Virus record (IMG/VR): IMGVR_UViG_3300049217_000071
Coordinates: 204,345 to 268,344 of that record
Length of the DNA: 64,000 bases
Direction: 5' to 3' (one strand)
The position numbers and the translations under genes are program-made. Each line of letters begins with the position of its first letter. Within the stretch, counting starts at the first letter, position 1. The notes beneath the pieces are model-generated. The model made no database searches, was not told the DNA's origin, and saw only the letters and a program-made list of their open reading frames with translations. Of the stretch, positions 1 to 64,000 are shown piece after piece.

Positions 1-2
1 TG

Positions 3-2282
3 TTAGGAATCCATCAAGCGGATCCTATCAAGTATAATCTGATCTTCGCCCGATTCCACAACAAGGAGAAGTCTAGCTTCCCAGATATTGATACGGACTT
101 TGCTCCATCAGGTCGTGAGAAAGTGCAGAACTATCTCCGACAGAAATATGGTGACGACCACGTAGCTCACGTGTCCAACGTCAATACCATTACGCCCAAA
201 GTGTATGCCAGAGATATTGCACGTGCTTGCGAACTAGGCGGTTCCAAAGATGAGGCGGTCAAGATTGGTAATGAGGTGGCAGACTGTTTGCCAGCCGAAA
301 TCCATTCCATCGATGAAGCTTTGACCAAAGTTCCTTTGTTTGCCGAGTATGTCAAGAAGTATCCTGAGTTTGAGAAATACAAAGACATCTGTGGCAAGTA
401 TCGTGCTTGGTCTACTCACGCAGGTGGTATCGTTATCTCAGCCCGTCCTTTGACCGGATTGGTGCCGCTCAGAAAAGATAAGGATGGCGCTCTCGCTATT
501 GAGTATGATAAGGATAAGGCCGAAGAAAACGGTCTGGTCAAGATGGATACCTTGGGCCTTTCTACCCTGGATATCATTGGTCAAACTATGCAACTGATCA
601 AGGAAGCTGGTAAGCCATTGCCTGCTGAACCTATGGATTATGATGTGTATGACAAGGAAACCTATGACGTCATTTCTGGTGGCGATACCTTCTGCGTTTT
701 CCAGTTGGGAACCAGCGGAGGCACGGTGGATTTGTGCCGTCGTATCAAGCCTAACAGCATCAATGATTTGGCCAACATCAACGCTTTGGCCAGACCTTCC
801 GCTCGTGATATGCGCAATGACTTTATCAAGACGCGTAATGGGGAAAGGCCTATGTCTCTCTTGCACCCCAACCTAGGCCGTGCTTTCAATAGCACCTACG
901 GATTCGGTTTGTATGAAGAGTGTTTGATGTATCTGGCTCAGGATATTGCCGGTTGGAGTTTGCATTCGGCTGACCGTTTGCGTAAGCTGACCAAAGAAAA
1001 AGGCAAGAACCCCAAGAAGGCTCAGGAATGGAGAACAGAGTTCATCAATGACGCTGTCAAAAACAATGTCAATGAAACCATTGCCAAGAGAATCTGGGAC
1101 GAAGTTGTGGATAAGTTCCAAGGCTACGGCTTCAACGTTTCTCACGCTGTGCTGTATTCGATGACTGGCTACAAGACGGCCTTTCTGAAAGCTCATTATC
1201 CAATTGAGTTTCTAATGGCCAACTTGATGGCGGAAGTCAAATCTAATACTCCTGATGCTAGAGGCAACATTGAGAAGATCAAGAAAGAGCTACGCAAGCA
1301 TCGTGTCAAGGTAGTGCCGCCCGATGTCAATAAGTCCCAACTGGTTTACACCATTGAAGATGGCAATCGACTCATCACCGGCTTGGATGCTATCAAGTTT
1401 GTGGGTGAGGACGCCATTAAAGACATTATCAGTAAGAGGCCCTTCAAGGACTTTTTCGATTTTATGGTGCGTGTCAGCTCTAAAGCTGTGCGAGCCAATA
1501 GCATTCAAGCTCTGGCTGCCTGTGGCGCCTTGGACTCTTTCAAGATTCCGCGTAAGCTAATGTTCTTGTATTGCTCGGACTATCGCAAGAAGCTACAAGT
1601 TTGGTTGAAGAAGCACGATCCCAATGTGGATCAGTTTGTGTATCCATATCCGTCCGAACCGGATTGGAGCGATCCTGAGCTATATGCTTTGGAACAGTAT
1701 TATTTGGGTGAGTCTTTCATCTGTCGACCGGCCCTGGCCTATGGCAATTTCTTCAAGGATGATCACAAGACAACCCAAGATGTCAAGAAGGCCAAAGACA
1801 AAACCAACGTCAGTTCTTTCAAGGGAATTGTGCGTAGCTTCTTTGAGTTCCGAGTCAAAAAGGAAACCAGTAAGTATTACGGCAAGCCAATGATCAAAGC
1901 TGTCTTGGAAGATAAGAATGGTGATCAATGCACCTGCACCATCTTCCCCGATCGTTGGGAAACGGTCAAGCAACGTATTCAGGAACTCAACAAGAAGGTG
2001 GAATTTGGGGTGGGCATTGCTCTGCACTTTGCTGGCAACACCAATAGCTATGAAGATTATATGGGTATCATCTTGGACAATCTGTTCAATATAGCTATTC
2101 CGCCTGGATTGCCGGTTGACTTGAAAGCCAAGAGAATCAATCTCAAGGAAGCTAGAGCCAAGCTTTCGCCGCAAGAGTTGGGTAAAAAGGTCAGAGATAT
2201 CAAGGACTTGTTTGAGGAAATTGAAGACGTCCTATATGACGAGGGCCTCATCGATTTAGAGGATGATCCCGAAGATGACTGA
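3..2282 (+). CDS. dnaE: DNA polymerase III alpha subunit (DnaE), 5'-truncated by the window edge
   Basis: The frame is open from position 3 and includes SFPDIDTDF (catalytic motif) upstream of the listed ORF. Also HAGGIVIS, KMDTLGL, GYGFNVSHA and a C-terminal OB-fold-like region. Confidence 0.95.
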   Translation, partial: LGIHQADPIKYNLIFARFHNKEKSSFPDIDTDFAPSGREKVQNYLRQKYGDDHVAHVSNVNTITPKVYARDIARACELGGSKDEAVKIGNEVADCLPAEIHSIDEALTKVPLFAEYVKKYPEFEKYKDICGKYRAWSTHAGGIVISARPLTGLVPLRKDKDGALAIEYDKDKAEENGLVKMDTLGLSTLDIIGQTMQLIKEAGKPLPAEPMDYDVYDKETYDVISGGDTFCVFQLGTSGGTVDLCRRIKPNSINDLANINALARPSARDMRNDFIKTRNGERPMSLLHPNLGRAFNSTYGFGLYEECLMYLAQDIAGWSLHSADRLRKLTKEKGKNPKKAQEWRTEFINDAVKNNVNETIAKRIWDEVVDKFQGYGFNVSHAVLYSMTGYKTAFLKAHYPIEFLMANLMAEVKSNTPDARGNIEKIKKELRKHRVKVVPPDVNKSQLVYTIEDGNRLITGLDAIKFVGEDAIKDIISKRPFKDFFDFMVRVSSKAVRANSIQALAACGALDSFKIPRKLMFLYCSDYRKKLQVWLKKHDPNVDQFVYPYPSEPDWSDPELYALEQYYLGESFICRPALAYGNFFKDDHKTTQDVKKAKDKTNVSSFKGIVRSFFEFRVKKETSKYYGKPMIKAVLEDKNGDQCTCTIFPDRWETVKQRIQELNKKVEFGVGIALHFAGNTNSYEDYMGIILDNLFNIAIPPGLPVDLKAKRINLKEARAKLSPQELGKKVRDIKDLFEEIEDVLYDEGLIDLEDDPEDD

Positions 2283-2423
2283 TATATATGATAAGAATCG
2301 ACACAGAAAATAACAAATAATAACAAAACCTACTAATAGTTGGTCATTTCGATATGCACGATGTCAAAAAGTGTTATATATGTGATGACACCAGGCTCTC
2401 TGGGAAATGATAAGAAAGTATTT

Positions 2424-3425
2424 ATGAAGCTGAATGATTGGGCCAAAAAGGCAGGAGTGAAGTATTTGACCGCTTACAGGTGGTTCAAGAACGGCACCCT
2501 ACCTGTGCCAGCTTATCAAACTGATTCAGGAACCATCATTGTGCAAGACAATTCTGAAGTATCGGAGCAAAATATGTCTGGCAACTCTGGTGATGCAATG
2601 TCCGTCTTATTGAAAAAGACGGTCGAGTTTAGTAAGAACAATTCTTCTATCGAAGACTTTGCCGCTTATGTTATTTCCAACTTTCAACTAAAATTGAATG
2701 GCACAGCTCCCGATGGTCCAAGATATTCCAAGAACAAGCCAAAGTCAGAAGATATACAGAAGCATTTTCAGCAGTTTATTCCTGATAAAGGAAAAGAAGA
2801 ACAGCTAAAGAGTATCAAAGCTCTTATCAAAGAACAAAACAAGGGAAAAGAAACTCTCTGTTATCCAGCCTCTGCTGTTGACAAGAGGATGAATGAAGAC
2901 AAACAAAATCTCGGCCAGCTACCAACCACCGATGATCTAGGATTTATCAGCTCTGATGAATTCGTAAGTGATGATCGTGTCGATGATTGGTGTGCCGGCG
3001 ATATTGTTGAAGGTTCGGTTACACAAAGTGTTGATTTAGATTCAACTCCACAACAAATCAACTATACTGGCTCTACTAATCTAGCCTTCAACAATAACTC
3101 TAATACTCTATCAGCCAATGATAACACTATGCCTGGCACCAACTTAGGCAGTAGTGGCACCGTATCTAGTGCTTTGGCCGATTATCGCACACTTGCTGCT
3201 GTTCTTGGTGGCACTGCAACTGCCTGTTCCGCTACCCCTTTTCAGGGCACGGCATCTTCCTGGGCCCCAACTGATGGTGGCGTTTATTTCAACTCGGTTC
3301 AGCAGTCGGCTACTCCCTTTATGCCTACCAAAAAGGAACTACAATCGGCTGTCAAGGTTATAGAAACGGCAGATACTGATCAACCACGTAGCAGACGCGG
3401 CCGTAAGCCGTTCAAGAAGGTATAA
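2424..3425 (+). CDS. Hypothetical protein with N-terminal IS607 TnpA-like HTH and low-complexity C-terminus
   Basis: MKLNDWAKKAGVKYLTAYRWFKNGTLPVPAYQTDSGTIIV resembles the MerR-like DNA-binding N-terminus of IS607 serine transposases. No serine-recombinase catalytic domain follows. The start could be further upstream (ORF open from 2340). Confidence 0.7.
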   Translation: MKLNDWAKKAGVKYLTAYRWFKNGTLPVPAYQTDSGTIIVQDNSEVSEQNMSGNSGDAMSVLLKKTVEFSKNNSSIEDFAAYVISNFQLKLNGTAPDGPRYSKNKPKSEDIQKHFQQFIPDKGKEEQLKSIKALIKEQNKGKETLCYPASAVDKRMNEDKQNLGQLPTTDDLGFISSDEFVSDDRVDDWCAGDIVEGSVTQSVDLDSTPQQINYTGSTNLAFNNNSNTLSANDNTMPGTNLGSSGTVSSALADYRTLAAVLGGTATACSATPFQGTASSWAPTDGGVYFNSVQQSATPFMPTKKELQSAVKVIETADTDQPRSRRGRKPFKKV

Positions 3426-3514
3426 TGACTAAGTTTATCAAGAAACATCCCTGGCTTTTATTTCAAGAAGGTATAATGACTAAGTTTATCAAGAAACATC
3501 CCTGGCTTTTATTT
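3411..3514. repeat. Perfect 51-bp tandem duplication spanning a stop/RBS/start junction
   Basis: ttcaagaaggtataatgactaagtttatcaagaaacatccctggcttttat occurs at 3411 and again at 3462; identity runs to 3514. Confidence 0.95.
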
Positions 3515-3994
3515 AAGTGCATTGCACTTACCTCCTGGTTTTGCGGCTTCTTGGCCAAGCATTTGACCAAAGCTATGCTCCTTTTGCTAGACCTCAAGAA
3601 TAAAGATCCTAACCCACCTCCGCCACCCGCTCCAAGAGAGCCTTCTTTCGAAGATCAGATGCAAACTACCGCTCAAAAAGGCAATCTCTTCTCCGTTGCG
3701 ACTCGTGAGAGACCTAAATTCAATTTCCCGTATATTCCTGAGTGGGTAGCCAAGTCTTTCAAGGATCATACTAAGCACCCGCTTCATAATGTGAAGTTGA
3801 AGCCACCATCATTTTTGCCAATGGCCTCCAAACCGGCTCCAGAAGCACCGCTGGCTCCTACCGTAGCTCTCGAAACCACGCTTGAGGTAGGACGTGCAGC
3901 GATTGATAATCTGCGCCAAGCTGTTTCCAATATAGAAAAGGCTGTAGAGCTACCACCAACCCGCAAACTCAAGAAATCAAGTAAGAAGGGCTAA
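3425..3994 (+). CDS. Hypothetical Pro-rich protein with possible N-terminal hydrophobic segment
   Basis: 189-aa ORF abutting both neighbours, with aagaagg before the ATG. The duplication gives a second in-frame start at 3476. Confidence 0.7.
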   Translation: MTKFIKKHPWLLFQEGIMTKFIKKHPWLLFKCIALTSWFCGFLAKHLTKAMLLLLDLKNKDPNPPPPPAPREPSFEDQMQTTAQKGNLFSVATRERPKFNFPYIPEWVAKSFKDHTKHPLHNVKLKPPSFLPMASKPAPEAPLAPTVALETTLEVGRAAIDNLRQAVSNIEKAVELPPTRKLKKSSKKG

Positions 3995-3995
3995 T

Positions 3996-5165
3996 ATGCA
4001 ATTACATCCTACTCAACTCGTCAAGACTTTTCTTCAGGACAAACCAGATTTAATGCAATCCTATGTGGATTGGGGAACTGTATTTGTGGAATACGCCCTT
4101 GCTCCTTTGGGAGGCATTCTATTGTATCTAATAGATGTGCAAGGATTAGACCCAAACACTTCATCTATCCAAAAGTATTGCCGAGAATTAGAAGAGGCTG
4201 TGGCTAATGTGCAAGACACCAAAGATTTCGATTCTGATTATGATCTTTCTTGGGTAACTAAGAAGTGGCAAGATGCCAATAGGGGACTGAAGGCTGTGCA
4301 ATTGACTCAGGAGAAATTCAGGGAACTAACTGATTTGAGCGATATAGCAGATAAGCCGGCCGAAGTAGTCGTCAATGGTCGAGTAGCAGACAGTGAGGAT
4401 GAGTTCTTTGCCAAATGCACCGAAATCAACCGTGTAGCGCCCCCTGCCCCAAAGCGAGAAATTCCTATCACCACTGAAGAGCAAGAAGCTCGTGATCAGC
4501 GTAAGCGCGATGTTCTAGAAAAAATGAAAGCCAAGATAGATTTGAGCAGCAAGTATGGTCGTCAAGAGTATAGAAAAGTGGTAGCAGAAGAGGATATCTT
4601 GGACAATAATACCAAGTTCAATCCAGGTGGTTTTATGGAAGACAAGCTTAATGAATTAGAAGAGCTACTTCAAAAAATGGAAAAGGACTCTCCTCCAAAG
4701 TCTAAGCCAACCAAGAAGGCTAACAAGATTACTAAGGTCAATCGAATCAATAAGCGCCCTTTCATCAAGAAGGAGCCGGCTACTCGTTTGTCCGATGATA
4801 ATCTGTTGCGTGCCGAGAAGTTAGCTCGTGAAATGGTGGTCAAGGGGCTTTGCGATGACAACAATGTTGCCATTGAAGCACAGATTGCTGAATTGGCTAG
4901 TCTCTCGAAGCCTTTAGAGGATTTGGCAAAGATTATCAAACGTCATACGCCCAAGATACAGTTTTCCAAACGGGCTCATAAAGAAGCAGAGGAGATACAA
5001 ACCCTAATCAAAAAGGGTCATTTAGATCCGAAAGATTTAGATGAACTGGTAAACAATGGTGCTCGTCAAGAAAGTGTTGATTGTTGGAAGCAACAACATA
5101 ATCACGAGTATAATGAAGCTACCAAGTTCAAGGGCAACTTCAGAAGGTCTCCTTCCAAAGGATAA
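3996..5165 (+). CDS. Hypothetical protein; C-terminus paralogous to the protease-scaffold C-terminus
   Basis: RAEKLAREMVVKGLC...RHTP and HKEAEEIQTLIKKGHLDPKDLDELV...W align by eye with segments of 34805..38494. Confidence 0.75.
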   Translation: MQLHPTQLVKTFLQDKPDLMQSYVDWGTVFVEYALAPLGGILLYLIDVQGLDPNTSSIQKYCRELEEAVANVQDTKDFDSDYDLSWVTKKWQDANRGLKAVQLTQEKFRELTDLSDIADKPAEVVVNGRVADSEDEFFAKCTEINRVAPPAPKREIPITTEEQEARDQRKRDVLEKMKAKIDLSSKYGRQEYRKVVAEEDILDNNTKFNPGGFMEDKLNELEELLQKMEKDSPPKSKPTKKANKITKVNRINKRPFIKKEPATRLSDDNLLRAEKLAREMVVKGLCDDNNVAIEAQIAELASLSKPLEDLAKIIKRHTPKIQFSKRAHKEAEEIQTLIKKGHLDPKDLDELVNNGARQESVDCWKQQHNHEYNEATKFKGNFRRSPSKG

Positions 5166-5167
5166 TT

Positions 5168-5626
5168 ATGCCAATCAGAAGAGTCAAGCAATATTCCGAT
5201 CGCGGAAGTATCAAGAACCTGCACAACGAGGACGATGACAACTATCCTCCGACTGATTTAGAGCTACGACTTAAGCAACTGTATGAGCGTGCCGTAGAAA
5301 CCAGAGACCAGGGCCTATCGGATTCCTTAGGTTTCATTACGATGAATAGTAAATCTATTGATCCGGTATCTGTTTATAGACACCGAGAATATGTTGAGTC
5401 TCTAAAGTCTAAACTAACTACTACTGAAAATATGAAGCAGATAGTGGATGCTATGCCCTTTGTTGACCCAGCGCTCGCTTGCCATCCACTTTCTCTATCC
5501 GATATCAGGAAAGCGCAGGCCAACTCTACTTACGCCATTCATCGAGTAGAAGAGTTTGTCAAGACGGCTGACGCCAATGGAAACATTTCCCACCGCAGCC
5601 TTAGAAGTTTTAGAAGAGTGAGTTAA
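5168..5626 (+). CDS. Hypothetical protein
   Basis: 152-aa ORF tightly packed between neighbours on the coding strand. Confidence 0.7.
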   Translation: MPIRRVKQYSDRGSIKNLHNEDDDNYPPTDLELRLKQLYERAVETRDQGLSDSLGFITMNSKSIDPVSVYRHREYVESLKSKLTTTENMKQIVDAMPFVDPALACHPLSLSDIRKAQANSTYAIHRVEEFVKTADANGNISHRSLRSFRRVS

Positions 5627-5627
5627 T

Positions 5628-6455
5628 ATGAAGTGTATAAGCTGTGAAACAGAAATCAATCCAAAGTGGAAACACGCCATTGATATCAACGTCTGCCCTT
5701 TTTGTGGACAGAACATTCTCGAAGAGCATCTCAAGAACTTGTTGGCGGATCTAGCCAAAACGATGCTCGCTTTGCAACAGTATCCTGATCAAGTCAATGA
5801 TTGGCTGCTCTCTAACTACAACTATGTCAAGACCGACTCCCCAGATCTAGCCTCTTTCATTCCAAAGGATACTATCAAGGAACTTCGTAAGGCCATTGAT
5901 GATGAAGAGTTTGAGAATAAGAAGCGCACTATCAAAGTCAAGACCGCTGACGGGGAACAGGAGGTGGAGGTGCAAAAGATTCAATCTGATGCGAAAACCA
6001 ACTCCTTTTTCGAGCGAGCCGAAGCCCTCCGAGATCCTCCCAAGAAAAAAGGAGAGGAGCCGGAAGCCCCTAAAAGTATTGCCGAAAAGACTCAGCATAT
6101 TAAGCAAATGGCGCAGCGAATCAAAAAAGAAGCCTCCCAAGGTATTGTCGGCCAAGCTGACCTGGCATCTATGATGTCGGCCGAGGGCGGTGGTGAAGTA
6201 GAAAATCCTGAGTTCGTGGCCGAATTACAGTCCGTGCTTTCGGGCGGTGATATAGTCAGTTCAGCCTTGCCAGAACCGGCCGGAGGTGACGATGACGTTA
6301 TTCCGGGTGCCGAGAATGTAGTTTCTAGAATGGCTAATATGGTGGGTAACAAGACTACAGCTCAAGAACGCGATATGAAGACTTTGCAGGAAATGCAAAA
6401 CAGAGTGCAGAACACCTCTAAGAAATTGGGTAAGGGTGGTTTCAGTCGAGCTTGA
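5628..6455 (+). CDS. Hypothetical protein with N-terminal Zn ribbon
   Basis: MKCISC...CPFCG at the N-terminus; charged, probably disordered remainder. Confidence 0.75.
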   Translation: MKCISCETEINPKWKHAIDINVCPFCGQNILEEHLKNLLADLAKTMLALQQYPDQVNDWLLSNYNYVKTDSPDLASFIPKDTIKELRKAIDDEEFENKKRTIKVKTADGEQEVEVQKIQSDAKTNSFFERAEALRDPPKKKGEEPEAPKSIAEKTQHIKQMAQRIKKEASQGIVGQADLASMMSAEGGGEVENPEFVAELQSVLSGGDIVSSALPEPAGGDDDVIPGAENVVSRMANMVGNKTTAQERDMKTLQEMQNRVQNTSKKLGKGGFSRA

Positions 6456-6476
6456 TTTTCAGAAAGAGTAAGTGCA

Positions 6477-6767
6477 ATGGGAATCCGAGTAGTCGACAAC
6501 AAAAAGCTGGATATGACGGATGATGAGTGGACGATGTATCAGCAAATCATCAAGTCTTACACAACCCTCAGTAATAAGGGCGAAGACCTTTTTATGGAGC
6601 TTTTCGAAACTGATGACGAAGGAATTATTGTCTTTCTTAGGCCACCTTCCAAACGTCAAACCAGCTTGCAGGTCTTCCTCTTTTTGATGGCCCTGATGCA
6701 GCACCAACACCTGCGATCTATGCGGAAACAGGTGACCGAAGCCATCGCGGAAATGAAGAAGAAATAA
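6477..6767 (+). CDS. Hypothetical protein
   Basis: 96-aa ORF in operon position. Confidence 0.7.
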   Translation: MGIRVVDNKKLDMTDDEWTMYQQIIKSYTTLSNKGEDLFMELFETDDEGIIVFLRPPSKRQTSLQVFLFLMALMQHQHLRSMRKQVTEAIAEMKKK

Positions 6768-6835
6768 GCGCGTTCATTAGTTTATTTTGTCGAGATAAAG
6801 TTCGTTATATTACGTATTACAGAAAGAAGACAGAC

Positions 6836-7345
6836 ATGAGCCAACAAGTAAGACTTGGTGATTTGATAGGTTCTAACCCTGAGGAAGACTTCAGGAATTT
6901 CGACCTCACCGAGGTGCAGCAAGTGCTGAACCAACTTCAACAGGTAGACGCCATTGACTTGGCGCACGCAGAATTTTTACAGCAACAAGCATTGAGAGGA
7001 GCCGACATCCTGGTAGAGTTTATGGCCAAGGTTGTCAAGACAGTAGGATATCTAGAAGCGAGAGTAAATAGCACGAAGAACAAAGTATCATTAGAATATG
7101 TGGCACCGGACGGTGCACGAACGACAGCAGATATGAAAAGATGGGCAGCCGATACATCGCCCGAAGTAGAAAATGTGCAAAACAGACTAGCAGAAGCCAA
7201 GGGAGCCAAGGTTGCCCTGGAACGAAAATTCGATATAATCGTCAAAGCCCATCATCATTATAAAGACATTGCGACCGGGCTGCGCAAGACGATCCTCGGA
7301 TATAGTTCAGACATCAACGAAAAGGCGCCCGAAGGCTACGAATGA
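6836..7345 (+). CDS. Helical protein, possibly a UvsY-like recombination mediator
   Basis: Predicted all-helical 169-aa protein immediately upstream of RecA. The function is inferred from size, composition and position only. Confidence 0.4.
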   Translation: MSQQVRLGDLIGSNPEEDFRNFDLTEVQQVLNQLQQVDAIDLAHAEFLQQQALRGADILVEFMAKVVKTVGYLEARVNSTKNKVSLEYVAPDGARTTADMKRWAADTSPEVENVQNRLAEAKGAKVALERKFDIIVKAHHHYKDIATGLRKTILGYSSDINEKAPEGYE

Positions 7346-7356
7346 TGGGAGATAAA

Positions 7357-8559
7357 ATGTCAGATGATAAGAAAAAGAAAGACGATAAGCTAACCGCGTT
7401 TTTCCGAAGTTTCGCCGAAGCTGATGCTGAATTGGATTTCAAGATGGCTCACGAAATGGTGGGCGCCAAATTGCCAGGTAGTTCAACTGGTTCATTAGCA
7501 TTAGATGATGCGTTATCATCTGGTAATCTGCCAAAGGGCAGGCTCTTTCAATATTACGGTCCCACCGGTTCTGGTAAGACGCTGATGGCGATGCTAGCCC
7601 TCAAAGAAGCTCAGATTGCGGAACCAGGCACTCAGCAAGTTTTTATCGATGCTGAAGGCACTTTCGATTCTAATTGGGCAGAGGCTCTAGGATTAGACAC
7701 TTCTAGGATCATCCATATCTTCGGTGAACAAGCCGTCAACGGACGTGATTGTTTCGAGATGCTTTTGGGTGTTCCCAAAGAAGATAAGAAGACTCACGAG
7801 TTGGTCGGCAAAAGCAAGGAAGGTTTGCTAGACAACATTATGAACGGTACCTTCAACATCAATTTCGTGGTGTTGGATTCTCTGGGCGCCATCATCCCGC
7901 CAGGGGAAGATATCTCCCGAGTTGGTAAGATGAATATGGCCTTGCAGGCTAGATTCCTTACTACTACTTTCCGTAAGCTGTCTCTAGACGCCAACAAGGC
8001 TCAAGTCCCCTTTATTTTCATCAACCATCAGAAAGCTGGTATGGATCCTTACGGACCTGACCACACCTTCTCGGGTGGTAATAGCTACGCTCACTTTTTG
8101 TCTGCCAACATCTATTTCGAGGCAGTGCAGAGAGCAGACGCTCAGATTCTAGATGCCAAGGAGCAGAAAATTGGGCATACGATGCGCGCCACTATTGAAA
8201 AGTCCAAGTTTGGACCGTGGCCAAGAAAATGTGAATTCAAGGTAAACTTCGGAATCGGTGTTATAGACAGGCACGAGGAAATCGCCCAACTGGCCGTGGA
8301 TTACAACGTCGTTGTCAAGACGTCCACTGTCTCCCATGAATACGGAGATAAAAAGTGGGTAGGCTTTCCCAAGTTTTGTGAAGCAGTAAAAGAGGACCAA
8401 AACTTTGCGAATGAACTAGTTGTCAAAATTAGTGCAGCTCGTGAAGCAAAATGGGAAACAGCACGTAAAGAACAAGAAGCAAAAAAGAATGCCCTACTTG
8501 GAGTTGCAGTATCTGAAGAGGATATTGAAGCTTCTAAGAAAGGTAAGAAGGGTAAGTAA
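7357..8559 (+). CDS. recA: RecA/UvsX-like recombinase
   Basis: Walker A YYGPTGSGKT, FIDAEG, Walker B VVLDSLGA, IFINHQ, KSKFGP. RBS gggag precedes the ATG at 7357. Confidence 0.93.
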   Translation: MSDDKKKKDDKLTAFFRSFAEADAELDFKMAHEMVGAKLPGSSTGSLALDDALSSGNLPKGRLFQYYGPTGSGKTLMAMLALKEAQIAEPGTQQVFIDAEGTFDSNWAEALGLDTSRIIHIFGEQAVNGRDCFEMLLGVPKEDKKTHELVGKSKEGLLDNIMNGTFNINFVVLDSLGAIIPPGEDISRVGKMNMALQARFLTTTFRKLSLDANKAQVPFIFINHQKAGMDPYGPDHTFSGGNSYAHFLSANIYFEAVQRADAQILDAKEQKIGHTMRATIEKSKFGPWPRKCEFKVNFGIGVIDRHEEIAQLAVDYNVVVKTSTVSHEYGDKKWVGFPKFCEAVKEDQNFANELVVKISAAREAKWETARKEQEAKKNALLGVAVSEEDIEASKKGKKGK

Positions 8560-8561
8560 TA

Positions 8562-8939
8562 ATGCCAAGTGATATTGCCGTTGGGGCTAATATAAATACT
8601 CCAGAAGGGGCGTTTGCAGTTCTCCCCCGAGGAGCCGCACAACTCAAGAAGCCTCCCTATCTAATTACATTGATAGAGACCAGCGGCAAAACGCAAACAG
8701 TTTCCAGGTTCGTATCTTTGGATAAACCAGAACTCCAGAATGGGTTTATTCAAGTTAGAGGAATCTTTTGCGACAAAGCGGAAGACGTAATTGTCAAAAG
8801 CTTTCAAGACATCTTGACGACTGAACCCAAGGAATCAATCTTGGAGATGATGTTTCCCATCCATAGAATACACAGCATTAGAAGTTTAGTGTATAGTGCT
8901 GTCAAAACGCTAACACCAACTAAGCAAGAAGGAAAGTGA
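8562..8939 (+). CDS. Hypothetical protein
   Basis: 125-aa ORF, operon-packed. Confidence 0.7.
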   Translation: MPSDIAVGANINTPEGAFAVLPRGAAQLKKPPYLITLIETSGKTQTVSRFVSLDKPELQNGFIQVRGIFCDKAEDVIVKSFQDILTTEPKESILEMMFPIHRIHSIRSLVYSAVKTLTPTKQEGK

Positions 8940-9277
8940 GCAGTATAATGAAGAGCAATGTGAGGAAAGTTTATCTAGGAACTGTGTGGCCAGATAATAT
9001 AGATGTGAATGAATTAACTTTTACGAAGCTTATTACGGTAATAGAAAACCTCTCTGGGAGAACCTGGACCGGCACGATGACTAATTTGACGACAGCTCTG
9101 AACAAAGTTTCGAGTCGCAATCAAAGAAATCTTCTACCCCGTTCCCCAGGTGCTCTGAGAGTGGTGATAAACAGAATAGCCAACAGGCTACGCAACAGAG
9201 GTATTGGCGTCAAGTTTGCACGTACCACTGATCACGCAAGAACACGCACCGTAAGATTTACACGCACATCATTCTGA
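8936..9277 (+). CDS. Small basic protein, possible stand-alone winged-helix DNA-binding domain
   Basis: WTGTMTNL...LPRSPGALRVVINRIANRLRNRGIGVKF resembles the C-terminal wHTH of phage/plasmid primase-helicases (recognised by eye). Confidence 0.45.
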   Translation: MSSIMKSNVRKVYLGTVWPDNIDVNELTFTKLITVIENLSGRTWTGTMTNLTTALNKVSSRNQRNLLPRSPGALRVVINRIANRLRNRGIGVKFARTTDHARTRTVRFTRTSF

Positions 9278-9311
9278 TGTGATGAATAGATTACGATCGA
9301 TGTTTGTTAAG

Positions 9312-9340
9312 TAGATAGTAAACGTACCTTTGTGTACAAT
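9312..9340 (+). promoter_or_regulatory. Sigma70-like promoter for the SSB-like gene
   Basis: TAGATA (9312-9317), 17 nt, TACAAT (9335-9340). RBS aggag lies downstream. Confidence 0.45.
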
Positions 9341-9364
9341 AGAAAATAACAGTTAGGAGATCAT

Positions 9365-10072
9365 ATGACTACATTCGGTGAAATTAATTGGAGTGATGAC
9401 GTTTTTGGTGGCCAAGATGGCAAAAAGAACACCAACTCTAAGGACCTGTTCCTTAGACTAGATGAAGGCCCAAACGAGGTGAGACTGATTACTCAGCCTT
9501 TCCAGTATTTGGTCCACAAGTACAAGAAGGCTGATGACACTGGCTTCGGTCAGAAGGTCCCATGCTCCGCTATCCACGGAAGCTGCCCGCTCTGTGCTAT
9601 GGGCGACAAGGCCAAGCCACGTTGGTTGCTCGGTGTAATTAGCCGCAAGACCAACACCTACAAGATCTTGGACATTTCTTTCGCTGTTTTCGGACAGATC
9701 AGAAAGTACGCTAAGAACGCTGCTCGTTTTGGTGATCCAACCAAGTACGATATCAACATTGAGGTGGATAAGAACGGTGGAGCCACTGGCTACTACTCAG
9801 TTCAAGCGCTCAATAAAGAAGCTCTTTCCGCTACGGATCAAGACATCAAAGACAAAGTTGACTTCGATGATTTGAAGCGTAGGGTCACTCCTCCAACTCC
9901 TGACATCGTTCAGAAGAGAATGGATAAGATTGACGGCGTTGCTACCCCAGCAACCGGAACTGCCCCAGCTTCGGCTGCCAAGAAAGCTGCGCCTAAGGCT
10001 GCAACCCCTCCAGTTAGCATGACTGATGAAGAGACTTTAGATGAGTCCTTCCCCGCTCATGATGCATCATAA
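9365..10072 (+). CDS. Phage single-stranded DNA-binding protein (gp32-like, Zn-binding)
   Basis: FLRLDEGPNEVRL, CSAIHGSCPLC, KYDINIEV, acidic/flexible C-terminal tail. Located between RecA and the resolvase; strong RBS. Confidence 0.7.
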   Translation: MTTFGEINWSDDVFGGQDGKKNTNSKDLFLRLDEGPNEVRLITQPFQYLVHKYKKADDTGFGQKVPCSAIHGSCPLCAMGDKAKPRWLLGVISRKTNTYKILDISFAVFGQIRKYAKNAARFGDPTKYDINIEVDKNGGATGYYSVQALNKEALSATDQDIKDKVDFDDLKRRVTPPTPDIVQKRMDKIDGVATPATGTAPASAAKKAAPKAATPPVSMTDEETLDESFPAHDAS

Positions 10073-10094
10073 TCTAAGTTCCCCTTAGAGAACA

Positions 10095-10128
10095 AAAAGG
10101 TCCAAGGCTCCCCCGCTTTGGTCCTTTT
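10095..10128 (+). terminator. Probable intrinsic terminator
   Basis: aaaaggtccaagg-ctcccccg-ctttggtcctttt imperfect hairpin directly after the SSB-like gene. Confidence 0.5.
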
Positions 10129-10138
10129 CTATTTACAC

Positions 10139-10154
10139 TGATATATTACTTGGT
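10139..10154 (+). promoter_or_regulatory. TGATATAT-N8-ATG motif (extended -10-like, probable leaderless promoter)
   Basis: The same motif and spacing occur at 13364, 41737 and on the minus strand at 25595; there is no SD before the ATG. Confidence 0.6.
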
Positions 10155-10715
10155 ATGTCCAAGATTATATTAGGGTTTGACGTTTCCAGTACCACCATCG
10201 GTTGGTGCGTTTTGAGTCTCGATGAGAAAAACAATATCTCTTTTGTCAAAGCAGATTATGTGAAGCCAGTCAAGAAAGGCTCTATTATTGAGAGAATAGT
10301 AGATACCAGAGATAAAATCCAAAAAATCATTGACGAAGTCAAGCCAGACTATATTGGTATCGAAGATATCATCAAGTTTATGGCAGGGAAGAGTAGCGCT
10401 CAAACCATCATAATGCTAACTACATTCAATCGAATGATTGGATTATGTGCTTATGATTATCTACATAGGTCTCCTGAATTGTTTAGTGTTATGACCATCA
10501 GACACGGACTCAAACTGGATAATGTCTTTCCAAAAAAAGAAGATATGCCCGCTCTTGTCTCGCAACGTTTAGGAATTATATTCCCTTACCAGCTCGGAAA
10601 AAAGGGCGCTCTCAAAGTGGAGAACTATGATATGGCGGACGGTATTGCCGTAGCGTTATATTATGCATTGGTTCTGACCGGGCAAACCAAGGTCAAGCGC
10701 AAGGGTAAGAAATGA
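10155..10715 (+). CDS. ruvC: RuvC-like Holliday junction resolvase
   Basis: ILGFDVSSTTIGW, IGIED and DMADGIAVA supply the RuvC acidic catalytic set; 186 aa. Confidence 0.85.
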   Translation: MSKIILGFDVSSTTIGWCVLSLDEKNNISFVKADYVKPVKKGSIIERIVDTRDKIQKIIDEVKPDYIGIEDIIKFMAGKSSAQTIIMLTTFNRMIGLCAYDYLHRSPELFSVMTIRHGLKLDNVFPKKEDMPALVSQRLGIIFPYQLGKKGALKVENYDMADGIAVALYYALVLTGQTKVKRKGKK

Positions 10716-11671
10716 ATCTCAAGGAAGCCTACGCAACTCTAGAACTTGCCGAGGGTGATACCCCGGAAGAGGCTAAGAAACAATACCGCAAGTTGACCAA
10801 GAAATATCATCCAGATGTTAGCAAAGAAAAAGATGCGGATGAGAAGATCAAGAAGATCAATGAAGCCTATGAGTGTGTCAAGAATGGCAAAGGCAATGAT
10901 CGCGAACCCGCTATGCAGCGTGGTAATGGGAGGTATAACCCTTTCCATAGACAACAAGTTGTGCAAATAGAGAATGTAGAGCTGCATCTAAGTATTGATT
11001 TCAAGGAATCCGTTTTAGGTTGTAAGAAAGAGGTCAAGTATTCTCGCAAAACCAAGTGTCAAAGCTGCGATGGATCTGGAGAGGTTGTTCTCAACAATGG
11101 ATGTAAGAAATGTGGTGGTCGTGGTCAAGTAACCAGTCAGAGAAGTGGCATGATCTTTATGCAAACTTGTCCCGAGTGTTTTGGCAAGACCCACGTAACC
11201 GAGTGTACGGTTTGTCACGCGCAGGGGCTCACACAGACGGACGTGTCTGTGCAGGTGTCCGTACCTGCGGGCATAACTGATAAAGCCGTTTTGCGTTTGC
11301 AGGGTATGGGTAACTATGCTGGTTCGCTGATGGGATTTGTAGATCAGTATGCGGATGTCTTTTGCCATGTCAATGTAGCTTCAGAGCCGGGCCTTCGTAT
11401 AGAGGGTAAAAGCGTAGTAACGGATCTCAGTATCTCTTTGTTAGACGCTTTGCGCGGCTGTGAACGACAGGTCAAGACCATTTTTGGTACCAAGGGTATT
11501 ACCATAAAGCCACATTCTAGAAACCATGACGAGGTGATTATTCCCCATCATGGAGTGGGTGGAACGGGAGATCAAAAGGTCATTCTGGACGTCCAATACC
11601 CCAAGAACGTAGATAAACTGATTGCTCTTTTAGCAGATGAGGTGAACCATGGCTTTGGCTCTGTACTGTAA
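10712..11671 (+). CDS. dnaJ: DnaJ-family co-chaperone
   Basis: J domain with HPD, four CxxC(xGxG)-type Zn motifs, C-terminal substrate-binding region. The G/F linker is short. Confidence 0.92.
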   Translation: MNLKEAYATLELAEGDTPEEAKKQYRKLTKKYHPDVSKEKDADEKIKKINEAYECVKNGKGNDREPAMQRGNGRYNPFHRQQVVQIENVELHLSIDFKESVLGCKKEVKYSRKTKCQSCDGSGEVVLNNGCKKCGGRGQVTSQRSGMIFMQTCPECFGKTHVTECTVCHAQGLTQTDVSVQVSVPAGITDKAVLRLQGMGNYAGSLMGFVDQYADVFCHVNVASEPGLRIEGKSVVTDLSISLLDALRGCERQVKTIFGTKGITIKPHSRNHDEVIIPHHGVGGTGDQKVILDVQYPKNVDKLIALLADEVNHGFGSVL

Positions 11672-12011
11672 TAATACCTATGTGGATGCTTTTGGTAAGA
11701 CCAAGAGGTGTGGTCAGATGGAGCCCTTCATCGATCCTAAAACCGATAAGGTCTATTGTGCTAACTGCGAGCAAGAGATGTCGGGTGTGACACATTTCAC
11801 CAAGGTGACGCTCAAGAACCTCAAGCAATTTAGAGCTAAGAAAGTCATTGCCTTCGGGGTCAAGTGTCAAAACTGTGGTCGTGAGGATCGCCCCAAGATT
11901 GTAGGTGATGATATAGTGTGTCCAGCGTGCAACAAGCCGCATACGCATCTCAGCGCCCCTTTCAAGGCGATGTTGAAGGAGAAGCTCAAGACGGCCGGAA
12001 AAGACGTGTAA
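11649..12011 (+). CDS. Small multi-Cys Zn-finger protein
   Basis: YCNN...RCG, CANC, CQNC, CPAC in 120 aa. Confidence 0.8.
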   Translation: MALALYCNNTYVDAFGKTKRCGQMEPFIDPKTDKVYCANCEQEMSGVTHFTKVTLKNLKQFRAKKVIAFGVKCQNCGREDRPKIVGDDIVCPACNKPHTHLSAPFKAMLKEKLKTAGKDV

Positions 12012-12017
12012 GGTCCT

Positions 12018-12794
12018 ATGTTAGATAAGATAGTTCAAGAGTGCCACTTCCTGTTGAAGAATTTTCCAGGAGCGGAAGGGTGCCGATCCTACTTGGACGC
12101 TCGCCTGAGCGCTCAAGCACAGGAAGAGTTCCAGTTTGGTTATTTCCCTGGGGTGCAAAATATGCCAGTCCTGACCGATTTGGTTGGGGAGGATCTGCTT
12201 CGTCAAGCGGAACTGTATGGCACCCGTATGATTGAAGATTCTCTGTTTCCTCGCACCATCGGATGGAGTTCCTTCGAGAACCATCCTTTGATTATGCCTT
12301 ATCGCAATCCTTATGGTCAGGTGGTGGCTTTGGTAGGCAGAACCATCTTGCCAGAGACAGAGTATAAAGAAAAGAAAATCTCCAAATACAAGAATACCGC
12401 AGAGAGCGGTTTGTTTGTCAAAGGCAACAATTTATTCGGTTTATACGAGAATAAGCAAGCTATTGTAGATCTTGGCTGCGTTTACATCGTAGAAGGACAG
12501 TTCGATGTAATTAAGGCTTATGAGATCGGTTTTAGGAATATTGTGGCATTAGGCAACAATAATATGACAGCCTATCAATTTTCTGTCATTAGCAGATACT
12601 CCAACAACCTGTTTTTGTTGCTGGATAACGATGAAGCTGGACAAAAAGGGAGGAAAAGCATCATTAGTAAGTTCGGCGCACATGCCGACATTCGTAATTT
12701 TTACTTGCCAGATGAATACAAAGATGTAGACGAATACATTACTAAGGGGAAGATTAGTAGTTATGCGGAGATGTCTTTTCTGATCAAAGGTTGA
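12018..12794 (+). CDS. dnaG: DnaG-type primase catalytic core (no N-terminal Zn-binding domain)
   Basis: FGYFP, LIMPYRN...GRTI, KYKNT, TOPRIM YIVEGQFDV and LLDNDEAGQKG, KDVDEY. Confidence 0.9.
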   Translation: MLDKIVQECHFLLKNFPGAEGCRSYLDARLSAQAQEEFQFGYFPGVQNMPVLTDLVGEDLLRQAELYGTRMIEDSLFPRTIGWSSFENHPLIMPYRNPYGQVVALVGRTILPETEYKEKKISKYKNTAESGLFVKGNNLFGLYENKQAIVDLGCVYIVEGQFDVIKAYEIGFRNIVALGNNNMTAYQFSVISRYSNNLFLLLDNDEAGQKGRKSIISKFGAHADIRNFYLPDEYKDVDEYITKGKISSYAEMSFLIKG

Positions 12795-12894
12795 AATAAA
12801 AGAAATTCTCAGCCTTTCTCTATTGTTATATTGCAATTGCATATTCACAGGTTTATATCGCAGTGTTCAATAATCAACGGGGAAATGAGGTTCT

Positions 12895-13335
12895 ATGGTC
12901 AAGAGACAAAACAGAAGTGATCGCTACCAGTGGGTGCTCTTGGAAACAGTGTGTTCCAATGATATGATGGAAGCTTTTTGCAATGAAGACAGCATCTCGG
13001 CAAGACTGAATCCTTTCGAGTATAACGAAAACCTGATCGAGTTGGAAGAACAACTCAAGAAAGAGTTTTGGAGAGTGGTAGATACTCTACTCACCCCACG
13101 ACAGAAGCAAGTGATCCGCCTGTATGCTGACGGCTATACCCAAATGGAGATAGCTAAGATGCTAAATGTGAACCAGAGTTCCATTACCAAGTCTCTCAAC
13201 GGTAATGTCGATTACAAGAATGGTAAAAAGGTATACGGCGGGGCCAGGAAAAAGATCAAGAAGATCATAGAGATGGACGACAAGATCAAATCCATTTTGG
13301 AGCAGATGCGGGCTTGTCGTGACGAAAAATGGTAA
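12895..13335 (+). CDS. Sigma-70 region 4-like HTH protein
   Basis: LLTPRQKQVIRLYADGYTQMEIAKMLNVNQSSITKSL. At 146 aa, no clear region 2. Confidence 0.8.
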   Translation: MVKRQNRSDRYQWVLLETVCSNDMMEAFCNEDSISARLNPFEYNENLIELEEQLKKEFWRVVDTLLTPRQKQVIRLYADGYTQMEIAKMLNVNQSSITKSLNGNVDYKNGKKVYGGARKKIKKIIEMDDKIKSILEQMRACRDEKW

Positions 13336-13363
13336 GAAAAAATATTGAGAGCACGCAATAAGC

Positions 13364-13379
13364 TGATATATGTATCAGT
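13364..13379 (+). promoter_or_regulatory. TGATATAT-N8-ATG motif, overlapping an AATA-N6-TAT motif (13357)
   Basis: gcaataagctgatatatgtatcagtATG. Confidence 0.6.
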
Positions 13380-14285
13380 ATGAAAACTTGCTCTATGTGC
13401 GGAAAACCCAAAGATATCGGCTGCTTTGTCAAACAGGCAAAGTCAGCCGATGGTCTTTTTCCGTGGTGTGAAGATTGTCGTCGACAATACCGTAAAGATA
13501 AGTATAACGAAGATTTACAGAAGAGTCGCGATTACACCAATGATTGGAGAGCCTCTCGCATTCAATGGTTTCAAGAGCTAAAGTCTAACACGCCCTGTGT
13601 AGATTGTGTTCAGATATACGAACCATTCTGTATGGACTATGATCACGTCCCAGGTCGAGGTGAAAAAATCAAGAGTGTTAGTCGTATGGTAATAGATAAC
13701 ACATCAAAGGAAGTTATCCTTGCCGAGATAGAGAAGTGTGATCTTGTGTGCTTGTTGTGCCACAATAAACGCACATATAGTCGTTTTGATGAAGTTTTAG
13801 GAAGCGACAGAAAATATCCGCCACATGTGCAACGAAACATTGATATGATCAATAAGTTCAAGACGCATCTGTGCGTCATCTGTGGTAATCAATATGAGCA
13901 TTATAATATGCAGATTGATCACATTGATTCGATGACTAAGCTGTATGATGTATGTCAGTTGAAAAGTTGTAAAGTGGAAAAACTATTGATCGAGCTAGCA
14001 AAATGCCAAGTTCTATGCGCCCTGTGTCATCGTAGAAAATCCATTGTTGAGCAGCAGGACGACAAATACTCGGCACCCCGCCATACCCCACCCAAGCGTC
14101 AGCAGTTGTTCTACGATCCTATCACCAACACAAAAGAATGTGGACTATGTCATCAAATCAAAGATGGATCATTATTTCGCGCAAACAGTAAAACTGTGTC
14201 AGGGTTGGATACATATTGTAAGGAGTGTTTCAATGAGTATCGAAGAGAAAAACGAGCAGGAGAGGCACATACAAAAACTTCGTAA
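13380..14285 (+). CDS. HNH homing-endonuclease-like protein with two HNH domains and terminal Zn ribbons
   Basis: CVDC...DYDHV...CDLVCLLCHNKRT and CVIC...QIDHID...CQVLCALCHRRKS. Confidence 0.85.
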   Translation: MKTCSMCGKPKDIGCFVKQAKSADGLFPWCEDCRRQYRKDKYNEDLQKSRDYTNDWRASRIQWFQELKSNTPCVDCVQIYEPFCMDYDHVPGRGEKIKSVSRMVIDNTSKEVILAEIEKCDLVCLLCHNKRTYSRFDEVLGSDRKYPPHVQRNIDMINKFKTHLCVICGNQYEHYNMQIDHIDSMTKLYDVCQLKSCKVEKLLIELAKCQVLCALCHRRKSIVEQQDDKYSAPRHTPPKRQQLFYDPITNTKECGLCHQIKDGSLFRANSKTVSGLDTYCKECFNEYRREKRAGEAHTKTS

Positions 14286-14442
14286 TGCTATCGATCTGAT
14301 GAAGATATTAGGTATCTCAACTGTGAATGAAGCTCGAAATAGTTATGCATATGTGTCGGTGCTTGATCTGTATGACATCCTGATGGATGACAAGAAATAC
14401 AAAGACCTGATCTCCAAGCTCAAATTGAAAGCTTTTTGGTAG
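14233..14442 (+). CDS. Small hypothetical protein
   Basis: aggag RBS before the ATG at 14233; MSIEEKNEQ...KLKAFW, 69 aa. Confidence 0.65.
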   Translation: MSIEEKNEQERHIQKLRNAIDLMKILGISTVNEARNSYAYVSVLDLYDILMDDKKYKDLISKLKLKAFW

Positions 14443-14576
14443 TCGGCAAAGTCGTTTTGTTGTGGAGATGGTAATATTCTGTAATTTATCTAGCGGGTCC
14501 GCCTGCTGATAAAGTGCAGAATAGTATCAATATTCTTCTATCTAAGGTAGGTAGATTCTGCGCAATGGGAGACGTA

Positions 14577-15038
14577 ATGCCGAAAATTAGTATCGATTAC
14601 TCAAGTTTAGCCACACAGATCACTAAAAAAGCGTATCGACTTGCTGATGTCAAAGATCAGTTGGAGACGGTAGCATTCGACATTGTGAGATTCAAGGACG
14701 GCGATAAAGGCGCGGACTTATGGCAAGTTCAGAACGCCTCCGATGGTGATTACATCGTAGCGCTGTATGATGACGAAGAGGCCGAGAAGACCGCCGCCTC
14801 CGTGTGGGGAGTGTTGGTTTCTAAGGGCGGCAATGATTTGCAGATCTCCTACAAGGGCGATCCTTTGGTTCGACTCTCGGCTGCTAAGCTGGGTATCCCA
14901 AGTTCCGAATTACATAAGGCTGAGCAGTATCTACCAGAAAGATTGGCCACCAATCAAAAGTTGGTCAAGGCTCTTCTTAGTGAATTGACGGACGCAGCTA
15001 GACTAGAGGTATCCAAGAGATACCCAGAACTGGTATAA
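14577..15038 (+). CDS. Hypothetical protein (probable virion/head-block protein)
   Basis: RBS gggag before the ATG at 14577; first gene after the AATA-N6-TAT motif at 14529. Confidence 0.75.
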   Translation: MPKISIDYSSLATQITKKAYRLADVKDQLETVAFDIVRFKDGDKGADLWQVQNASDGDYIVALYDDEEAEKTAASVWGVLVSKGGNDLQISYKGDPLVRLSAAKLGIPSSELHKAEQYLPERLATNQKLVKALLSELTDAARLEVSKRYPELV

Positions 15039-15055
15039 CGGAATAGGTGTATAAT

Positions 15056-16663
15056 ATGAGCCTCGACAAATTACATCAGATGGTAGGTTCTCTAACAAAG
15101 GCAATAGAGGACAATCAAAAACTGGCTACTCCTATTTTGGCTGCCAAGCTAAACAGGTATTCGGCTGCTAATCCACATGACCAAACCATCGGAACGATGG
15201 CTAGAGTTATGGGCGATTTGGTGGATCATAACACTCTCTTCATTCGCAAGTCTGAATTGAAGTCTCTCTACAATAAGCTCTATTCTCGTGGCACCAAGTT
15301 TGCCGAGTTGTTTCAAGAAGAGTTAGGAGAAACTCCTAAGGAGCCAGAGCTTACCCTCAATCAACGCGATGAATCCTTTAAGCACAATCCATATCATGTG
15401 GGTGATCAGGTATTGGCTAACGCTCTAGAGAGTGTTTTCGATAAGCATACTCCACTCAAGATGTATTCCCAGCCGTTGGCTGATAAGGCTATCAAGTCAG
15501 TTGCTACTACCTTGAATGCCTGGAACCTACGTCCTTCTAAGCTCTCCGTCAGTGATGGTAGCGATAAGTTCATCGTTATCAAGGCTGACTACGAAACTCC
15601 TAAGGGAGTGACTAGCTTCTACGTTCCCGTGGAAGTAACCAAGACAGACGCTATTGATCCAGAAGTTTTTATGGGCAACACTGGCCCCCAAGATCTCAAC
15701 AACACCACCATCAAAGCTTACTTGCACCAGCAAGCTGGCACTAAGATGAAAGTGGCCGGCACCGATATCCTCAAGGCTCTTACTACCGCTTCTTCCGAGA
15801 AGCGTGAAGTAACGGCTGCGGAACTAGCTGTGACCCGACTCAACGCTACCCGTCAGGGCAGGTCTGAGTTTGCCGGTTCACCAGACGGTTGGCTTGGTCT
15901 CAAGGTGGAAGCTGCTGCTAAGGAAGATGTCAAGCTTCCTAAGTCAGATGAGTTCTTCTCTTTCGAGAAGCAGTTTACCTCTCCTCAGGGCCTAGCCTCT
16001 TGGAGATTTGGTGCTGACAAAGTAGTGGCTGCTCGCGACCATATCGCTCGTGAATTGGTCTCTATCGGTTTCACTCGTCCACAAGTCGTGGTGCGTGATA
16101 ACGATGAGAACACCATTTTCTACAGTGTCTCTTTGGACACCGGCAAAGTTGCCTTTACCGTTCCAGTCAAGATTGCGGATGGTAAGATTACTAAACCAAC
16201 TATCTTACTATGCAACGGTTCTATTGCTCCGTTTGATAGAGAAGGTATCAATCAACTCGTCAGCACTAATAAGGTTGATGCTAAGGCTGCTGCCGTCGCC
16301 TCTACTATGGCCTCTCTCAAGCCAAGCGAAGTCATCACCGACCTACGCAAGGCTGTTTCTGAAGGCAATCTTTCCAAGGCGGAAGACGCCCTCAACGTAT
16401 TGGCCAATTCAGGAGATGCCAAGGCTTATGCCACCGCATTCTCTATCTATATGACTGCCATGGCTGGCAACAAGGTCGAAGAGACTCACTGTGCCAAGAT
16501 GGTCAAGGGTAAAGTTAGCGAATACCCAATCTGTACACACACCGGTTTGCCCATCAACAAGGTATACCAAGACAAGGATGGAAACTGTCGTCCATTGTAT
16601 CGTAGAGGTATGGATGAGACTTACGAGGGAGCTTCTTTTCTCAACGCTAAGATCTTAGGGTGA
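15056..16663 (+). CDS. Hypothetical protein (probable virion protein)
   Basis: Long ORF with an internal repeated F(Y/T)VPV(E/K)(V/I) element and a Cys-containing C-terminus. Confidence 0.8.
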   Translation: MSLDKLHQMVGSLTKAIEDNQKLATPILAAKLNRYSAANPHDQTIGTMARVMGDLVDHNTLFIRKSELKSLYNKLYSRGTKFAELFQEELGETPKEPELTLNQRDESFKHNPYHVGDQVLANALESVFDKHTPLKMYSQPLADKAIKSVATTLNAWNLRPSKLSVSDGSDKFIVIKADYETPKGVTSFYVPVEVTKTDAIDPEVFMGNTGPQDLNNTTIKAYLHQQAGTKMKVAGTDILKALTTASSEKREVTAAELAVTRLNATRQGRSEFAGSPDGWLGLKVEAAAKEDVKLPKSDEFFSFEKQFTSPQGLASWRFGADKVVAARDHIARELVSIGFTRPQVVVRDNDENTIFYSVSLDTGKVAFTVPVKIADGKITKPTILLCNGSIAPFDREGINQLVSTNKVDAKAAAVASTMASLKPSEVITDLRKAVSEGNLSKAEDALNVLANSGDAKAYATAFSIYMTAMAGNKVEETHCAKMVKGKVSEYPICTHTGLPINKVYQDKDGNCRPLYRRGMDETYEGASFLNAKILG

Positions 16664-16666
16664 TCC

Positions 16667-17632
16667 ATGAGGCTATTTAGACTAGCTGCCCTGATGGAAA
16701 ACAAATACCACCTTACTTCCACGGCAGCCGCTTGGAACGAGGAGGCTAAGAGGGCGGTGAAGAATGCCTTCAATTTGTATGTCAATCCAGATAGTCCTTC
16801 TTTGAAGGAACCCATTCTACAGATGTTGGCTGACAGCGGAGAGCCTGTTTCTAAGAGCATTCTCGCCAAAATGAATAGCGTAGTGGCTAATCTAGATCAC
16901 CCAAATCACGAAAAGATTTTAGGTCTGATCAAGGAGGTAGTCGACACCATCACTCCAGAATCCAAAAAGGAAGTGAGAAACTTCATTCATACTCATACTA
17001 AAGGAACTACTGAGGCTCAGCGTAATCATCGTGAGCGCCTCAAGTCTAAGTTTGATACCGTGACCGTTCCTCTCATCTCCGTTCTTTCCAAGATCGTGGG
17101 TAAGGAGAGAGTTCTGCCAATTCAGAGAATGGAATTGAGTAAAGAGAAACTGCTGATGTTCTCTCGCACAGCCGCCGCCCAGAAATATGGCTTCGATAAT
17201 CTAGATGTTTTACAGCGTTTACTGCAATATCCTGACCTAAAAGAAAGACTAACTACTCTTATTAATGCCGTGGATCGAGGCCATATTCCAGTAGATGGAC
17301 CTGAGATTATGAAGGAAACCGGCGAAATCAAAGCTTTATTGGCACAGAAAGCTGCTACTAATGAGCCATTTTTAGAGGCAGGTGAGGATGAAGCTCAAAG
17401 AGCACTACAACAACCAGCTCCGGAGACTATAGTGTCTAAACAAATGCTAGCTCGTAAAGAAGAGATCAAACAAGAGCGTGAAGAAGAAGAGGCAGCCCAA
17501 CAAAGAGATGCCGAAAATGCTGAGAGAGAAAAAGCCTTTCAACAAGAACAGATAGAAAAAGATAGGGAACGTCACATCGGGCACAACACTAGCAGTCTTT
17601 CCCTAGAGAGACTATTGAGGAAATATCAATGA
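16667..17632 (+). CDS. Hypothetical protein
   Basis: 321-aa ORF with a charged coiled-coil-like C-terminus. Confidence 0.75.
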   Translation: MRLFRLAALMENKYHLTSTAAAWNEEAKRAVKNAFNLYVNPDSPSLKEPILQMLADSGEPVSKSILAKMNSVVANLDHPNHEKILGLIKEVVDTITPESKKEVRNFIHTHTKGTTEAQRNHRERLKSKFDTVTVPLISVLSKIVGKERVLPIQRMELSKEKLLMFSRTAAAQKYGFDNLDVLQRLLQYPDLKERLTTLINAVDRGHIPVDGPEIMKETGEIKALLAQKAATNEPFLEAGEDEAQRALQQPAPETIVSKQMLARKEEIKQEREEEEAAQQRDAENAEREKAFQQEQIEKDRERHIGHNTSSLSLERLLRKYQ

Positions 17633-18342
17633 GAACCGCTGAATTACTACAGGCCATGGCTTCGTGGCTAGAAAGTCCAAACAATGAAGCGATGCTGCTA
17701 GCCGAAGGTGACGAAAAGTGCCTGAGTGTAGTCGCCGAGTCTTGTGTTTTGGCCGCCGCCCTCCTCAAGAAGGCTGCCGAAGAAGTGGATGCTATCGAGC
17801 CTCCAGACCCTTCCACCATCACTCCACAATCCGTAGCAGAGATCGCTGCTTTAGCTGACGCTTTGGATGCTTCTGGTGATCTTCAACTTAAGAAGCAAGC
17901 TTCTGTTTTGGATGAACTATTGATGACCATTGCTGCTCCGCCTAATGCTTATGCCGCTAGAAAAGATTTGCAAGACCAACGAGCCATTGAACTCAAGAAA
18001 AAGTATGAGCAGCCTGGTGAAGAATTGCGTAAGCAAATGAAGGTTAGCGAGACTGAGAAGGCTATCGAGAAGAGCAATATGACTAAGCAGTACAAGATCC
18101 TAGAAGCTCCCCTCAGTACCCGCTATTGTCCAGACCATGCCGGTGCTCAAATCGCCCGTATCGGTGAACACATGTGGCAGTGCGAATTAGATAAGAAGAC
18201 CTATAATTTCGAGACTGGTTTTGAGCTGAACAACGGTGTCAGAGTTCCGGGTGGAGATGTAGCTCAGCAGACCCAAGGTCTCAACATCCCTTACCACGCT
18301 ATCTTCGATACTCGTGAAGGCCGTCTTGGATACAACAAGTGA
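17629..18342 (+). CDS. Hypothetical protein with helical hairpin motif and C-terminal Cys/His cluster
   Basis: ALADALDASG...ASVLD hairpin; RYCPDH...WQC. Confidence 0.75.
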   Translation: MRTAELLQAMASWLESPNNEAMLLAEGDEKCLSVVAESCVLAAALLKKAAEEVDAIEPPDPSTITPQSVAEIAALADALDASGDLQLKKQASVLDELLMTIAAPPNAYAARKDLQDQRAIELKKKYEQPGEELRKQMKVSETEKAIEKSNMTKQYKILEAPLSTRYCPDHAGAQIARIGEHMWQCELDKKTYNFETGFELNNGVRVPGGDVAQQTQGLNIPYHAIFDTREGRLGYNK

Positions 18343-18347
18343 ACGAA

Positions 18348-18488
18348 ATGATCAACAAATCTTACGAAGCTATTAAAGAAGCCCTCTCAAGAATGCCTCT
18401 TGAAGAAGCTAAAGAGTTTGTGAGACTTTTCAACGAGAAACTAGATGAACAAAAACGCACTCAAGAAAATTCTGGAGCACCCAGATAA
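18348..18488 (+). CDS. Possible small protein (46 aa)
   Basis: MINKSYEAIKEALSRMPLEEAKEFVRLF...; fills the gap between ORFs but overlaps the next gene by 44 bp. Confidence 0.35.
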   Translation: MINKSYEAIKEALSRMPLEEAKEFVRLFNEKLDEQKRTQENSGAPR

Positions 18489-19200
18489 AGATGAAATCAT
18501 TACCAAGTTAGTCTTGGATTTCCCAGCCAAAGATATTCACGAGTGGTTAAAAGATAAATACACCAATGTAAATGAAGCTAAACTAGTTATTCCAGAAAAG
18601 AACATCAAGACATTCAGAGATAATTACCTCGACATCTACAATATGATTCGAGATGATATTGCCAAGAGTAAGCAGGCCTTGGCCACCAGCACAGAAGTGG
18701 CCTTGGAGTTATCTGTTCAGAATAATCCAACTTATAAGAGTAAGATGTTGGAACTGGCTGATAAAGAAATCGATGTACGTAAAACGGTGGCCCGTATGTG
18801 TGCTGCCCTGGAAACCCGTTTTGGTCAACTTTTGGATAGGATTCAAGAGGACCCAAGCGATATCAACACTAAAGTAGAGCGCGTCACCATTGAATATGGT
18901 GAATTGCTCGGCGGCCTTCTAGAGAAATACTATAAGTTCACTGAGTCCCCAGCCGACCAGATTATTCAGCACAATGTCACCGTCCAAATGGTGGATCAGC
19001 ATATTTCCGTATTTCATGATGTAGTCCGCGAGGTTCTATCTCAAATGGATTTGGAAAGCTCTATGCTATTTATGGAGCTTTTCAGTGAGAAAATGGCCAA
19101 ACTAAAAGCCACTCTTCCTGAACCAGGTCTCAATACAGATATGAAGGTTGCGGAAGCCAAACTACTCAACGAAACCATCAATCAAAAGCTGAACAAATAA
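18445..19200 (+). CDS. Hypothetical protein, candidate small terminase
   Basis: HTH-like N-terminus (HPDKDEIITKLVLDFPAKDIHEWLKDKY) followed by a long helical region. The function is an inference. Confidence 0.35.
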   Translation: MNKNALKKILEHPDKDEIITKLVLDFPAKDIHEWLKDKYTNVNEAKLVIPEKNIKTFRDNYLDIYNMIRDDIAKSKQALATSTEVALELSVQNNPTYKSKMLELADKEIDVRKTVARMCAALETRFGQLLDRIQEDPSDINTKVERVTIEYGELLGGLLEKYYKFTESPADQIIQHNVTVQMVDQHISVFHDVVREVLSQMDLESSMLFMELFSEKMAKLKATLPEPGLNTDMKVAEAKLLNETINQKLNK

Positions 19201-21107
19201 TGCCGCACGATCCTTCCTACCCAGTTTCTTCTCCTAAAGTGCAGGAAGCGATCCGTCCATATTCTGATGAAGAACTATCTACCGATAAAGATATGGATGA
19301 AAAAATCGAGAAGCTAATGAAGTTTTTCGATGAGCACGGTATCACTTATGATAAGTTTGTTTCTCCGTCCAGAGATTTTATGGACACCAGTAAGAAAGCC
19401 TATCCTAACTATGAGCATTTTGCGTATGTGCCAGGTCAGCATGACACACAGAAATGGTTGATGGCCGTTAAGGACATGTATTACAAGAAGAAGAGGGGCG
19501 TACCCTTTGAAGAGGCTGTTCGCCAGACAACGGGTGGTTGGAAGAAAATGGAGACTTATGACTTCCTAAATTGGCTCAAGTTTTACGAAGAGGGTGCACA
19601 CATGAAATACAAATTCGCACAGGTATGGTATGAAAATGGACAGCCAGGATACTTTCTGCACATCAAGCAGGACACCCAGCAGGTCGCCACACCAACTGTG
19701 GATGTGGATGCCGCCCGTGAAGAAGTAAGTCACCAAGAAGAGAAAAGGCAGATCATTGAGAAGCAACGAGCCAAGATTATTGGTCGTTTGGATTCCGCTG
19801 AAAAGCTACTTCGCTCTCCTGATGGACAAATTTTTGCCGGTCCCGAATTAGAAGGTTTGATGGAGGCCATTTATGGTCTCAAGAAAAAGGTTCAGTTAGT
19901 CAATAAGCTTAGCGTTTCTACTCGTCTCTATGAAGATATGATTGTTCGTGAGTCCAACGTTTTGAGACGTAAAGGTTTTGTCAAAGCCGCTAGCTTGCTT
20001 TACTCTGTAGCTCAAACCCCCGGTGCGGATGCTGTACTCGGTCCCGATGGACAAGCTACCGGTGGTGCCGTACCTCCTCCAGCTCCTCCGCCCGATCCCT
20101 CTGGTGCAGGCCAATCAGGAACTATGGTAGGCTTACCAGCTACTACCCCAGGTACTAACCCAAATACTCCAGTGGATGGCGCGGCCCAAACAGAAAGCCA
20201 ACCATCTGCCGCAGGTCTTCAGCCGCCAGCCGGCCCTCCTGGGACCGCTCAGTCTAGTCCTGCCATTATGCCTCAAGAAGATCCGCAGCCAGCCGGTATC
20301 AAAGAGTTCATGGAGAATATGAACGATGGCAATAAAACCGATGCAGATGATTTGGAAGTGACTGACAATTTGGAAGTGGATGATCCAGAGCAACAACTCA
20401 TGGTATCAGAAGCTCAAGCTATGCCCACCGCCCCAGGTGGACCACCTCCAGCTACTTTGGAAGATGTTCCTATGACGGACACTCCTCCACCAGCACCACT
20501 CAATCCGGTAGATCCAATTCCTGCTATTCCTGAAGCTAAACCTGTCGCAGCTCCAGTAGCTCCAGCTGGTGAAGAACCTTTGGAAGTAACAGAAGACGAT
20601 ATCCCACAAGACACTCCATCAGGTGGTAGCAGTGGTAGTTTAGAGAGCAAGCTAGACAGCACATTTGAGAGCGTCACGATGGAAGAAATTGTGGCCGAGC
20701 TAAAGGACATTTCCCAATACTACAAGGTTAGAGAAATGCCAAGACGTCTTGCCCGCCTAGACATGATGTTTGATAGCAAGGGTATTTCTGCTTACTTCCC
20801 TTCTTTAGCAGAAGCTCAAAGAAGCGCCCTAGAAGCTAACAACTATATCTCTACCCGTATCGATGATATCTTATCTAAGGTCAGCGGTTCCCTTGCTTCC
20901 AAGGATGTAGGCGCCAAACTCAAGGAAGATCAAGATAAAGAGAAGGCTCGTAAGCAGATGAGAAAAGATCAAGAGAATGCCGAACTAGAAGGTGGCGGGG
21001 CTGCCCCTGCCGCTGGTAAAGAAACTCCACAAGTAGAGATGGGTGAGTTAGCTCCTCCAGCCGGTGCTCCCGCTAAAGCTCCGGTAGCTCCACGACCGTT
21101 AGGCTAA
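19200..21107 (+). CDS. Hypothetical protein with long Pro/acidic disordered regions (probable virion protein)
   Basis: 635 aa; KKAY, KFAQ, SVAQ motifs; LEV(T/D)D repeats. Confidence 0.8.
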   Translation: MPHDPSYPVSSPKVQEAIRPYSDEELSTDKDMDEKIEKLMKFFDEHGITYDKFVSPSRDFMDTSKKAYPNYEHFAYVPGQHDTQKWLMAVKDMYYKKKRGVPFEEAVRQTTGGWKKMETYDFLNWLKFYEEGAHMKYKFAQVWYENGQPGYFLHIKQDTQQVATPTVDVDAAREEVSHQEEKRQIIEKQRAKIIGRLDSAEKLLRSPDGQIFAGPELEGLMEAIYGLKKKVQLVNKLSVSTRLYEDMIVRESNVLRRKGFVKAASLLYSVAQTPGADAVLGPDGQATGGAVPPPAPPPDPSGAGQSGTMVGLPATTPGTNPNTPVDGAAQTESQPSAAGLQPPAGPPGTAQSSPAIMPQEDPQPAGIKEFMENMNDGNKTDADDLEVTDNLEVDDPEQQLMVSEAQAMPTAPGGPPPATLEDVPMTDTPPPAPLNPVDPIPAIPEAKPVAAPVAPAGEEPLEVTEDDIPQDTPSGGSSGSLESKLDSTFESVTMEEIVAELKDISQYYKVREMPRRLARLDMMFDSKGISAYFPSLAEAQRSALEANNYISTRIDDILSKVSGSLASKDVGAKLKEDQDKEKARKQMRKDQENAELEGGGAAPAAGKETPQVEMGELAPPAGAPAKAPVAPRPLG

Positions 21108-21112
21108 AATGA

Positions 21113-21886
21113 ATGAAACTCCGAGAGCTACTAGATATGATGCAAAAAACTGCTGTCGAAATTGGTGCCTCTGCTCCAATGATTTGCGGTGGTACGCCCA
21201 GAGATAAGTTTCTTGGACGTTTGGAAAACATTGCAGATATCGATGTAACGACCGGTGATAAGACGGTAGACTATCTTTCCCAAGAGTTTGCTATCAAGTT
21301 GCGTAAGCAATTCAACATTACCAGAAAAACGATGGAAGACGGTCATAGCACCATTTTTGTGGGTAGCTTGAAGGTGGATTTCTCATCCAATTTCATGGTG
21401 CCCAATATCGACACCATCCTGGGTCAGATGAACATCCCTAACCCTTCCGATATGCAAAGAGAGATGTATAGTCGAGACTTCACTTGCAACGCTCTATTGC
21501 TGTCGCTAGATCTCAAGAAGATTACCGATCCTACGGGGCACGGCTTTCAAGACATTCGAGACCGTAAAATCAAGACTTGCCTATCGCCTGAGATTACTCT
21601 TACCTCTAATAGAAACCGTGTCGTCAGGGCCATCTATTTGGCTTGCAAGTTGGATTTCGATATCGATGAGGCTATTATCGATTACGTGCGAAAGAACCCT
21701 CAGACAGTCAAGATATCCACTACTAAATCAATGTCAGATAAGCTAACAGAAGCTTTTACCAGAGATGCCGATAAAGCTTCTAAACTGATTACTAGAATGG
21801 GTTTATGGAATTACATTCCTATCAATGAAAAGATGTATCCATACTATCAAGCACAACTGAAAGGTAATCTCAATGTCGGTCAATAA
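21113..21886 (+). CDS. tRNA nucleotidyltransferase/poly(A) polymerase-family head domain (atypical)
   Basis: GGTPRD...DIDVTT, SRDFTCNAL, DPTGHGFQDI, RVVRAIYLA. The motif normally reading EDxxR reads SNRNR. Confidence 0.85.
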   Translation: MKLRELLDMMQKTAVEIGASAPMICGGTPRDKFLGRLENIADIDVTTGDKTVDYLSQEFAIKLRKQFNITRKTMEDGHSTIFVGSLKVDFSSNFMVPNIDTILGQMNIPNPSDMQREMYSRDFTCNALLLSLDLKKITDPTGHGFQDIRDRKIKTCLSPEITLTSNRNRVVRAIYLACKLDFDIDEAIIDYVRKNPQTVKISTTKSMSDKLTEAFTRDADKASKLITRMGLWNYIPINEKMYPYYQAQLKGNLNVGQ

Positions 21887-23207
21887 GAAGGCTTATTTTC
21901 AAGGTGGGGGCGGAGTCAACGAACCTACGCCAGGCAAAAAGAAATACAAGTCAGATCCGGCCCTGGTGGTGCAGCCCCGTTTTAAAGAGCCATTTTATCG
22001 CAACTACGATTTGTATACGATTCCAGGAATGGAAGAGGTGGGTCCTGGCACCGGTTGGCATGGCCTGCAAAATTATAAAAGCGTTCAGAACTTCTTGAAA
22101 GATCGAAGAAAGCGCCTGCAACCCCGTTATGTAGCCGATGATTCTTGGCAAATTGATTCAGGGGAAAGAGTCAAGAAGAACCCAGACAAAAAAGCCAGAA
22201 TGACTATTCTAGAAAGAATCATCAAACAAGCGGTAGCCTGTCAAGATTCGGATATTGAGTATTCTGATGGAAGAGACGCTTGGATTTGCGGCAATTGCTT
22301 ACACATGGGACCAAATGCCGGAGGTCCAACTCCATCTGTCAAGGAGCTACACGCTGGTAAAAATCATAACTCGGATAAGATAGATTGGCGAAATGGCCAC
22401 TATGAAAATGACCCTAAGTATCTGGCTCTCAAAGAAGAGAGGCGCCACAGAGATGAAAACGATGGTCCCAATTTCGATTATGGTCATGGGGCTTATGACG
22501 CCATGAACAAAGGCGAAAAGATGAAGACTATCACCGATTTCAAGCGCACTAGCCCAGGTGCCCTAATGGGTGTCAAAGCTGATCATATGATGGCACCTAA
22601 AGAACACGGCACCAGTATTTACAACTGGAAGAATAGTCCTTATCAAGGAACTCCGGGTGCCAAGAACAAGAGAAAGAAAGATACCAACAATATCGATTTC
22701 CCCATTGATGAAGAAGTAAATCATCAAGGTGAAATGGTGTATCCCGGAGAAGAGAACTATCAAGCTCCTAAGCACTTAGTTGGTCCCGCAGGACCTCCTG
22801 GTGATGTCAGCACCTATCCTGGTGATGTAGGGCCAACCGACCAATCTTCCTACATCAACTCCGCTCAGATAGCCGGAGAGCATTCTTATCTTCCCAAGTC
22901 AGATGAAGAGTCTAGATCCGATGAGGCTTTGGATTTCGGAAGAGATTATACAGACGAAACTCTCTTAGGCCGCCCTAATGGTGGGGGTGAGTCTTTGTCT
23001 GATGAGATGCAAGATGACGATAAAGAAATGGATTTGGATGCGCTAGAGGCTAAGTATCTAGGATCCACAGAAATTGGATTATTTGGCTTGCCAGATGGGG
23101 TAGATCCCGAAGGCCATGATGCCGATCAAACCGAACAAATAGAACAGCCTTTTACTGGCACATCTGATATTGGCACTCAAATGTATGAAGACAAATGGAA
23201 CATCTAA
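21873..23207 (+). CDS. Hypothetical acidic protein (probable virion protein)
   Basis: The N-terminal KKAYFQGGGGVNEPTP module is shared with the protease-scaffold. Confidence 0.8.
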   Translation: MSVNKKAYFQGGGGVNEPTPGKKKYKSDPALVVQPRFKEPFYRNYDLYTIPGMEEVGPGTGWHGLQNYKSVQNFLKDRRKRLQPRYVADDSWQIDSGERVKKNPDKKARMTILERIIKQAVACQDSDIEYSDGRDAWICGNCLHMGPNAGGPTPSVKELHAGKNHNSDKIDWRNGHYENDPKYLALKEERRHRDENDGPNFDYGHGAYDAMNKGEKMKTITDFKRTSPGALMGVKADHMMAPKEHGTSIYNWKNSPYQGTPGAKNKRKKDTNNIDFPIDEEVNHQGEMVYPGEENYQAPKHLVGPAGPPGDVSTYPGDVGPTDQSSYINSAQIAGEHSYLPKSDEESRSDEALDFGRDYTDETLLGRPNGGGESLSDEMQDDDKEMDLDALEAKYLGSTEIGLFGLPDGVDPEGHDADQTEQIEQPFTGTSDIGTQMYEDKWNI

Positions 23208-23265
23208 AACCAAGCAATATCATTGCATATAACCATATGAAGAAAGCAGACCCAGAGGTATCTCA

Positions 23266-24228
23266 ATGACTTTACAATCCCAAGCCCAAGAGCTATTCGT
23301 TATGGATATGAGCCCGCCTAAGGCTTCGCAGTTGCCAGCTATGGATACTCATATGATGGACGAGCAGCAACACGAGCATCACCACGAAATGGAAAGTGGC
23401 CACCACATGATGGGAGGCCCAGCCGCCATTGAAGTGGGTGAACCAGTTGATATCTCTATCGTAGTAGAAGAGTTGCCAGGCGCACCAGCCGGCACCAAAG
23501 ACCCTGAGCCGATGATTGAGGTTCAAGAGGAACCTATTCACGCCACCGAAAAAGAAGATGCCAATGATGCGAAGAAAAGCGACAAGGGCGGCAAAGGCGA
23601 AAAGTGGGATTGGGCTAAGCAAGGTCCACACGGTTTCGTGGCTTGGATCAAGAGTAGAATCGAAGATGTGCCACAGCACTCTGGTTATGATTCTGCCGGT
23701 CTAGAACGTGCTATGGCTTATATGGAAAGAGTGGACAACGAAATCTCCAAGGCTATGAGAATGGACTTGGATGGTGAACTAGACGCTAACAAGATTGAGA
23801 AAGTGCGTTCCGAGTTAGATGAAGGTATCGCTAGACTACAAGCTCGTCTTGATAAAGTCAAGGACGCTAAGAAGTCCTCCAAAAAGCGTAAGAAGTCCGC
23901 TGAATATGAAATGGACAGCGAAGGGTTTGTCAAAGAAGCTCAGAAGATTACTGGTGTGCAAGGCGTTTACGTCACCGTTCCACTTCTCATTTCTAGAGTA
24001 GCTCGTGTATGTGTCAACGGCACCGTATCAGCAGGTCACGACATTGAAGACTTGTATGCACGTCAAGTCAAGATGTATAATCTTGACAAGCGTGAGCAGG
24101 CTGAAGTAATGCAGCTTTTGTTTGATATGGGATACCCACTTCGTCAAGATCGTGGCTTTATGCCAGACGACAACTTGGAAATTTGGGACAGCGACAATAT
24201 GGATTGGGCCGCCAACTATAGAGGTTAA
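23266..24228 (+). CDS. Hypothetical protein (probable virion protein)
   Basis: RBS gagg; His-rich patch; KKSAE and VKEAQ motifs. Confidence 0.8.
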   Translation: MTLQSQAQELFVMDMSPPKASQLPAMDTHMMDEQQHEHHHEMESGHHMMGGPAAIEVGEPVDISIVVEELPGAPAGTKDPEPMIEVQEEPIHATEKEDANDAKKSDKGGKGEKWDWAKQGPHGFVAWIKSRIEDVPQHSGYDSAGLERAMAYMERVDNEISKAMRMDLDGELDANKIEKVRSELDEGIARLQARLDKVKDAKKSSKKRKKSAEYEMDSEGFVKEAQKITGVQGVYVTVPLLISRVARVCVNGTVSAGHDIEDLYARQVKMYNLDKREQAEVMQLLFDMGYPLRQDRGFMPDDNLEIWDSDNMDWAANYRG

Positions 24229-24230
24229 TA

Positions 24231-24893
24231 ATGGCTAAACAACCAAGACAACAGCCGGTCATTCACCGTCAGTCTGAAGAAGAGGTCAGTGAAGACCATT
24301 GGCTGCGTCAGTTCGAGCAGAAGCTACAAAAGACCAGCGTGCAACCACGTGGTAATGAGTCTTTGTTCGAGCAGATCAATACCATTATGAATGGCAAATC
24401 TAAGTATCCTTCCGTGCAAGCTGCCGTGGATGATATGATGCACCGTAGTGGTTTGTCTGGTTATCTAGACAATGTCAAGACTTCCGAAACAGAAGCTCCT
24501 ACCCAGCCGAAAAAAGTGGCCCAGCAAGTGGATCGAGCTAGACTGCAAGAAGTCAAAACTAATCCGAAGACACCTAAGGTCATCGAAGAGAAGCCAAGCA
24601 TTCTACACACTCTGGAAAACATCATTCGAGACTCCAAGGGTAATCTTTCTGTGCCAACCATCATCAGCCGTCTTCACGCTTTGCATGCCTCTGATGTGAC
24701 GGATGAATCGGCTTGGGACGATGATAAACTCATTCGTTTGGTTAGCTATTTCAACATCAAGGCCAAGAAAGACAACCCAGCTAACTTCGAGAATTTCGAT
24801 AACCTGGGCAAGCGAGATCATTCTACCGCCGACTCCGATATTGATCCATCCAACACAGACGCTTTCAATGTGTTGATGCCTGCCAAACTTTGA
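24231..24893 (+). CDS. Hypothetical protein
   Basis: 220-aa ORF; its 3' end overlaps the convergent HNH gene. Confidence 0.75.
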   Translation: MAKQPRQQPVIHRQSEEEVSEDHWLRQFEQKLQKTSVQPRGNESLFEQINTIMNGKSKYPSVQAAVDDMMHRSGLSGYLDNVKTSETEAPTQPKKVAQQVDRARLQEVKTNPKTPKVIEEKPSILHTLENIIRDSKGNLSVPTIISRLHALHASDVTDESAWDDDKLIRLVSYFNIKAKKDNPANFENFDNLGKRDHSTADSDIDPSNTDAFNVLMPAKL

Positions 24894-25579
24894 GGTTTTT
24901 CTGGTGGATATTTAGCGAGAGATATCTTGCTACAATTACAGTTGAAACATAAAGCCTGCAATCCTAGGTTTTGTGGGAATTCGTGATTTATTAACCAACG
25001 ATAAAAGGCTGATCCGGTTTTGTATCCATATTTACGACGTTGTTCTGCTCCGTCATTATTTTTATGGTCGATGGTTAGTCGCTCGATTCTATCTTCTGAA
25101 CATTCTGCACAACAACCACCATATATTGCAATTACTATCTTCTTTTTCTGTAGTGCACGTTTATCTTTGTAAACGACATTTTTACTACAATTGCAGTTGT
25201 AGCATAGAACTTGGTATACATCTCTATTTATCAAATTGTTATACAAGTGATCAATTAGGTTTCCTGTCATTTCTCTACGATGGGCATTCCCACCACCATT
25301 GATGTGATCGATAGTGAGTTTGGTATAATCATCTTCTCCACAACCAGCGCATTGATTGCCATAAAAAAGAATAACCGCACTACGTCTCATACGTTGTCTG
25401 TCAAGTTGTTTTTTACCGTAGTTAGGATCACTTTTATGGTATGTTCTGCCGTACTCTCGGAAACAGGGCGTGCATAGATAATTGCTGCGTTTGACCAGAT
25501 ATTTGAGCCAGTTTTCCCTGGTTAGCTTTACATTGCATTTGATACATCTTTTGAGACTACGATTTTTTTGTGAGTGCAT
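24818..25579 (-). CDS. HNH homing-endonuclease-like protein with two HNH domains
   Basis: CAGC...LTIDHINGGG...VLCYNCNCSK and CAEC...LTIDHKNNDG...ALCFNCNCSK; N-terminal Zn ribbon. Confidence 0.85.
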   Translation of the reverse strand: MHSQKNRSLKRCIKCNVKLTRENWLKYLVKRSNYLCTPCFREYGRTYHKSDPNYGKKQLDRQRMRRSAVILFYGNQCAGCGEDDYTKLTIDHINGGGNAHRREMTGNLIDHLYNNLINRDVYQVLCYNCNCSKNVVYKDKRALQKKKIVIAIYGGCCAECSEDRIERLTIDHKNNDGAEQRRKYGYKTGSAFYRWLINHEFPQNLGLQALCFNCNCSKISLAKYPPEKPQSLAGINTLKASVLDGSISESAVE

Positions 25580-25600
25580 ATAGAGTAATATATCACTATT
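25580..25600. promoter_or_regulatory. Compact divergent promoter region between the HNH gene and terminase
   Basis: AATAtatcacTATT (25587-25600) fits AATA-N6-YAT on both strands. The minus strand also reads TGATATAT-N8-ATG into the HNH gene. Confidence 0.5.
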
Positions 25601-25606
25601 CCTAGT

Positions 25607-27484
25607 ATGCCCACTCTAGAAATCGAAAATAAAGACATGTTCAATAAGCTGAAGAAACAGCTAATGATGTACGATCCTGTTTATTTCGCAGAGGAGAATC
25701 TAACCTTAGAAGGTAAGCCCTTCACCTTACACGGCAACGGATATAAGCCCTTCAGCGAAATCTACCGATACGTAGGAGTCAAAGCTTTAGAGCCAGATTC
25801 TAAACCGATTCTCATCGTGAAAGGCCGTCAGGTTGGCGCTACTACTATGGCTAGTGCCCTAGAGATGTATTTTATGGGCTGTGGGCTTTTTGGCAACGGT
25901 ATTCGTCCACCTATCCGTGTCATTCACGCTTTTCCACAGTTAGAACTAGCTGCCGCTTATTCTAAGACCAAGCTCAATCAGATTATTGCTACTGCCAAAA
26001 TCCCAGAAGGCACCAATACAACCAAAGGTTCCCGCCCTAAGTCTTGTATGCAACTTCTCTTGGATCAATCAGCAGCTACCAACGATTCCTTGCACTTCAA
26101 GCAGTTTGCAGGCGGCAACCATTTATGGGTAGAGTCTACTGGTATTGATGCTGACAGAATTATGGGTCGTACTGCCGACATCATCTTTTTTGACGAAGTG
26201 CAGAAGACGACTGCCCAGGCTATGGGAAATGCTCTCAAGATTTTGACCAACGCCGCCTATGGTAGACCTACTAAAGGCGTGCAAGTTTACTTCGGAACCC
26301 CGAGACGTAAAGGCTCTGATTTTCACGGTATGTGGGAGAAGTCTTCTCAACAGTATTACTACCTAGGATGTGAGAAATGCGAAAAGCACTTTCCATTTTA
26401 CACTCCAGGCTCTGATGACTGGGAAAAGATTTGGATCCATGGTAAGGTAGTCAAGTGCCCATTGTGCGGCCACGAGCAAGATAAACTAGAAGCTCAAGAA
26501 CGTGGCAAGTGGGTTGGTCTGAAAGATGCCAGCGAGTCCGATTTCATTGGGTTTCACATCAATCAACTCTACATGCCAAGATTTACCCGTGAAGACATAG
26601 AAAATGAAAAGCCGGGCAAGCATCCTATCAACACGGAGAGAGTTTATCAGAACGAAGTTTTGGGAGAGTTCTTTCAAGGAGATTCCAGTCCTATTACTCC
26701 AGAAGAGATTCGTTTGCTATGCAGAGATGAGGGTAGAAAATTCAGTGCTCGTATTGTGCCCACCAAGGGATTGACGCAGCAACTAGCTATTCTGGGCATC
26801 GACTATGGTGCTCGTTCCGATTTGGAGCAGTTAGCTCAGCCCGATAAAATCAAAGCTACCGGGCAATCTTACAGTACGGCCGTAGTTCTATTGACTAAGG
26901 GCCCAGGATTACTTTCTATCGAGATGGCTCTCAAGTTCAAGCGCAATGACCCGGCCAGTAAGAAAGGTATCATCGATCAATTGATGAGGCAATACAACAT
27001 CAGTTTGGCGGTAGGAGATATTGGTTATTCCAATGACTTCTCTTATGACTTGCACCAAACTTATGGAGACAAATATCTCGTCTCTCGTGCTCATAACAGA
27101 GTCAATGATCACGTCAAGGTCAATGCAGATGCCTTTCCTAAAGAGATCATCTTTGAGAGAGATTTCTATATCGGTGAACTGTATGAACAAATGAAGAAGG
27201 GTATGATCAGATTTCCTTATGGTGATTATGAGAAGATAGCTTGGTTAATTGATCATTGTTGCAGTATGGAACTCAAGCCCTCTATTTCTAGATACGGAGA
27301 TCCTAGCATCCATTATGTCAAGGGCGGCACCCCAAACGACGGTTTCATGGCGTTATTGAACGCCTACATTGCCTATAAGTTTTTGGTTAGTCGAGGCTTT
27401 ACCAATAACAATCCACTCTTGCAAACCACTAAAAATGCCAATAAACCATTGGTTATCTCTGGGTATGTGCCCCGAAGAATATGA
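25607..27484 (+). CDS. terL: Terminase large subunit
   Basis: KGRQVGATT (Walker A), RIMGRTADIIFFDEVQ (Walker B), FGTP coupling motif, CEKC...CPLC Zn ribbon as in lambda gpA-type terminases, nuclease GIDYG. Confidence 0.92.
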   Translation: MPTLEIENKDMFNKLKKQLMMYDPVYFAEENLTLEGKPFTLHGNGYKPFSEIYRYVGVKALEPDSKPILIVKGRQVGATTMASALEMYFMGCGLFGNGIRPPIRVIHAFPQLELAAAYSKTKLNQIIATAKIPEGTNTTKGSRPKSCMQLLLDQSAATNDSLHFKQFAGGNHLWVESTGIDADRIMGRTADIIFFDEVQKTTAQAMGNALKILTNAAYGRPTKGVQVYFGTPRRKGSDFHGMWEKSSQQYYYLGCEKCEKHFPFYTPGSDDWEKIWIHGKVVKCPLCGHEQDKLEAQERGKWVGLKDASESDFIGFHINQLYMPRFTREDIENEKPGKHPINTERVYQNEVLGEFFQGDSSPITPEEIRLLCRDEGRKFSARIVPTKGLTQQLAILGIDYGARSDLEQLAQPDKIKATGQSYSTAVVLLTKGPGLLSIEMALKFKRNDPASKKGIIDQLMRQYNISLAVGDIGYSNDFSYDLHQTYGDKYLVSRAHNRVNDHVKVNADAFPKEIIFERDFYIGELYEQMKKGMIRFPYGDYEKIAWLIDHCCSMELKPSISRYGDPSIHYVKGGTPNDGFMALLNAYIAYKFLVSRGFTNNNPLLQTTKNANKPLVISGYVPRRI

Positions 27485-27566
27485 AAGCGGCCTAAATACT
27501 TGGGTTTTCTACTGATATATCACATATAGGGTATTAGTAGAGAGTATAGTGGAACTATGAGGCAAT

Positions 27567-29480
27567 ATGGGCAGCATTAAAAAATCAGGTTTAGGGAATG
27601 ATCAATCCTTCTCAGCAAGGTTTATTTCCAACAGATCTAATATTCCACACGTTAGTGCGATTATGGCTAACGGTATTTCTGAAGAGAGAAGGGTTATTCT
27701 TTCTGATGAAGTCGATCAAGGTTTCTTTCGAGACGGCTCTGGCCCCAATTACAACAAGCTTTCGATGGAAAATGCAGAAACGACCAATGCCCGTGTAGTG
27801 TCTTCCGCTCATTCTCAGCCATCCATCATTTCCAAATACGCTCAATCTGTCAGCAGTGTAGGTGGTATGTTCCGTGGTATCCACGGAGACTCTGTCAAAC
27901 AGACTCCAGAAGTATATTCTCCTCTTTGGTTGAATTCTAACCTCAATCTTCCACGTGATCGTGCTACTATCAATGCTTGGTGCCGCAGCTTTTTCGCCCT
28001 CAATCCCTTTGTGCATAACGCTATCAGCTTGCATAGCACTTATCCAATCAGTAAATTGAACATCAAGTCTCCCAACAAGGACATCGAAAAGTTCTTCAAT
28101 GACATGATCGAAGAAATCGATTTGATGAACATCTGCGTGCAGATCGCACAAGAGTATTTTTTGCTGGGTGAAGCCTTTGTTTACGCTGAATTAGACGAAG
28201 GTAAGGGAAAATGGAGCCGCCTTCACATCCAAAACCCAGACTTCATGATTGTCAAGCGTACGGTAGTAGCTTCCGAGCCTATCATCATGCTTCGTCCTGA
28301 TGAAAACCTCAAGAAGATCATCTTCTCTAACCGTCCCACCGATATTGAGCAGCGTAAGCAGCTCAACGCTCACATTATTGACTCCGTGAGACGTGGTGAG
28401 AACATTCCGCTCGACAATTTCCACGTTTCTCACTTAGCTCGTAGGATTAGCCCTTATGAAATCAGAGGCACCGGTCTCCCCGTTTGTATTTTCCGTCAGT
28501 TGATGCTCTTTGACAAGCTAAGAGAGTCAAAGTATGCTCAAGCTGACAATATGATCAACCCACTTACCATCGTCAAGATTGGTTCGGCCGATTACAAGCC
28601 AACTTTTGCTGACTTGGAAGCTTGGAGAGGCGTCTTTGAGGGAGCTCAATACGATAAGGACTTCAAGATCTTTACCCACGAAGGTGTAGATGTTACCAGG
28701 GTCGGTTATGGCCAAGGTATCTACGATATCTCTAACGATATCACACAACTCATCAAGGAAATTTACGTAGGTTTACAGGTTCCACCTGTTATGATGGACG
28801 GTGGTGCGGATACTACTTACGCTAATGGTGGTGTAGCTTTAGATGTGTTGCGTCAGAGATACATGCAGTTCCGTAATATGATGTCTCACTGGCTGAAGAC
28901 CAAAATCTTCGCCCCTATCTCTAAGATTCAGGGATTCTACGATTACTCGGGTGGTGATAAGCAACTCATCGTTCCAGAAATCGATTGGAACCACATGAGT
29001 TTGTTTGATGCAGGCGACTACATCAACGGACTCGTGACTTTGACTCAAGGTGGTCCAGATCAGAAGAGAGTTTCTTTGCAAACTCTGTATCGTTCTATGG
29101 GCCTAGAGTTTGAGGACGAAATGCGTAAGATGCGTAAGGAAAATATCCAGCAAGCTATCTCCAAGAAAGAAGTGGCCGCTTTGGAAAAGATGGATCTCAA
29201 TGCTCTACGTGCTTTGGATGATGAGGACGAGATTCCAGAGCCATCTACCAGTGACCAAGCTGTGGAACCAGCCGTTCCGGGTGAAGTGGCGGGCGGACCT
29301 CCAGGAACACCTCCAGATGGTATGCCTGATCTAGGATTACCGGGTGGCGCACCAGGTGGTGGGCCTCCCCCTCCGCCCCCACCAGGTCCTCCACCACCAG
29401 CCGCTCCACCAGGAGGCGGAGCAGGCAGTCCAGGTGGCGGTGGCGCATCCCCAGCCGCTCCGGCAGCTCCTCCAGGCTAA
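27567..29480 (+). CDS. Portal protein
   Basis: Follows terL. Helical core with YFLLGEAFVY, IQNPDFM, HLARRISPYEIRGT, IYVGLQVP; Pro/Gly-rich tail. Confidence 0.85.
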   Translation: MGSIKKSGLGNDQSFSARFISNRSNIPHVSAIMANGISEERRVILSDEVDQGFFRDGSGPNYNKLSMENAETTNARVVSSAHSQPSIISKYAQSVSSVGGMFRGIHGDSVKQTPEVYSPLWLNSNLNLPRDRATINAWCRSFFALNPFVHNAISLHSTYPISKLNIKSPNKDIEKFFNDMIEEIDLMNICVQIAQEYFLLGEAFVYAELDEGKGKWSRLHIQNPDFMIVKRTVVASEPIIMLRPDENLKKIIFSNRPTDIEQRKQLNAHIIDSVRRGENIPLDNFHVSHLARRISPYEIRGTGLPVCIFRQLMLFDKLRESKYAQADNMINPLTIVKIGSADYKPTFADLEAWRGVFEGAQYDKDFKIFTHEGVDVTRVGYGQGIYDISNDITQLIKEIYVGLQVPPVMMDGGADTTYANGGVALDVLRQRYMQFRNMMSHWLKTKIFAPISKIQGFYDYSGGDKQLIVPEIDWNHMSLFDAGDYINGLVTLTQGGPDQKRVSLQTLYRSMGLEFEDEMRKMRKENIQQAISKKEVAALEKMDLNALRALDDEDEIPEPSTSDQAVEPAVPGEVAGGPPGTPPDGMPDLGLPGGAPGGGPPPPPPPGPPPPAAPPGGGAGSPGGGGASPAAPAAPPG

Positions 29481-29555
29481 AGAGCTAAATCCATAGATAA
29501 TCCCTCTACATATTAGAGCATACTTTTAGTAATTGCACAAAGTAAAGGGACTGCT

Positions 29556-30794
29556 ATGCAGAAAACTGCTCAAAAACGAAGTCTTCTCAACCAATTAAGA
29601 GAAAAAGCCAACATTCCTGGCGCCATGATCGAGGGTTTCTTCAAGCCGGAACTCGACAGGATTATGAACGATCTCAGAATGAAGGATGATAACATCCGCA
29701 CCATCCTGACCGGTCAAAAGATTGGTAAGGCTGAGGTGAATTTCACTCCAGGTGCTTCTATCAAAGAATTGGTCAAGTCGGCCCGCAGAAACTTCAACCG
29801 TCGTGAGTACATGGCAGGAGTTGCTGATCTAGGACAGTTTCATAAGAGAATGTTCGAGGTCAAGAAGTATATCAAGGAGCTAGAACTAAGTGTGGCTAGA
29901 ATTCATCATAACTTTTTGTTCCAACACCTGACCCCTAAGCAAAGAGAGCATATTGAAGGTTTAGAAAGCCATATGTCCGCCGTCCCCGAAGCTACTGCCG
30001 ATCTACAAATCGATAACTTTATCAAGCGCGCTGGTTTGGTTGACTTTTTGCACAACATCGTTGATAAGCGTGGTCGTGCCTTAGCTATCTGGGAGAAAAA
30101 GTATCCTAACGTGGCTAAAGATTTGCGTGAAGGTGGCAATCGTCTCATTGATGCAGCCGATTCCATTTTAGCTGACACTCTTTCACTATTGAGAGAGATG
30201 GCTACCTACCGCGCCACTCGTAGTGTCGATAATTACCTAGAGTCTGCCAAGAAAATCGTCAAGTGTTTTGATCGTTTTGATGCAGGCGACAGAGGTTTCC
30301 GTAGCTTCTATGAAAAAACCGTCAAGCCATATCTAATCACTCAGAAGCAAATAGAAAAAGAACAAGGCAGCTCTACTCCTGAACAAGCTCCAGCTCCTAC
30401 CGCTACGGTTCCTGATCCAGGCGCTATGGGCGCCCAACCCGTAGCATCACCTGCGGAAGAGACCCCAGTTACCGAGAGAAGTGGTCCGCCATCTATGCAA
30501 GAAGATCCCGAAGCGTTTCTTGTCAATCAAAAACCAGCTACTCCACCAGCTAATGTGCCAGCTCAACTTGGTCCAACTCCCGACAAGTTGGCCCCAGTTG
30601 CTCCTGCGCCTAATCCACAACTTCCTTTGCCAGGAATTGCTCACAGCAAATTCATGGAATCACTAGAGTCTATGAGTGGGGAAGATCCTCGTATTTTGGC
30701 CAGCTACATTGCTAAGTATGCTAGATCAGTTCAGAGCAGTGATCCAGAAACGGCCCTCAAACTATTTGAAGTAGCAAGAAAAATCAAGGAGTAA
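29556..30794 (+). CDS. Hypothetical protein (probable virion protein)
   Basis: Begins MQKTAQ; IKRAG; Pro-rich linker. Confidence 0.8.
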   Translation: MQKTAQKRSLLNQLREKANIPGAMIEGFFKPELDRIMNDLRMKDDNIRTILTGQKIGKAEVNFTPGASIKELVKSARRNFNRREYMAGVADLGQFHKRMFEVKKYIKELELSVARIHHNFLFQHLTPKQREHIEGLESHMSAVPEATADLQIDNFIKRAGLVDFLHNIVDKRGRALAIWEKKYPNVAKDLREGGNRLIDAADSILADTLSLLREMATYRATRSVDNYLESAKKIVKCFDRFDAGDRGFRSFYEKTVKPYLITQKQIEKEQGSSTPEQAPAPTATVPDPGAMGAQPVASPAEETPVTERSGPPSMQEDPEAFLVNQKPATPPANVPAQLGPTPDKLAPVAPAPNPQLPLPGIAHSKFMESLESMSGEDPRILASYIAKYARSVQSSDPETALKLFEVARKIKE

Positions 30795-30796
30795 GA

Positions 30797-31945
30797 ATGG
30801 CCAATTTAGGATCCAATTTTTATCCTAAACTAGTTCAGATGACCACTGAGCTAGGGATGAAACCAGAAGATCTCATCGCAGTGATGACGTCTGAATCTGG
30901 TATGAATCCGGACGCTCATAATCCTGGTGGTGCTTCTGGCCTGATTCAATTTATGCCTGGCACCCTCAAAGGCTTAGGATTTTCTGGGAGTACTGCCGAG
31001 TTTAGGCAGTTATCTGGAGAAGACCAACTTCCTTGGATAGAGAAGTATATCAAACAACATATGGCCCAACAGGGTGGCAAATCATTTACCTCTGGTGGTC
31101 AATATTACGTAGCTAATCTCTGGCCGGTAGCTTTGCAACTACCAGGCGTACAACGAAGCGATCCTAATACTGTCATTCTAGAAAAGAATCCACAAGGACA
31201 GGGCGGATTTAGCCAAAAATATCTGGCTATCGGCTCTAAAATACCCGTATCAAATGAGGCTGCTGCCTATAAAGAAAACTACCCATTGTTTGACAAGGAA
31301 AAAAAGGGATACATCACATTAGGAGATCTAAATCGTCAGATAGATCAGAATAGGGGCACTCACATTTATCATAATAGCGTTTCCTCTATGCAAAATTCTA
31401 CTGGATATCAGCCAACCAATCATCCAGTATTTCCGCAGCAAAACTTACCGCGTAAAGCGCCGGCTAACACCAATATGTTGGCCGAACTTAGTGGCCCTGG
31501 CGATCTAGACACCATTCTCAACAGATTCATTTCGATGTTTTCCGTAGCTTCCACAAAGATTTCTCTCAAGAGACTCTACAAGGAAGCTCTACCATCTCAC
31601 GATATTCTCATCCAAATCAAAGCTCCTGATTATACGAGCGCTATCGAGTTCTCTCGAATTTTGTGCACAGCATTAGATGAGGAACTGCTCTCTACTTCTT
31701 TCACACACACGGATAGTCGTCAGGTGGAAGTGGAGTGCTCTATCCAAGGTCCCGCCAAGGAATGTTTTGCGGCCGTTCAGCAGTTAGCTCAGGCGGTAGC
31801 CGAAACTTTTCAAGATGCCACCGTTAAAATAGGTGGAATTGCAATTAAGACCAATTGCATTATGAATAAGAAGTCATTCTATCAACCTATTAGTTTGAGA
31901 ACAGCCGACACTAACTATAGAAAATTCATCCTCAAATTTGTCTAA
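30797..31945 (+). CDS. Lysozyme-like/SLT lytic transglycosylase domain fused to an unknown C-terminal domain
   Basis: LIAVMTSESG (catalytic Glu) and GASGLIQFMP. Confidence 0.8.
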   Translation: MANLGSNFYPKLVQMTTELGMKPEDLIAVMTSESGMNPDAHNPGGASGLIQFMPGTLKGLGFSGSTAEFRQLSGEDQLPWIEKYIKQHMAQQGGKSFTSGGQYYVANLWPVALQLPGVQRSDPNTVILEKNPQGQGGFSQKYLAIGSKIPVSNEAAAYKENYPLFDKEKKGYITLGDLNRQIDQNRGTHIYHNSVSSMQNSTGYQPTNHPVFPQQNLPRKAPANTNMLAELSGPGDLDTILNRFISMFSVASTKISLKRLYKEALPSHDILIQIKAPDYTSAIEFSRILCTALDEELLSTSFTHTDSRQVEVECSIQGPAKECFAAVQQLAQAVAETFQDATVKIGGIAIKTNCIMNKKSFYQPISLRTADTNYRKFILKFV

Positions 31946-31951
31946 GGAAAT

Positions 31952-32368
31952 GTGATGCCATCAGAAAAAGAAGTCATAGATGCAATTAAGTTAGTCCAAG
32001 GCTCTGGCAAAACATTCGCTGAGTTCTTGGCCGAATTATTCAAGGACAAAATCATCGAAGTCTATGTAGGTGATGCCTATGAAGACGTCAGCACCGAACA
32101 AATCTCTACTACTTACCCTGCCGTCTTCTGTGGCAAGGTAGTGGCCGCTTACCGTGAATGTCTAGTTCTCAACTGTGCCTTCGTCAATAACAACCGCCAT
32201 TTACAATTAGGTAATTTGATGTTTGTCAATGAGAGAGCCATCCGAGCCCTCAATGAAGTCGATGGTCTCGGCACTCTAGAAGATATGATGCTTCGCAGCA
32301 AAGAAACTTTGGATATCAAGCGATCTTTTCCAAATACTAAACCACATGTCAAACCACCTACCAAATGA
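31952..32368 (+). CDS. Hypothetical protein
   Basis: 138-aa ORF with RBS aagga. Confidence 0.75.
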   Translation: MMPSEKEVIDAIKLVQGSGKTFAEFLAELFKDKIIEVYVGDAYEDVSTEQISTTYPAVFCGKVVAAYRECLVLNCAFVNNNRHLQLGNLMFVNERAIRALNEVDGLGTLEDMMLRSKETLDIKRSFPNTKPHVKPPTK

Positions 32369-33108
32369 ACGATGTCAACACTATCATACAACTGGCCAAC
32401 GCCTATGAAAATGGGTGTTTAGAGAGCCTGGTCAAGCTTGCAAAAATTCGCAAGATGCCAGACGGTAGGTATCGTGTATTGTCTCCAACGGGTAAGAATC
32501 TAGGGACTTATAAATCTCAAGAGGCTGCTAAGAAGCGTCATGAGCGAGAAGAGTTCGTCAAGAAATTTGATCATTCTAACGCAGAAGATGGGGCCAAGAT
32601 CATTGACCTAACTGACATTGATGAATTCAGCTATTCAGCTATTATGCGTAAAGTTCGTGCTAAATGTAGTCCCGAACAGGTTAGGCAGTTTCTTGTTTTA
32701 TACAAGAACCAATTTGATAGAGCTGTCAAGGGCAAGCTACACAGGCCAGAGCGAATAGCTTTACAAACAGCTATGATCAAATTCAATAAGCTGTATAAGG
32801 TCAAGATTGATAAGAAGATGATCAAGAGTGCCGCTATTTCAGAATTGGGCAACTCTGAGCAAGTAGGGCAATATCTATCTGACATTGTCAAATTCGTTCT
32901 CAATAGATTGCCATTAGATAAGCGTCAACACGCCTTAGATAGTCTCAAACAAAAGTTTAGCACCTTGAGCGAACTAGATATTTCCAGCAAAGTGTTGCCA
33001 CAGTCTTCCGCGCTGGGCCAATCTATTACCTTCGTCAAAACCGTCTTGTTCAACCACGATGCCCGCTACGTTCGAGAAGTTCTAAACAGCCTGGTGAAAC
33101 ATCTATGA
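32365..33108 (+). CDS. Hypothetical protein (probable virion protein)
   Basis: Contains RYRVLSPTGKNLGTYKSQEAAKKR, a small module I recognise from other phage proteins. Confidence 0.75.
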   Translation: MNDVNTIIQLANAYENGCLESLVKLAKIRKMPDGRYRVLSPTGKNLGTYKSQEAAKKRHEREEFVKKFDHSNAEDGAKIIDLTDIDEFSYSAIMRKVRAKCSPEQVRQFLVLYKNQFDRAVKGKLHRPERIALQTAMIKFNKLYKVKIDKKMIKSAAISELGNSEQVGQYLSDIVKFVLNRLPLDKRQHALDSLKQKFSTLSELDISSKVLPQSSALGQSITFVKTVLFNHDARYVREVLNSLVKHL

Positions 33109-33872
33109 TTCAACGATTTCGCAAGGTGGCGCCTGGCTTGTATCGTGGTTCCGCACCCGACCCGCAAGATGTTATGAAGCTCAAAGAACAATTGGGCATT
33201 CGCAAAATTGTGAGTCTAGATAAAGAGACTGGCGAAAAGATTGATCGTGCCTGTAAGTTATTGGGTATCAAACACATCAAACTATATTTGGATGGTAGTC
33301 GTAAAACTCTATTGCACTTTCTATCTCAAGATCTAAAAAAGGTTTTTTTAGAAGGTGGCCCCACTTTTATGCATTGCCACGAAGGCAAAGATAGAACTGG
33401 ATTTGTTTCTGCTTTAGTGAAGTGTAAGTATTTAGGAATGGATCCTGAAAAAGCTATTGAAGAGGCTAAATCCTTAGGCTTTGGTATTGGTGTGGATCCC
33501 TCTATTATACATCTCTACGAAAAGATCATTCGCTCTTGTAAAAAGGTCAAAGATACTAATAATGCCGATATAGTGTCTACTGAAAGAGAATACCAAGGAG
33601 ATAATCGTGATGGCTTTTTGGATGAAGTCAATCAAGGCTCCTTCGCCCCATATCTAGATCATACCCGTCAAAACCCAATGGACGCCCTTTATCCTTATAC
33701 GCTAGATCAATCACCTACCCGTGAAAACTATCCAGATACATCATTATTTCAGTATGATCCTAGTAAGGGAGACGCTGTTCCCAATGTTGGAGAGTTTGAC
33801 AACGATGCAGGTCAGCGTGGTTTCGGCCCTTCCGAAAATTACAATGGATTCTTTTCAGATGTAGGTAAATAA
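33105..33872 (+). CDS. Protein tyrosine/dual-specificity phosphatase-family protein
   Basis: LYRGSAP, GIRKIVSLD and the P-loop HCHEGKDRTG (CX5R). Confidence 0.88.
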   Translation: MIQRFRKVAPGLYRGSAPDPQDVMKLKEQLGIRKIVSLDKETGEKIDRACKLLGIKHIKLYLDGSRKTLLHFLSQDLKKVFLEGGPTFMHCHEGKDRTGFVSALVKCKYLGMDPEKAIEEAKSLGFGIGVDPSIIHLYEKIIRSCKKVKDTNNADIVSTEREYQGDNRDGFLDEVNQGSFAPYLDHTRQNPMDALYPYTLDQSPTRENYPDTSLFQYDPSKGDAVPNVGEFDNDAGQRGFGPSENYNGFFSDVGK

Positions 33873-34522
33873 TGATCAAGAAGGCATACAGTATACAAAT
33901 GAGTTATGACGTGTCTGATAGTGAAAAACATCAGGCAGAGAAGGCACTTTTGTATTTCAATGTTACCGAGAAGTTGCTAATGCAAGCCTCGGACTACATG
34001 AATGTGATGAAGACTCCTTTTAAGGATAATCCAGACATGCAGCCAGATGACATTATGAAGGCCCGCGCGGCTATCCGTCGTTTTAGAGATCATTGCATTG
34101 ATGATTTCGATAAGTTCAAGCGTTCTGCTTTTCAGTGCGTCAATGCTATGCAGACTTTTTCCACTGACACCCAAACTCTCAAACTAATGAAGTCTTTCAT
34201 CACCTCTATTGACGAATTAGAGACAAAAGTGAACGCTTTCTCAGATATCTTCAATGACTTGCAATCCAAAGACTTTGCCAAGGACGTGGTAACGCACATC
34301 GAAGACATTCAGAAGCAGTGTGATGATATCGAAGAAATCATTGACGAAAGAGTCAAAAACCATATTCAGACTAATATTCTAGCTACCAGTTGGGTAGATG
34401 CTATTAGCAGCGATTTACAGATGAAGATTGAGCAAAAAACTCCTCTTATATTGGATCTTTACAATAAAAGAGAAGATCAGCTCAACGATGCTATTGAAGA
34501 AAGGGGCACAGTGGGGAACTGA
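33872..34522 (+). CDS. Hypothetical helical protein
   Basis: Begins MIKKAY; 216 aa. Confidence 0.78.
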   Translation: MIKKAYSIQMSYDVSDSEKHQAEKALLYFNVTEKLLMQASDYMNVMKTPFKDNPDMQPDDIMKARAAIRRFRDHCIDDFDKFKRSAFQCVNAMQTFSTDTQTLKLMKSFITSIDELETKVNAFSDIFNDLQSKDFAKDVVTHIEDIQKQCDDIEEIIDERVKNHIQTNILATSWVDAISSDLQMKIEQKTPLILDLYNKREDQLNDAIEERGTVGN

Positions 34523-34543
34523 GGTTTCGGCTTCAAGGATGGT

Positions 34544-34605
34544 AATATCCTTACATAATAAATGAAGTTGAGGCAACGCTGCAAATTGTAGCAATATTGC
34601 CTTAT
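34544..34605 (+). promoter_or_regulatory. Two copies of the AATA-N6-YAT motif upstream of the protease-scaffold unit
   Basis: AATAtccttaCAT at 34544 and AATAttgcctTAT at 34593. Confidence 0.5.
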
Positions 34606-34637
34606 AATTATGTAGAGTCTCCGTTCGGAGAGAATAT

Positions 34638-34799
34638 ATGTCATTTATCAAACACGGTGATGGAAAAATAGTAGATGTTCTCGATGAGACCGATCTGACT
34701 GCTGAGCAAAAACAAGCGGTCAAGAAGATGTCGGAACAACTCGTCAAGCAATCTGACGATGCAACTGATTCTTCTAAAACGAAGAAGTCAGGGAGTTAA
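34638..34799 (+). CDS. Small hypothetical protein (53 aa)
   Basis: ggag RBS; MSFIKHGDGKIVDVLDETDL...KKSGS; below the length cutoff of the ORF track. Confidence 0.65.
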   Translation: MSFIKHGDGKIVDVLDETDLTAEQKQAVKKMSEQLVKQSDDATDSSKTKKSGS

Positions 34800-34804
34800 T
34801 ATAC

Positions 34805-37800
34805 ATGACCATAATCAAACTGGGCGAAGCACACGAAATCAAACTAGAGTCGGCGGAGTCCTGTATTCCAGAAGTGAGCCCCGAGGTTCTAGAGAACTTT
34901 AGGAAGTTTGCTCAAAACCTCAAGAAGATCGCCCCTAAGGCTGAAGACTTCTTGTATTTCTCTGCCGTTATGATGCATGCTGCCGAGGCCTCTTGTCTCA
35001 ATGACGATGGCACTCCTAAACTAAATGTTCGAGGTGAAGCTGTCCAAGTAGGCTGGGATACCAGTAATGGAACTTGGAAATGGACTACCAATGATCCTAG
35101 CATTAAGCCTTATAAGAATTCTAATGGGGATATCTTCCCAGAATTAGAGTTAATCAAAGCTTACAAGAAATGGAAGCACAAGCCCCTCTGCGTGGATCAT
35201 AAATCGAATTCGGTTGATCACGTCAGGGGCTTTATTGTTGATACTCACTACGATCGTAATCTCAAAAGAGTGATCGCATTATGTGCCTTAGATAAGGCTG
35301 GGTTTCCTCAACTAGCTCGTCAAATTTCTACTGGCGTTTCTAACTGCGTATCTATGGGTACGGCAGTGGGTCGTGCCATTTGCTATGATTGTCAAAGAGT
35401 CGCCCGCACGGAAGCCGATTTCTGCACTCATATGAAGAACAAGTCTTGCTACGGTGAAATAAACGTAGACCTCAATCCTATTGAACTTTCGATTGTGGTC
35501 AACGGTGCCGATCCTAGAGCCAGCATCAAGCATATTATCGCCGCAGCAAATACTCTTAATACCTATGTGGAGAATAAACAAAAGGAATTAGCTAAGTTAG
35601 CTGATCTTAACTTCAATGCTTCATTAAGTGTTGATGACCCACAAGGACAAGAAGGTTTGAGCCATACTCAGTTTCAAGTCAATGGCAATAATCTAGAAAA
35701 GTTCAAAGCTGACCTAGATCAAGCCTTTGCTAAACTATCTGAAATAGCCGGTACCGTAAAAAATACTGAAAAAGATACTAATCTTTCTGCATCTAATCAG
35801 TCGTCGGGTTCAATTGCGATGGATGAAGGCGCCCCGACTGATTCTGGATTGGCTCTCCAAACTCCGCAGACTGCAAGGTTTGCATCAGCAAGTGTAGAGG
35901 CGGAATCTCTAGCTGAACTTCACGAAATAACAGCCACTATTGAAGCAAAGCTAAATCAAATGAAGCAGGGCTTAGAAAAACTAGCAGCTACTTCTACAAA
36001 AACACAAGAGGAAAATATGTCTGGATCAGAAAAACTAAAAGCACAAGGTTATTTCCAGGGCGCTGGTGGTGTTAACGAGCCTACTCCAGGCCAAGTTAAG
36101 TACCCTAAGGACCCACTTAATGAGCAACTTCGTGAACACGAAGACAAGCAGATGGTGGGCGAGCCTCCTTTCCCAGAAGTGGGACCAGTGGACGGCATGC
36201 ATCCTTCTCCAAGTTCGGCTGATCCTTCCGACGAGTTAGCTCGTAAGAAGATGTTAGCTCGTGCTGATCTAGAAGAGCGCGCTATGAAGCGTAATGCCAT
36301 CGTTCAGTTGGCAAAAGAAGCTCTAGAGAGCAAGTCTTACTTTCAAGGTGGCGGTGGCGTCAATGAGCCAACCCCAAACAAGCCAAAGTATCCAAAGGAC
36401 AAGCTCAACGAAGAGCTACGTGAATACGAAGACAAGCAAATGGTTGGTCAACCACCATTCCCAGGCGTAGGTCCTGTCGACGGTCTTCACCCATCCCCAT
36501 TCTCCGCAGATCCAAAGGATGAATTGAAGCGTAAGAAAATGCTCGCCAGAGCTTCCTTGAGAGCCAGATTCGTCAAGGCTGCCAATGGTGACGGTACCCA
36601 GAACAAGTCCAAGAGTGCTTGGGAAGTTTTCCTAGGCGACAAGCTCCTATTGACTGCTTCTGTCGATGAACTATCCGGTGGACACACCGACATGTTGTAT
36701 GACAGCATTGCTACCAAGGAATTTGGTGGTAAATTGATCGAAAAGGTCAAGGTCAATGGTGCTCCAGCCGTAGCCCAACTAATCAAGAAGGCTCAGCCTA
36801 TGCCTCCAGCCCCTCCGGGTGGTGATGCAGGTGCCCCTCCAGAAGCTCCAGACCCAGATGCTGGTCCTCCAGTAGAAGATGCTGGTAAGTCTGGTGATCC
36901 AAAGCAACACGCTATGGAATTGGCTAAGACAGTTAGAGACACTGCCTCCGATTTGATGGAAGCTGTTCGCGCCCTTACCGGCGAGAGCGCTGAAATGGGT
37001 GGTGAAGGTTCTAGCGCACCAGAAGGTGGCGTTGGTGGACCAGCAGGTGGACCAGCCGCGATGGCTGATGACTCCTCAGGTTCCGGCTCTGCTACAGGCA
37101 AGACCTCTACCGCTGAAGGTTTTAGTACTGCAACTCTCAATAACTTGAGAAAGGAACTCAACAGTTCTCTAACTCTCGCTATGAAAGAAGCTGTCGCTGA
37201 ACTCAACGATCACGGTCAAGAATTGGACATGATTGTCAGCATGTACGACAAGGGTGCTGTTACCGATCAAAACTCTGACTTCGTCAACAACGTCGTAACC
37301 GACGCCTTGAATGAAGCCAAGACTACCGTGGCTGACGGATTCAAGCTAATGACCGCTTTCGTCAAGTATGCCCGTGGTACTCAAGCTATTGTCAAGCGTG
37401 CTGAGATCGAAACCGAACTTCAAGCACTTGCAACTGAAGGAGATACTATGAGCGATACAAAAGATAGTCACTCCGCAGATGGCGGTGACTTAATGGGACT
37501 AATCAACGACACCAACGCAGATCTAGACGCTGTCAAGATGATGGTTGATGATAATGACCACGAAGGTGGCATGGAAGGACTAGATGACTTAGATGACTTA
37601 GGTGATCTAGGACTCGATGGTCTATCCGAAGGTTTAGTTGATGATAACGCTGGTGTGATGGTTGATACCCCAGCCAAAGCCGCAGAGGTTACCAAAATGA
37701 ATCCAGATGCTAGTGTAAAAGTTGCCTCCTTTGATACCAAAGAGGGCCGCGCAGCTCTAAGAGCCAAGTTGGCCGCTGATGCTACCGGCAAGGAAGAGAA

Positions 37801-38494
37801 TGGAGAAATCCAGGATGCTTCCAAGATTAAGTTCAGTGATATGTTGGATCAAGCCGACAAGTTGACTGATGGTCAAACTCAATTGGATGTTAAGCCATCC
37901 GATAGTCTTGGATTGGTAGAAACTCTACCAGAAGTTAATAAGGCTATGTTGGAACTTGCTAAGGCTCCACCAAACGTCCGTAAGGAAGCTGCTGCAATCC
38001 AGAAACTCGTTTCTGAAGGCAAGCTAGATCCAAAGGATGTGGACGCTCTAGTCGCAGAAGGTCTAGACAAGGAAGCTGTCTCTTACTGGAAGAAATACTA
38101 CGGTGAAGTTGATGGTGGCGGTGAATTTGCCAGTGAATTGGTGAAGGAACATGTCAAGTCCGCAATGGCCGAAGAACTAAACCAGTTCAGAGTCAAGCTA
38201 GCTCGTGCCTACGAATTAGCTTATGATATGGCTGACCGTGGACTATGTCATCACGAAAGACCAGCAATTAGCGCTCAAGTGGATGAAATCATGAAGTTCA
38301 ATGATGAATCCTTTGACTCTCTCAAGAGAGTAGTTGCTCGTCACACTCCATTACTTCACAAGGAAGCTGGACGTATCCCACAAGTTGGTTTGAGAGGTGA
38401 TCAAGATGTCACCCCATCTACCCAAGCAGTGGTTGAAGAGGATGCATATGCACAGCTATCTTCAATGTTCGGCACCAAACGCGGTGTGTTCTAA
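34805..38494 (+). CDS. Prohead (capsid maturation) protease fused to a long scaffold-like region
   Basis: N-terminal PLCVDH...RG, VSMG and ELSIVVNGADPRA resemble the HK97/herpes-type (clan SH) protease signature. About 1000 aa of helical and low-complexity sequence follow. Confidence 0.8.
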   Translation: MTIIKLGEAHEIKLESAESCIPEVSPEVLENFRKFAQNLKKIAPKAEDFLYFSAVMMHAAEASCLNDDGTPKLNVRGEAVQVGWDTSNGTWKWTTNDPSIKPYKNSNGDIFPELELIKAYKKWKHKPLCVDHKSNSVDHVRGFIVDTHYDRNLKRVIALCALDKAGFPQLARQISTGVSNCVSMGTAVGRAICYDCQRVARTEADFCTHMKNKSCYGEINVDLNPIELSIVVNGADPRASIKHIIAAANTLNTYVENKQKELAKLADLNFNASLSVDDPQGQEGLSHTQFQVNGNNLEKFKADLDQAFAKLSEIAGTVKNTEKDTNLSASNQSSGSIAMDEGAPTDSGLALQTPQTARFASASVEAESLAELHEITATIEAKLNQMKQGLEKLAATSTKTQEENMSGSEKLKAQGYFQGAGGVNEPTPGQVKYPKDPLNEQLREHEDKQMVGEPPFPEVGPVDGMHPSPSSADPSDELARKKMLARADLEERAMKRNAIVQLAKEALESKSYFQGGGGVNEPTPNKPKYPKDKLNEELREYEDKQMVGQPPFPGVGPVDGLHPSPFSADPKDELKRKKMLARASLRARFVKAANGDGTQNKSKSAWEVFLGDKLLLTASVDELSGGHTDMLYDSIATKEFGGKLIEKVKVNGAPAVAQLIKKAQPMPPAPPGGDAGAPPEAPDPDAGPPVEDAGKSGDPKQHAMELAKTVRDTASDLMEAVRALTGESAEMGGEGSSAPEGGVGGPAGGPAAMADDSSGSGSATGKTSTAEGFSTATLNNLRKELNSSLTLAMKEAVAELNDHGQELDMIVSMYDKGAVTDQNSDFVNNVVTDALNEAKTTVADGFKLMTAFVKYARGTQAIVKRAEIETELQALATEGDTMSDTKDSHSADGGDLMGLINDTNADLDAVKMMVDDNDHEGGMEGLDDLDDLGDLGLDGLSEGLVDDNAGVMVDTPAKAAEVTKMNPDASVKVASFDTKEGRAALRAKLAADATGKEENGEIQDASKIKFSDMLDQADKLTDGQTQLDVKPSDSLGLVETLPEVNKAMLELAKAPPNVRKEAAAIQKLVSEGKLDPKDVDALVAEGLDKEAVSYWKKYYGEVDGGGEFASELVKEHVKSAMAEELNQFRVKLARAYELAYDMADRGLCHHERPAISAQVDEIMKFNDESFDSLKRVVARHTPLLHKEAGRIPQVGLRGDQDVTPSTQAVVEEDAYAQLSSMFGTKRGVF
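36050..36555 (+). repeat. Two copies of a ~75-aa module (288-nt period) inside the protease-scaffold
   Basis: YFQG(A/G)GGVNEPTP...KYPKD.LNE.LRE.EDKQMVG.PPFP.VGPVDG.HPSP.SADP.DEL.RKKMLARA occurs twice. Confidence 0.95.
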
Positions 38495-38524
38495 AGCTTA
38501 ACCTGACTCCAAGAGGATGAATAA

Positions 38525-39307
38525 ATGAAAAACCAAAGCGTATCAGATTTTGTCGCTGCAACTATGGATGCAGTGCTAAACAGCCCAGAACACAAAGCCT
38601 TGTTCGGCTCCCAATACAAGTATGCACAGTCCAAGGATGCTATGTGCGCCAAGCACGGCAAAATGGACTCTTGCGCAGCCGATGATCAAGATGCCAAGAA
38701 GAAGGACTCTAGCTCTGCCTCTGACATGAACGATGCCAGAAAAGTAAAGAAGTATGACTCTTCTGATGCAGATGACCAGGATGCTAAGAAGAAAGACTCT
38801 TCCGATGCTGATGATCAAGATGCTAAGAAGATGCCACCATGGCTAAAGAAGAGGGACGAATCTTCTGCTGACGATCAAGATGCCAAGAAGAAAGATTCTT
38901 CTGACGCAGATGATCAAGACGCCAAGAAGAAAGACTCTTCCGATGCTGACGATCAAGATGCCAAAAAGAAGGACTCTTCTGACGCTGATGATGACGACCT
39001 AGAGGCTTCTGCCGCTTTTGATATTGCTATCGATAGTTTGCTCACCGCCTCCGCCGCTCTTGATTCCGTGGGTCTCGGTAAGGGCTCTTCAGTTATCTTG
39101 AAGGTAGCTTCTTTGGTTGTTGAAGCCAAGAAGAAGGAAAAGGATTCCAAGAAAAAGAAGAAGGAAGACTCTAAGAAGAGTGATTCCAAGAAGTCTTCTA
39201 CCAAGGATTCTCAATCCGCTAAGGACAAGAAGTCTCCTCCAAAGAAAGACTCCAAGAAGGATGAGAAGAAATCCTCTTCCAAGCCTTCCTCTTCTTCCAA
39301 GAAGTAA
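38525..39307 (+). CDS. Low-complexity charged protein (possible DNA-condensing core protein)
   Basis: DSSDADDQDAKKK repeats and a Lys/Ser-rich C-terminal tail; RBS gagga. Confidence 0.8.
   Translation: MKNQSVSDFVAATMDAVLNSPEHKALFGSQYKYAQSKDAMCAKHGKMDSCAADDQDAKKKDSSSASDMNDARKVKKYDSSDADDQDAKKKDSSDADDQDAKKMPPWLKKRDESSADDQDAKKKDSSDADDQDAKKKDSSDADDQDAKKKDSSDADDDDLEASAAFDIAIDSLLTASAALDSVGLGKGSSVILKVASLVVEAKKKEKDSKKKKKEDSKKSDSKKSSTKDSQSAKDKKSPPKKDSKKDEKKSSSKPSSSSKK
38680..39000 (+). repeat. Coding tandem repeat, 39-nt/13-aa unit (DSSDADDQDAKKK)
   Basis: Six ADDQDAKK copies plus degenerate ones, with synonymous divergence. Confidence 0.9.
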
Positions 39308-39320
39308 ATCGTAATAGTTG

Positions 39321-39390
39321 CACCCTCAGAAGGAATTGAACCTCCGCTCCCATAGTTTAGCAGACCTGGGCAGGAACCACCAATGAGGGT
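39321..39390 (-). tRNA. Atypical tRNA-Ser(GCU)-like element (reduced D arm, no long variable arm)
   Basis: The minus strand folds with acceptor ACCCTCA/TGAGGGT, T arm GGAGG-TTCAATT-CCTTC, loop CT-GCT-AA closed by a bulged 7-bp stem, a 13-nt D region and a 3-nt variable region. No encoded CCA. Confidence 0.55.
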
Positions 39391-39433
39391 GTAACTATAT
39401 GTCGAATTAAACATACGTTACAGCTACTTATCG

Positions 39434-39994
39434 ATGAATACAACCATCTGTTCAATATATAAAATTGTCAATAATATGGACGGCAATGTATATATTGGGC
39501 AAACATGGATTCCTGTTCAAGCTAGATTTAGGAGGCACAAGTATGCTTCCAGTAATTGCATCAAGCTTGCAAGAGCCATAAAAAAGTACGGAGAAGATAA
39601 CTTCAAAGTCGAACTAATTACTGTCTGTGGCACCCAAGAGGTTGCAGATTATTTGGAAGCCTATTTTATCAACAAATTTGACTCTATCAGGAGTGGATAC
39701 AACATACTGGCTGGTGGTAAGACAAGTAGCAGAAGGGGAGCAAAACACTCCCAAGAAACTAAGGATAAACTGTCAAAATTAGCCACAGGGCGTAGGCACT
39801 CGATCGAGACAAAAGAAACTCTGTCCGCACTAAGAAAAGGCATTCCACTCTCGATCGAACATAGATCCAAGTTATCAGAGGCTAAGAAAGGCAAAAAGTT
39901 CACCGAAGAGCATAAATCTAAATTACTTGGAAATCATAAGGGCATGACGTGGAATATAGTAGACGGCAAAAGAGTGTGGATGGAGAAACGATGA
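39434..39994 (+). CDS. GIY-YIG homing-endonuclease-like protein
   Basis: SIYKIVN...VYIGQT, conserved Arg and Glu, GYN, NUMOD3-like H(S/T)xETKxKLS repeats. Confidence 0.9.
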   Translation: MNTTICSIYKIVNNMDGNVYIGQTWIPVQARFRRHKYASSNCIKLARAIKKYGEDNFKVELITVCGTQEVADYLEAYFINKFDSIRSGYNILAGGKTSSRRGAKHSQETKDKLSKLATGRRHSIETKETLSALRKGIPLSIEHRSKLSEAKKGKKFTEEHKSKLLGNHKGMTWNIVDGKRVWMEKR

Positions 39995-40224
39995 GCGTCA
40001 AATTATTCAATATGTCTAATTTTGAGGACGAAATCTATCGTTCTATGGAAACAACCCTGGCCAAAAACCAGACGGAAAATACCTACCGGTTCCAAAAACT
40101 CGCCAAGGCTGTCGATTTCTTGAACACTGCCGCTGAGATCTTTGATCAAGCTGGCATGTTAGAGGAATCTCGTCAAATCACTGAGATTTTACGTAGTTTA
40201 GCCAAGGACTTCTCCAATGAATAA
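39991..40224 (+). CDS. Small helical-hairpin protein
   Basis: ggag RBS before the ATG at 39991; paralogous to the N-terminus of the next gene (FEDE...A.EIF...G). Confidence 0.75.
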   Translation: MSVKLFNMSNFEDEIYRSMETTLAKNQTENTYRFQKLAKAVDFLNTAAEIFDQAGMLEESRQITEILRSLAKDFSNE

Positions 40225-40921
40225 GAAGATGTTTGAGGACGAACTAATCGTTGGTATGCAACAAGAGTTGCGCAAGCAAGCTTCGGCCGATCCGCCTAAC
40301 CTTGTCAAGGCAGCAGAATGTTTGCATGCTGCCCTGGAAATCTTTGAGGGCGTTGGTTTACAAGCCAAGGCCGATCAAGTCCTACAAGTTTTGGAAGGTA
40401 TTAGCAAGCAAGCTGTTCCATATTCTAAAGCAGAGAAAGTGCCCGCTCCTGAAGAACTTATGGCCGCCGGCATTACGCAGCGCGACATGCAGGGTCTGGC
40501 CAAGGGTGATAAATCCTCTGTGGCAAAGTTTAACATTGTCCTACGTCAAATGGGAATCTCTGACCATGCCATGGGCCAGCTCATCGGGCCCACCAATGTG
40601 ATGTCTGAAGAAGATGCCCGCAAGGTCATCAATCCTAACCTCGCATTCAGTAAGGTATGGGAAATGCAGGCTGTTGGTCAAGACGTTATGCAGGCTAAGC
40701 ACAAGCAACCAAGTCGTCCAGATAAGATTCATGATCCTCATACCAAAGGACTCACTCCTGATAAAGAAGTAGAGAACCTCAAACATCATGGCATTGTTTT
40801 TAATATGGCCGATGATGGTGCTGCTGAAGATGCATTAATGAATATGGAAGTCCAAGACGATGCTTTGGAAGTTTCCGATCAAGATGTTCCATTAGCTGAT
40901 TTTGAGGACGAAAGAAACTGA
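40217..40921 (+). CDS. Hypothetical protein (probable virion protein)
   Basis: RKQAS, helical hairpin, NMADD and LEVSD motifs. Confidence 0.78.
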   Translation: MNKKMFEDELIVGMQQELRKQASADPPNLVKAAECLHAALEIFEGVGLQAKADQVLQVLEGISKQAVPYSKAEKVPAPEELMAAGITQRDMQGLAKGDKSSVAKFNIVLRQMGISDHAMGQLIGPTNVMSEEDARKVINPNLAFSKVWEMQAVGQDVMQAKHKQPSRPDKIHDPHTKGLTPDKEVENLKHHGIVFNMADDGAAEDALMNMEVQDDALEVSDQDVPLADFEDERN

Positions 40922-40987
40922 CCGTTTAGATAATCCTTTTGTTTCGTTATATGTAATAGAGAGCCATATAGATGACGAAGGATATTT

Positions 40988-41677
40988 ATGCTTAGATTAG
41001 TACAAGTTGGTAATACTTTACCCGTCAGTTTTATTTGCGATCCCTCGGCTGAGTTCCAGCCTGGTATGGTAGCCGAACTTACTGTTATTGGTAATCAGGT
41101 AATGGCTACTGTTAGTAATGGAACTGCCCCAATTGGTATTATTGATGATATCAAAACCAAAGCTTTTACCAACGTTTCCTGGAATGAAACGGTTATTGTG
41201 CCAGCCGTCCCTGCGGTAGGCCCCAACAATACCATCGTTACCCCAGTAGATATCAAGGCCGAATTACGCCGACCTAACATCATCCCTTCTAGTTTCAATT
41301 CTACTGTCAATGTGGTGCTCAATCCTATCAACGGTATTATTACCTTCATAGCGGGCACCCCACTCAATATCGATTTAAATGGATCTGGTTCTCCCAATGG
41401 TATCAAGGCTATTGTTAGCTACACCTATATGGTATCCAATATTCCAGGTGATGATAGCACGGCCGGTTCTGGTAGAATGACCGTTTGGTTTGAGAGAATG
41501 TTCTTCCAAACCGAACAGTATGAAACTAACCAGCAATATCCAGTGCGCGCCAATGTGTATGTGAGTGAAGTGGGGCTTCTGACCACTCGTAGGCCAAGCC
41601 CAATTCATCCAGCCGTGGGTATGGTAACAGCCCCTCCTACCCCGATGAATGCTATGGTAGAAATTTTGTGGTTCTGA
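40988..41677 (+). CDS. Probable capsid decoration/cement-like protein
   Basis: Beta-rich; DDSTAGSGRMTVW parallels HTATGSGKVTCW of 48503..49303; preceded by the AATA-N6-CAT motif at 40955. Confidence 0.5.
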   Translation: MLRLVQVGNTLPVSFICDPSAEFQPGMVAELTVIGNQVMATVSNGTAPIGIIDDIKTKAFTNVSWNETVIVPAVPAVGPNNTIVTPVDIKAELRRPNIIPSSFNSTVNVVLNPINGIITFIAGTPLNIDLNGSGSPNGIKAIVSYTYMVSNIPGDDSTAGSGRMTVWFERMFFQTEQYETNQQYPVRANVYVSEVGLLTTRRPSPIHPAVGMVTAPPTPMNAMVEILWF

Positions 41678-41736
41678 CCTAACCTGTTGATTTTGTTACG
41701 GTAATCGACTATGGGCCGCTAAAATATGTTCGTAGG

Positions 41737-41752
41737 TGATATATAGGTTTGT
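41737..41752 (+). promoter_or_regulatory. TGATATAT-N8-ATG motif
   Basis: gtgatatataggtttgtATG. Confidence 0.6.
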
Positions 41753-42472
41753 ATGGAAACGCACTACCTATACAAAATCACGGATACGCTAAATAACAAG
41801 GTTTACATCGGTCAAACGGCTGATAACAAAAAGAGATGGTCGCAACACAAGGCTTACGCCAAACATCCTGAAAAAACGGGCCAATACATCCATCGTGCGA
41901 TAGCAAAATATGGTGTGGAGAATTTTATATTCGAAATCATTGCTGCCTGCAAGACACAAGAAGATACTGATGAAACTGAGAGTGTTCTAATTGAGCAATA
42001 TGATAGTCGCAATAAAGAGCACGGATATAATCTGATGATTGGTGGCAGCCATGGAGGACATTCAGAAGAAACGAAGAAGAAACAATCCGATGCTACTTTC
42101 AAGCAAATTGCCGAGAAAGGTCATCCCGCCCAAGGCACCAAACGAACTCCCGAACAAATCCAACATCTTGTGCAAGCTCGTCAAGAAAACCCGGTGGAAT
42201 ATACACCAGAAATCAGACAACGAATGTCAGAAGCACATATAGGACATACGGAGTCAGAAGAAACCAAGCAAAAGAAATCGGAAGCTGCTACCTCAGATTG
42301 GGAGAAACGCAATGCCATCCGAGAGGCAACGGGAGAATTGAAATGCAACGCCCCTGGTTGTAATATCTCTGGCAGCAAGCAAGCCTACAAAATGATCAAT
42401 GGTATCAGCTATTGCAACAAGCACGGACTGCGTCTGTGGCGCTATGGCAGACTAGATCGCATAAACCCCTGA
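41753..42472 (+). CDS. GIY-YIG homing-endonuclease-like protein
   Basis: YLYKITD...VYIGQT, GYN, NUMOD3-like repeats, C-terminal CNAPGC...YCNKH Zn module. Confidence 0.9.
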   Translation: METHYLYKITDTLNNKVYIGQTADNKKRWSQHKAYAKHPEKTGQYIHRAIAKYGVENFIFEIIAACKTQEDTDETESVLIEQYDSRNKEHGYNLMIGGSHGGHSEETKKKQSDATFKQIAEKGHPAQGTKRTPEQIQHLVQARQENPVEYTPEIRQRMSEAHIGHTESEETKQKKSEAATSDWEKRNAIREATGELKCNAPGCNISGSKQAYKMINGISYCNKHGLRLWRYGRLDRINP

Positions 42473-42491
42473 ATACCTTTGTGATAATGTT

Positions 42492-42520
42492 TTGCTGGCC
42501 TATGCAAAATCCCGTATAAT
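42492..42520 (+). promoter_or_regulatory. Sigma70-like promoter
   Basis: TTGCTG (42492-42497), 17 nt, TATAAT (42515-42520), upstream of 42549. Confidence 0.45.
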
Positions 42521-42548
42521 ATTGACAATCTCCACCCGTTGAGGCCAA

Positions 42549-43712
42549 ATGACATTCAAGCACGTAAAATTCGCGGATTCTCCTACCATGCGATCCCTAG
42601 AAAAGGTAGCTTATGACAAAGGCTGGGTCAAACCAGAGCCATTGGTCAGAACATCCTCTCCAAAGGCGCCTAATTTGGCACCTACTGATAACCTGATGAC
42701 CAACATACTCAAGTTGTGTGCTGGCCTTCGTGGAACTCAGAGTATGGAAAAGTATGCTGATGAATTAGAGACCTGCTACCTCAACTACAAGAGTGCCCAA
42801 ACAATGTATGATGCACACGGTGAAAAAGGTGAAGATGTTATTCACTCGGCTCATCCAAAGGGGAGCCATAAGTTAGAGGGCGTAGATAGCAGCGAAGCTG
42901 TCTTCGAGGATATTCTTGACCAACACGTCAAGTCATTACAGATGATTGAGAAGAAGCCAAGTGGCAAATTGAGCGACGCTGCCCAGATTATGGGTGCCGT
43001 AAAAAAAGCCTTGGGGGCGGAAACAACTCTTGATGAACTTTATGCGACTGCCGGTGAGGCTTTCCAAAAGTTTAGAAGATTGTATTTTGCCATCGTTCTC
43101 AAGCTAGGTGAAGAGGGAACATATAACGAGCAATTTTTAGATGCCGTTCAAAACTATAACCTTGGACAAAAAAAGATTGACAGTAGTATTAGGGACTCTG
43201 CTTTAGTTAGCTCACTTGATGGTCTAAAAGAAGAAAAGGCCCCAGGAATGTTGTCCGGTGGTACTGCCAGGGCTACTTGGGCAAATGAAATACTACCAAT
43301 ATTTAAGATTGCTTATCGATATGCAGAACAATTTAGAGATGCTATTGCTAAGATACGTACACTGGAAGCAAGATCCGTGCAGCAGTCTACTACTAAAGAA
43401 TTTGATCCCGAATCTCTTTCTGTTACACCAATTTCTTCCGATCCAACAACTAGCGGTGTAGCTCAACAATTGCTGCCGCTTTACAATGAGATTACACAAA
43501 GTATTGGGCAATCCAAAACTAAAGCTGCCACCCTACCTAATGGCGCCGCCCTTTCTGTTTGGTTTGACAAGGCTCAACAGCTTGCTAAAACCACTTTCGA
43601 ACTTGGTTTTCAACAAGCCGCTAAAAATCCTGCGGCAGCTCAACAGCTCTTGAGTAAACTGACGGATATCAAAGCTAAAGTTGATAGGGCTCAGCAGAAA
43701 TTATCGGTATGA
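42549..43712 (+). CDS. Hypothetical protein (probable internal virion protein)
   Basis: N-terminal part paralogous to 47111..48334 (K.A..KG; AHPK; K.P.G.L). Confidence 0.8.
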   Translation: MTFKHVKFADSPTMRSLEKVAYDKGWVKPEPLVRTSSPKAPNLAPTDNLMTNILKLCAGLRGTQSMEKYADELETCYLNYKSAQTMYDAHGEKGEDVIHSAHPKGSHKLEGVDSSEAVFEDILDQHVKSLQMIEKKPSGKLSDAAQIMGAVKKALGAETTLDELYATAGEAFQKFRRLYFAIVLKLGEEGTYNEQFLDAVQNYNLGQKKIDSSIRDSALVSSLDGLKEEKAPGMLSGGTARATWANEILPIFKIAYRYAEQFRDAIAKIRTLEARSVQQSTTKEFDPESLSVTPISSDPTTSGVAQQLLPLYNEITQSIGQSKTKAATLPNGAALSVWFDKAQQLAKTTFELGFQQAAKNPAAAQQLLSKLTDIKAKVDRAQQKLSV

Positions 43713-44872
43713 ACAAACAAGCAATAGTCAGTCTGATCAAAAAGATGGGCCAGGGATTAGAAGAAGCTCCGGGTCTGGGCGGAGGTTTGGAAGAAGCTCC
43801 AGGTCTAACCAAAATCGGACCTACTCCGAGTGGAGGTTTAGAAGAAGCCCCAGGCGTGACCAGGATAGGGCCAGGTGGTGTCATGCCTGGCACTGTAACC
43901 CCACCTTCCGCTAATGCCCTGCATTCTATCAAGGTGATGCAACAGGCTCTTGTTGATTTGGCTAGAGACGTCATGCAACAGCTTAGCGTGCAGAACATTG
44001 CCCAACCAGGACAGCAGGCCGGACAAGCCGCTGGTAGAAATGCTTTCGGTGATTTTATCACCAAAAACTATTTAGCTAACTCTGATGTACCTGGCGTGGA
44101 ATTCAATCCTGATGCTAATGCACAATACATGGCACAGAAGCAGCCTACCGAGCCTAGCAAACTCAACGTGGTCATGGATACTATGCGAAGGATTGGCGAT
44201 CCAAAGACCGGAGAGTTTGCCGTGGATGGTAAGTGGGGACCTCGTACCAATGCAGCCCTACACAACGCCTATGCTTATGGTTTCGCTTTACTCAAGTTGG
44301 CGGGAGACTTTCATTTCCAACCTACTTCCTACACGCCAGAAAATCTAGCCGCTTTCAGAGGTGAAATCCCGGCAGAATACACGGATTTCGATCTAACACA
44401 GAAAGTAGATGCGGCTCCTGACGCTGCTAAACAAATAGAAGCTATTCGTAAGTTGTTTGGTGAAGTCAAGACCCACATCTTAGAGAAGCCGGCCTATCGA
44501 GCCTATATCGAAGGTGACCAACCTCTACATACCTATACAAAACCAGGCTCCGCTTACATGCTGGACCCTAAAGCTATTGATAGTATGAGTCAGCAATTCA
44601 ATACTAGACTTCGTGTTAGCCTCAAGACTCCTAACGGAGGATGGGTGAACCAGCCTATCACCGTCAACGATTTGACTAGCTTAGATGCGCTCAAGAAATG
44701 GCAACAGGCTCATGCTCCGCAGGCACCACTACCTACTATCCTCAATTCACTCAAATCAAATCTCGATATGATGGACGGTAATCATCCTGTCAGTGCTGAA
44801 CAACCAGTCCAAAGACCACAGCAACCTCAACCTACGCATCGTCAGCATAACAGAAGACGCCAAGGCCAATAA
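43709..44872 (+). CDS. Hypothetical protein with peptidoglycan-binding-like motif
   Basis: AVDGKWGPRTNAAL resembles the PG_binding_1 motif; three GLEEAPG repeats at the N-terminus. Confidence 0.7.
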   Translation: MNKQAIVSLIKKMGQGLEEAPGLGGGLEEAPGLTKIGPTPSGGLEEAPGVTRIGPGGVMPGTVTPPSANALHSIKVMQQALVDLARDVMQQLSVQNIAQPGQQAGQAAGRNAFGDFITKNYLANSDVPGVEFNPDANAQYMAQKQPTEPSKLNVVMDTMRRIGDPKTGEFAVDGKWGPRTNAALHNAYAYGFALLKLAGDFHFQPTSYTPENLAAFRGEIPAEYTDFDLTQKVDAAPDAAKQIEAIRKLFGEVKTHILEKPAYRAYIEGDQPLHTYTKPGSAYMLDPKAIDSMSQQFNTRLRVSLKTPNGGWVNQPITVNDLTSLDALKKWQQAHAPQAPLPTILNSLKSNLDMMDGNHPVSAEQPVQRPQQPQPTHRQHNRRRQGQ

Positions 44873-45957
44873 TGTCTTTTCTACACACCGATCCACAACT
44901 ACTTAGCGAGTTACTCAAATACGGCCAGAACCCTGACGCCTATGCGCAGCAGACTGCCAATTTTGCGAACATCCGTCAGTTGATTGGTAATTTGGAAAGC
45001 CAACTTGTGCCGGGTGCCGAGAACGAAGTGTCTCACGAGGGTGATCCGGGAACAGCCGCTGTCCTCCGAACGCAAAACCTAGAGAGCCTAGGAGCTTTGG
45101 TCAATTTTTTGGAGACCAACAAGATTACCATCAATGGCAAGAGAATTGCTTACTCTCCGGGCGAAAATCCGCACACCGAAGATTATGTTCCCTATCAATT
45201 AGAGCCGGGTGGATCTTTACTAGAGCCGGTCGACAGAAGCAAAATGACGCAAGGTTTCGTAGTCAACAAAGATCTCTTAGCTGCTTATCTAGTTTCGCTA
45301 CAACAGCGTCAACAAGAGAAGCCTAATCCAGTGATGAATGTGATGCTAACTAAACTGATCAAAGAGACCAATGACCTCTTGGAAACCAAGATCAGTGAGA
45401 AGTATGTGGCGCCTGCTAAACCTGGACAAACTGTTGCGCCATCTGGTGCTAAATCAGAACAATCGGGGGCCGCTGTCCCAGATATGGGCGCTACTTTGGA
45501 ATACTTGGCCGATTTGGTGCCTTTCAATAGTCAGTTTATCAACCTCGACTCTCTCAAAGATTTTGCTGATAGGTTTGCCGCCCTCATGCCTAATGATGCT
45601 GGTATTACTAATCAAGCTCGTCAAGTGGATCAGTCCATCGGTATTGCTAAGAGTTTGATGCTAACACCTAGCGATGTTATTCAATTGAACAACTTGACCT
45701 CTAGTCAATTTAGCCTCTTGACCCATCAACCACAGCAATTAGTGTTGTCTCTCAATACTGTCATTACACAGGCCGGCTCTCTTTACAATAGATTCATGCT
45801 CTTAGCTAAGGGTAAAGTTAGTGCATCAGCTTACAGAAAAGTGCAGCAACAGATTATGAGCGGAGGCCCGCAAGAAACCAACATCGGTACTCTCAACGAG
45901 ATTTTGTCTAACCTACAATCCCAACACCAACTTGAAATGCAAAGAACGAGGCGATAA
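44872..45957 (+). CDS. Hypothetical protein (probable internal virion protein)
   Basis: 361-aa ORF translationally coupled to both neighbours. Confidence 0.78.
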   Translation: MSFLHTDPQLLSELLKYGQNPDAYAQQTANFANIRQLIGNLESQLVPGAENEVSHEGDPGTAAVLRTQNLESLGALVNFLETNKITINGKRIAYSPGENPHTEDYVPYQLEPGGSLLEPVDRSKMTQGFVVNKDLLAAYLVSLQQRQQEKPNPVMNVMLTKLIKETNDLLETKISEKYVAPAKPGQTVAPSGAKSEQSGAAVPDMGATLEYLADLVPFNSQFINLDSLKDFADRFAALMPNDAGITNQARQVDQSIGIAKSLMLTPSDVIQLNNLTSSQFSLLTHQPQQLVLSLNTVITQAGSLYNRFMLLAKGKVSASAYRKVQQQIMSGGPQETNIGTLNEILSNLQSQHQLEMQRTRR

Positions 45958-47060
45958 TGTCCAGCGAGATTAGTCTCTGCACAGATCTACTGCTGATAGA
46001 AAGTCTTTTGGGAGATTCCAAGCTCACCAAGAGGGCAGGGGTGGTGTCTGATCTTTTGGATCGCATGAAGGAATATTTTGGTAAGCGTATCGACAAGAGC
46101 CAACCGACCGAAAGCGTTCTCAATCTCTTAGCTCCCGGCACTTTATGGATGGTTCTTCAAGGCGTTGGCCTAGGCAAATGGGGCCTACTCATTGGTTTAC
46201 TCTTAGAAGTTTTTCACGTCAATGTTGTCGGTTTACTAGAGACACTGTGGACAGAAGTGAAATCATTGTTAGCCACTCACGGTAAAGTTTCTTCAGGACA
46301 AATCGACAGCGTGGTCAATAGCGCCATTGCGGCTAATAACGATCCGGGCAATGAAGATGAGGCCAGAAAGGGTTATCAAGTTTTACAGCGGAATCCTGAT
46401 TTGGCCAAGGTAGAAGAAAACCTTTTTGCTGATGATCACGTTTATTCTTCTGCCGAGCTACTCAAAGAAACTCGTTTCCTTAGTTTGTCCATGATCGCTT
46501 ATGAGGATCAAAAGATGAGGCTTACCAAGCAAGCTGATTTATCTAGCTTCTTAGGTGGCTATAGTAAGGGTAATGCTAAGTACACCAGTATTCTAGGTAG
46601 AATCTTAGGCTTTGTTTTCACAGTAGCTCTAGCCTCTGCCGGTTTGATGGTGGCCGGAGACAAGATCAATAAGTTCCTCGGACGTCCAAATGCTATTGAT
46701 GGCACTTACCAAGCGGGACAACCCGAAAGTGAAGCACCTGCGGCTCCAGTATATCATTCCACTCAGACCAAATTTCCATCCAAAGGTGATTCGCCTTTGC
46801 CTCGCTCGTGGCCTTTGATGAACAACCCCGCTAACATCGAAAGTATGTTGGTACAGTTTGCCAAGGATACCTATTCCGGTTTGGATGGTAAGGAAGGTCT
46901 CATCACGGGCTCTTCGGCATTTCAAGCTATTGCTCAACAGATAGATTGGTTCAATATCCATAACAAAGGTAGTGCGGCTATTTTTCTTCCGCCCAGCTAC
47001 ACTTCTAAAAAGCAATTAGTGGATGCTTTCATTGATGATGTGGCTAAAGCGGCTGGATAA
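45957..47060 (+). CDS. Hypothetical protein with hydrophobic segments
   Basis: LWMVLQGVGLGKWGLLIGLLLEVF and ILGFVFTVALASAGLMVAG; TKRAG and TKQAD motifs. Confidence 0.78.
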   Translation: MSSEISLCTDLLLIESLLGDSKLTKRAGVVSDLLDRMKEYFGKRIDKSQPTESVLNLLAPGTLWMVLQGVGLGKWGLLIGLLLEVFHVNVVGLLETLWTEVKSLLATHGKVSSGQIDSVVNSAIAANNDPGNEDEARKGYQVLQRNPDLAKVEENLFADDHVYSSAELLKETRFLSLSMIAYEDQKMRLTKQADLSSFLGGYSKGNAKYTSILGRILGFVFTVALASAGLMVAGDKINKFLGRPNAIDGTYQAGQPESEAPAAPVYHSTQTKFPSKGDSPLPRSWPLMNNPANIESMLVQFAKDTYSGLDGKEGLITGSSAFQAIAQQIDWFNIHNKGSAAIFLPPSYTSKKQLVDAFIDDVAKAAG

Positions 47061-47110
47061 TTCGGCATATCATCGCATAACAATGTGATTTTCTATAGGT
47101 GGACATCAAT

Positions 47111-48334
47111 ATGAGAAAAAGTGAAATCTTCGAGTCGTTCGTCAAAATAGCCCAAGAAAAGGGCCTTACTTCCGCAACCGAAAAGGGTGATGGTGAGCAC
47201 GAATTTGCCGAACATACGGAAAAGAACTTAGATGATCCAAGATGGGACTCTCTGAGCATTGAGCAAATTGGCAAGCTATACGGCACCAAGCCAAAGGCCC
47301 CCAAGGAGATGGAATATGAGCGCAACATCATCGAGAACGCTCATCCAAAGCCAGTTGTTTTCTTCATGTCCCACGATAAGCTCAATAGTTTGGTAGAAAA
47401 CGAAAACGAAGGCCAAGACGCCCGCATTCACATTTCTCTCAAAGAACCTGATGGTCATTTGACTCAACGCAAATATGCGGAGAAGAAACTAGTTCTTTCT
47501 TTGGTCAGATTAGCTAACGATTTGGACAATCGCAATCAAGATGAACTACGCGCTTTAGCTGATGTCTGTTTAGTTCAGACCGCCACCCCAGGTCTCAAGA
47601 AAACCGCTATTCCACTTTTAGTGTATCCTATTGCCGCCACTATAGGTGCCATTTACGCTAAGAATCACCTAGATTTCCATAGTGATGGCTTTACGGCTGA
47701 CTATGAAAAGACAGTAGGCGAAATAGATGACCTGCTCAATTCTAACAGCAGCTTGCAAACTACAGTAGGGGCCGGATACACTTATACCCCGCAATTCTTA
47801 CAAACCGTCAATCAACTCAAGACTGATTTGGCCGAGTTGAATACAGAGAGGCAGAAGGCTTTGACTATCATAGCAAATCTAAAAACCCCTAGAAACGCCG
47901 ATGAACTCAAGGTGTTAGCTCAGCAACCAGAAACTCATGAGGCGGTGCAAGCTCTCAACGATCTCAATACGGTAATGAATAAAATTGCTACTTTCATTTT
48001 GAAGATAGGCCGTGATTTTAGTAGCGCCTCCTATAAGCAGCAAGCTATTGAACACAAAGGCTTTTTATCCTCTTTGGTAGATTACACAGGAGTTCTCCAT
48101 GGTGGGGCTGGTTTAGTGGCCGATGACTTCGATGATGTGCGTAATGCCCTCAAGACTTTGATGAACGATGTTGTTGAAATTGTTGGAGAATTGAAGAATT
48201 CCGAAACTCTTCGAAAAACTGTTATACGAGAGTTATCTGCTGCCCAAGGTGCCGTTTCTAGAATGACAGAACAGGCTCCCGCCGCTAAACCGGCTGAAAA
48301 TCCAGTAGCAGAACTTGATGAAGAAGTAGGATAA
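47111..48334 (+). CDS. Hypothetical protein (probable internal virion protein)
   Basis: aggtgg RBS; VKIAQ, RKYAE and KKTAI followed by hydrophobic PLLVYPIAATIGAIYA; helical hairpin RLANDLD. Confidence 0.8.
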   Translation: MRKSEIFESFVKIAQEKGLTSATEKGDGEHEFAEHTEKNLDDPRWDSLSIEQIGKLYGTKPKAPKEMEYERNIIENAHPKPVVFFMSHDKLNSLVENENEGQDARIHISLKEPDGHLTQRKYAEKKLVLSLVRLANDLDNRNQDELRALADVCLVQTATPGLKKTAIPLLVYPIAATIGAIYAKNHLDFHSDGFTADYEKTVGEIDDLLNSNSSLQTTVGAGYTYTPQFLQTVNQLKTDLAELNTERQKALTIIANLKTPRNADELKVLAQQPETHEAVQALNDLNTVMNKIATFILKIGRDFSSASYKQQAIEHKGFLSSLVDYTGVLHGGAGLVADDFDDVRNALKTLMNDVVEIVGELKNSETLRKTVIRELSAAQGAVSRMTEQAPAAKPAENPVAELDEEVG

Positions 48335-48502
48335 CTAATCCCTGGATCCGCTATCTAATCTGGGCATACCCAAATATATAGATGACTTTCAAGGAACTTT
48401 TGTTGAAATACATATCAATAACGGAGTATCCTTCATAGATTTGTAAGTTCATAGGTGTAAGTAACTATGCCCTCGGGGCATTAAGATTATAGGAAAATAA
48501 CA

Positions 48503-49303
48503 ATGTCTCTAAAACTTTTGCAACCAGGCACTCAGCCTTTAGGTCAGTTTGACGGTCTCGATGTTGATTGCTTGACCCTCAAGGGAGGCGAATGCGTTTC
48601 TTTCGCCCAAGTTACTACATCCGGTCAACCAGGTGTCACCACCGCAGGTCTTGACCAAGCAGCTTATGACGTGTTTGACGGTTACGTCAACGTGGGTGGC
48701 TCTCCAGCCGTCTTCAAGCGTCCAGCCGTTACCCGTCTTTGGGGTTTCGGTGGTTATCTAAGCGACGGTTATGCTCGTCCAGTCATGCTAGCAGACGAAG
48801 GTATCATCGGATACGGCACACTTTTCGGAGCTGTCGTTGGTGGTACTGTTGGTCAGCAAGTGAACGGCCCAACCACCTTTACTGGTGCTATCTTGGGACC
48901 TCACACTGCAACCGGTTCTGGCAAGGTAACTTGCTGGGATAAGCCAGGTCTCTACGCTGTCTCTCTAGACGCCGTTGACACCAGCGCCTCTGTTGGTCTC
49001 CAGCCAACTAACACCAGCTTGACTGTTGGTGCACCTCTCTCCTTCACCGTTTCAACCGGTTTGGGAACTGGTGGTCTTTTGACCCCATGGAACGGTGCCA
49101 ACGCCATCAACGGTGCTGGTGCAACAAACAGCCCAATCGTTGGACACTTCATTGAGTTCAACACAAACCAGTCCCTCGTGACTACGCCTAACTACTTGGT
49201 GGCCGCTCTAAACAGCCCATCCGGTGTTGTCAGCTCCGTAGGCCCAAGAGCCTTCCAGTTTGCAACCATTTACTTCCAGCCACCAGCTCAGTCTCCATAC
49301 TAA
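48503..49303 (+). CDS. Probable capsid decoration/cement protein
   Basis: Gly/Thr/Val-rich beta protein directly upstream of the MCP, with highly biased codons; motif at 48417 upstream. Confidence 0.6.
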   Translation: MSLKLLQPGTQPLGQFDGLDVDCLTLKGGECVSFAQVTTSGQPGVTTAGLDQAAYDVFDGYVNVGGSPAVFKRPAVTRLWGFGGYLSDGYARPVMLADEGIIGYGTLFGAVVGGTVGQQVNGPTTFTGAILGPHTATGSGKVTCWDKPGLYAVSLDAVDTSASVGLQPTNTSLTVGAPLSFTVSTGLGTGGLLTPWNGANAINGAGATNSPIVGHFIEFNTNQSLVTTPNYLVAALNSPSGVVSSVGPRAFQFATIYFQPPAQSPY

Positions 49304-49342
49304 TCTAACTAGTTAGTATAGCGAATAGCTACAAGATAAAAC

Positions 49343-49370
49343 AAAAAGAGCCCGCAAGGGCTCTTTTTTT
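49343..49370. terminator. Bidirectional intrinsic terminator
   Basis: aaaaagagccc-gcaa-gggctcttttttt: perfect stem, GNRA loop and U tract. Confidence 0.9.
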
Positions 49371-49384
49371 GTTTGTCGTATGGT

Positions 49385-49397
49385 AATAATCCGTTAT
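49385..49397 (+). promoter_or_regulatory. AATA-N6-TAT motif upstream of the major capsid gene
   Basis: gtAATAatccgtTATT lies between the terminator and the MCP RBS. Confidence 0.55.
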
Positions 49398-49465
49398 TCA
49401 TTTATCACGCAGTCTTGCGTGGCTGGTTTTTACCGGCAACTAATTCCAATAAACGTGGAGACACA

Positions 49466-50479
49466 ATGAATATGTTTTCTAGCCAAGGTCAAGTAAACGC
49501 CTCTAATCTAAAGGACGCATTACAGGCCCTAGTAAAGTACGCAGCCATTCTCGAAGAGAATGTTCCTGCTAACCAAGGTCTCGCAGGCCAACCAGCCTTG
49601 AGCGATGACAAGCGTGACGAACTAATTTCTCGCGCTATCTTGACCCAAGACGGTAAGATTGCTCTAGCTCAGGCTATGGCAAACCCAATCCGTAGAAACT
49701 TGGATTACCACGGTATTGCACGTCGTGCTCTAGTCGTTGACCCATTGCCACAAGGTGCAATGCCAACCTACGATAGAGATATCGATGTTGCCGCTGTCGT
49801 TATTTCCAGCAACGGTACTGGCCCAGAGTCCAGAGTTTTCGGTGACAGAGTAGTTGTCCCTGAATTCGAAATCTACGCAAACCCAACTGTGCGTATTGCA
49901 GAAGTAAAGCGTCGTAGATTTAACGTAATTGACAGAGCTGTTCAGAAGGCACGTCAAGAAATCATGGCTCAAGAAGATGCAAACATCTTCGCAGCTCTTG
50001 ATGCAGCTTCTTCTGTTGAAAACACTCTAACTGACATCGCTGATGCAGGTTTGCTCAAGAGAGATCTTGTCGAAATCAAGCAACAGATTGATCGTTGGGA
50101 CTTAGTTACCACCAAGTACTTCATGAACATCAATGAGTTCACTGATATTTTGAAGTGGGGTTCAGGTGGTGGACAAGGCGTAGGCGGCGGAGATTTCGAT
50201 CCTGTCACCATGCGTGAAGTTCTACAAACTGGTCTATATGCTCACATCTGGGGTACAGACATCATGGTCAGCAAGATCGTTCCACCAGGAACCATCTACG
50301 GCGTTGCAGACCCTGAGTTTGTCGGCGTCATGCCTATCCGTCAAGACATTGAAGTCTTGCCGGCCGATGAGCCAAAGCAACTAAAGTTGGGCTGGGTAGT
50401 TTCCGAGATTATCGGTATTGCTATCGTAAACCCAAGAGGTTGTTCCGCAGGTCGTAAGTCAGTCGTAATCGGTGCGTAA
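49466..50479 (+). CDS. Major capsid protein (HK97-like fold inferred)
   Basis: ggag RBS before the ATG at 49466; 337 aa; ALAQAMANPIRRNLDY, VPEFEIYANP, GLYAHIWGTDIMVS, GWVVSEIIGIAIVNP; terminators on both sides. Confidence 0.88.
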   Translation: MNMFSSQGQVNASNLKDALQALVKYAAILEENVPANQGLAGQPALSDDKRDELISRAILTQDGKIALAQAMANPIRRNLDYHGIARRALVVDPLPQGAMPTYDRDIDVAAVVISSNGTGPESRVFGDRVVVPEFEIYANPTVRIAEVKRRRFNVIDRAVQKARQEIMAQEDANIFAALDAASSVENTLTDIADAGLLKRDLVEIKQQIDRWDLVTTKYFMNINEFTDILKWGSGGGQGVGGGDFDPVTMREVLQTGLYAHIWGTDIMVSKIVPPGTIYGVADPEFVGVMPIRQDIEVLPADEPKQLKLGWVVSEIIGIAIVNPRGCSAGRKSVVIGA

Positions 50480-50511
50480 TTCAGCCTGATTGACTAACTA
50501 AAGATACAGAG

Positions 50512-50540
50512 AAGGTCCATAGGAAACTATGGACCTTTTC
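50512..50540. terminator. Intrinsic terminator after the MCP (shared with the convergent HNH gene)
   Basis: aaggtccatag-gaaa-ctatggacctt, perfect 11-bp stem. Confidence 0.85.
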
Positions 50541-51117
50541 GCTTTTGTAATGTCTGGTAAAGTTGTTCCGCCCAAATCTCAAACTCGACAACCGATCTTT
50601 CCCTCTTAGCAAAGTTGCACCATTTGCAACAGGGAACCACGTTGTCTAACGTATGCGGCAGAGAGCTGTCTATGCGATCAAGCCCGTTGTAGACGAAATC
50701 ACCATTGTCTTTGGCGAATTGTGAGGCTTTCTTGTCTTCCATTGCTGCATTTTGCGTGTTATTAGGTTTCGCCCCACAATAACAACAGTCCATTTGTGAC
50801 AAGCGCAGGAAATCTTCGAATGAGAGATCGCCATCGCTATACCTCTTTTTCCAAACTCGGCGTGCCGATGTTTCACTTGGATGAAATTGGACATTAGAGG
50901 CCCCCATTTGGTGTCCTCTTCCAATATTAAGCTCTTTGTTTAGACACCCACAAGATTGGGTGCCACCACCTTTCAGTTCGTCTGTTTTGACAATCTTTTG
51001 ATTGCCGCAATCGCACTGACACAGCCAGGCTGATCTTCGTCTGGCACCGACAGGCTCCGCCTCGGCAATGACCAATAATCTGACGAATTTCCGCCCTAAC
51101 AGGTTTTCTTTCTTCAT
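50527..51117 (-). CDS. HNH-type homing-endonuclease-like protein
   Basis: N-terminal LLGRKFVRLLV...WLCQCDCG...SCGC module; CCYCG...GLDRIDS...NVVPCCKWCNFAK. Confidence 0.85.
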   Translation of the reverse strand: MKKENLLGRKFVRLLVIAEAEPVGARRRSAWLCQCDCGNQKIVKTDELKGGGTQSCGCLNKELNIGRGHQMGASNVQFHPSETSARRVWKKRYSDGDLSFEDFLRLSQMDCCYCGAKPNNTQNAAMEDKKASQFAKDNGDFVYNGLDRIDSSLPHTLDNVVPCCKWCNFAKRERSVVEFEIWAEQLYQTLQKRKGP

Positions 51118-51123
51118 ATCCAA

Positions 51124-51152
51124 ACCTTAACCATTATCTCTGTGTTTGTCAA
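51124..51152 (-). promoter_or_regulatory. Sigma70-like promoter, probably leaderless
   Basis: TTGACA (51152-51147), 17 nt, TAAGGT (51129-51124), then 6 nt to the ATG at 51117. Confidence 0.55.
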
Positions 51153-51178
51153 GCCTTACCATTTTTTGGCATACTGAT

Positions 51179-51724
51179 ATGGATCCCAAGAAACTGCGCA
51201 AACGATATATGGAAGCCTTGCCTCAGTTGAACCAGGCGTTGGATCACCTGCAAACTCAGTTAGCAGATATGCCGCCCTCTGATTTCAAAGTAGAGACTGG
51301 CCTCAAACCTTATTCCAGCGCTAAACGCAAGATGCTAGAACAGCGTGTCAAGAGTCCGTTGGAACTCAAGGATTTGGTGCGTGGTCGCATCTATTTTTCA
51401 GACCAATTTGAGCTGAAAGATGTTATGAACATTCTCAAGCAACTCTTTGGTAAGAAGATCGTCAAATCCGATAATAAGGACACCAACAACTGCGGTCTAG
51501 AATACACCGGGATCACGGATGTCAGTTTGGATCTCGATGGAGTCACCTGCGAATTACAGTTGATGCCTGCCGAATACCAGCCGCATCAAGAACTCTCGCA
51601 ACAGATCCACGAGCAACTTCGCAGTTCCAAAAGTAAGTTGAGTGATCAAGAGAAAGAGTTCCTCCGTCATCGACACAACAAACTCTACAAGGATTTGAGT
51701 AGTAAGCGTCAATCCAAAGAATAA
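51179..51724 (+). CDS. RelA/SpoT-like nucleotidyltransferase-fold protein (divergent small alarmone synthetase-like)
   Basis: GLKPYSSAKRK, LKDLVRGRI, LEYTGI, TCELQLM and QIHEQLR follow the order of SAS motifs, with several substitutions. Confidence 0.7.
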   Translation: MDPKKLRKRYMEALPQLNQALDHLQTQLADMPPSDFKVETGLKPYSSAKRKMLEQRVKSPLELKDLVRGRIYFSDQFELKDVMNILKQLFGKKIVKSDNKDTNNCGLEYTGITDVSLDLDGVTCELQLMPAEYQPHQELSQQIHEQLRSSKSKLSDQEKEFLRHRHNKLYKDLSSKRQSKE

Positions 51725-51727
51725 TTG

Positions 51728-52960
51728 TTAGTATTGTCTGGCTATTTCTAAGAGCCTATATTTGGTATTGTGTTCAGGATGACGCAAAATCTCCAAATAA
51801 CACTCATCCAAAGCTTTCTTGATACGGGGGCCGGCCACCATTCCAGCATTTAGCAAATCATCTCCATTTATTTGCATTTCACGCTTGGAAAAGACGATTT
51901 CGGTTTGGTAGGCGTCTAATAGCTTAATCGGTATTTCTTGGGCCGCACTTAACCCTATAAATTGCTGCAAGGTCTGTTCCCAAGGGTCGGGAGCATGGTT
52001 TTTGAGGACCGCCATAAAGCTCTTATAAGATGAAATCGTGTTTTTATCCTGGAAAATAGAAAACCGCTCCCCTAATTCCAAAAGAAATAGAGTTTTCTTG
52101 ATTTCTCGGTTGGAAAACTTCAAGTTTAGCAGTTCTTCTTTGACCTGAGGGACAGGTAATTTGTTATACAGGAAGGCTAGACGAGTCTCTAGCTCCCCCA
52201 TACACCTGTCTTGGTGTGGAAGTAAAGGGAGCACTCGCCGGGCCAGTAGAGGGCAAGCAATGTCTAAAGCTCCCGATTTCTGTAGAAGCTGCAAACCATA
52301 GGAGGCTTGTCCCGTCATCAAGATTTTGCACAACTCATCTTGAATACGTTCCTTGGAAACCTTTTTGAGCGTTTCCAAACTATCTTTCATACCTTGAAAA
52401 GTAGCTTGGTCGATAGTATACCCAAAACGTGCGGCAAATCGTGCTACTCGCATGATACGCAGCCCGTCTTCTTGAAACCTAACGGTAGGTTTACCTACGG
52501 CTCGGATCAAGCCATTTTGGAGGTCAGTATATCCGTCATATGGATCTACCATACGATGAGATAGTGGATCATAGGCGATAGCGTTGATGGTCAAGTCTCG
52601 ACGGGACAAGTCTTGTTCCACATTCATGACGAAAAAGACTTCCTCCGGCCTACGACCGTCTTTGTATTCTCCTTCAATACGGAAGGTGGTCACCTCGAAA
52701 TGATTCTCCACCCCTTCATCCATACAGACGGTGACGGTTCCATGCTGCAAACCCGTAGGGATGGTTTTAGGAAAGAGCTTCAGCACCTTTTCAGGCGAAG
52801 CGTCGGTAGTAATATCCCAGTCTTTAGGGATGTGTCCAAGAATCAAATCTCGTACGCATCCGCCTACTATATAGGCCTGATAATTATGTTGATTGAGGGT
52901 ACGACATACCTCAATGGCCAAAGGGTGAATTAGGTCTAATGAAAGTTGTATGGGTTTCAT
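51728..52960 (-). CDS. cca: CCA-adding tRNA nucleotidyltransferase
   Basis: YIVGGCVRD, DWDITT, EVTTFR, Y.DGRRP loop, DLSRRDLTINA, RFQEDGLRIMRVARF, SKERI, INGDDL. Confidence 0.92.
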   Translation of the reverse strand: MKPIQLSLDLIHPLAIEVCRTLNQHNYQAYIVGGCVRDLILGHIPKDWDITTDASPEKVLKLFPKTIPTGLQHGTVTVCMDEGVENHFEVTTFRIEGEYKDGRRPEEVFFVMNVEQDLSRRDLTINAIAYDPLSHRMVDPYDGYTDLQNGLIRAVGKPTVRFQEDGLRIMRVARFAARFGYTIDQATFQGMKDSLETLKKVSKERIQDELCKILMTGQASYGLQLLQKSGALDIACPLLARRVLPLLPHQDRCMGELETRLAFLYNKLPVPQVKEELLNLKFSNREIKKTLFLLELGERFSIFQDKNTISSYKSFMAVLKNHAPDPWEQTLQQFIGLSAAQEIPIKLLDAYQTEIVFSKREMQINGDDLLNAGMVAGPRIKKALDECYLEILRHPEHNTKYRLLEIARQY

Positions 52961-52967
52961 AGCGGGC

Positions 52968-52995
52968 ATCGTAAAATTTACAAATTACGTGTCAA
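52968..52995 (-). promoter_or_regulatory. Sigma70-like promoter, probably leaderless
   Basis: TTGACA (52995-52990), 16 nt, TACGAT (52973-52968), then 7 nt to the ATG at 52960. Confidence 0.45.
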
Positions 52996-53072
52996 GGTCG
53001 CCCTCTCAAAAAACCGTCCAAAAGTGTAATAAAAAGGCATCATATTAGAGTTCTGTCTAAAGATAGAGGAAT

Positions 53073-53939
53073 ATGCGACTTTTATTCGAGGTTTCTGAAA
53101 TATACAATCTGATTTCTAGAGGCGCCCAAAATGTGCTTGCTAGAAAGCAGTCTATGTTGCTGAGAAAAATAGCTTTGGAGTCTGTATCTTCTGGTAAAGG
53201 TTTTACTAAACAGGCTTTTGATACTCGTCGAATTAACCAAGAAACGGACTACATTCCACGTAGGGGGCTACAAAGCTATCATAAAAGTGAGAAGTTTATT
53301 TCTGATGCCATGGCTGTGAAGGTACAAGCTTTTGCTAAACTGGCCAAGATATTAGATCAACTTAAACTAGAGTATGGTAGGGAGCCGGAATGGCAAGAAA
53401 GTTATACTAGAGTACTCAATGCTGCCATCAATAAAAGTCTCCGCACGGAACAGACGGACGAGGATTTTAGTGATTCGCAACCATCCATGGCTAGTCTGAG
53501 TTATTTAGAAGAACTGATGTATGTTAGATATAGGCTAACACCAGAAGGTATTATGAGTATGTCGGAAGAAAATCTGCGCACCGCTATTCTCAATAAAGAT
53601 GAGCTTTTGGTGCGTCAAGGTATTTCTAACCCAACACGTCCTATCGAAATAACTCCGGGGGATGTTTCCAAATACAGTTATGATCAAATGATGGAAAAAA
53701 TGCTATCTACCATGGCTCAAGTGATGAGCGCCTATAAGCCTCCGCAGCCTGATGATAACTTGACTAGTAAGTTATTTGATGTCAAAGCCACTAAAGAATC
53801 ACCAGAAATAGAGAGAACCGTTACTATCACCATCAAGGACAAGATTGCTGATAAACTTGAAAAGAGGAGTCAGGAATCCTTGGAGGACAAAATTACCATT
53901 GATTCACTTGATGAATTGGTTGTGGAGAACTCAAAATGA
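53073..53939 (+). CDS. Hypothetical protein (probable virion protein)
   Basis: gagga RBS; motif at 53028 upstream; RKIAL and TKQAF. Confidence 0.78.
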   Translation: MRLLFEVSEIYNLISRGAQNVLARKQSMLLRKIALESVSSGKGFTKQAFDTRRINQETDYIPRRGLQSYHKSEKFISDAMAVKVQAFAKLAKILDQLKLEYGREPEWQESYTRVLNAAINKSLRTEQTDEDFSDSQPSMASLSYLEELMYVRYRLTPEGIMSMSEENLRTAILNKDELLVRQGISNPTRPIEITPGDVSKYSYDQMMEKMLSTMAQVMSAYKPPQPDDNLTSKLFDVKATKESPEIERTVTITIKDKIADKLEKRSQESLEDKITIDSLDELVVENSK

Positions 53940-54631
53940 GTAGCGAATCAGAGTTCGCATACGCGCCCAAATACAATACTCACTTTATTGTCAAAAACAC
54001 TTGTACAGATAATCACAAAACTATCTTCATTTTCAATTATCCAATCAACTGGGGACAAACCAGAGATATTCTAGCCATTCCAGGAATAGAAGAGGCAGAC
54101 ATTCGAGCTTCTCTTCTCAAAGGTGTTCTGCGACATAAATTTCTAAATGGTGATATCAGTCTAGTGGCCAGCAATATTGATCTGTTGCAATTCAGCACCA
54201 AACAACGCGCTTTCCTGGAAAGTTTTGGTTTCAGTACAGGCGTTCAAGTCGGCTATAACGAGTTGGATGGCTATGTGCAGAGTTTGCTATCTGGTGGCGG
54301 TGGAGGTGGAATCACTCCTGCTCAACACGAAACTTTGAGACAGCTTATTCATTTTATTGATGAGGGTCCAGGTGATGGTTTTGCTTCAGGAGCTTTTAAG
54401 GTCACTCTACCACTGGCCAGTCCCTTTCCAACCTCGATTACTTGGTACCTCAGTATGGCTATGTCACAGAAACTTGTGGAAAAGTTTATTACTTACAACG
54501 CAAGTAAGTTCCCGATTACTATTCATTGGAATATGTATGATACTGATGGGGTGACAATCATTCATACCGTAATAGATACAATAGTTTACAGCGCAGCTTT
54601 CGAAGCTACCAGAACCAGGGTAATAAGCTAA
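53936..54631 (+). CDS. Hypothetical structural protein
   Basis: 231 aa, two-domain appearance split by SGGGGGG. Confidence 0.75.
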   Translation: MSSESEFAYAPKYNTHFIVKNTCTDNHKTIFIFNYPINWGQTRDILAIPGIEEADIRASLLKGVLRHKFLNGDISLVASNIDLLQFSTKQRAFLESFGFSTGVQVGYNELDGYVQSLLSGGGGGGITPAQHETLRQLIHFIDEGPGDGFASGAFKVTLPLASPFPTSITWYLSMAMSQKLVEKFITYNASKFPITIHWNMYDTDGVTIIHTVIDTIVYSAAFEATRTRVIS

Positions 54632-54657
54632 CATAGGGTAAAGAAAGAGAAAGTAAT

Positions 54658-55155
54658 ATGTCCGCCGATTCTCCAGCAGCAATACTATTTGACGAACTTG
54701 GTAATCCGGTTGGGGTTATCTTTGATGGCACAGAATATCGTTTGCAGACTCAAACCACTATTACGGATGGTTATGAGGCTGGCCCAGTAGCAGTCAAGCC
54801 GCCTTTTATTGCGGCTGATTCCGCCGACCCCGCCCTAGTAGTTGCTATCTCTCCCAACAACCCAATTACTACTTCTGTAGCTCGTCCGGCTAACAACAAC
54901 ACTACGAGTGTTGCGGCTTCCACTTCTAACGCAGTGCTACTTGCTTCCAATTCGATTAGATTGGGAGCCACTCTATATAATGATTCCTCGTCTGTACTTT
55001 ATATGAAACTAGGCGCTACCGCTAGTTTGACTGATTTTACCAACAGGATATTTCCATCTTGCTACTATGAAGTTCCATTTGGTTATACCGGAGAAATAGA
55101 CGGTTTCTGGGTGACTGCTGTTGGACATGCTAGAGTAGGCGAACTAGTTCCATAA
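54658..55155 (+). CDS. Fibre/appendage-like structural protein (shortest member of a 3-gene family)
   Basis: Shares the N-terminal SP...L(F/Y) start and the C-terminal ~80-aa domain (ND...LY...Y(Y/W)E.P..(Y/F).G.(I/V).G.W) with the next two genes. Confidence 0.7.
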   Translation: MSADSPAAILFDELGNPVGVIFDGTEYRLQTQTTITDGYEAGPVAVKPPFIAADSADPALVVAISPNNPITTSVARPANNNTTSVAASTSNAVLLASNSIRLGATLYNDSSSVLYMKLGATASLTDFTNRIFPSCYYEVPFGYTGEIDGFWVTAVGHARVGELVP

Positions 55156-55222
55156 CAATGCCACTATCTATGAATAAAAAAGTATGTTATTCGTAGGATC
55201 TTCCACACATACAGGATAAAAT

Positions 55223-56539
55223 ATGTCAAGCCAATCACCAGTAGTAGTTTTATACAGCTCGGACGGTTATGAATTAGGGGTGGATTCTGGCATTGCCATT
55301 CCAGCTAATACTAGAGGGCTTCTGTTTGCAGGCTCTGATGGAACTAATGCAAGATTTGTTTTAACAGATATTTCTGGACATTTAATTACCGTCAGTGATG
55401 GACCAACTGCTGCCACTCCTCCAGCCGATGCAAGTTTAGCAGGAGCTGTGGTTAATACCACTGCACTGTCTGGTTTAACCAACACAGATATGTATCCACT
55501 CTCACTTACGACAGCAGCTTTGCTACGTATTGACGGTGTGTATCCTACAGCGGCTGCCGCCCCCTCTACCGATGCTATGTATGTGGCTGGCGCTGTAACT
55601 ACGGCTGCACCTAGCTACACTACTGGTCAAATGGATCCACTATCCCTTAACTTGGCTGGTGGTTTACGTATTGACGGTGTTTCCGCTACCGGCGCTGCAA
55701 CTGGTGCTACCGCTATGTTGTCTGGTGGTGCTGTTACTACCGCTGCTCCAGCTTATACGACTGGCCAAATGGATCCATTGTCCCTAACTACTCTTGGAGG
55801 CTTGCGCATTGATGGCGTTTATGCCGTTGCAACTGCTAATGCTACTGCTGCTGACGTAGGAAGCGTTGGAGGTTATGTTACTACGGCTGCCCCGACTTAT
55901 ACCACGGGTCAATTGAACCCAATTTCTCTAAACACTGCTGGTGGCTTACGTCTTGACGGTGTTTCTGCTACCGCAGCTACAACTGGTGGCACGGCTATGT
56001 TGTCTGGTGGTGCTGTTACTACCGCTGCTCCAACTTACACAACCGGTCAAATGGATCCGTTGTCCCTAACTACTCTTGGAGGCTTGCGCATTGATGGCGT
56101 TTATGCCGTTGCAACTGCTAATGCTACTGCCGCAGATGTAACCAATGTAGGTGGTTATGTTACTACCGCAGCTCCAACTTATACAACGGGTCAACTCAAT
56201 CCATTATCTTTGGATACTAGTGGTAACTTGCGTGTTGCTGGATCTTTTACTGCAACCAAGTCAACTACCACCGCTCTAACCAGCGTAGCTTCTAACGGAG
56301 CCAGTGTTACTTTATTGGCCGCTAATGCTGCCCGTATTAGCGCTACATTTTTCAATGATAGTCCAACCGAAATACTTTATCTTGGAATGACTTCTAATCC
56401 AGTTTCATTAACATCTTACTCAATCAAGTTAATGCCATATTCTTATTGGGAACTTCCAATTGATTATACCGGACAAATTAACGGCATTTGGAACAACCAA
56501 GCCGGTGGTGCTGTCAGGATTACAGAACTTACTCCTTAA
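55223..56539 (+). CDS. Fibre-like structural protein with internal repeats
   Basis: Ala/Thr/Gly-rich; six TTAAP.YTTGQ..PLSL...GGLR.DG units; family C-terminal domain. Confidence 0.8.
   Translation: MSSQSPVVVLYSSDGYELGVDSGIAIPANTRGLLFAGSDGTNARFVLTDISGHLITVSDGPTAATPPADASLAGAVVNTTALSGLTNTDMYPLSLTTAALLRIDGVYPTAAAAPSTDAMYVAGAVTTAAPSYTTGQMDPLSLNLAGGLRIDGVSATGAATGATAMLSGGAVTTAAPAYTTGQMDPLSLTTLGGLRIDGVYAVATANATAADVGSVGGYVTTAAPTYTTGQLNPISLNTAGGLRLDGVSATAATTGGTAMLSGGAVTTAAPTYTTGQMDPLSLTTLGGLRIDGVYAVATANATAADVTNVGGYVTTAAPTYTTGQLNPLSLDTSGNLRVAGSFTATKSTTTALTSVASNGASVTLLAANAARISATFFNDSPTEILYLGMTSNPVSLTSYSIKLMPYSYWELPIDYTGQINGIWNNQAGGAVRITELTP
55440..56250 (+). repeat. Six coding repeats of about 46-49 aa; highest identity at a 282-nt period
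   Basis: The stretch from 55712 recurs nearly identically from 55994. Confidence 0.9.
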
Positions 56540-56606
56540 CTGATAGGCTTTGAGAGGTATTTAGCTAATAGAACTCAAAGAATATGTGAGTAGATAGGGA
56601 AAGTGT

Positions 56607-58982
56607 ATGGCAGGCGAGTCACCGGTAGTCAATTTATTTAGCTCAGATGGCTATGAAATGGCCGTGGTTAATAGTGTATCTATTCCACCTAATACCAGGG
56701 GCTATTTGGTTGCCGGAACAGATGGAACTACCACCCGTATCATTTTGATGGACGGTTCATCTAGGGTAGTCGTGGTAGGAGCCGGCACAGCCGGTACCCC
56801 AGCCGGTGGAGTTCTAACTATTCAAGGTGTGGCTCTAGGAACTGCTGTCATAACTACTGATACATCAGATGGTGCTGTTTCTGGTGGTACGGCCGGCACT
56901 ACTTCTATGTTAACTGGTGGCGTTTTTAACTCTGGAGTTTTGTCATTAACAACTGGACAGCAAGCATCTCTTCAATTGACGGCCTCTGGCCAACTTAAGA
57001 CAGTAGCACAGTCAAGTACGGCAACTGGTGCTGCTACACCAGCTAACGCTTTTCTTATGGGTGGTGCGGCAACTACCGCTGCGCCCACTTATATCACGGG
57101 TGATTTAGAACCTCTATCTCTTAATTTGGCCGGCGGTTTAAGAGTAGATGGCTCTGGTGTTACGCAACCAATTTCTAACACACAAACAGCGGAAACTACG
57201 GCAGCCTGGACCAGTGCTACGGCCGTAAATACTACCTTAGCTTTAACAGTAACTAACTATGCATCTGTTGTAGTAACTATCAATCAAGGCTCTACTATTA
57301 CAGGAGGCGCTGTTACTTTTGAGGTTTCTGATACCGTAGCTGGCACTAACTGGTATCCAGTATCTACCGTAACTAGTTTTTCTGCGTTACCATCTGCCGC
57401 CTATGTTTTTGTAGCTAGCACTAACGTTGCGTTCCAATTGAATGTTTCTGGTCTTATACAGTTCAGAGCCAGACTTTCTACGGCCATCACCGGAACGGCC
57501 ACTATCAATATAGGTATTGCTGCTAGTGCCGCCTCTGCGCCTATTCAACAAGAACAATATGCTTTGTTAACGGATGGCGCTAACGGTCCAGTAGCAGTCA
57601 AAGCACCGTCCGTATCTGCTTTGACTACTGATCCTGCATTAGTAGTAGCTATCTCTCCCAATAACGGATCTGCTGGTTTATTGCCGGTCGCTCTTGGTGG
57701 TCCAGGCACTGTTGATGTTTTTGGACAGCTAACTTCGGCCCAACGCATTAACCAAGTTTCAATACCATTTTTTCAGGCCGCCCCCAGTTCGCTAATAACT
57801 GTAACAACAACCGGATCCGCTACGGCTACCCAAGGAACAGGCACTGGTATTTTTGCGACAGGAGCCACTTCATCCTCAGAAGTAAAAGGCGTTACTGCTG
57901 CGACAGTGGCATATTCGCCTCACTATGAATTATTTGCGGCATTTACGGCGGCATTTACTGCTGGTGTAGCTGGCACATATCAGAGAATTGGTCTTTACAA
58001 TACTACGGACGGGTTCTCCTTTGGATACAATGGAACGGCCTTTGGTCTCTGGTCGCGCTACAACAGCGTTGATACTTTTGTGGCGCAAACAAGCTGGAAC
58101 ATCGACAAACTTGCCGGATCTGTAAGTTCTAAATTTACCAGCTTGGGAGTGCCCCAGACATTAGTGCAAGCTGACATAAATCTTTATCGTATCAGATTTG
58201 GTTGGCTGGGTATTTCTCCGATTGTTTATGAAGTGATGGCCCCTGATGGGAATTGGGTTGTTGTTCATACCATTCTGCTTCCAAATAGTCAGACGACTGT
58301 TAGCGTTACTAATCCTAACTTGCCAATGACTATAGATGTCAATAACCAAGCTGTAGCTACTGCTTTGACGGTCACTTGTGGTTGTTGGGTGGCTGGTAGT
58401 GATGCTCCGGCTGCTGTCAAGCCAGCTTCTACTGCTGCGGTAGCTGCGGATGCTTCCATGGTAGTAGCTTTGAGCCCCAACAGTTTGTTGGCAGAAGCGG
58501 GCGTCACATCTTTAGGAACTACAACCAGTATTGCTGCTACATTACTAAATAATCAGGTCAATATGAATATAGTTGATCTGCAAGCAGGATCTAAATTAGA
58601 TCTAATCTATTATAAACTTGATGATTTATTTAATCTAATGGTAAGTGCCGGTATTAATACATATACTCCTATAAAAACTCAACGTTCTTATTCAACTACA
58701 CATACTACTTTTGCCGCAGCTACCTCGGCCAAGACATATTTGAATGTTAATACTTCAAGAACTGGCGCGACATTTATCAATGACATTGGCTCTACCAGTA
58801 ATTTATATCTTTTATTGGGAGCGGATGTGGGTGTGGCAGTTTCCGCCACTAACTATACCGTTCTGCTTGTGCCAAACGGATATTATGAACTACCATATGG
58901 GTTTTCGGGACGTGTGGATGGTATTTGGAGCGCCACTGTGGGCAACGTCTATATTACTGAGATATCTAACGGAAACCTATGA
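56607..58982 (+). CDS. Large fibre-like structural protein
   Basis: Shares the N-terminus and repeat unit with 55223, DPALVVAISPNN with 54658, and the family C-terminal domain; carries an extra beta-rich central domain. Confidence 0.8.
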   Translation: MAGESPVVNLFSSDGYEMAVVNSVSIPPNTRGYLVAGTDGTTTRIILMDGSSRVVVVGAGTAGTPAGGVLTIQGVALGTAVITTDTSDGAVSGGTAGTTSMLTGGVFNSGVLSLTTGQQASLQLTASGQLKTVAQSSTATGAATPANAFLMGGAATTAAPTYITGDLEPLSLNLAGGLRVDGSGVTQPISNTQTAETTAAWTSATAVNTTLALTVTNYASVVVTINQGSTITGGAVTFEVSDTVAGTNWYPVSTVTSFSALPSAAYVFVASTNVAFQLNVSGLIQFRARLSTAITGTATINIGIAASAASAPIQQEQYALLTDGANGPVAVKAPSVSALTTDPALVVAISPNNGSAGLLPVALGGPGTVDVFGQLTSAQRINQVSIPFFQAAPSSLITVTTTGSATATQGTGTGIFATGATSSSEVKGVTAATVAYSPHYELFAAFTAAFTAGVAGTYQRIGLYNTTDGFSFGYNGTAFGLWSRYNSVDTFVAQTSWNIDKLAGSVSSKFTSLGVPQTLVQADINLYRIRFGWLGISPIVYEVMAPDGNWVVVHTILLPNSQTTVSVTNPNLPMTIDVNNQAVATALTVTCGCWVAGSDAPAAVKPASTAAVAADASMVVALSPNSLLAEAGVTSLGTTTSIAATLLNNQVNMNIVDLQAGSKLDLIYYKLDDLFNLMVSAGINTYTPIKTQRSYSTTHTTFAAATSAKTYLNVNTSRTGATFINDIGSTSNLYLLLGADVGVAVSATNYTVLLVPNGYYELPYGFSGRVDGIWSATVGNVYITEISNGNL

Positions 58983-59025
58983 TGAATTTCAACGCATTTT
59001 ACTACATCACGGATATAGGCAAGTT

Positions 59026-59622
59026 ATGGACTGTATTGTTTATAAGCACACTAACAAAATAAACGGAAAAATCTACGTTGGCCAAACGTGGCGGACTATT
59101 CGGCAGAGATCTAAAAATGGTACTCATTATAAAGGTAATCCACATTTTTGGGCCGCTATTCAGAAGTATGGTTGGAAAAATTTTCAGTCAGAATTGATTA
59201 CTGTCGCTCATACGCAAGAGATTGCTAATTATTGGGAACAATATTTCATCGACCAATATGATAGCCGTAACCGTGATACGGGCTATAATTTTAGAGATGC
59301 TGGAAGTCATGGCAAAATGTCTACGGAAAGCAGGCTAAAAATGTCGGAAGCTAGGATGGGCAAGGAGCCGTGGAATAAGGGAAAGTTAGGCTGTTATTCG
59401 GGTGCCGTTTTGGAACAGATGTCAAAATCTAGAAAAGGCAAGACATCATGTATGAAAGGTAAAGCTCATACCAAACAGGCCAGGCAACAAATGTCAATAT
59501 CTAGGATGGGATACCAAAATCATTTGGGTAAATCACATACCAATGAGGCCAAACAAAAGATGTCTGTGGCTTTCAGGGGTAAAACCTGGAAACTGATTGA
59601 TGGAAAAAGAGTTTGGCAATAA
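59026..59622 (+). CDS. GIY-YIG homing-endonuclease-like protein
   Basis: IVYKHTN...IYVGQT, GYN, NUMOD3-like repeats; C-terminal TWKLIDGKRVW matches the 39434 gene. Confidence 0.9.
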   Translation: MDCIVYKHTNKINGKIYVGQTWRTIRQRSKNGTHYKGNPHFWAAIQKYGWKNFQSELITVAHTQEIANYWEQYFIDQYDSRNRDTGYNFRDAGSHGKMSTESRLKMSEARMGKEPWNKGKLGCYSGAVLEQMSKSRKGKTSCMKGKAHTKQARQQMSISRMGYQNHLGKSHTNEAKQKMSVAFRGKTWKLIDGKRVWQ

Positions 59623-59653
59623 TCAGACATTACTATGAATTAGGAGATAAGTT

Positions 59654-60295
59654 ATGGCGTTCGAGATCCAAGGAAAAGTGGGACCAGGTTATGCAGCAGA
59701 CGGGTCTCTAGTCGATCCAAGAATGACTAGAGATCTAGCGACAGTGACGCAAGATGCACATGGCAGATTTTATGAAGCTGTTTATCGTGGTAACGTCTAT
59801 ACGGCTGCCACCGCATCAGCTGGTTATACTATCGTAGCGACTACCGATATTTCACCGTTACCAGCTAACACAGGTGTTCCGATCATTGGTATTTTTAATC
59901 CAACGGTATCTACAGTTAACCTGGTAGTTATGAGAACAAAGCTTGTTACAATTTCTGGCACGCCTGCTGGTCCAATATCTTGGAACGTTATTCCTGCACC
60001 ATGTGGTATTACCATTGCTGGAACGCAGGGTCTTAACAACAAAACCTTTCAGGTTGGTGGGATAGGCAGGGTTGCTCTTAACACTGCTATTACTGGTTCA
60101 GCTGCTGGTATTATGTTTAGAAGTCTCGGAGGCCCCGGCCCCGGTGCTGTTGCTGGTACCCTGATGCAAGTCGAGGAAATCACCGATGGAGACATCATTG
60201 TAGCTCCAGGTGCTTTTGCTGGTTTGGCCGCTTTTGGAACTGGTACCTCTCAAGTAGTGCTTGCCTCAATTACTTGGGAAGAAGTTGCCGTATGA
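59654..60295 (+). CDS. Hypothetical structural protein
   Basis: aggag RBS; motif at 59618 upstream; beta-rich. Confidence 0.75.
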   Translation: MAFEIQGKVGPGYAADGSLVDPRMTRDLATVTQDAHGRFYEAVYRGNVYTAATASAGYTIVATTDISPLPANTGVPIIGIFNPTVSTVNLVVMRTKLVTISGTPAGPISWNVIPAPCGITIAGTQGLNNKTFQVGGIGRVALNTAITGSAAGIMFRSLGGPGPGAVAGTLMQVEEITDGDIIVAPGAFAGLAAFGTGTSQVVLASITWEEVAV

Positions 60296-60552
60296 AAATT
60301 ACTGTCAATCCTACACAAGCAAATGAGATGTATACAAATTTTACGACCGGTGGTCCAGGGTTTCCAAATCCTCCAACGGCAAATGGTTATACAGTGCTGT
60401 ATTCTTCTAATGGTACAAATGTGTCGGATGTCACCATCATAGTAAATATCAATACATCATCGTATTGGTTACATCATACTGGATCATTTTCTGTTACGAC
60501 ACTTTTGGGATTTTTTCCTGCTGCTATTCAGGTGGACGACATATCCGAATAA
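60292..60552 (+). CDS. Small hypothetical protein
   Basis: ATGA overlap with the upstream stop; 86 aa. Confidence 0.6.
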   Translation: MKITVNPTQANEMYTNFTTGGPGFPNPPTANGYTVLYSSNGTNVSDVTIIVNINTSSYWLHHTGSFSVTTLLGFFPAAIQVDDISE

Positions 60553-60563
60553 CGGAGATAAAT

Positions 60564-60851
60564 ATGAACCAACCAACGATGATTTTCTTTTTTTATTTCA
60601 ACTATGATGGAACATCTCCAACAGTAAGTATAGACACGCGCACCGGTCCCATTATGTATGCTGCCCAAAATGGTACTTTGCCTCCGACTTTTGCGGACAC
60701 ACCAACCAGTGTCGTTGATGTACGAGCCGAAAGTCAGGCTGTCAATTTACCCACGACTGCTACAATGGTTGGTCGTAAAGTAATAGTTGATATTCCGGCT
60801 GGATTTGTGGTGGCTTTGGGATGCACTATAACCGGTACGTTTCTTTACTAA
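60564..60851 (+). CDS. Small hypothetical protein
   Basis: ggag RBS before the ATG at 60564; 95 aa. Confidence 0.65.
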   Translation: MNQPTMIFFFYFNYDGTSPTVSIDTRTGPIMYAAQNGTLPPTFADTPTSVVDVRAESQAVNLPTTATMVGRKVIVDIPAGFVVALGCTITGTFLY

Positions 60852-60872
60852 AAGGCAGAAAGTTAAGACCAT

Positions 60873-61634
60873 ATGCCAAAATTTAATCAGGTTGCCACAC
60901 TTGTCAGATATGCGATTACGGCTAATGGTAACTGGCGTTGTCCATCCGATGTTACTACTATTTTAGCCACTGGTTTTGGTGGCGGCGGTGGCGGGGCAGG
61001 CTCTTTGAGTGCCGGTAATGTGTCCGCTGGTGGTGGCGGAGGCGGCGCTATTCAGTCGACAATTTCTATTACTGTCACACCTGGCACATTGTATGCCATA
61101 GTTATTGGTGCTGGTGGTGCCGCGGTAGCAGTTGGTAATCAGGGTAACCCTGGAACTGATACAAAATTCAATGGTGGTGGAGCCGGCCCTTTAAGTGGAC
61201 AATGGAGTGGCGCCAGTGGCGGAAATTTCGGTCCTGGTGGTCAATGTTTCTTGGCAAATGGTGGTACTAATTTATTTACGGCTATTACTTCTGTTGGATT
61301 TGGATCAATGGCATCTGGAGGGGCCGGCACTGTTGGTGCTCCTTTAGCGGGTCAAAGAAATAGTGTTGGAGGATTTGTCGGAGGTGCCGCAGGCGCAATT
61401 GTAACCAACACCGGAGGTGGTGGTGGCGGTGCTGGTCCCGAAGGTGCTGGCGGTGCAGGAGGAACGGGCTCTACCACCAATGGTGGTACTGGAACTGGCG
61501 CAGCCAATAATACTGGAGCAGGTGGTGGCGGTGGTGGTTCAGGCACTAATGCTAGCGGTGGTGGTGGTAAAGGCGGTTCAGGTAAACTCTATTTAGAATA
61601 CTGGACCGTGCAAACAACAGTGGTGACAAGTTAA
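60873..61634 (+). CDS. Glycine-rich structural protein
   Basis: W.CP.DVT.I.A.G(F/Y)GGGG start and GKLY end shared with the next two genes. Confidence 0.8.
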   Translation: MPKFNQVATLVRYAITANGNWRCPSDVTTILATGFGGGGGGAGSLSAGNVSAGGGGGGAIQSTISITVTPGTLYAIVIGAGGAAVAVGNQGNPGTDTKFNGGGAGPLSGQWSGASGGNFGPGGQCFLANGGTNLFTAITSVGFGSMASGGAGTVGAPLAGQRNSVGGFVGGAAGAIVTNTGGGGGGAGPEGAGGAGGTGSTTNGGTGTGAANNTGAGGGGGGSGTNASGGGGKGGSGKLYLEYWTVQTTVVTS

Positions 61635-62401
61635 TGCCCAGCTATTATCCAACTCCATCTTTTGTTAGATATGCCATTACCGCTTCTGGTAACTGGCGTT
61701 GCCCATTAGATGTCACAGCTATTACTGCTATTGGTTATGGTGGTGGCGGTTCAGGTGGAGGAGGACTTACTACTTCGGGAGCTGGCGGCGGGGGCGGAGC
61801 ACTTCAATCTAAACAGACTATCATTACCGTACCTAATACATTGTATGCCATAGTTATTGGTGCTGGTGGTGCTTCAGTGGCAGCTGCTACGGTCGGTAAT
61901 TTTGGAACTGATACAACATTTGCAGGAGGCGGCGCTACCTTAACTTGGAGCGGCGCCAGTGGTGGTGGTAGCGCCTCAGGATTAGCGGGCGGTGGCCAAG
62001 CGTACAAAGCGGGTACAGGAGTAAATTCATTTACCAGTGGTAGCGGCATTGCTGGTGCGCAAGGAAGTTTTAATCCTGGTGCTGGCGGTCAGTCAAGCTC
62101 GGGCGGAGCCTCACCTGGAACTAGAAATCTTATTGGTGCATTTGATGGCGGATCAGCTGGCACCACTATTACTGTTTCTGGAGGTGGTGGCGGTGGTGCA
62201 GGCCCCGAAGGTGTTGGAGGTAACGGTGGCAATGGTTCTGCGACTACTGGTGTTGGAGGAACAACATTCGGCGCTAATACAGGAGCCGGCGGTGGCGGAG
62301 GAGGCGGCGGATCAACTATTGGTGGTGGTGGCGCAGCTGGTGTAGCCGGCAAACTTTATTTGGAGTATTGGACGGTTTATACCGTAGTGGTGACAAGTTA
62401 A
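61634..62401 (+). CDS. Glycine-rich structural protein (paralogue)
   Basis: Close paralogue of 60873; identical DNA patches. Confidence 0.8.
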   Translation: MPSYYPTPSFVRYAITASGNWRCPLDVTAITAIGYGGGGSGGGGLTTSGAGGGGGALQSKQTIITVPNTLYAIVIGAGGASVAAATVGNFGTDTTFAGGGATLTWSGASGGGSASGLAGGGQAYKAGTGVNSFTSGSGIAGAQGSFNPGAGGQSSSGGASPGTRNLIGAFDGGSAGTTITVSGGGGGGAGPEGVGGNGGNGSATTGVGGTTFGANTGAGGGGGGGGSTIGGGGAAGVAGKLYLEYWTVYTVVVTS

Positions 62402-62403
62402 TT

Positions 62404-63852
62404 ATGACAACTATTCTTCCATATGCTGTTGGACAACAGGCTGTCTTTACATTTAGTAAAGCATGGGTATGTCCACCTGATGTCACAAGTATTGTAGCTA
62501 CTGGTTTCGGAGGTGGTGGTGGCGGTTCAGGATCTGCGTCAGGAACTATTGGGCAGGGTGGTGGCGGCGGCTCTTTGATTACATCGATTTCCATTGTTGT
62601 TGTTCCTGGAACTGCCTATCTAATTACTATTGGAGCGGGCGGCACTGGAGGGGCAGTGTCAACTAATGGTAATGCTGGTGGAGATACTACTTTCAGTCTT
62701 AATGGTGTATCTACTGGTATATGGAGTGGCGCTAGTGGTGCTAATTTTGTAGCTGGTGGTGGTGGCGGTGGCCAACCATGCAAAGCAACAGGCGGTGGAA
62801 ATCTATATACTGGAGCTGGTACAGGAGCTGGAACTTTTGCGATGGGATCTGGTGGTAGTAGTGTGGCAGCAAGTAGCTCAGCTGGGCTTAATGGGGCGCG
62901 TAATATTGTAAGTGGCTTAAATGGCGGAACAGGTGGCGCTGCTGCTGGCACTGTTTCTGGTGGAAGTGGTGGTGGCGCTGGGCCCGAAGGTATTGGCGCT
63001 AATGGTTCAGCAGGTTCAGCTACTACGCCATTGACAGGTAGTAGTGCAGCAGTAAATACAGGGGCCGGTGGTGGTGGTTGTGGCGCAGGAACCTCAGCTG
63101 GATTTACTGGTGGTGCTGGGGGCTCGGGTAAGTTGTATATCAACTATGTCAGCAAATATGTTAACATCATACAAACGGCGCCCCCGATTAGTAATGGTAA
63201 TGTACTTTTACTTGACTCTAGAAAAGGCATTTCTATAGGAACAAATGGAGTGGCCGTTTGGCCAGATCAAAGTAGCGTGCCTGATATCAATAAAAACTGT
63301 TTACAAACTACGGGTGCCAATCAACCAATTTATACAATGGCAAACAGTCTATTTGCTGGTAAACCAAGTTTAGATTTCAATGGCACAACAGATTTTCTTG
63401 TAAGTGGTACTTGGAATCAACCGCTTGTACAACCATTCACGATTATTGCAGTTGGCGTGCTCAATAGTACGACCGGTGTTCAGGTCATTGTCGATAACTT
63501 AGCCGGTACAACTGAGTTAGATCAGAATGGTGGTACGGCTCAAATTTTTGCGGGCTCTGTTCTTGCAGATACAACTGCGACGGTTCTTACAAATCCTTTC
63601 GTTTTTGGTGGAATTTATAATGGCGCCTCATCGCAACTGTTCTTGAATAAAAAGACAGGACAGACAGTTGGTGCCGGCGGAGCTAATGGAATGACTGGTA
63701 TGACTATCGGATCGCTTGCCGGAGGTGGATCGGATTGGTGGAATGGCTCCATTGTTTTCGTTGCCGCTTGGAATAGGACACTGTCCGCCGCTGAAATGTC
63801 AGCTATGATGGATTGGTTAGGAACTACTTACGGCCTTACAATTGGCACATAA
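62404..63852 (+). CDS. Glycine-rich structural protein with C-terminal LamG/ConA-like domain
   Basis: Gly-rich N-half, then VAVWPDQS, SLDFNGTTDFL and WNGSIVFVAAWNRTLSAAE. Confidence 0.75.
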   Translation: MTTILPYAVGQQAVFTFSKAWVCPPDVTSIVATGFGGGGGGSGSASGTIGQGGGGGSLITSISIVVVPGTAYLITIGAGGTGGAVSTNGNAGGDTTFSLNGVSTGIWSGASGANFVAGGGGGGQPCKATGGGNLYTGAGTGAGTFAMGSGGSSVAASSSAGLNGARNIVSGLNGGTGGAAAGTVSGGSGGGAGPEGIGANGSAGSATTPLTGSSAAVNTGAGGGGCGAGTSAGFTGGAGGSGKLYINYVSKYVNIIQTAPPISNGNVLLLDSRKGISIGTNGVAVWPDQSSVPDINKNCLQTTGANQPIYTMANSLFAGKPSLDFNGTTDFLVSGTWNQPLVQPFTIIAVGVLNSTTGVQVIVDNLAGTTELDQNGGTAQIFAGSVLADTTATVLTNPFVFGGIYNGASSQLFLNKKTGQTVGAGGANGMTGMTIGSLAGGGSDWWNGSIVFVAAWNRTLSAAEMSAMMDWLGTTYGLTIGT

Positions 63853-63924
63853 TCAACCGAAACCATGATCTTATCTAACTAATGTCATATATGATCATAG
63901 ACCCGGAACAAGGAAGAGGTCGAG

Positions 63925-64000
63925 ATGAAAGCATTAGTTCACAGTGGTGGAGCAGCTAAAGGTGCCTGGGCTTGTGGCGTTATCCAATATTTACTAGGAG
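63925..64000 (+). CDS. Patatin-like phospholipase, 5' end only
   Basis: gagg RBS; MKALVHSGGAAKGAWACGVIQYLLG matches the patatin Gly-rich N-terminal motif. Only 25 codons are visible. Confidence 0.65.
   Translation, partial: MKALVHSGGAAKGAWACGVIQYLLG

What the first reader, a model, noticed from the sequence alone, without database searches (positions are those of the whole stretch)
14577..53939. Recurrent K-x-A(Q/Y/S/G/A) motif across head-block proteins: candidate proteome-wide maturation code
The motif sits near N-termini or at borders between folded and disordered segments. Examples: ITKKAY (14577), SKKAY and YKFAQ (19200), NKKAY (21873), VKEAQ (23266), KKVAQ (24231), SKYAQ (portal, just before the conserved core), MQKTAQ and IKRAG (29556), MIKKAY (33872), RKFAQ, IKKAQ and VKVAS (protease-scaffold), YKYAQ (38525), RKQAS (40217), TKRAG and TKQAD (45957), VKIAQ, RKYAE and KKTAI (47111), VKYAA (MCP N-terminus), TKQAF (53073). 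Large myoviruses are known to process many head proteins at one short motif (T4 gp21 after I/L-x-E; phiKZ gp175 after S/A/G-x-E). A K-x-A specificity would be a different code, and would flag about 20 unknown genes as head cargo. Caveat: K-x-A is common by chance, so the positional bias needs statistical testing.
Basis: partly seen in the sequence, partly recalled or inferred. Interest (0 to 1): 0.75.

Follow-up and report, generated by a model that had tools for sequence, protein, structure and literature searches.

The report
Lys-x-Ala head-protein cleavage code
The head genes of this uncultivated giant phage, a relative of Bacillus phage G, share a short conserved motif (hydrophobic-x-Lys-x-Ala) that is most likely the cutting signal of the phage's own capsid-maturation protease, and it differs from the "cut after glutamate" codes known from T4 and phiKZ.

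Summary
All listed peptides are at the stated coordinates.

**Frequency.** Bare K-x-A is only weakly enriched (105 against 86 in shuffles). The refined motif [LIFMV]-x-K-x-A occurs 53 times in the head block against 21±4.5 (z≈7). It is at chance in the other 357 ORFs of the 268-kb genome. Register-shifted and K→R/E controls are flat.

**Position.** 21 of 52 copies lie in the first 50 residues (p=2e-6).

**Conservation.** In alignments with related metagenomic phages, K-x-A is the best jointly conserved residue pair of 642 types in variable contexts. Lys and a small residue (A/G/S) stay fixed while the next residue varies.

**Location.** Sites fall where prohead proteases are known to cut:
- the MCP N-terminus
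- upstream of the portal core
- both ends of the protease domain
- about 40 residues from the scaffold C-terminus
- a disordered linker in one unknown protein

**Protease.** It is fused to a scaffold and has the T4 gp21/herpesvirus assemblin fold.

**Replication.** The pre-specified motif is also enriched in the phage G head block (26 against 8.6), in proteins mostly not homologous to these.

**Status.** Cleavage itself, and the exact bond, are inferred. No mass spectrometry exists. I found no description of such a code.

The parts
34805..38494 (+). Protease-scaffold fusion protein, 1229 aa. The assemblin-fold protease core is aa ~45-246 and the scaffold-like remainder is aa ~267-1229.
   Evidence: PHROG 18299 'head maturation protease', E 1.8e-11. 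AF2 core pLDDT >90. T4 gp21 Z 10.5 and herpesvirus proteases Z 8-10.4. Invariant H132, S183, E227. 1363 family representatives, mostly 1100-1300-aa fusions.
34811..34828 (+). Site I-I-K5-L-G7|E at the extreme N-terminus of the protease.
   Evidence: K 0.99 and small residue 0.99 across 117 family representatives, with flank identity 0.16. Lies in the low-pLDDT N-terminal extension.
34898..34936 (+). Sites F-R-K34-F-A36|Q and L-K-K41-I-A43-P44, just before the folded protease core.
   Evidence: K/A 1.0 in close orthologues, P1' varies A/T/S/N/Q at the first site. The same pair occurs in phage G gp19 (VKTAA, VKIAP). P44 is invariant, so the second site may be uncleavable.
35588..35605 (+). Site L-A-K264-L-A266|D directly after the protease domain. 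Candidate release site.
   Evidence: K 0.97 and A/S 0.97, conservation 0.81 upstream and 0.29 downstream. Lies at the end of helix 247-266. Not recovered in the wide family alignment.
36779..36796 (+). Scaffold site L-I-K661-K-A663|Q.
   Evidence: K 0.85 and A/G 0.92, flank identity 0.29, in 117 representatives.
36569..37993 (+). Further conserved scaffold sites: K591 (FVKAA), K854 (FVKYA), K864 (IVKRA), K1060 (VRKEA).
38354..38371 (+). Site L-H-K1186-E-A1188|G, 41 aa from the C-terminus. Candidate maturation site that frees the scaffold from the shell.
   Evidence: K 0.81-0.90 and A 0.86-0.90. 85 of 117 family members have the motif in their last 70 aa, with a mode 36-42 aa from the C-terminus.
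49466..50479 (+). Major capsid protein, 337 aa, HK97 fold.
   Evidence: PHROG 2522, E 3.6e-78. 54% identical to phage G gp27.
49529..49546 (+). MCP site L-V-K24-Y-A26|A27. Predicted 26-aa propeptide.
   Evidence: K 0.98, A 1.0, P1' A/S. The first ~42 aa are absent from the phage G and Tunturi_5 MCPs.
27567..29480 (+). Portal protein, 637 aa.
   Evidence: PHROG 16240, E 3.4e-49.
27828..27845 (+). Portal site I-S-K90-Y-A92|Q, 22 aa upstream of the conserved core.
   Evidence: K 73/73, A/G/S 73/73, Q 73/73. Conservation 0.35 upstream with indels and 0.82 downstream. Phage G portal has RKMAS 15 aa before its core.
29556..30794 (+). Unknown head-block protein (412 aa) with sites M1-Q-K3-T-A5|Q, L-V-K74-S-A76 and F-I-K157-R-A159|G.
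   Evidence: K 0.95-0.98 and small residue 1.0 at sites 3 and 157. AF2 places site 157 in the middle of a disordered linker (aa 148-169) between two helical domains, and site 74 inside a confident helix.
33872..33889 (+). M1-I-K3-K-A5|Y at the N-terminus of the 216-aa protein.
   Evidence: K 0.97, A/S/G 1.0, Y 40/40.
21879..21896 (+). V-N-K5-K-A7|Y-F-Q-G at the N-terminus of the 444-aa protein.
   Evidence: K 0.96, A/G/S 1.0, Y 26/26. The N-terminus is homologous to the scaffold internal repeats.
23926..23943 (+). F-V-K223-E-A225|Q in the 320-aa protein.
   Evidence: K 1.0, A/G 1.0, Q 46/46. Conservation 0.51 upstream and 0.80 downstream.
24324..24524 (+). Sites L-Q-K34-T-S36 and P-K-K95-V-A97|Q in the 220-aa protein.
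   Evidence: Site 95: K 0.88, small residue 1.0, P1' S/Q/A/E, flank identity 0.17. Site 34.
19386..19994 (+). Sites K65 (TSKKAY), K138 (KYKFAQ) and K262 (FVKAAS) in the 635-aa protein.
   Evidence: K 0.71, 1.0 and 1.0; A 0.97, 1.0 and 0.97.
32818..32835 (+). M-I-K154-S-A156|A in the 247-aa protein.
   Evidence: K 1.0 and A 1.0.
38612..38629 (+). Q-Y-K32-Y-A34|Q in the 260-aa protein.
   Evidence: K 1.0, A 1.0, P1' S/Q/E/G.
42744..42800 (+). M-E-K68-Y-A70 and N-Y-K81-S-A83|Q in the 387-aa protein.
   Evidence: from only 8 orthologues.
46023..46040 (+). L-T-K25-R-A27|G in the 367-aa protein.
   Evidence: K 0.98, A/G 0.98, flank identity 0.38.
47138..47611 (+). Sites K12 (FVKIAQ), K121 (QRKYAE) and K164 (LKKTAI) in the 407-aa protein.
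   Evidence: K 0.96 at all three. Small residue 0.94-1.0. P1' is variable, e.g. V/G/W/A at site 164.
53202..53219 (+). F-T-K46-Q-A48|F in the 288-aa protein.
   Evidence: K 1.0, A 1.0. Conservation 0.48 upstream and 0.72 downstream.
14619..14636 (+). I-T-K17-K-A19|Y in the 153-aa protein. Leftmost example.
   Evidence: Present. No orthologues lay within the fetched flanks, so conservation is untested.

Best explanation
The head-morphogenesis block of this phage-G-like giant phage carries a shared recognition motif, [L/F/I/M/V]-x-K-x-[A>G,S].

I propose that the phage's own prohead protease cuts it immediately after the small residue. That gives P5 hydrophobic, P3 Lys, P1 Ala/Gly/Ser and a tolerant P1' (Q and Y favoured here, S in phage G). 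The protease is the N-terminal assemblin-fold domain of the 1229-aa protease-scaffold fusion at 34805-38494.

Proposed sequence of events inside the assembled procapsid:
1. The protease trims its own N-terminal extension (sites at K5 and K34).
2. It releases itself from the scaffold (K264-L-A266).
3. It detaches the scaffold's C-terminal ~41-residue tail (K1186-E-A1188) and cuts the scaffold at several internal sites.
4. It removes a 26-residue propeptide from the MCP (after A26) and ~92 residues from the portal.
5. It trims or splits about 15 further proteins of unknown function, which are therefore probably head-internal proteins.

Shown here: the motif, its enrichment, its position, its conservation, the fold of the protease and the replication in phage G.
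Inferred: that cleavage happens, that this protease does it, and which bond is cut.
For: **1. Frequency.** [LIFMV].K.A occurs 53 times against 21.2±4.5 in shuffles in the head block (z 7.1). In the rest of the genome it is 107 against 97.7. All register and charge controls are flat: phi..K.A, phi.K..A, phi.KA, phi.R.A, phi.E.A. The density map confines the excess to window ~15.6-55.6 kb.

**2. Position.** 21 of 52 motifs lie in the first 50 aa, p 2e-6.

**3. Conservation without prior choice.** Among 642 residue-pair types at spacing 1-3 in variable contexts, K.A ranks first in joint conservation. F.K (P5-P3) and K..Y are also near the top. At individual sites K and A/G/S are ~1.0 while the next residue varies.

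**4. Placement at canonical substrates.** Sites occur at the MCP N-terminal extension that phage G lacks, upstream of the portal core, at both ends of the protease core, at a modal distance of 36-42 aa from the fusion's C-terminus in 85 of 117 family members, and in the disordered linker of the 29556 protein. The terminase and the tail-fibre-like ORFs have none.

**5. Independence.** BLAST finds almost no paralogy among the motif-bearing proteins. The four KKAY copies use different Ala codons.

**6. Replication.** In phage G the pre-specified motif is 26 against 8.6 (Poisson p 1.3e-6) in the first 20 kb (terminase to scaffold), and 0.4-1.6 times expectation over the next 380 kb. Only portal, protease and MCP are homologous between the two head blocks. 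In Tunturi_5, K.A is enriched in the head region: 58 against 34.7 and 36 against 18.1.

**7. Enzyme.** It has the assemblin/T4 gp21 fold and invariant His132 and Ser183. Known members of this fold read P3 and P1: T4 L/I-x-E and SPN3US A-x-E (PMC5694885), and PrV YLQA|T and VQA|S (PMC4498786).

**8. Other codes.** The T4, phiKZ, SPN3US and herpes motifs are not enriched here.
Against: - There is no proteomic or biochemical evidence for any cut in this phage or, as far as I could read, in phage G. The Gonzalez 2020 paper was not available.
- The P5 refinement was made after looking at the data. Only the phage G test and the conservation ranking are free of that bias.
- In Tunturi_5 the P5-hydrophobic form is not enriched. 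In Rctr197k and PaBG the picture is unclear.
- Some conserved K.A pairs lie inside confident helices or conserved cores and are unlikely to be cut: K74 of the 29556 protein, K322 of the portal and K65 of the MCP (numbered from 49463).
- The K264 release site is not recovered in the wide family alignment.
- Structure prediction of the protease with the MCP peptide gave no answer.
- Pfam does not recognise the protease.
Confidence: 0.72

Rival explanations
1. The motif and the protease are the same, but the scissile bond follows the Lys. The hydrophobic residue is then P3, Lys is P1 and the small residue is P2'. This would be a charge-reversed copy of the T4 rule [L/I]-x-E|.
For: The pattern of hydrophobic residue, any residue, then charged residue matches the T4 gp21 P3-P1 pattern (PMC5694885). 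The enzyme's best structural match is T4 gp21. HK97 gp5 is cut after a Lys (my own knowledge, not checked here). Nothing I computed fixes the bond.
Against: The residue after the Lys is unconstrained and often bulky (I, E, Y, K, L, F). That suits a solvent-facing P2 better than a P1'. The strictly small residue suits an S1 pocket such as that of the herpes proteases, which cut after Ala (PMC4498786). The following position shows lineage-specific preferences, Q/Y here and S in phage G (K.AS 12 against 2.4). Such preferences are more plausible for a P1' than for a P3'.
Confidence: 0.14
2. The motif is a docking or capsid-targeting signal. It is bound by the scaffold, the protease or the portal to recruit proteins into the procapsid, and it is not itself cut.
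For: The N-terminal bias and the restriction to the head block would also fit a targeting sequence. At three N-terminal sites the residue after the motif is invariant: Y 26/26, Y 40/40, Q 62/64. The invariant K-I-A-P44 in the protease looks uncleavable.
Against: Many sites are internal, or lie at the C-terminal end of the protease domain, or lie ~40 aa from the scaffold C-terminus. These are positions typical of release and maturation cuts, not of targeting. In the one well-studied case, T4, targeting sequences end in the cleavage motif, so the two roles are not exclusive (my own knowledge).
Confidence: 0.09
3. The motif is a by-product of composition or secondary structure (Lys/Ala/Leu-rich helices of scaffold-like proteins), or of the reader's selection after seeing the data.
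For: Head-block proteins are richer in Ala (8.5% against 6.9%). Bare K.A is only 1.2 times the shuffle expectation. An unbiased 3-residue enumeration is topped by low-complexity patterns such as PAP, PPP and KKS.
Against: Shuffles keep each protein's composition. Shifted registers are flat, and an i/i+2/i+4 spacing is not helical. The excess remains without the scaffold fusion, 41 motifs in 11,401 aa. K.A is the top conserved pair of 642. The pre-specified motif replicates in phage G, at 30% GC and in mostly non-homologous proteins.
Confidence: 0.04

Closest known systems
T4 gp21 prohead protease and its [L/I]-x-E code, with the related phiKZ gp175 S/A/G-x-E and SPN3US gp245 A-x-E codes
   Same: One phage-encoded assemblin-fold serine protease processes many head proteins (MCP, portal, scaffold, itself, internal proteins) at one short motif with determinants at alternating positions. 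Short N-terminal propeptides and multiple cuts in the scaffold are shared features. T4 gp21 is the best structural match (Z 10.5).
   Different: All described codes of this group cut after Glu (PMC5694885, PMC10052503). Here the fixed residues are Lys and a small residue, with a hydrophobic residue two positions further upstream. The Glu-type motifs are not enriched. The protease is fused to the scaffold, carries an N-terminal extension and contains a Cys3-His knuckle.
Herpesvirus assemblin-scaffold polyprotein (HSV/PrV UL26, HCMV UL80a) with its R- and M-sites
   Same: The N-terminal protease of the same fold (Z 8-10.4) is fused to a long scaffold. One motif copy lies directly after the protease domain, like the R-site. 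Another lies ~40 aa from the C-terminus, like the M-site, which removes 37 aa in PrV. The proposed cut follows a small residue (Ala), as in PrV YLQA|T and VQA|S (PMC4498786). Phage G favours Ser after the Ala.
   Different: P3 is Lys rather than Val/Leu/Gln. The herpes-type [VLI]-x-A(S) motif is not enriched. Only one His is invariant, so a Ser-His-His triad is unlikely. The substrates include MCP, portal and many cargo proteins. The host is a bacterium.
Bacillus (Lysinibacillus) phage G gp19 protease and head block
   Same: This is the closest cultivated relative: MCP 54%, protease 34-38% and portal 34% identical. The N-terminal K-x-A-A...K-I-A-P pair is the same. K-x-A|S copies occur at the protease C-terminus. 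The head block shows the same enrichment.
   Different: gp19 is a stand-alone 300-aa protease with separate scaffold candidates. The gp27 MCP lacks the N-terminal extension that carries the motif here. P1' prefers Ser. I found no published cleavage motif for phage G.
HK97 gp4 / Pfam S78-type prohead proteases
   Same: Same superfamily role, and the same gene position between portal and MCP.
   Different: There is no Pfam match at E ≤ 0.01, and no defined short consensus is known for HK97 (my own knowledge).

Membership tests
Assemblin-fold prohead serine proteases (T4 gp21 / herpesvirus assemblin superfamily) | The characteristic fold | tested here: met
   AF2 core aa 45-246 has pLDDT >90. The top Foldseek PDB hits are EBV, HSV-2, KSHV, VZV, PRV and HCMV proteases and T4 gp21, probability 0.96-0.99. 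VIA-align gives Z 10.5 for T4 gp21 and 10.4 for VZV.
Assemblin-fold prohead serine proteases (T4 gp21 / herpesvirus assemblin superfamily) | Conserved catalytic His and Ser in that order, plus a third His, Asp or Glu | tested here: inconclusive
   H132, S183, E218 and E227 are invariant in 49 sequences of 40-68% identity. Their order and spacing fit the family (my own knowledge). Residue-level superposition and catalysis were not tested.
Assemblin-fold prohead serine proteases (T4 gp21 / herpesvirus assemblin superfamily) | Match to a curated sequence family of head maturation proteases | tested here: inconclusive
   PHROG 18299 'head maturation protease' matches at E 1.8e-11. No Pfam family matches at E ≤ 0.01.
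Assemblin-fold prohead serine proteases (T4 gp21 / herpesvirus assemblin superfamily) | Proteolytic processing of head proteins | not testable with these tools
   This needs MS or biochemistry.
Glu-P1 cleavage codes (T4 L/I-x-E; phiKZ S/A/G-x-E; SPN3US A-x-E) | Excess of the Glu-ending motif in head proteins | tested here: not met
   [LI].E z 1.9, [SAG].E z -0.3 and A.E z -0.2 in the head block, against z 7.4 for [LIFMV].K.A.
Herpesvirus UL26-type protease-scaffold polyprotein | Protease fused N-terminally to the scaffold | tested here: met
   A single 1229-aa ORF, with the protease at aa 45-246. Most of the 150 best family representatives are 1100-1300-aa fusions.
Herpesvirus UL26-type protease-scaffold polyprotein | Release site after the protease domain and maturation site near the C-terminus, both cut after Ala | tested here: inconclusive
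   Motif copies are at K264-L-A266 (K 0.97 in close orthologues) and K1186-E-A1188. 85 of 117 family members have a copy with a mode 36-42 aa from the C-terminus. Cleavage was not tested, and K264 was not recovered in the wide alignment.
Herpesvirus UL26-type protease-scaffold polyprotein | Nested in-frame gene for a scaffold-only product | tested here: inconclusive
   One in-frame ATG (M405) follows a GAGGA site. Its conservation and use were not tested.
Herpesvirus UL26-type protease-scaffold polyprotein | Ser-His-His catalytic triad | tested here: not met
   H132 is the only invariant His of the core, so the third catalytic residue is more likely acidic, as in phage enzymes.
Phage-G-like giant phages (Donellivirus relatives) | Homologous MCP, portal, protease and terminase in the same order | tested here: met
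   MCP 54%, portal 34% and protease 34% identical to phage G. This is not the same genus-level group: megablast finds nothing, and most head-block proteins are not shared.

The most novel reading that the evidence does not exclude
An assemblin-fold phage protease reads Lys at P3 and cuts after Ala, as herpesvirus assemblins do. It sits in a herpes-like protease-scaffold polyprotein with release-like and maturation-like sites. This 'K-x-A code' is shared by the whole phage-G-like megaphage lineage: more than 1,300 protease clusters at 50% identity and hundreds of metagenomic contigs of up to 480 kb. If so, the mature ends and the packaged cargo of uncultivated megaphage heads could be predicted from sequence alone. 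A P1-small specificity with R/M-site architecture would then not be an invention of herpesviruses.
Probability: 0.5. Interest if true: 0.75.

Novelty: new variant of a known kind. Interest (0 to 1): 0.62.

Why it matters
Proteolytic maturation codes are the main sequence-level handle on what is inside a giant phage head. In T4, phiKZ and SPN3US the Glu-ending motif made it possible to recognise processed head and ejection proteins and to define their mature forms.

- **A handle on megaphage heads.** Phage-G-like megaphages are abundant in metagenomes but almost uncultivated, and their head-block proteins have no recognisable families. A different, well-defined code would mark about 15-20 ORFs per genome as candidate head-internal proteins and predict their mature N-termini.
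- **An explanation for missed sites.** Ordinary tryptic proteomics would miss these sites, because the Lys sits two residues before the cut.
- **A link to herpesviruses.** The code connects phage and herpesvirus assemblins by specificity and polyprotein layout as well as by fold.
- **Directly testable.** It can be checked in phage G, which is in culture.

Tried and rejected
- **Megablast.** A search of the protease gene against GenBank phages found nothing.
- **Pfam.** Ten head-block proteins gave no significant hit. PHROGs left 17 of the 20 further ORFs unexplained.
- **Unbiased enumeration.** A count of all gapped 3-residue patterns was dominated by low-complexity repeats (PAP, PPP, KKS). 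It did not single out K.AQ, although L.K.A and VK.A were near the top.
- **First 'conserved island' scan.** It used exact residues and missed the A/G/S class, so it was uninformative.
- **DNA-level explanation.** Rejected, because the KKAY copies use four different Ala codons and the motif occurs almost only in frame in the head block.
- **Paralogy as the source of repeated N-termini.** Rejected. The only hit is the 21873 protein against the scaffold repeats.
- **Protease-peptide complex prediction.** No answer, so I do not use it as evidence either way.
- **Literature.** The phage G structural and MS paper (PMC7316594) is not held. The phage G multi-omics papers, the PaBG paper and the SPN3US papers give no K-x-A motif. 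A term search for K-X-A or Lys-X-Ala with prohead protease found nothing. Nothing was found on Tunturi phages.
- **PaBG.** The MCP has SVKEA|M at residue 45-47, but the published ~20% mass loss does not match that position. Inconclusive.
- **Rctr197k.** Ambiguous.
- **Tunturi_5.** This phage supports K.A but not the hydrophobic P5.

Full report
**Setting**

The window is the last 64 kb of a 268,344-bp IMG/VR virus record, estimated 62% complete. GC content is 44.7% and nearly all genes are on the + strand.

PHROG profiles identify four landmark genes:
- large terminase, 25607-27484
- portal, 27567-29480
- a 1229-aa protein whose N-terminal part matches 'head maturation protease', 34805-38494
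- major capsid protein, ORF 49373-50479

The true MCP start is ATG 49466, behind an AGGAG site.

The closest phage in GenBank is Bacillus phage G: MCP 54%, portal 34% and protease 34-38% identical. Nothing matches at the DNA level. Relatives are abundant in metagenomes. 334 IMG/VR contigs carry a portal 72-88% identical, some on contigs of 340-480 kb. Most other head-block ORFs match no PHROG or Pfam family.

There are 105 copies in the 37 head-block ORFs against 86±8 in within-protein shuffles (z 2.2-2.4).

| Pattern | Head block | Shuffle expectation | z |
|---|---|---|---|
| K.A | 105 | 86 | 2.2-2.4 |
| K.A[QYSGA] | 41 | 26 | 3.2 |
| K.A[QY] | 19 | 6.5 | 4.9 |
| KKAY | 4 | 0.2 | 8.0 |

K.AS, K.AG and K.AA taken singly are at chance. 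The four in-frame KKAY copies are the only + strand matches to the back-translated pattern in the whole genome. They use four different Ala codons, so the signal is in the protein, not the DNA.

**Refining the motif**

Ortholog alignments (below) showed a hydrophobic residue two positions before the Lys. [LIFMV]-x-K-x-A occurs 53 times in the head block against 21.2±4.5 (z 7.1). In the other 357 ORFs of the genome it is 107 against 97.7 (z 0.9).

The following controls are all flat:
- moving the hydrophobic residue by one position towards or away from the Lys: no comparable excess (z 3.0 and 0.3, against 7.1)
- moving the Ala by one position: no excess
- replacing Lys by Arg or Glu
- reversing the motif: no comparable excess (z 2.3, against 7.1)

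K-x-A without the hydrophobic residue is slightly depleted. An i/i+2/i+4 pattern is what an extended, protease-bound strand presents to one face. It is not helical periodicity.

A 10-kb density map confines the excess (2.7-3.5 times) to window ~25.6-55.6 kb, with a weaker excess (1.7 times) from 15.6 kb. 21 of 52 copies lie within the first 50 residues, where 13.8% of the sequence lies (p 2e-6). The terminase, the putative decoration protein and the tail-fibre-like ORFs downstream carry none or almost none. BLAST finds almost no paralogy among the motif-bearing proteins, so the copies are independent.

**Conservation**

I extracted orthologues of 35 window proteins from the 160 related loci; 30 had at least 8 orthologues and were aligned.

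To avoid choosing the motif beforehand, I ranked all residue pairs at spacing 1-3 by joint conservation relative to their flanks. In variable contexts (flank identity <0.6) K-x-A is first of 642 pair types and also the most numerous. Overall it is fifth of 692. F-x-K and K-x-x-Y, which are parts of the same motif, are also near the top. This is notable because Lys and Ala are normally among the least conserved residues.

At individual sites Lys and a small residue (A, sometimes G or S) are kept in 95-100% of orthologues while the next residue varies. Examples:

| Protein and site | Sequence | Conservation |
|---|---|---|
| Portal, K90 | x-K-x-[A/G/S]-Q | K and Q 73/73; variable, indel-rich segment upstream (0.35), conserved core downstream (0.82) |
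| 24231 protein, K95 | PKKVA | flank identity 0.17; P1' S/Q/A/E |
| 29556 protein, K157 | FIKRA | flank identity 0.32; P1' G/N/S/A |
| 47111 protein, K164 | LKKTA | P1' V/G/W/A |
| MCP, K24 | LVKYA | P1' A/S |

A site-weighted logo gives:
- P5: L/F/M/I/V
- P4: V/I-biased
- P3: K (0.97)
- P2: any residue
- P1: A 0.70, G 0.15, S 0.14
- P1': Q/E/S/A/G/Y

**The enzyme**

The first 300 residues of the 34805 protein find 1363 cluster representatives (E ≤ 0.001) among 1.84 billion proteins. The best 150 are mostly 1100-1300-aa proteins of the same layout, so protease-scaffold fusion is the rule in this family.

An AF2 model built on 49 sequences has a confident core at aa 45-246 (pLDDT >90) and a low-confidence N-terminal extension. 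Foldseek's top PDB hits are herpesvirus proteases and T4 gp21 (probability 0.96-0.99). VIA-align gives Z 10.5 for T4 gp21 and 8-10.4 for the herpes enzymes, above the method's background of 7-8. H132, S183, E218 and E227 are invariant. Pfam does not recognise the domain.

**Where the motif sits in the protease-scaffold fusion**

Across 117 representatives averaging 36% identity:
- [F/L/I/M]-x-K5-x-[G/A] at the extreme N-terminus is kept in 99%, with flank identity 0.16.
- F-x-K34-x-A is kept in ~86%.
- [L/M/I]-x-K661-x-A-Q is kept in 85-92%.
- In close orthologues K264-L-A266 follows the last helix of the protease domain, with conservation falling from 0.81 to 0.29 across it.
- 85 of 117 members have a motif copy in their last 70 residues, with a sharp mode 36-42 residues from the C-terminus. 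Here it is K1186-E-A1188, 41 residues from the end.

This is the layout of herpesvirus UL26. There, an R-site after the protease releases it and an M-site near the C-terminus (37 residues in PrV) frees the scaffold from the capsid protein. Both are cut after Ala: YLQA|T and VQA|S (PMC4498786).

The invariant K41-I-A43-P44, directly before the folded core, has Pro in the P1' position. It may be an uncleavable copy, but that is speculation.

**Structural context in an unknown protein**

An AF2 model of the 29556 protein (49 sequences) shows two helical domains joined by a disordered linker at aa 148-169. The conserved F-I-K157-R-A159|G lies in the middle of that linker. M1-Q-K3-T-A5|Q lies in the low-confidence N-terminus. 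The K74 copy lies inside a confident helix and may not be accessible.

**Independent replication**

I then applied the fixed motif to 400 kb of phage G (30% GC). [LIFMV]-x-K-x-A is 26 against 8.6 expected (Poisson p 1.3e-6) in the first 20 kb, which holds terminase, portal, protease and scaffold candidates. It is 0.4-1.6 times expectation in the nineteen other 20-kb bins. K-x-A-S is 12 against 2.4 there. Only portal, protease and MCP are detectably homologous between the two head blocks, so the excess recurs largely in proteins that are not detectably homologous.

Phage G gp19 has V-K-T-A-A...V-K-I-A-P at its N-terminus, aligned with K34/K41 here. It also has K-V-A-S and K-I-A-S at its C-terminal end. 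The phage G portal has R-K-M-A-S 15 residues before the conserved core.

In the more distant Tunturiibacter phage Tunturi_5 (MCP 33%), K-x-A is enriched in the head region, 58 against 34.7 and 36 against 18.1. The hydrophobic P5 is not enriched there. Rctr197k and PaBG are inconclusive.

**Comparison with known codes**

The described giant-phage and T4 codes all end in Glu: T4 L/I-x-E, phiKZ S/A/G-x-E and SPN3US A-x-E (PMC5694885, PMC10052503). None of these, nor the herpes [V/L/I]-x-A(S), is enriched in this head block.

The PaBG paper reports processing of head proteins but no motif. Searches of the held literature found no K-x-A specificity for a prohead protease. The one paper that might contain phage G cleavage data could not be read.

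**Mechanism proposed**

The assemblin-fold domain recognises hydrophobic(P5)-x-Lys(P3)-x-small(P1) in an extended segment and cuts after the small residue. It trims itself, releases itself from the scaffold, detaches the scaffold tail and cuts the scaffold at several internal sites. It removes 26 residues from the MCP and about 92 from the portal, and it processes about 15 proteins of unknown function. These would then be head-internal or ejection proteins.

The choice of bond rests on three points:
- The residue after the Lys is unconstrained and often bulky.
- The small position is strictly small.
- The following position shows lineage-specific preferences.

The alternative, cutting after Lys in analogy to T4's L/I-x-E, is not excluded. 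A practical consequence is that with Lys two residues before the cut, tryptic digests leave only a dipeptide on the propeptide side. The mature ends also look like ordinary non-tryptic N-termini, so standard virion proteomics would easily miss the code.

**Limits**

- There is no direct evidence of cleavage.
- The hydrophobic P5 was found after looking at the data. The phage G test and the conservation ranking are the unbiased parts.
- Close relatedness of the metagenomic orthologues limits the power at well-conserved proteins such as the MCP (90-97% identical).
- The complex prediction of the protease with the MCP peptide returned no answer.

**Verdict**

This is a real, statistically robust and evolutionarily conserved motif. 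It is best explained as the cleavage code of a phage-G-type prohead protease. That is a new variant of a known kind of system, with an unexpected resemblance to herpesvirus assemblin in specificity and polyprotein layout.

Noticed in passing
L087:15778 onward, and ~20 of the 150 best protease-family representatives (e.g. P0066, P0076, P0083); insertion point corresponds to window ~35113-35120: Many homologues of the protease carry a ~370-aa intein-like insertion (Hint plus homing-endonuclease-like) between KPYKN and NGDIF. The following Ser is changed to Cys. The insertion lies in the invariant N105-x-N107-x-D109 loop. The window's copy has none.
   Followed up: partly
window 35381-35431 (aa 193-209 of the 34805 protein): An invariant C193-x2-C196...C207-x-H209 knuckle is inserted in the protease domain between the putative catalytic Ser183 and E227. 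I do not recall one in T4 gp21 or the herpes enzymes. It may bind zinc.
   Followed up: no
window 36035-36574 and 21879-22133: The scaffold part contains two ~80-aa internal repeats (aa 411-490 and 506-590, 'YFQGGGGVNEPTP...'). They are homologous to the N-terminus of the 21873 protein. The 21873 copy, and the first scaffold repeat in orthologues, begin right after a K-x-small site; repeat 2 here does not.
   Followed up: partly
window 36017-36019 (M405 of the 34805 ORF): An in-frame ATG preceded by GAGGA lies just before the first scaffold repeat. It could give a scaffold-only product, as with herpes UL26.5 or lambda Nu3. Its conservation was not checked.
   Followed up: no
window 39434-39994, 41753-42472 (+); 24818-25579, 50527-51123 (-): GIY-YIG-like homing-endonuclease ORFs on the + strand, and Cys-rich ORFs on the minus strand that may also be homing endonucleases, interrupt the head block. 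A TGATATAT-type motif lies upstream of several of them and of other ORFs (10155, 13380).
   Followed up: no
window 21113-21886 (+) and 51728-52969 (-): Two tRNA nucleotidyltransferase (CCA-adding)-like ORFs lie inside the head block (PHROG 2244 for the first, the GGxVRD signature for the second). Neither has a conserved K-x-A site.
   Followed up: partly
genome 160,676-168,626 (outside the window, upstream): A cluster of small ORFs (88-330 aa) has several hydrophobic-x-K-x-A copies within the first 40 residues. Local motif density is 2.7 times expectation. They are candidates for small internal head proteins encoded away from the head block.
   Followed up: no
window 30797-31945: This protein has an N-terminal lytic-transglycosylase-like domain, matching phage tail-lysin and internal-virion-protein families. 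It has no conserved cleavage motif.
   Followed up: no
window 54658-58982 and 60873-62401: Paralogous tail-fibre-like ORFs (54658/55223/56607 and 60873/61634) lie directly downstream of the head block and are almost free of K-x-A.
   Followed up: no
window 49340-49372: A strong terminator-like hairpin (GAGCCCGCAAGGGCTC followed by a T run) lies ~95 nt upstream of the MCP start, inside the spurious TTG-extended ORF.
   Followed up: no
P0016, P0024: Two fragments of close protease homologues are deposited under Cytophagaceae and Flammeovirgaceae MAG names. This hints at Bacteroidota hosts for this clade.
   Followed up: no

What the first reader, a model, noticed from the sequence alone, without database searches (positions are those of the whole stretch)
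16667..48334. A shared helical hairpin (h-x-x-A-x-x-h-D-x-x-G-x4-A) recurs in at least six unrelated-looking proteins
Examples: EIAALADALDASGDLQLKKQASVLD (17629), VRESNVLRRKGFVKAASLLYSVAQ (19200), LLTASAALDSVGLGKGSSVILKVAS (38525), LNTAAEIFDQAGMLEESRQITEIL (39991), LHAALEIFEGVGLQAKADQVLQVL (40217), LVRLANDLDNRNQDELRALADVCL (47111), with partial forms at the N-termini of 16667 and 32365. In several cases a K/S-x-A motif follows directly. It could be a portable procapsid-docking tag that is later clipped, analogous in role to the T4 capsid-targeting sequence but structured.
Basis: inference. Interest (0 to 1): 0.6.

Follow-up and report, generated by a model that had tools for sequence, protein, structure and literature searches.

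The report
Mostly chance hairpins; one real module
The six look-alike helical hairpins in this huge phage are not one shared tag, but two of them belong to a previously unnamed 70-residue N-terminal domain that related phages attach to many different protein tails.

Summary
All six peptides are in the sequence, on the + strand, at the stated places. As a set they are not above chance. Leave-one-out profiles, built from single sequences or whole families, do not recover the other members. Equally good matches occur in unrelated proteins across the genome, with no enrichment in the head region.

Only two segments are demonstrably related, those at 39991-40224 (77 aa) and 40217-40921 (234 aa, residues 1-66). 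Profile-profile comparison gives probability 99.2%, E 3e-19.

The domain has no Pfam or PHROGs match. It occurs in 508 representative protein clusters from huge-phage metagenomes. It sits at the N-terminus in 147 of 150 representatives and is followed by at least 39 unrelated tails. In every locus examined it occupies the same head-module slot.

So "portable" holds for this domain. "Procapsid docking" and "clipped" remain untested.

The neighbouring gene 38525 may be a third, split copy, but this is only a lead. The hairpins in 17629, 19200 and 47099 are independent, family-specific conserved helices.

The parts
39991..40224 (+). 77-aa stand-alone copy of the N-terminal three-helix domain. The ATG at 39991 is the likely start; the listed GTG ORF starts at 39949. 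Contains cited segment 40120-40191.
   Evidence: Family alignment A2. Smith-Waterman score against 40217 is 86, against 26.5 +/- 4.2 for shuffles. hhalign probability 99.2, E 3e-19. HMM E 3e-32.
40217..40921 (+). 234-aa protein. The N-domain is aa 1-66 (nt 40217-40414) and contains cited segment 40322-40393. It is followed by a helical globule (aa 78-153) and a disordered acidic tail with a conserved HTKGLTPEK..NLKHHG..FNMADD block and a LEV.D...DFEDER end.
   Evidence: 188 homologues, alignment A1, AlphaFold2 model, HMM E 1e-25.
38525..39307 (+). 260-aa protein with a conserved N-terminus (aa 1-35), a variable acidic/basic low-complexity repeat, a conserved hairpin (aa 164-200, cited segment 39038-39112) and a Lys-rich tail. 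It may be a split third copy of the N-domain, but this is only a lead.
   Evidence: Conservation. Two collinear hhalign hits to the N-domain, the only one of 25 families to give this. The spliced profile aligns over 61 columns at probability 16-62, against a best decoy of 13.5. Unspliced, the probability is only 4-12.
17839..17913 (+). Cited segment in the 237-aa protein 17629-18342. It forms helices 4-5 of an N-terminal helical bundle. The family is very conserved (52-81% identity) and has an invariant C167-P-D-H170...Q184-C185 motif.
   Evidence: No significant link to the other hairpins.
19944..20015 (+). Cited segment in the 635-aa protein 19200-21107 (aa 249-272). It is conserved within its own family and lies just before a Pro-rich disordered region.
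   Evidence: Not recovered by any profile.
47501..47572 (+). Cited segment in the 411-aa protein 47099-48334 (aa 135-158). It is conserved within its own family and has N where the others have G.
   Evidence: Not recovered by any profile. In-register scores against 39949 and 40217 are negative.
34805..38494 (+). 1229-aa protein with a prohead-protease-like domain (aa 105-274). It marks the upstream end of the conserved slot.
   Evidence: PHROGs phrog_18299 at 1.8e-11 and phrog_2774 at 7e-13. Synteny.
40988..41677 (+). 229-aa, very conserved protein that marks the downstream end of the slot.
   Evidence: E 1e-105 to 1e-127 in relatives.
39434..39994 (+). GIY-YIG homing endonuclease inserted between 38525 and 39991.
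   Evidence: Pfam PF01541 at 1.7e-10 and phrog_314 at 1.4e-34.
49373..50479 (+). Major capsid protein. The family consensus begins at residue 32 of the ORF. Together with TerL at 25607-27484 and the portal at 27567-29480, it gives the context for the head module.
   Evidence: phrog_2522 at 3.6e-78. 54% identity to Bacillus phage G gp27..

Best explanation
The window is the last 64 kb of a 268-kb huge-phage genome. Its capsid protein is related to that of Bacillus phage G.

The six 'hairpins' are not one element. Five independent protein families each contain a conserved amphipathic helix-turn-helix. A small residue, usually Gly, sits at the turn, preceded by a hydrophobic and then an acidic residue. 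That is the ordinary grammar of a Gly-capped helix followed by a second packing helix, so picking the best look-alikes out of 64 kb yields a chain of weak resemblances. The first part of this is shown by the tests here. The capping-grammar reading is inference.

The one real repeat is a three-helix N-terminal domain of about 70 residues. It is present once as a stand-alone 77-aa protein (39991-40224) and once at the start of the next gene (40217-40921).

Across related huge phages the domain is always N-terminal. It sits in one fixed slot between the protease-bearing giant protein plus the 38525-like gene and the 40988-like gene. It comes in one or two copies and carries many unrelated C-terminal tails (shown).

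The most likely mechanism is inference. The domain would be a constant assembly handle that brings a variable tail into the prohead interior by binding a conserved core partner. Candidate partners are its own paralogue, the 38525 protein or the protease-bearing protein. This would resemble the conserved targeting sequences of T4 internal proteins and the long propeptides of giant-phage head proteins. Whether the domain is removed by the protease is unknown.
For: - Genome and head module.
- No set-wide signal. Profile-profile comparisons among 25 syntenic families give only noise-level hairpin matches, at probability 3-12%.
- Real paralogy: Smith-Waterman z about 14 and hhalign 99.2%. There are exactly two copies in the six-frame genome (E 3e-32 and 1e-25), with the next hit at E > 1, and two copies in 65 of 66 related loci.
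- Fold: three helices, H3-24, H29-46 and H49-65.
- Portability: 508 representative clusters at E <= 1e-3. The domain starts at residue <= 10 in 147 of 150. 61 proteins are stand-alone, and 79 have tails of 50 aa or more that fall into 39 BLASTP clusters. One tail is DUF5661 and the rest have no Pfam match.
- Fixed slot: five further contigs.
- Signature: M19 is invariant, and L23, A40 and A47 are conserved at 94-97% and G55 at 89%, in 233 rows.
- Pairing of the two copies: ipSAE 0.46 against a best control of 0.00. The tool rates this 'weak support'. The mark was reached by 58 of 80 solved complexes and 2 of 110 mismatches, but at 0.60 or below only 7 solved complexes and both mismatches passed. 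Runs agree in at least 88% of contacts and the partner's pLDDT is at least 66.
- Precedent for N-terminal targeting propeptides in T4 and giant phages: PMC5694885.
Against: - No proteomic or structural data exist for this uncultured clade, so virion location, docking and cleavage are all inferred from gene position.
- A few hairpin pairs are each other's best local profile match, in register (38525-39991 at E 0.0026, 17629-47099 at E 0.014). A regex tailored after the fact hits only 17629, 38525, 39949 and 40217. Remote homology or functional convergence for some of them therefore cannot be excluded.
- The complex prediction is only weak support.
- Many tails are short, charged and low in complexity. 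This would also fit a scaffold-like structural role rather than cargo.
- No conserved cleavage motif was seen at the domain boundary.
Confidence: 0.7

Rival explanations
1. All six hairpins, plus partial forms in 16667 and 32365, are copies or convergent versions of one procapsid-docking tag that the prohead protease removes.
For: Each segment is among the best-conserved parts of its own family. A few pairs are reciprocal top-20 neighbours among 74,385 windows. Most of the proteins lie in or near the head module.
Against: There is no set-wide statistical signal. The similarity is a chain rather than a clique, and many pairs rank in the thousands. Equal-scoring hits are spread over the whole genome. 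Four of the six are internal, and one lies inside a helical bundle. No common cleavage motif was found, and [KS].A has a 10% base rate.
Confidence: 0.06
2. The N-domain proteins, possibly together with 38525, are scaffold or core proteins. The three-helix domain would be an oligomerisation module, and the variable charged tails would be low-constraint spacers rather than cargo.
For: Their position between the protease and the capsid gene is where scaffold and core genes lie in T4-like modules (PMC5694885). The proteins are helical and highly charged. There is weak predicted pairing of the two copies. Many tails are charged and low in complexity.
Against: Some tails are folded or recognisable domains: DUF5661, a Cys-rich knuckle, and a helical globule with pLDDT > 90 in 40217. 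The gene immediately upstream of the capsid gene is a different protein, 48503. No similarity to known scaffolds was found in PHROGs, Pfam or the PDB.
Confidence: 0.25
3. 38525 is a third copy of the N-domain, split by an insertion of about 130 aa of low-complexity sequence between helix 1 and helix 2. Three adjacent genes would then share the module through old tandem duplication.
For: Two collinear hhalign matches: N-domain 9-26 to aa 4-21, and 36-68 to aa 164-196. It is the only one of 25 families with a second collinear hit. The spliced profile aligns over 61 columns at probability 61.5, E 8e-5 for the best splice, against a best of 13.5 for 21 decoy families. The gene is always directly upstream of the N-domain genes. 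The helix 1-helix 2 loop is where the N-domain family has its gaps.
Against: Unspliced probabilities are 4-12%. Three other splice choices give only 16-21%, close to the best decoys. HMM E is 1.8. The splice points were chosen after seeing the data.
Confidence: 0.35

Closest known systems
T4 capsid targeting sequence (CTS) of internal proteins IPI-III and Alt
   Same: A conserved N-terminal element sits in front of variable proteins that are encoded in a plastic locus of the head-gene region. The proposed role is to bring the protein into the prohead core (PMC5694885).
   Different: The CTS is a peptide of 10-20 residues that ends at a gp21 cleavage site. Here the element is a folded three-helix domain of about 70 residues, it also exists as a stand-alone protein, and no cleavage site is evident. 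Function here is untested. There is no sequence similarity.
Long N-terminal propeptides and paralogue families of giant phage head proteins (SPN3US gp53/gp54, phiKZ, 201phi2-1)
   Same: These are huge phages in which several inner-head proteins carry long N-terminal regions, shared among paralogues, that are thought to target them to the prohead (PMC5694885).
   Different: Those propeptides are over 100 residues and are cut at A/S/G-x-E sites shown by mass spectrometry. No proteomics exists for this clade. PHROGs, Pfam and tblastn against cultured phages gave no match.
P22 gp8 scaffolding protein C-terminal helix-turn-helix coat-binding domain, and phi29 gp7 (from general knowledge, not tested here)
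   Same: A small helical hairpin mediates capsid assembly contacts.
   Different: In P22 the hairpin is C-terminal and basic. Here the real module is N-terminal and has three helices. Sequence and fold searches of the PDB found no link.
Generic Gly-capped helix followed by a second helix (Schellman-type C-cap; from general knowledge)
   Same: The pattern of hydrophobic, acidic, x, x, Gly, hydrophobic at the turn is what all six segments share.
   Different: This is a structural grammar found in any helical protein, not a family. It explains resemblance without common descent or common function.

Membership tests
   Leave-one-out and leave-one-family-out tests recover only the 39949/40217 pair. 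The others give E 0.16-0.99, a low rank, or no hit.
   10 of 78 neighbours outside the six lie in 16667-48334, which holds 12.2% of residues. The loosest common pattern gives 38 hits against 38.0 expected.
New N-terminal three-helix domain family (39991/40217 type) | Significant match to the family profile | tested here: met
   39991 scores E 3e-32 and 40217 scores E 1e-25. All other ORFs of the genome score E > 1. So 17629, 19200 and 47099 are not members, and 38525 is inconclusive.
New N-terminal three-helix domain family (39991/40217 type) | N-terminal position and a fixed slot in the head module | tested here: met
   147 of 150 representatives start at residue <= 10. The slot is conserved in 66 loci and in 5 further contigs.
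T4-type capsid targeting sequence | Short N-terminal peptide ending in a prohead-protease cleavage site | tested here: not met
   The real module is a folded domain of about 70 aa. Four of the six cited hairpins are internal. No conserved cleavage motif was seen at the boundary.
T4-type capsid targeting sequence | Necessary and sufficient for packaging a protein into proheads | not testable with these tools
   This needs fusion and encapsidation experiments or proteomics.
P22-type scaffolding coat-binding helix-turn-helix | C-terminal basic helix-turn-helix that binds the coat protein | not tested
   None of the cited hairpins is at a C-terminus. Binding to the capsid protein was not modelled, because the single complex job went to the paralogue pair.

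The most novel reading that the evidence does not exclude
The N-terminal three-helix domain of about 70 residues is a capsid-interior targeting or anchoring handle of an uncultured clade of huge phages related to phage G. The fixed slot after the protease-bearing protein would then be a cassette site where the handle is recombined with many different cargo tails, which are packaged and perhaps ejected into the host. This would be a folded-domain counterpart of the T4 internal-protein/CTS system. The neighbouring 38525 protein may be a split copy that nucleates the assembly.
Probability: 0.25. Interest if true: 0.6.

Novelty: new member of a known kind. Interest (0 to 1): 0.3.

Why it matters
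The claim as written would have meant a universal structured packaging tag, and it does not hold. That guards against building a tool on a chance motif.

What remains is an unannotated domain that is widespread: 508 representative clusters. Its constant N-terminal position, fixed head-module slot and highly variable tails make it a concrete candidate for how huge phages load variable proteins into their capsids. No scaffold or targeting system has yet been defined for this clade. If the role is confirmed, the domain could serve as a handle for packaging foreign proteins, as the T4 CTS has.

Tried and rejected
- Pfam and PHROGs on all ten host proteins gave nothing beyond the homing endonucleases.
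- Megablast of 24 kb against cultured phages gave no match. tblastn of 17629 and 40217 against cultured phages gave no match.
- Profiles of the 17629 and 40217 families found nothing in Bacillus phage G.
- PDB sequence search with both family profiles gave nothing meaningful.
- Foldseek of both AlphaFold2 models against the PDB gave only generic helical bundles at E > 0.2.
- The ESM Atlas look-up for 40217 was uninformative.
- BLASTP with composition statistics missed the 39991/40217 paralogy. Smith-Waterman with shuffles and hhalign were needed to see it.
- 48503 is not detectably related to the phage G decoration protein gp26.
- The complex prediction of 40217(1-70) with 39991 gave only 'weak support' (0.46 against a best control of 0.00). 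It is not used as evidence of binding.
- The similarity of the 42549 N-terminus to the N-domain (FED...RS[ML]EK; probability 3.7-12%) was judged too weak to claim.
- Docking of any hairpin on the capsid protein was not modelled, because only one complex job was allowed.
- AlphaFold2 was not run for 38525, 47099 or 19200, because only two jobs were allowed. Their hairpin fold is inferred from sequence only.
Full report
**Setting.** The window is the last 64 kb of a single-contig virus record of 268,344 bp with 44.7% G+C. It carries a head-gene module:
- large terminase, 25607-27484;
- portal, 27567-29480;
- a virion transglycosylase, 30797-31945;
- a 1229-aa protein with a prohead-protease-like domain, 34805-38494;
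- the major capsid protein, 49373-50479.

The capsid protein is 54% identical to gp27 of Bacillus phage G. It is more distantly related to the capsid proteins of other jumbo phages. No cultured phage matches the DNA.

**The observation.** None of their host proteins matches Pfam or PHROGs.

The written consensus h..A..hD..G....A matches no protein in the genome. Relaxed forms are at or near the shuffled expectation: 12 hits against 6.3 +/- 2.6 for A..hD..G, and 38 against 38.0 +/- 5.2 for the loosest pattern all six satisfy.

An HMM of the six finds no further segment better than E about 1. Leaving one segment out gives these results:
- 17629 and 38525 come back only at E 0.99 and 0.16.
- 40217 ranks 44th.
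- 47099 and 19200 are not recovered.
- 39949 returns at E 1e-4, because its neighbour 40217 is in the training set.

Smith-Waterman with 300-2000 shuffles shows one significant pair, 39991-40224 against residues 1-64 of 40217-40921. Its score is 86 against 26.5 +/- 4.2. Every other pair has z < 3.3.

In an in-register BLOSUM62 scan of all 74,385 windows of the proteome, that pair scores 38. The other cited pairs score 20-24 or are negative. Windows scoring 20-33 occur in unrelated proteins all over the genome. Of 78 such neighbours, 10 lie in 16667-48334, a region that holds 12.2% of the residues.

**Comparative data.** The 40217 protein has 188 homologues in metagenomes, many on contigs of 180-510 kb. 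Two scans of IMG/VR gave 66 and 58 syntenic loci. From these I built alignments for 27 families of the region.

Each cited segment is among the best-conserved parts of its own family, so each is probably important to its own protein. Profile-profile comparison links only two pairs of families:
- 39991 with 40217, at probability 99.2%, E 3e-19.
- The N-terminal domains of 42549 and 47099, at probability 94%, E 9e-8. This second link does not involve the cited hairpin.

The best hairpin-to-hairpin matches are 38525-39991 at 11.6%, 38525-40217 at 2.6% and 17629-47099 at 3.1%. These are in register but no better than unrelated pairs. Family-level leave-one-out profiles recover nothing.

**Folds.** AlphaFold2 with the family alignments gives the following.
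- 40217 has three N-terminal helices, H3-24, H29-46 and H49-65, with G47 at the turn. These are followed by a confident helical globule (aa 78-153) and a disordered acidic tail.
- 17629 has a bundle of five or six helices. The cited hairpin (H66-81, H85-102) is an internal part of the bundle, not a tag.

Neither model has a meaningful relative in the PDB.

**What is really there.** The two adjacent genes share an N-terminal domain of about 70 residues. A family HMM finds exactly two copies in the six-frame translation of the genome, and two per locus in 65 of 66 related loci.

An exhaustive profile search of 1.84 billion representative proteins finds 508 clusters at E <= 1e-3 and 190 at E <= 1e-10. 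Among the best 150:
- the domain starts within the first ten residues in 147;
- 61 proteins are stand-alone (95 aa or fewer);
- 79 carry tails of 50 aa or more, which fall into 39 BLASTP clusters.

The tails include a DUF5661 domain, a Cys-rich knuckle, coiled coils and charged low-complexity stretches.

In five further contigs the gene always lies in the same slot. The order is the protein of about 1200 aa with the protease-like domain, then the 38525-like gene, then one or two N-domain genes, often a homing endonuclease, and then the very conserved 229-aa protein.

The consensus of 233 rows is MFK..SFE.E[LI]..SMEK.LV.NQ.E...F.KLAKA.DYLN.AAEIF[DE].AGM..EA..[IV]T.[VIL]L..LA, with M19 invariant.

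**A possible third copy.** 38525 lies directly upstream in every locus. It gives two collinear matches to the N-domain profile: its N-terminus to helix 1, and its hairpin to helices 2-3. It is the only one of 25 families to do so.

I then removed the variable low-complexity insert of about 130 residues. The spliced profile aligns over 61 columns at probability 61.5% (E 8e-5) for one splice and 16-21% for three others. The best of 21 decoy families, each optimised over offsets, reaches 13.5%. I treat this as a lead with roughly one chance in three.

**Mechanism.** The following is shown: a constant N-terminal folded module, a fixed position in the head module, and highly variable tails.

The following is inferred. 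The module is an assembly handle that brings its tail into the prohead interior by binding a conserved partner. This would be analogous to the T4 CTS and to the long propeptides of giant phages (PMC5694885).

A single complex prediction of the two copies gave ipSAE 0.46 against a best control of 0.00. The tool rates this as weak support, meaning more often wrong than right unless the guess was likely beforehand. The mark was reached by 58 of 80 solved complexes and 2 of 110 mismatches, but at 0.60 or below only 7 solved complexes and both mismatches passed. Runs agreed in at least 88% of contacts and the partner's pLDDT was at least 66. I do not count this as evidence of binding.

A scaffold-like structural role is the main rival. 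Cleavage is unknown, and no conserved cut site is visible at the domain boundary.

**Verdict.** The six-fold shared hairpin is not a real shared feature. Two of the six segments mark a new, unannotated and widespread N-terminal domain of huge-phage head modules. For that domain 'portable' is supported, while 'docking' and 'clipped' remain open.

Noticed in passing
window 21894-21953 (aa 8-27 of ORF 21873-23207); 36053-36112 and 36338-36397 (aa 417-436 and 512-531 of ORF 34805-38494): The motif [YF][FY]QG.GG.NEPTP.K.KY occurs at the N-terminus of the 444-aa protein 21873. It also occurs twice inside the protease-bearing 1229-aa protein, within a tandem repeat of about 95 aa (BLASTP E 1.8e-7). 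It is conserved in both families: 39 of 47 and 17 of 25 members, always at residues 7-14 in the 21873 family. This is a statistically solid shared short module, and a better candidate for a targeting or cleavage signal than the hairpin.
   Followed up: partly
window 42549-43712 and 47099-48334: These two head-module proteins share an N-terminal domain (aa 10-145 against aa 7-125; hhalign probability 94%, E 9e-8). Conserved blocks include ..LEKVA.EKGL.., AHP and KKP.GKL. It is distinct from the cited hairpin of 47099.
   Followed up: partly
window 20352-20390 and 20580-20600 (19200 protein, aa about 385-397 and 461-467); 40865-40879 (40217 protein, aa 217-221): The acidic motif LEV[ST/D][DE] has only 6 hits in the proteome. 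Four of them lie in 19200 (three copies) and in the C-terminal tail of 40217, and the motif is conserved in both families. It could be a short linear binding or cleavage motif.
   Followed up: partly
window 39434-39994 and 41753-42472; related loci L130, L131, L133: The slot around the N-domain genes is a hot spot for homing endonucleases. This genome has two GIY-YIG genes there. Relatives carry LAGLIDADG, HNH or GIY-YIG genes at the equivalent places.
   Followed up: partly
window 33105-33872: A dual-specificity/tyrosine-phosphatase-like protein (Pfam PF03162, 2.2e-9) is encoded inside the head module and is conserved in relatives (E 1.5e-77 in L131). It may be a packaged enzyme.
   Followed up: no
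window 17629-18342: This 237-aa protein is unusually conserved across the clade (52-81% identity) and has invariant C167, P168, H170, Q184 and C185, which looks like a zinc knuckle. Its function is unknown and it has no homologue in phage G.
   Followed up: partly
window 49373-49465: The capsid ORF as listed starts at a TTG. The family consensus starts 31 codons later (MNMF...), so the true start is probably the ATG at about 49466.
   Followed up: no
genome G000:C1 about 44594-45442 (outside the window): Two short ORFs resemble parts of the major capsid protein: 44% identity over 128 aa and 41% over 29 aa. They may be a broken or partial second capsid-gene copy.
   Followed up: no
window 54658-58982 and 60873-63852: There are two further sets of paralogous proteins. 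54658, 55223 and 56607 share terminal domains. 60873, 61634 and 62368 are about 50% identical. They may be fibre or tail proteins.
   Followed up: no

What the first reader, a model, noticed from the sequence alone, without database searches (positions are those of the whole stretch)
21873..36555. YFQGGGGVNEPTP module shared by a separate gene and the scaffold repeats
21873 begins MSVNKKAYFQGGGGVNEPTPGKKKYKSDP and later has EEVGPGTGWH. The scaffold has KAQGYFQGAGGVNEPTPGQVKYPKDP...PEVGPVDGMH and KSYFQGGGGVNEPTPNKPKYPKD...PGVGPVDGLH. A near-invariant 13-mer in genes 14 kb apart, each preceded by Lys-containing K-x-A-like sequence, suggests a conserved binding peptide exposed after cleavage.
Basis: seen in the sequence. 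Interest (0 to 1): 0.6.

Follow-up and report, generated by a model that had tools for sequence, protein, structure and literature searches.

The report
Shared docking peptide in huge-phage scaffold
A clade of uncultured huge phages keeps the same short Pro/Gly/Tyr-rich peptide twice in its capsid protease–scaffold protein and once at the very start of a separate disordered protein; it is most likely a shared docking tag for capsid assembly, but its binding partner is still unknown.

Summary
The 13-mer and a downstream VGPxxGxH occur exactly three times in the 268-kb phage genome: at residues 8–63 of a 444-aa protein (21873–23207), and twice in tandem, 96 aa apart, in a 1229-aa protease–scaffold fusion (34805–38494).

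It is not a recent DNA copy. About two thirds of the identical residues use different codons.

It is conserved. All 10 related IMG/VR records tested have two copies in the scaffold and one at the extreme N-terminus of the syntenic small gene. In a 1.8-billion-protein library, 124 of 150 listed hits have two copies (none has three), and about 19 short proteins have one copy at residues 2–10.

Across the family the Gly run is a variable loop. The conserved core is bipartite: [N/S]-K-x-[A/G/S]-Y-[F/Y/W]…E-P-T-P-G-x-x-K-Y-x-x-[D/E], then G-P-x-x-G-x-H.

AF2 leaves both anchors disordered beside well-folded scaffold domains, so there is no docking within the chain. A module–MCP complex test gave no answer.

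Best reading: a shared linear docking motif that lets the scaffold and an accessory disordered protein engage the same procapsid partner (MCP or portal, unresolved). Cleavage at K-x-A is untested. I rate it a new variant of a known kind, of moderate interest.

The parts
21873..23207 (+). Gene 1 (P0001, 444 aa): accessory protein predicted to be disordered. N-terminal module, variable middle, conserved acidic C-terminal region.
   Evidence: no Pfam or PHROG family. (alignment of 13 orthologues). (Atlas model pLDDT 0.38). Its start overlaps the stop of the upstream CCA-adding enzyme gene (21113-21886) by 14 nt.
21882..22061 (+). Module copy in gene 1 (residues 4-63). Anchor A is NKKA-YFQGGGGVNEPTPGKKKYKSDP (13-mer at 21894-21932). 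Anchor B is VGPGTGWH (22038-22061).
   Evidence: In all orthologues the start codon lies 6-7 residues before the Tyr.
21873..22232 (+). Conserved N-terminal unit of gene 1 (residues 1-120): the module plus a basic helical segment ending I-I-K-x-A.
   Evidence: The only two K-x-[AGS] sites conserved in gene 1 are at residues 5 and 118, flanking this unit.
22692..23204 (+). Conserved acidic/aromatic C-terminal region of gene 1 (IDFPIDE ... LDFGRDY ... GLPDGVD ... YEDKWNI). It is unique in the genome.
   Evidence: its profile hits only itself.
34805..38494 (+). P0002, 1229-aa prohead protease-scaffold fusion.
34877..35599 (+). N-terminal prohead (head maturation) protease domain, about residues 25-265. 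Invariant H132, S183 (V-S-M-G) and near-invariant H209.
   Evidence: phrog_18299, E 1.8e-11. 34% identity to Bacillus phage G gp19. AF2 confident for residues 50-225. Best fold hits are T4 gp21 (5JBL) and then herpesvirus proteases, with weak E. Invariant columns.
36038..36325 (+). Scaffold repeat unit 1 (residues 412-507). Anchor A 13-mer at 36050-36088, anchor B at 36179-36202, then a helix.
36326..36589 (+). Scaffold repeat unit 2 (residues 508-595). Anchor A 13-mer at 36338-36376, anchor B at 36467-36490, then a helix ending RFVKAA.
36557..36784 (+). Small folded alpha/beta domain following the repeats (residues 585-660).
   Evidence: AF2 pLDDT 83-94 in both runs.
37760..38491 (+). Conserved helical C-terminal domain of the scaffold (residues 986-1229). 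By analogy it is the likely MCP-binding end.
   Evidence: Its profile also hits ORF 3996-5165.
4803..5102 (+). C-terminal ~100 aa of ORF 3996-5165, similar to the scaffold C-terminal domain. This is a second scaffold piece shared with another protein.
   Evidence: E 2.5e-15. Conserved in orthologues of two relatives at E ~1e-12.
25607..27484 (+). Large terminase subunit (context).
   Evidence: phrog_675, E 1.8e-54.
27567..29480 (+). Portal protein (candidate partner).
   Evidence: phrog_16240, E 3.4e-49. 75-89% identity in relatives.
49466..50479 (+). Major capsid protein, 337 aa (candidate partner).
   Evidence: phrog_2522, E 3.6e-78. 90-97% identity in 80 relatives, with matches starting at this ATG. 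54% identity to phage G gp27 from residue 45 on.

Best explanation
The element is a bipartite linear docking motif of about 60 aa. Anchor A is [N/S]-K-x-[A/G/S]-Y-[F/Y/W]-x-G-(variable loop)-E-P-T-P-G-x-x-K-Y-x-x-[D/E]. Anchor B is G-P-x-x-G-x-H. A linker of 25-30 aa between them is free to differ.

The phage's prohead protease-scaffold fusion carries two copies in tandem between its protease domain and its helical scaffold body. A second, intrinsically disordered head-module protein (gene 1) carries one copy at its extreme N-terminus.

The proposed mechanism is that all three copies bind, in extended conformation, the same site on a procapsid component: the very highly conserved MCP, or the portal. 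The scaffold would use two copies for avidity or positioning. Gene 1 would use its single copy to be recruited into the assembling procapsid, or to compete there with the scaffold, while its conserved acidic C-terminal end engages something else.

Shown here: the motif's existence, its copy number, its positions, purifying selection, clade-wide conservation, synteny, predicted disorder, and the absence of docking within the scaffold chain.

Inferred: that it binds a partner, which partner, and encapsidation of gene 1. Whether the prohead protease cuts at the small residue before the Tyr is open.
For: (1) There are exactly three copies in the genome, each with both anchors.

(2) Synonymous sites between copies are saturated while the residues are kept: 11-13 of 17-19 identical residues use different codons. 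This indicates an old duplication under strong purifying selection on the peptide, not on the DNA.

(3) All 10 related records (181-481 kb) have exactly 2 copies in the scaffold and 1 in a small gene 13-29 kb upstream. In that gene the module always starts 6-7 residues after the start codon, while the rest of the ORF varies from 107 to 444 aa.

(4) Library-wide there are 200 clusters. 124 of the 150 listed have two copies mid-chain and none has three. About 19 short proteins have one copy at residues 2-10.

(5) Gene-1 modules form one clade with support 100.

(6) The module region is about 75-80% identical among relatives. That is close to the protease domain (83-86%) and portal (82%), and well above the flanking scaffold segments (56-64%).

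(7) In AF2 runs of residues 1-700 and 400-1229 with family alignments, the protease domain, the 585-660 domain and the C-terminal helices fold confidently, but both anchors of both copies stay below pLDDT 50. This is the behaviour of motifs awaiting a partner in trans. P0001 as a whole is predicted disordered.

(8) Precedent for scaffold pieces shared with other proteins exists within this same genome: ORF 3996-5165 carries a copy of the scaffold C-terminal domain.

(9) Text-verified precedents elsewhere: 80alpha SP and SaPI1 CpmB share a C-terminal motif that binds the same MCP site (PMC5644958). The T4 capsid targeting sequence directs internal proteins to the scaffolding core (PMC3012670). 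HSV UL26 and UL26.5 share the scaffold's C-terminal part, including the MCP-binding C-terminus (PMC12474303).
Against: There is no direct evidence of binding. The one complex prediction (gene-1 module with the MCP) gave 'no answer', and no portal test could be run.

Only one gene family besides the scaffold carries the motif. It is therefore not a general cargo tag of the kind seen on T4 internal proteins or encapsulin cargo.

Strong conservation of a Pro/Gly-rich segment would also be expected for a protease-processing cassette or for a scaffold self-assembly element.

No member of the clade is cultured, so there is no virion proteomics and no cryo-EM. It is not even shown that gene 1 is a virion or procapsid component.
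Confidence: 0.5

Rival explanations
1. Protease-processing cassette. The conserved residues are the recognition and exosite region for the fused prohead protease. It would cut at the small residue before the Tyr ([N/S]-K-x-[A/G/S]|Y) and at the K-x-A that ends each unit. This would excise the ~96-aa units from the scaffold and remove a 6-7-aa leader from gene 1. Conservation would then reflect protease specificity rather than a third partner. This is the 'exposed after cleavage' part of the reader's idea.
For: K at -3 and a small residue at -1 are conserved in all three contexts. The gene-1 leader is uniformly 6-7 aa, about the minimum needed to fill P-side subsites. A free N-terminal Tyr can only arise by cleavage. 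In gene 1 the only two conserved K-x-[AGS] sites flank the N-terminal unit exactly. In the window's scaffold, unit 2 ends in RFVKAA. The protease domain and the module are conserved to a similar degree. Herpes assemblins, which share this fold, cut at defined R and M sites in their own scaffold fusion (PMC12474303).
Against: The window's own scaffold copies break the K(-3) register (KAQG|Y, SKS|Y). K-x-[AGS] is conserved at 23 positions in the scaffold, so it is not diagnostic. Cleavage sites are normally 3-5 residues, not a 60-aa bipartite motif with a second anchor 40 aa downstream. AF2 did not place the module in the protease cleft in cis. The nearest structural relative, T4 gp21, cuts after Glu (from general knowledge, not tested here). 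This rival is not exclusive of the main explanation.
Confidence: 0.15
2. Homotypic scaffold-core element. The modules associate with each other or with other scaffold molecules in trans to polymerise the internal core. Gene 1 would be a minor core protein that co-polymerises through its paralogous module, in the manner of minor T4 core proteins.
For: Two copies per chain would allow chain extension or cross-linking, and a one-copy protein would act as a capper or incorporated minor component. Copy number is strictly 2 and 1. Gene 1's whole N-terminal ~120-aa unit parallels a scaffold repeat unit: an extended part followed by a helix.
Against: Pro/Gly-rich extended segments seldom self-associate. 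AF2 saw no packing of the two tandem copies against each other or against any scaffold domain in either half. However, monomer predictions cannot exclude oligomer-only contacts.
Confidence: 0.15
3. The motif recruits a host factor (for example a chaperone or protease) to the scaffold and to gene 1, rather than binding a phage capsid component.
For: Only that the motif is an exposed, disordered, conserved linear peptide and that no phage partner has been identified.
Against: The relatives come from many different metagenomes. Motif conservation tracks the phage's own highly conserved head proteins. Both carriers lie in the head-morphogenesis module.
Confidence: 0.07
4. Non-functional remnant. 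Under this reading, gene 1 arose by partial duplication of a scaffold repeat, and the similarity is just retained ancestry.
For: The two genes are clearly homologous over this stretch.
Against: Synonymous sites are saturated while the residues are invariant. The motif is conserved over about 200 clusters at 50% identity with fixed copy number and fixed N-terminal position. It is far better conserved than flanking sequence in both genes.
Confidence: 0.02

Closest known systems
Phage 80alpha scaffolding protein gp46 and SaPI1 CpmB (shared C-terminal RIIK helix-and-hook binding the MCP N-arm; PMC5644958)
   Same: A short motif of the scaffolding protein is also carried by a second, otherwise unrelated small protein, and the two engage the same capsid site. 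The second protein thereby joins or competes in procapsid assembly.
   Different: In 80alpha the motif is C-terminal, about 16-21 aa, and helical, and the second protein belongs to a satellite. Here the motif is about 60 aa, bipartite, Pro/Gly/Tyr-rich and predicted non-helical. It is internal and doubled in the scaffold, N-terminal in the second protein, and both genes belong to the same phage. Binding to the MCP is not shown here.
Herpesvirus UL26 (protease-scaffold) / UL26.5 and the scaffold's internal Tyr/Pro portal-interaction motif (PMC12474303; Yang & Baines 2009, listed there as ref. 93; only its title was seen)
   Same: There is an N-terminal assemblin-fold protease fused to a scaffold, and scaffold sequence is shared with a second protein. 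An internal Tyr/Pro-containing scaffold motif is needed for portal interaction.
   Different: UL26.5 is a nested in-frame gene, not a separate locus. Its shared part is the whole scaffold C-terminus. There is no sequence similarity to the herpes motif. Portal binding could not be tested here.
Bacteriophage T4 capsid targeting sequence (CTS) of internal proteins (PMC3012670)
   Same: It is an N-terminal peptide on otherwise diverse or variable proteins that directs them into the scaffolding core of the prohead. The protease of that system has the fold that best matches this one (T4 gp21).
   Different: The T4 CTS is about 10 aa, is carried by several cargo proteins, and is not a repeat of the scaffold protein. 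Here a single accessory gene family carries the motif, and the scaffold itself has two copies.
Lambda gpC/Nu3 and P2 gpO type protease-scaffold fusions (from general knowledge)
   Same: The gene architecture is an N-terminal prohead protease and a C-terminal scaffold in one polypeptide, encoded between portal and MCP.
   Different: Those proteins are about 280-440 aa and have no known tandem Pro/Gly docking repeats. This one is about 1100-1670 aa.
Encapsulin cargo-loading peptides (from general knowledge)
   Same: They are short, disordered terminal peptides that dock cargo to the interior of an HK97-fold shell.
   Different: Their consensus sequence is different, they are usually C-terminal, and they occur on many cargo types. 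No scaffold or protease is involved.

Membership tests
Prohead protease-scaffold fusion (assemblin / T4 gp21-fold protease + scaffold) | N-terminal domain homologous to prohead maturation proteases | tested here: met
   phrog_18299 'head maturation protease', E 1.8e-11, residues 119-213. 34% identity to phage G gp19. The best Foldseek hits of the AF2 model are T4 gp21 (5JBL, prob 0.82), then HCMV, VZV, PRV, HSV-1, KSHV and EBV proteases, with weak E because the query was a 700-aa model.
Prohead protease-scaffold fusion (assemblin / T4 gp21-fold protease + scaffold) | Conserved catalytic His/Ser/His-type residues | tested here: inconclusive
   H132 and S183 (V-S-M-G) are invariant and H209 is near-invariant in 30 sequences. 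The order and spacing resemble assemblin-type triads (from memory). No residue-level structural superposition was done.
Prohead protease-scaffold fusion (assemblin / T4 gp21-fold protease + scaffold) | Long helical scaffold body, with the gene placed between portal and MCP | tested here: met
   AF2 predicts long helices over residues 700-1180. Gene order is TerL, portal, scaffold, MCP.
Shared scaffold/accessory MCP-binding motif (80alpha SP / SaPI1 CpmB type) | The same motif is present in the scaffold and in a second protein | tested here: met
Shared scaffold/accessory MCP-binding motif (80alpha SP / SaPI1 CpmB type) | C-terminal amphipathic helix plus hook | tested here: not met
   The motif is internal (scaffold) or N-terminal (gene 1). 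It is Pro/Gly-rich and predicted to be coil.
Shared scaffold/accessory MCP-binding motif (80alpha SP / SaPI1 CpmB type) | Binds the MCP | tested here: inconclusive
   The complex job of module with MCP scored 0.36, 0.00 and 0.00, with the verdict 'no answer'.
T4-type capsid targeting sequence | N-terminal position on the targeted protein | tested here: met
   The module starts 6-7 residues after the start codon in 13 of 14 loci (L061's start is inferred) and in about 19 library representatives.
T4-type capsid targeting sequence | Carried by several different cargo proteins | tested here: not met
   Only one non-scaffold gene per genome carries it, in 11 of 11 genomes.
T4-type capsid targeting sequence | Removed by the prohead protease after assembly | not testable with these tools
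   No proteomics exist for any member. The K-x-[AGS] pattern is not diagnostic.
Herpes-type scaffold portal-interaction motif | Internal Tyr/Pro-containing scaffold motif in a protease-scaffold system | tested here: met
   Position and composition. This is an analogy only, with no sequence homology.
Herpes-type scaffold portal-interaction motif | Binds the portal and is needed for its incorporation | not tested
Any curated protein family (Pfam, PHROGs) | A profile match for the module or for gene 1 | tested here: not met
   P0001 has no Pfam or PHROG family, and the module region of P0002 is unmatched. Ten gene-1-type representatives have no informative Pfam family.

The most novel reading that the evidence does not exclude
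The motif is a natural, portable encapsidation or docking tag specific to a large clade of uncultured huge phages. On this reading, a fixed '2 + 1' system lets the protease-scaffold and a disordered two-ended adaptor (gene 1) compete for one receptor site on an almost invariant capsid component. Gene 1's acidic C-terminal end would bring a further partner into, or position it at, the procapsid. If so, the ~60-aa peptide would define a new class of capsid-interior (or portal) ligand and a handle for loading foreign proteins into huge-phage capsids.
Probability: 0.3. Interest if true: 0.6.

Novelty: new variant of a known kind. Interest (0 to 1): 0.45.

Why it matters
Assembly of very large phage capsids is poorly understood, and no member of this clade is cultured. 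A strictly conserved, unannotated linear motif gives a concrete and cheap experimental handle. It sits twice in the protease–scaffold and once at the N-terminus of a syntenic disordered protein. Experiments with peptides, GFP fusions or co-expressed capsid proteins could show how the scaffold is anchored and how accessory proteins are recruited. The motif also supplies a sequence signature (two copies mid-chain, or one at residue ~4) that lets two 'hypothetical protein' families in huge-phage metagenomes be annotated. If the partner is the capsid shell, the peptide could serve as an encapsidation tag.

Tried and rejected
(1) Complex prediction of the gene-1 module (alignment A1) with the MCP (alignment A4) scored 0.36, 0.00 and 0.00, with the verdict 'no answer'. 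It counts neither for nor against binding.

(2) Cis docking was tested with AF2 of P0002:1-700 and P0002:400-1229. The anchors stayed below pLDDT 50 in both runs. Docking onto the protease domain, the 585-660 domain or the C-terminal domain within one chain is therefore not supported.

(3) K-x-A as a diagnostic cleavage motif was rejected as evidence in the scaffold, where 23 K-x-[AGS] sites are conserved. It is kept only as a lead for gene 1.

(4) Reading YFQ|G as a 3C/TEV-like site, or VNE| as a T4-like x-x-E site, was rejected. Q, V, N and E all vary in family members (YWLG, YYLG, GT-EEP, NPNTP), and Pro follows the Glu.

(5) A function at the DNA level was rejected. The copies are only about 60-65% identical in DNA.

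(6) Pfam, PHROGs, PDB sequence search, the ESM Atlas and source names gave nothing for gene 1 or the module.

(7) A literature search for the motif found only engineered TEV-site/Gly-linker constructs.

(8) A search for informative domain fusions among one-copy proteins found none.

(9) A tree of 301 module copies separates gene-1 copies cleanly but does not resolve scaffold copy 1 from copy 2 family-wide (46 label changes on 67 columns). I therefore do not claim that the tandem duplication predates the whole family, only that every member has two copies.

(10) PMC2715747 (Yang & Baines 2009) is not held. Its content is cited only by title, through the reference list of PMC12474303.

Full report
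**What is there.** The window is the last 64 kb of a single 268,344-bp virus contig. It holds a head-morphogenesis module on the + strand:
- a CCA-adding enzyme gene (21113-21886);
- gene 1 (21873-23207, P0001, 444 aa);
- two unknown ORFs and an HNH endonuclease;
- large terminase (25607-27484) and portal (27567-29480);
- several unknown ORFs, including an SLT-lysozyme protein;
- a 1229-aa protein, P0002 (34805-38494);
- homing endonucleases and unknown ORFs;
- the major capsid protein (49466-50479).

P0002 is a prohead protease–scaffold fusion. Its N-terminal ~265 residues match a PHROG head-maturation protease (E 1.8e-11) and phage G gp19 (34% identity). They fold confidently in AF2. The best structural matches are T4 gp21 and then a series of herpesvirus assemblins, with weak E-values because the query was a 700-aa model. 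The rest of P0002 is largely long helices and low-complexity linkers, with a conserved helical C-terminal domain.

**Checking the observation.** A six-frame scan of the whole genome, allowing four substitutions, finds the 13-mer three times and nowhere else. Each copy is followed 35-40 aa later by VGPxxGxH. The two scaffold copies are 96 aa apart and belong to a tandem repeat unit: an extended Pro/Gly-rich part followed by a helix.

A profile built from scaffold copies alone finds gene 1 at E 4.6e-11 among all genome ORFs. At the DNA level the copies are only about 60-65% identical, and 11-13 of the 17-19 identical residues in the first anchor use different codons. This is therefore an old duplication kept by selection on the peptide, not a recent DNA copy and not a DNA-level signal.

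**Conservation.** IMG/VR holds 57 loci with P0002 orthologues at 47-81% identity and 4 with P0001 orthologues. The motif is present in both families.

A profile search shows that every complete scaffold orthologue has two tandem copies, including the most diverged ones that a simple pattern missed. Searching ten whole related records (181-481 kb) with the module alignment gives exactly three matches in each: two in the ~1200-1580-aa scaffold gene, and one in a small gene 13-29 kb upstream. In that small gene the module starts 6-7 residues after the start codon in every case, while ORF length varies from 107 to 444 aa.

In a library of 1.84 billion representative proteins the profile finds 200 clusters. 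Of the 150 listed:
- 124 have two copies mid-chain (median length 1180 aa) and none has three;
- 26 have one copy, and about 19 of these are short proteins with the module at residues 2-10;
- the rest of the one-copy hits are scaffold fragments or alternative start calls.

Gene-1 modules form a single clade with support 100. All members with a source name are 'hypothetical protein' from metagenomes. Neither Pfam nor PHROGs covers the module or gene 1. The natural motif appears in no held paper. The nearest cultured phage, Bacillus phage G (MCP 54%, protease 34%, portal 33% identity), has a stand-alone protease and no module anywhere in its genome.

**What the unit really is.** Across the family the glycine run is a loop of variable length (GGGGVN, GT--EE, NGEGPNNPNT). 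The '13-mer' is therefore near-invariant only among close relatives. The conserved positions define two anchors:
- Anchor A: [N/S]-K-x-[A/G/S]-Y-[F/Y/W]-x-G … E-P-[T/S]-P-G-x-x-K-Y-x-x-[D/E].
- Anchor B: G-P-x-x-G-x-H.
- The linker between them has one form in scaffolds (LNEELRExEDKQMVGQPPFP) and another in gene 1 (ALVVQPRFKEPFYRNYDLYTIPG).

The module region of the scaffold is about 75-80% identical among relatives. That is close to the protease domain (83-86%) and the portal (82%), and well above the neighbouring scaffold segments (56-64%). The MCP is 90-97% identical.

Gene 1 has a conserved N-terminal ~120-aa unit (module plus a basic helix ending I-I-K-x-A), a variable insert, and a conserved acidic/aromatic C-terminal region that runs to the last residue. 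The protein is predicted to be disordered throughout.

**How it probably works.** In two AF2 runs with family alignments (residues 1-700 and 400-1229), the protease domain, a small domain at 585-660 and the C-terminal helices are confident. Both anchors of both copies stay below pLDDT 50. The motif therefore does not dock on any part of its own chain.

Taken together, four properties fit a linear docking motif recognised in trans by one common partner in the assembling procapsid: strong purifying selection, fixed copy number, a fixed N-terminal position in a second protein, and disorder. The scaffold would use two copies for avidity or positioning. Gene 1 would use one copy to be recruited to, or to compete at, the same site, with its conserved C-terminal end free to bind something else.

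Candidate partners are the almost invariant MCP and the portal. In this clade the MCP also has about 44 N-terminal residues that phage G's MCP lacks. A herpesvirus parallel exists for the portal: Tyr/Pro residues in the HSV-1 scaffold are critical for portal interaction (known here only from the title of a reference listed in PMC12474303).

That scaffold pieces are reused by other proteins in this phage is supported independently. The C-terminal ~100 aa of ORF 3996-5165 match the scaffold's C-terminal domain (E 2.5e-15), and this is conserved in orthologues. By analogy that domain is the MCP-binding end.

**The cleavage idea.** K at -3 and a small residue at -1 before the Tyr are conserved in all three contexts. 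The gene-1 leader is uniformly minimal at 6-7 aa. In gene 1 the only two conserved K-x-[AGS] sites flank the N-terminal unit. This is compatible with processing at [A/G/S]|Y by the fused protease.

Against it, the window's own scaffold copies break the register (KAQG|Y, SKS|Y). K-x-[AGS] is conserved at 23 scaffold positions, so it is not diagnostic. Nothing here can show cleavage. I keep it as a non-exclusive rival or addition.

**Comparison with known systems.** Functionally the closest systems are:
- the 80alpha scaffold / SaPI1 CpmB pair, which share a C-terminal motif binding the same MCP site (PMC5644958);
- the T4 capsid targeting sequence (PMC3012670);
- herpesvirus UL26/UL26.5 (PMC12474303).

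This element differs from all of them. It is a ~60-aa bipartite, non-helical Pro/Gly/Tyr motif. It is doubled internally in the scaffold and N-terminal in a single accessory gene family of the same phage, and it has no sequence relationship to any of them. I therefore class it as a new variant of a known kind. Its existence and conservation are well supported. Its mechanism is plausible but unproven.

**Limits.** No member is cultured, and there is no proteomic or cryo-EM evidence. Binding and encapsidation are inferred.

Noticed in passing
window 3996-5165 (+), especially 4803-5102: This 389-aa ORF of unknown function ends in a ~100-aa copy of the scaffold's conserved C-terminal domain (profile E 2.5e-15; the order of the two matching pieces differs). 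The same holds in orthologues of two relatives (E ~1e-12). It is a second case of a scaffold segment reused by another protein, possibly for co-encapsidation.
   Followed up: partly
window 49466-50479 and loci L093-L172: The MCP is 90-97% identical across the 80 best-matching relatives kept by the search (of 317 found). Their records range from fragments to 481 kb, while TerL (70-81%), portal (75-89%) and scaffold (47-81%) diverge normally. An almost invariant shell protein across genomes of very different size suggests that capsid size is set by something else, perhaps scaffold length (1100-1670 aa).
   Followed up: partly
genome G000:C1:44777-45439 (+), outside the window: A 221-aa ORF holds two tandem partial copies of the MCP's N-terminal third (about MCP residues 60-190; 45-60% identity, E 7e-28). 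It is an MCP-fragment paralogue of unknown role.
   Followed up: no
window 49466-49597 (MCP residues 1-44): The clade's MCP has about 44 N-terminal residues with no counterpart in Bacillus phage G gp27, whose alignment starts at residue 45. Phage G also lacks the module. The extension is a candidate docking site, but this is speculative.
   Followed up: no
window 39434-39994, 41753-42472, 58744-59622, and at least 5 more places in the genome; also 24818-25579 (-): A family of at least 8 GIY-YIG homing endonuclease genes is scattered through the genome. Two lie between the scaffold and MCP genes. An HNH endonuclease sits on the opposite strand just upstream of the terminase gene.
   Followed up: no
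window 21113-21886 / 21873: Gene 1's start codon overlaps the end of a CCA-adding (tRNA nucleotidyltransferase) gene by 14 nt, which suggests translational coupling of a structural-module gene to an RNA-metabolism gene. In locus L061 the two reading frames are continuous stop-to-stop.
   Followed up: no
window 54658-58982 and 60873-63852: There are two local paralogue families. One is 54658-55155 / 55223-56539 / 56607-58982, whose last member matches a PHROG virion structural protein. The other is 60873-61634 / 61634-62401 / 62368-63852.
   Followed up: no
locus L029 (scaffold 1583 aa) and representatives P0009, P0020, P0035, P0113 (1526-1665 aa): A subset of scaffolds carries about 350 extra residues N-terminal to the two modules. 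The two-copy rule still holds in them.
   Followed up: no
window 36557-36784 (P0002 residues 585-660): A small, confidently predicted alpha/beta domain (pLDDT 83-94) sits directly after the second module, and its fold was not identified. W606 is invariant in the 30-sequence alignment.
   Followed up: no
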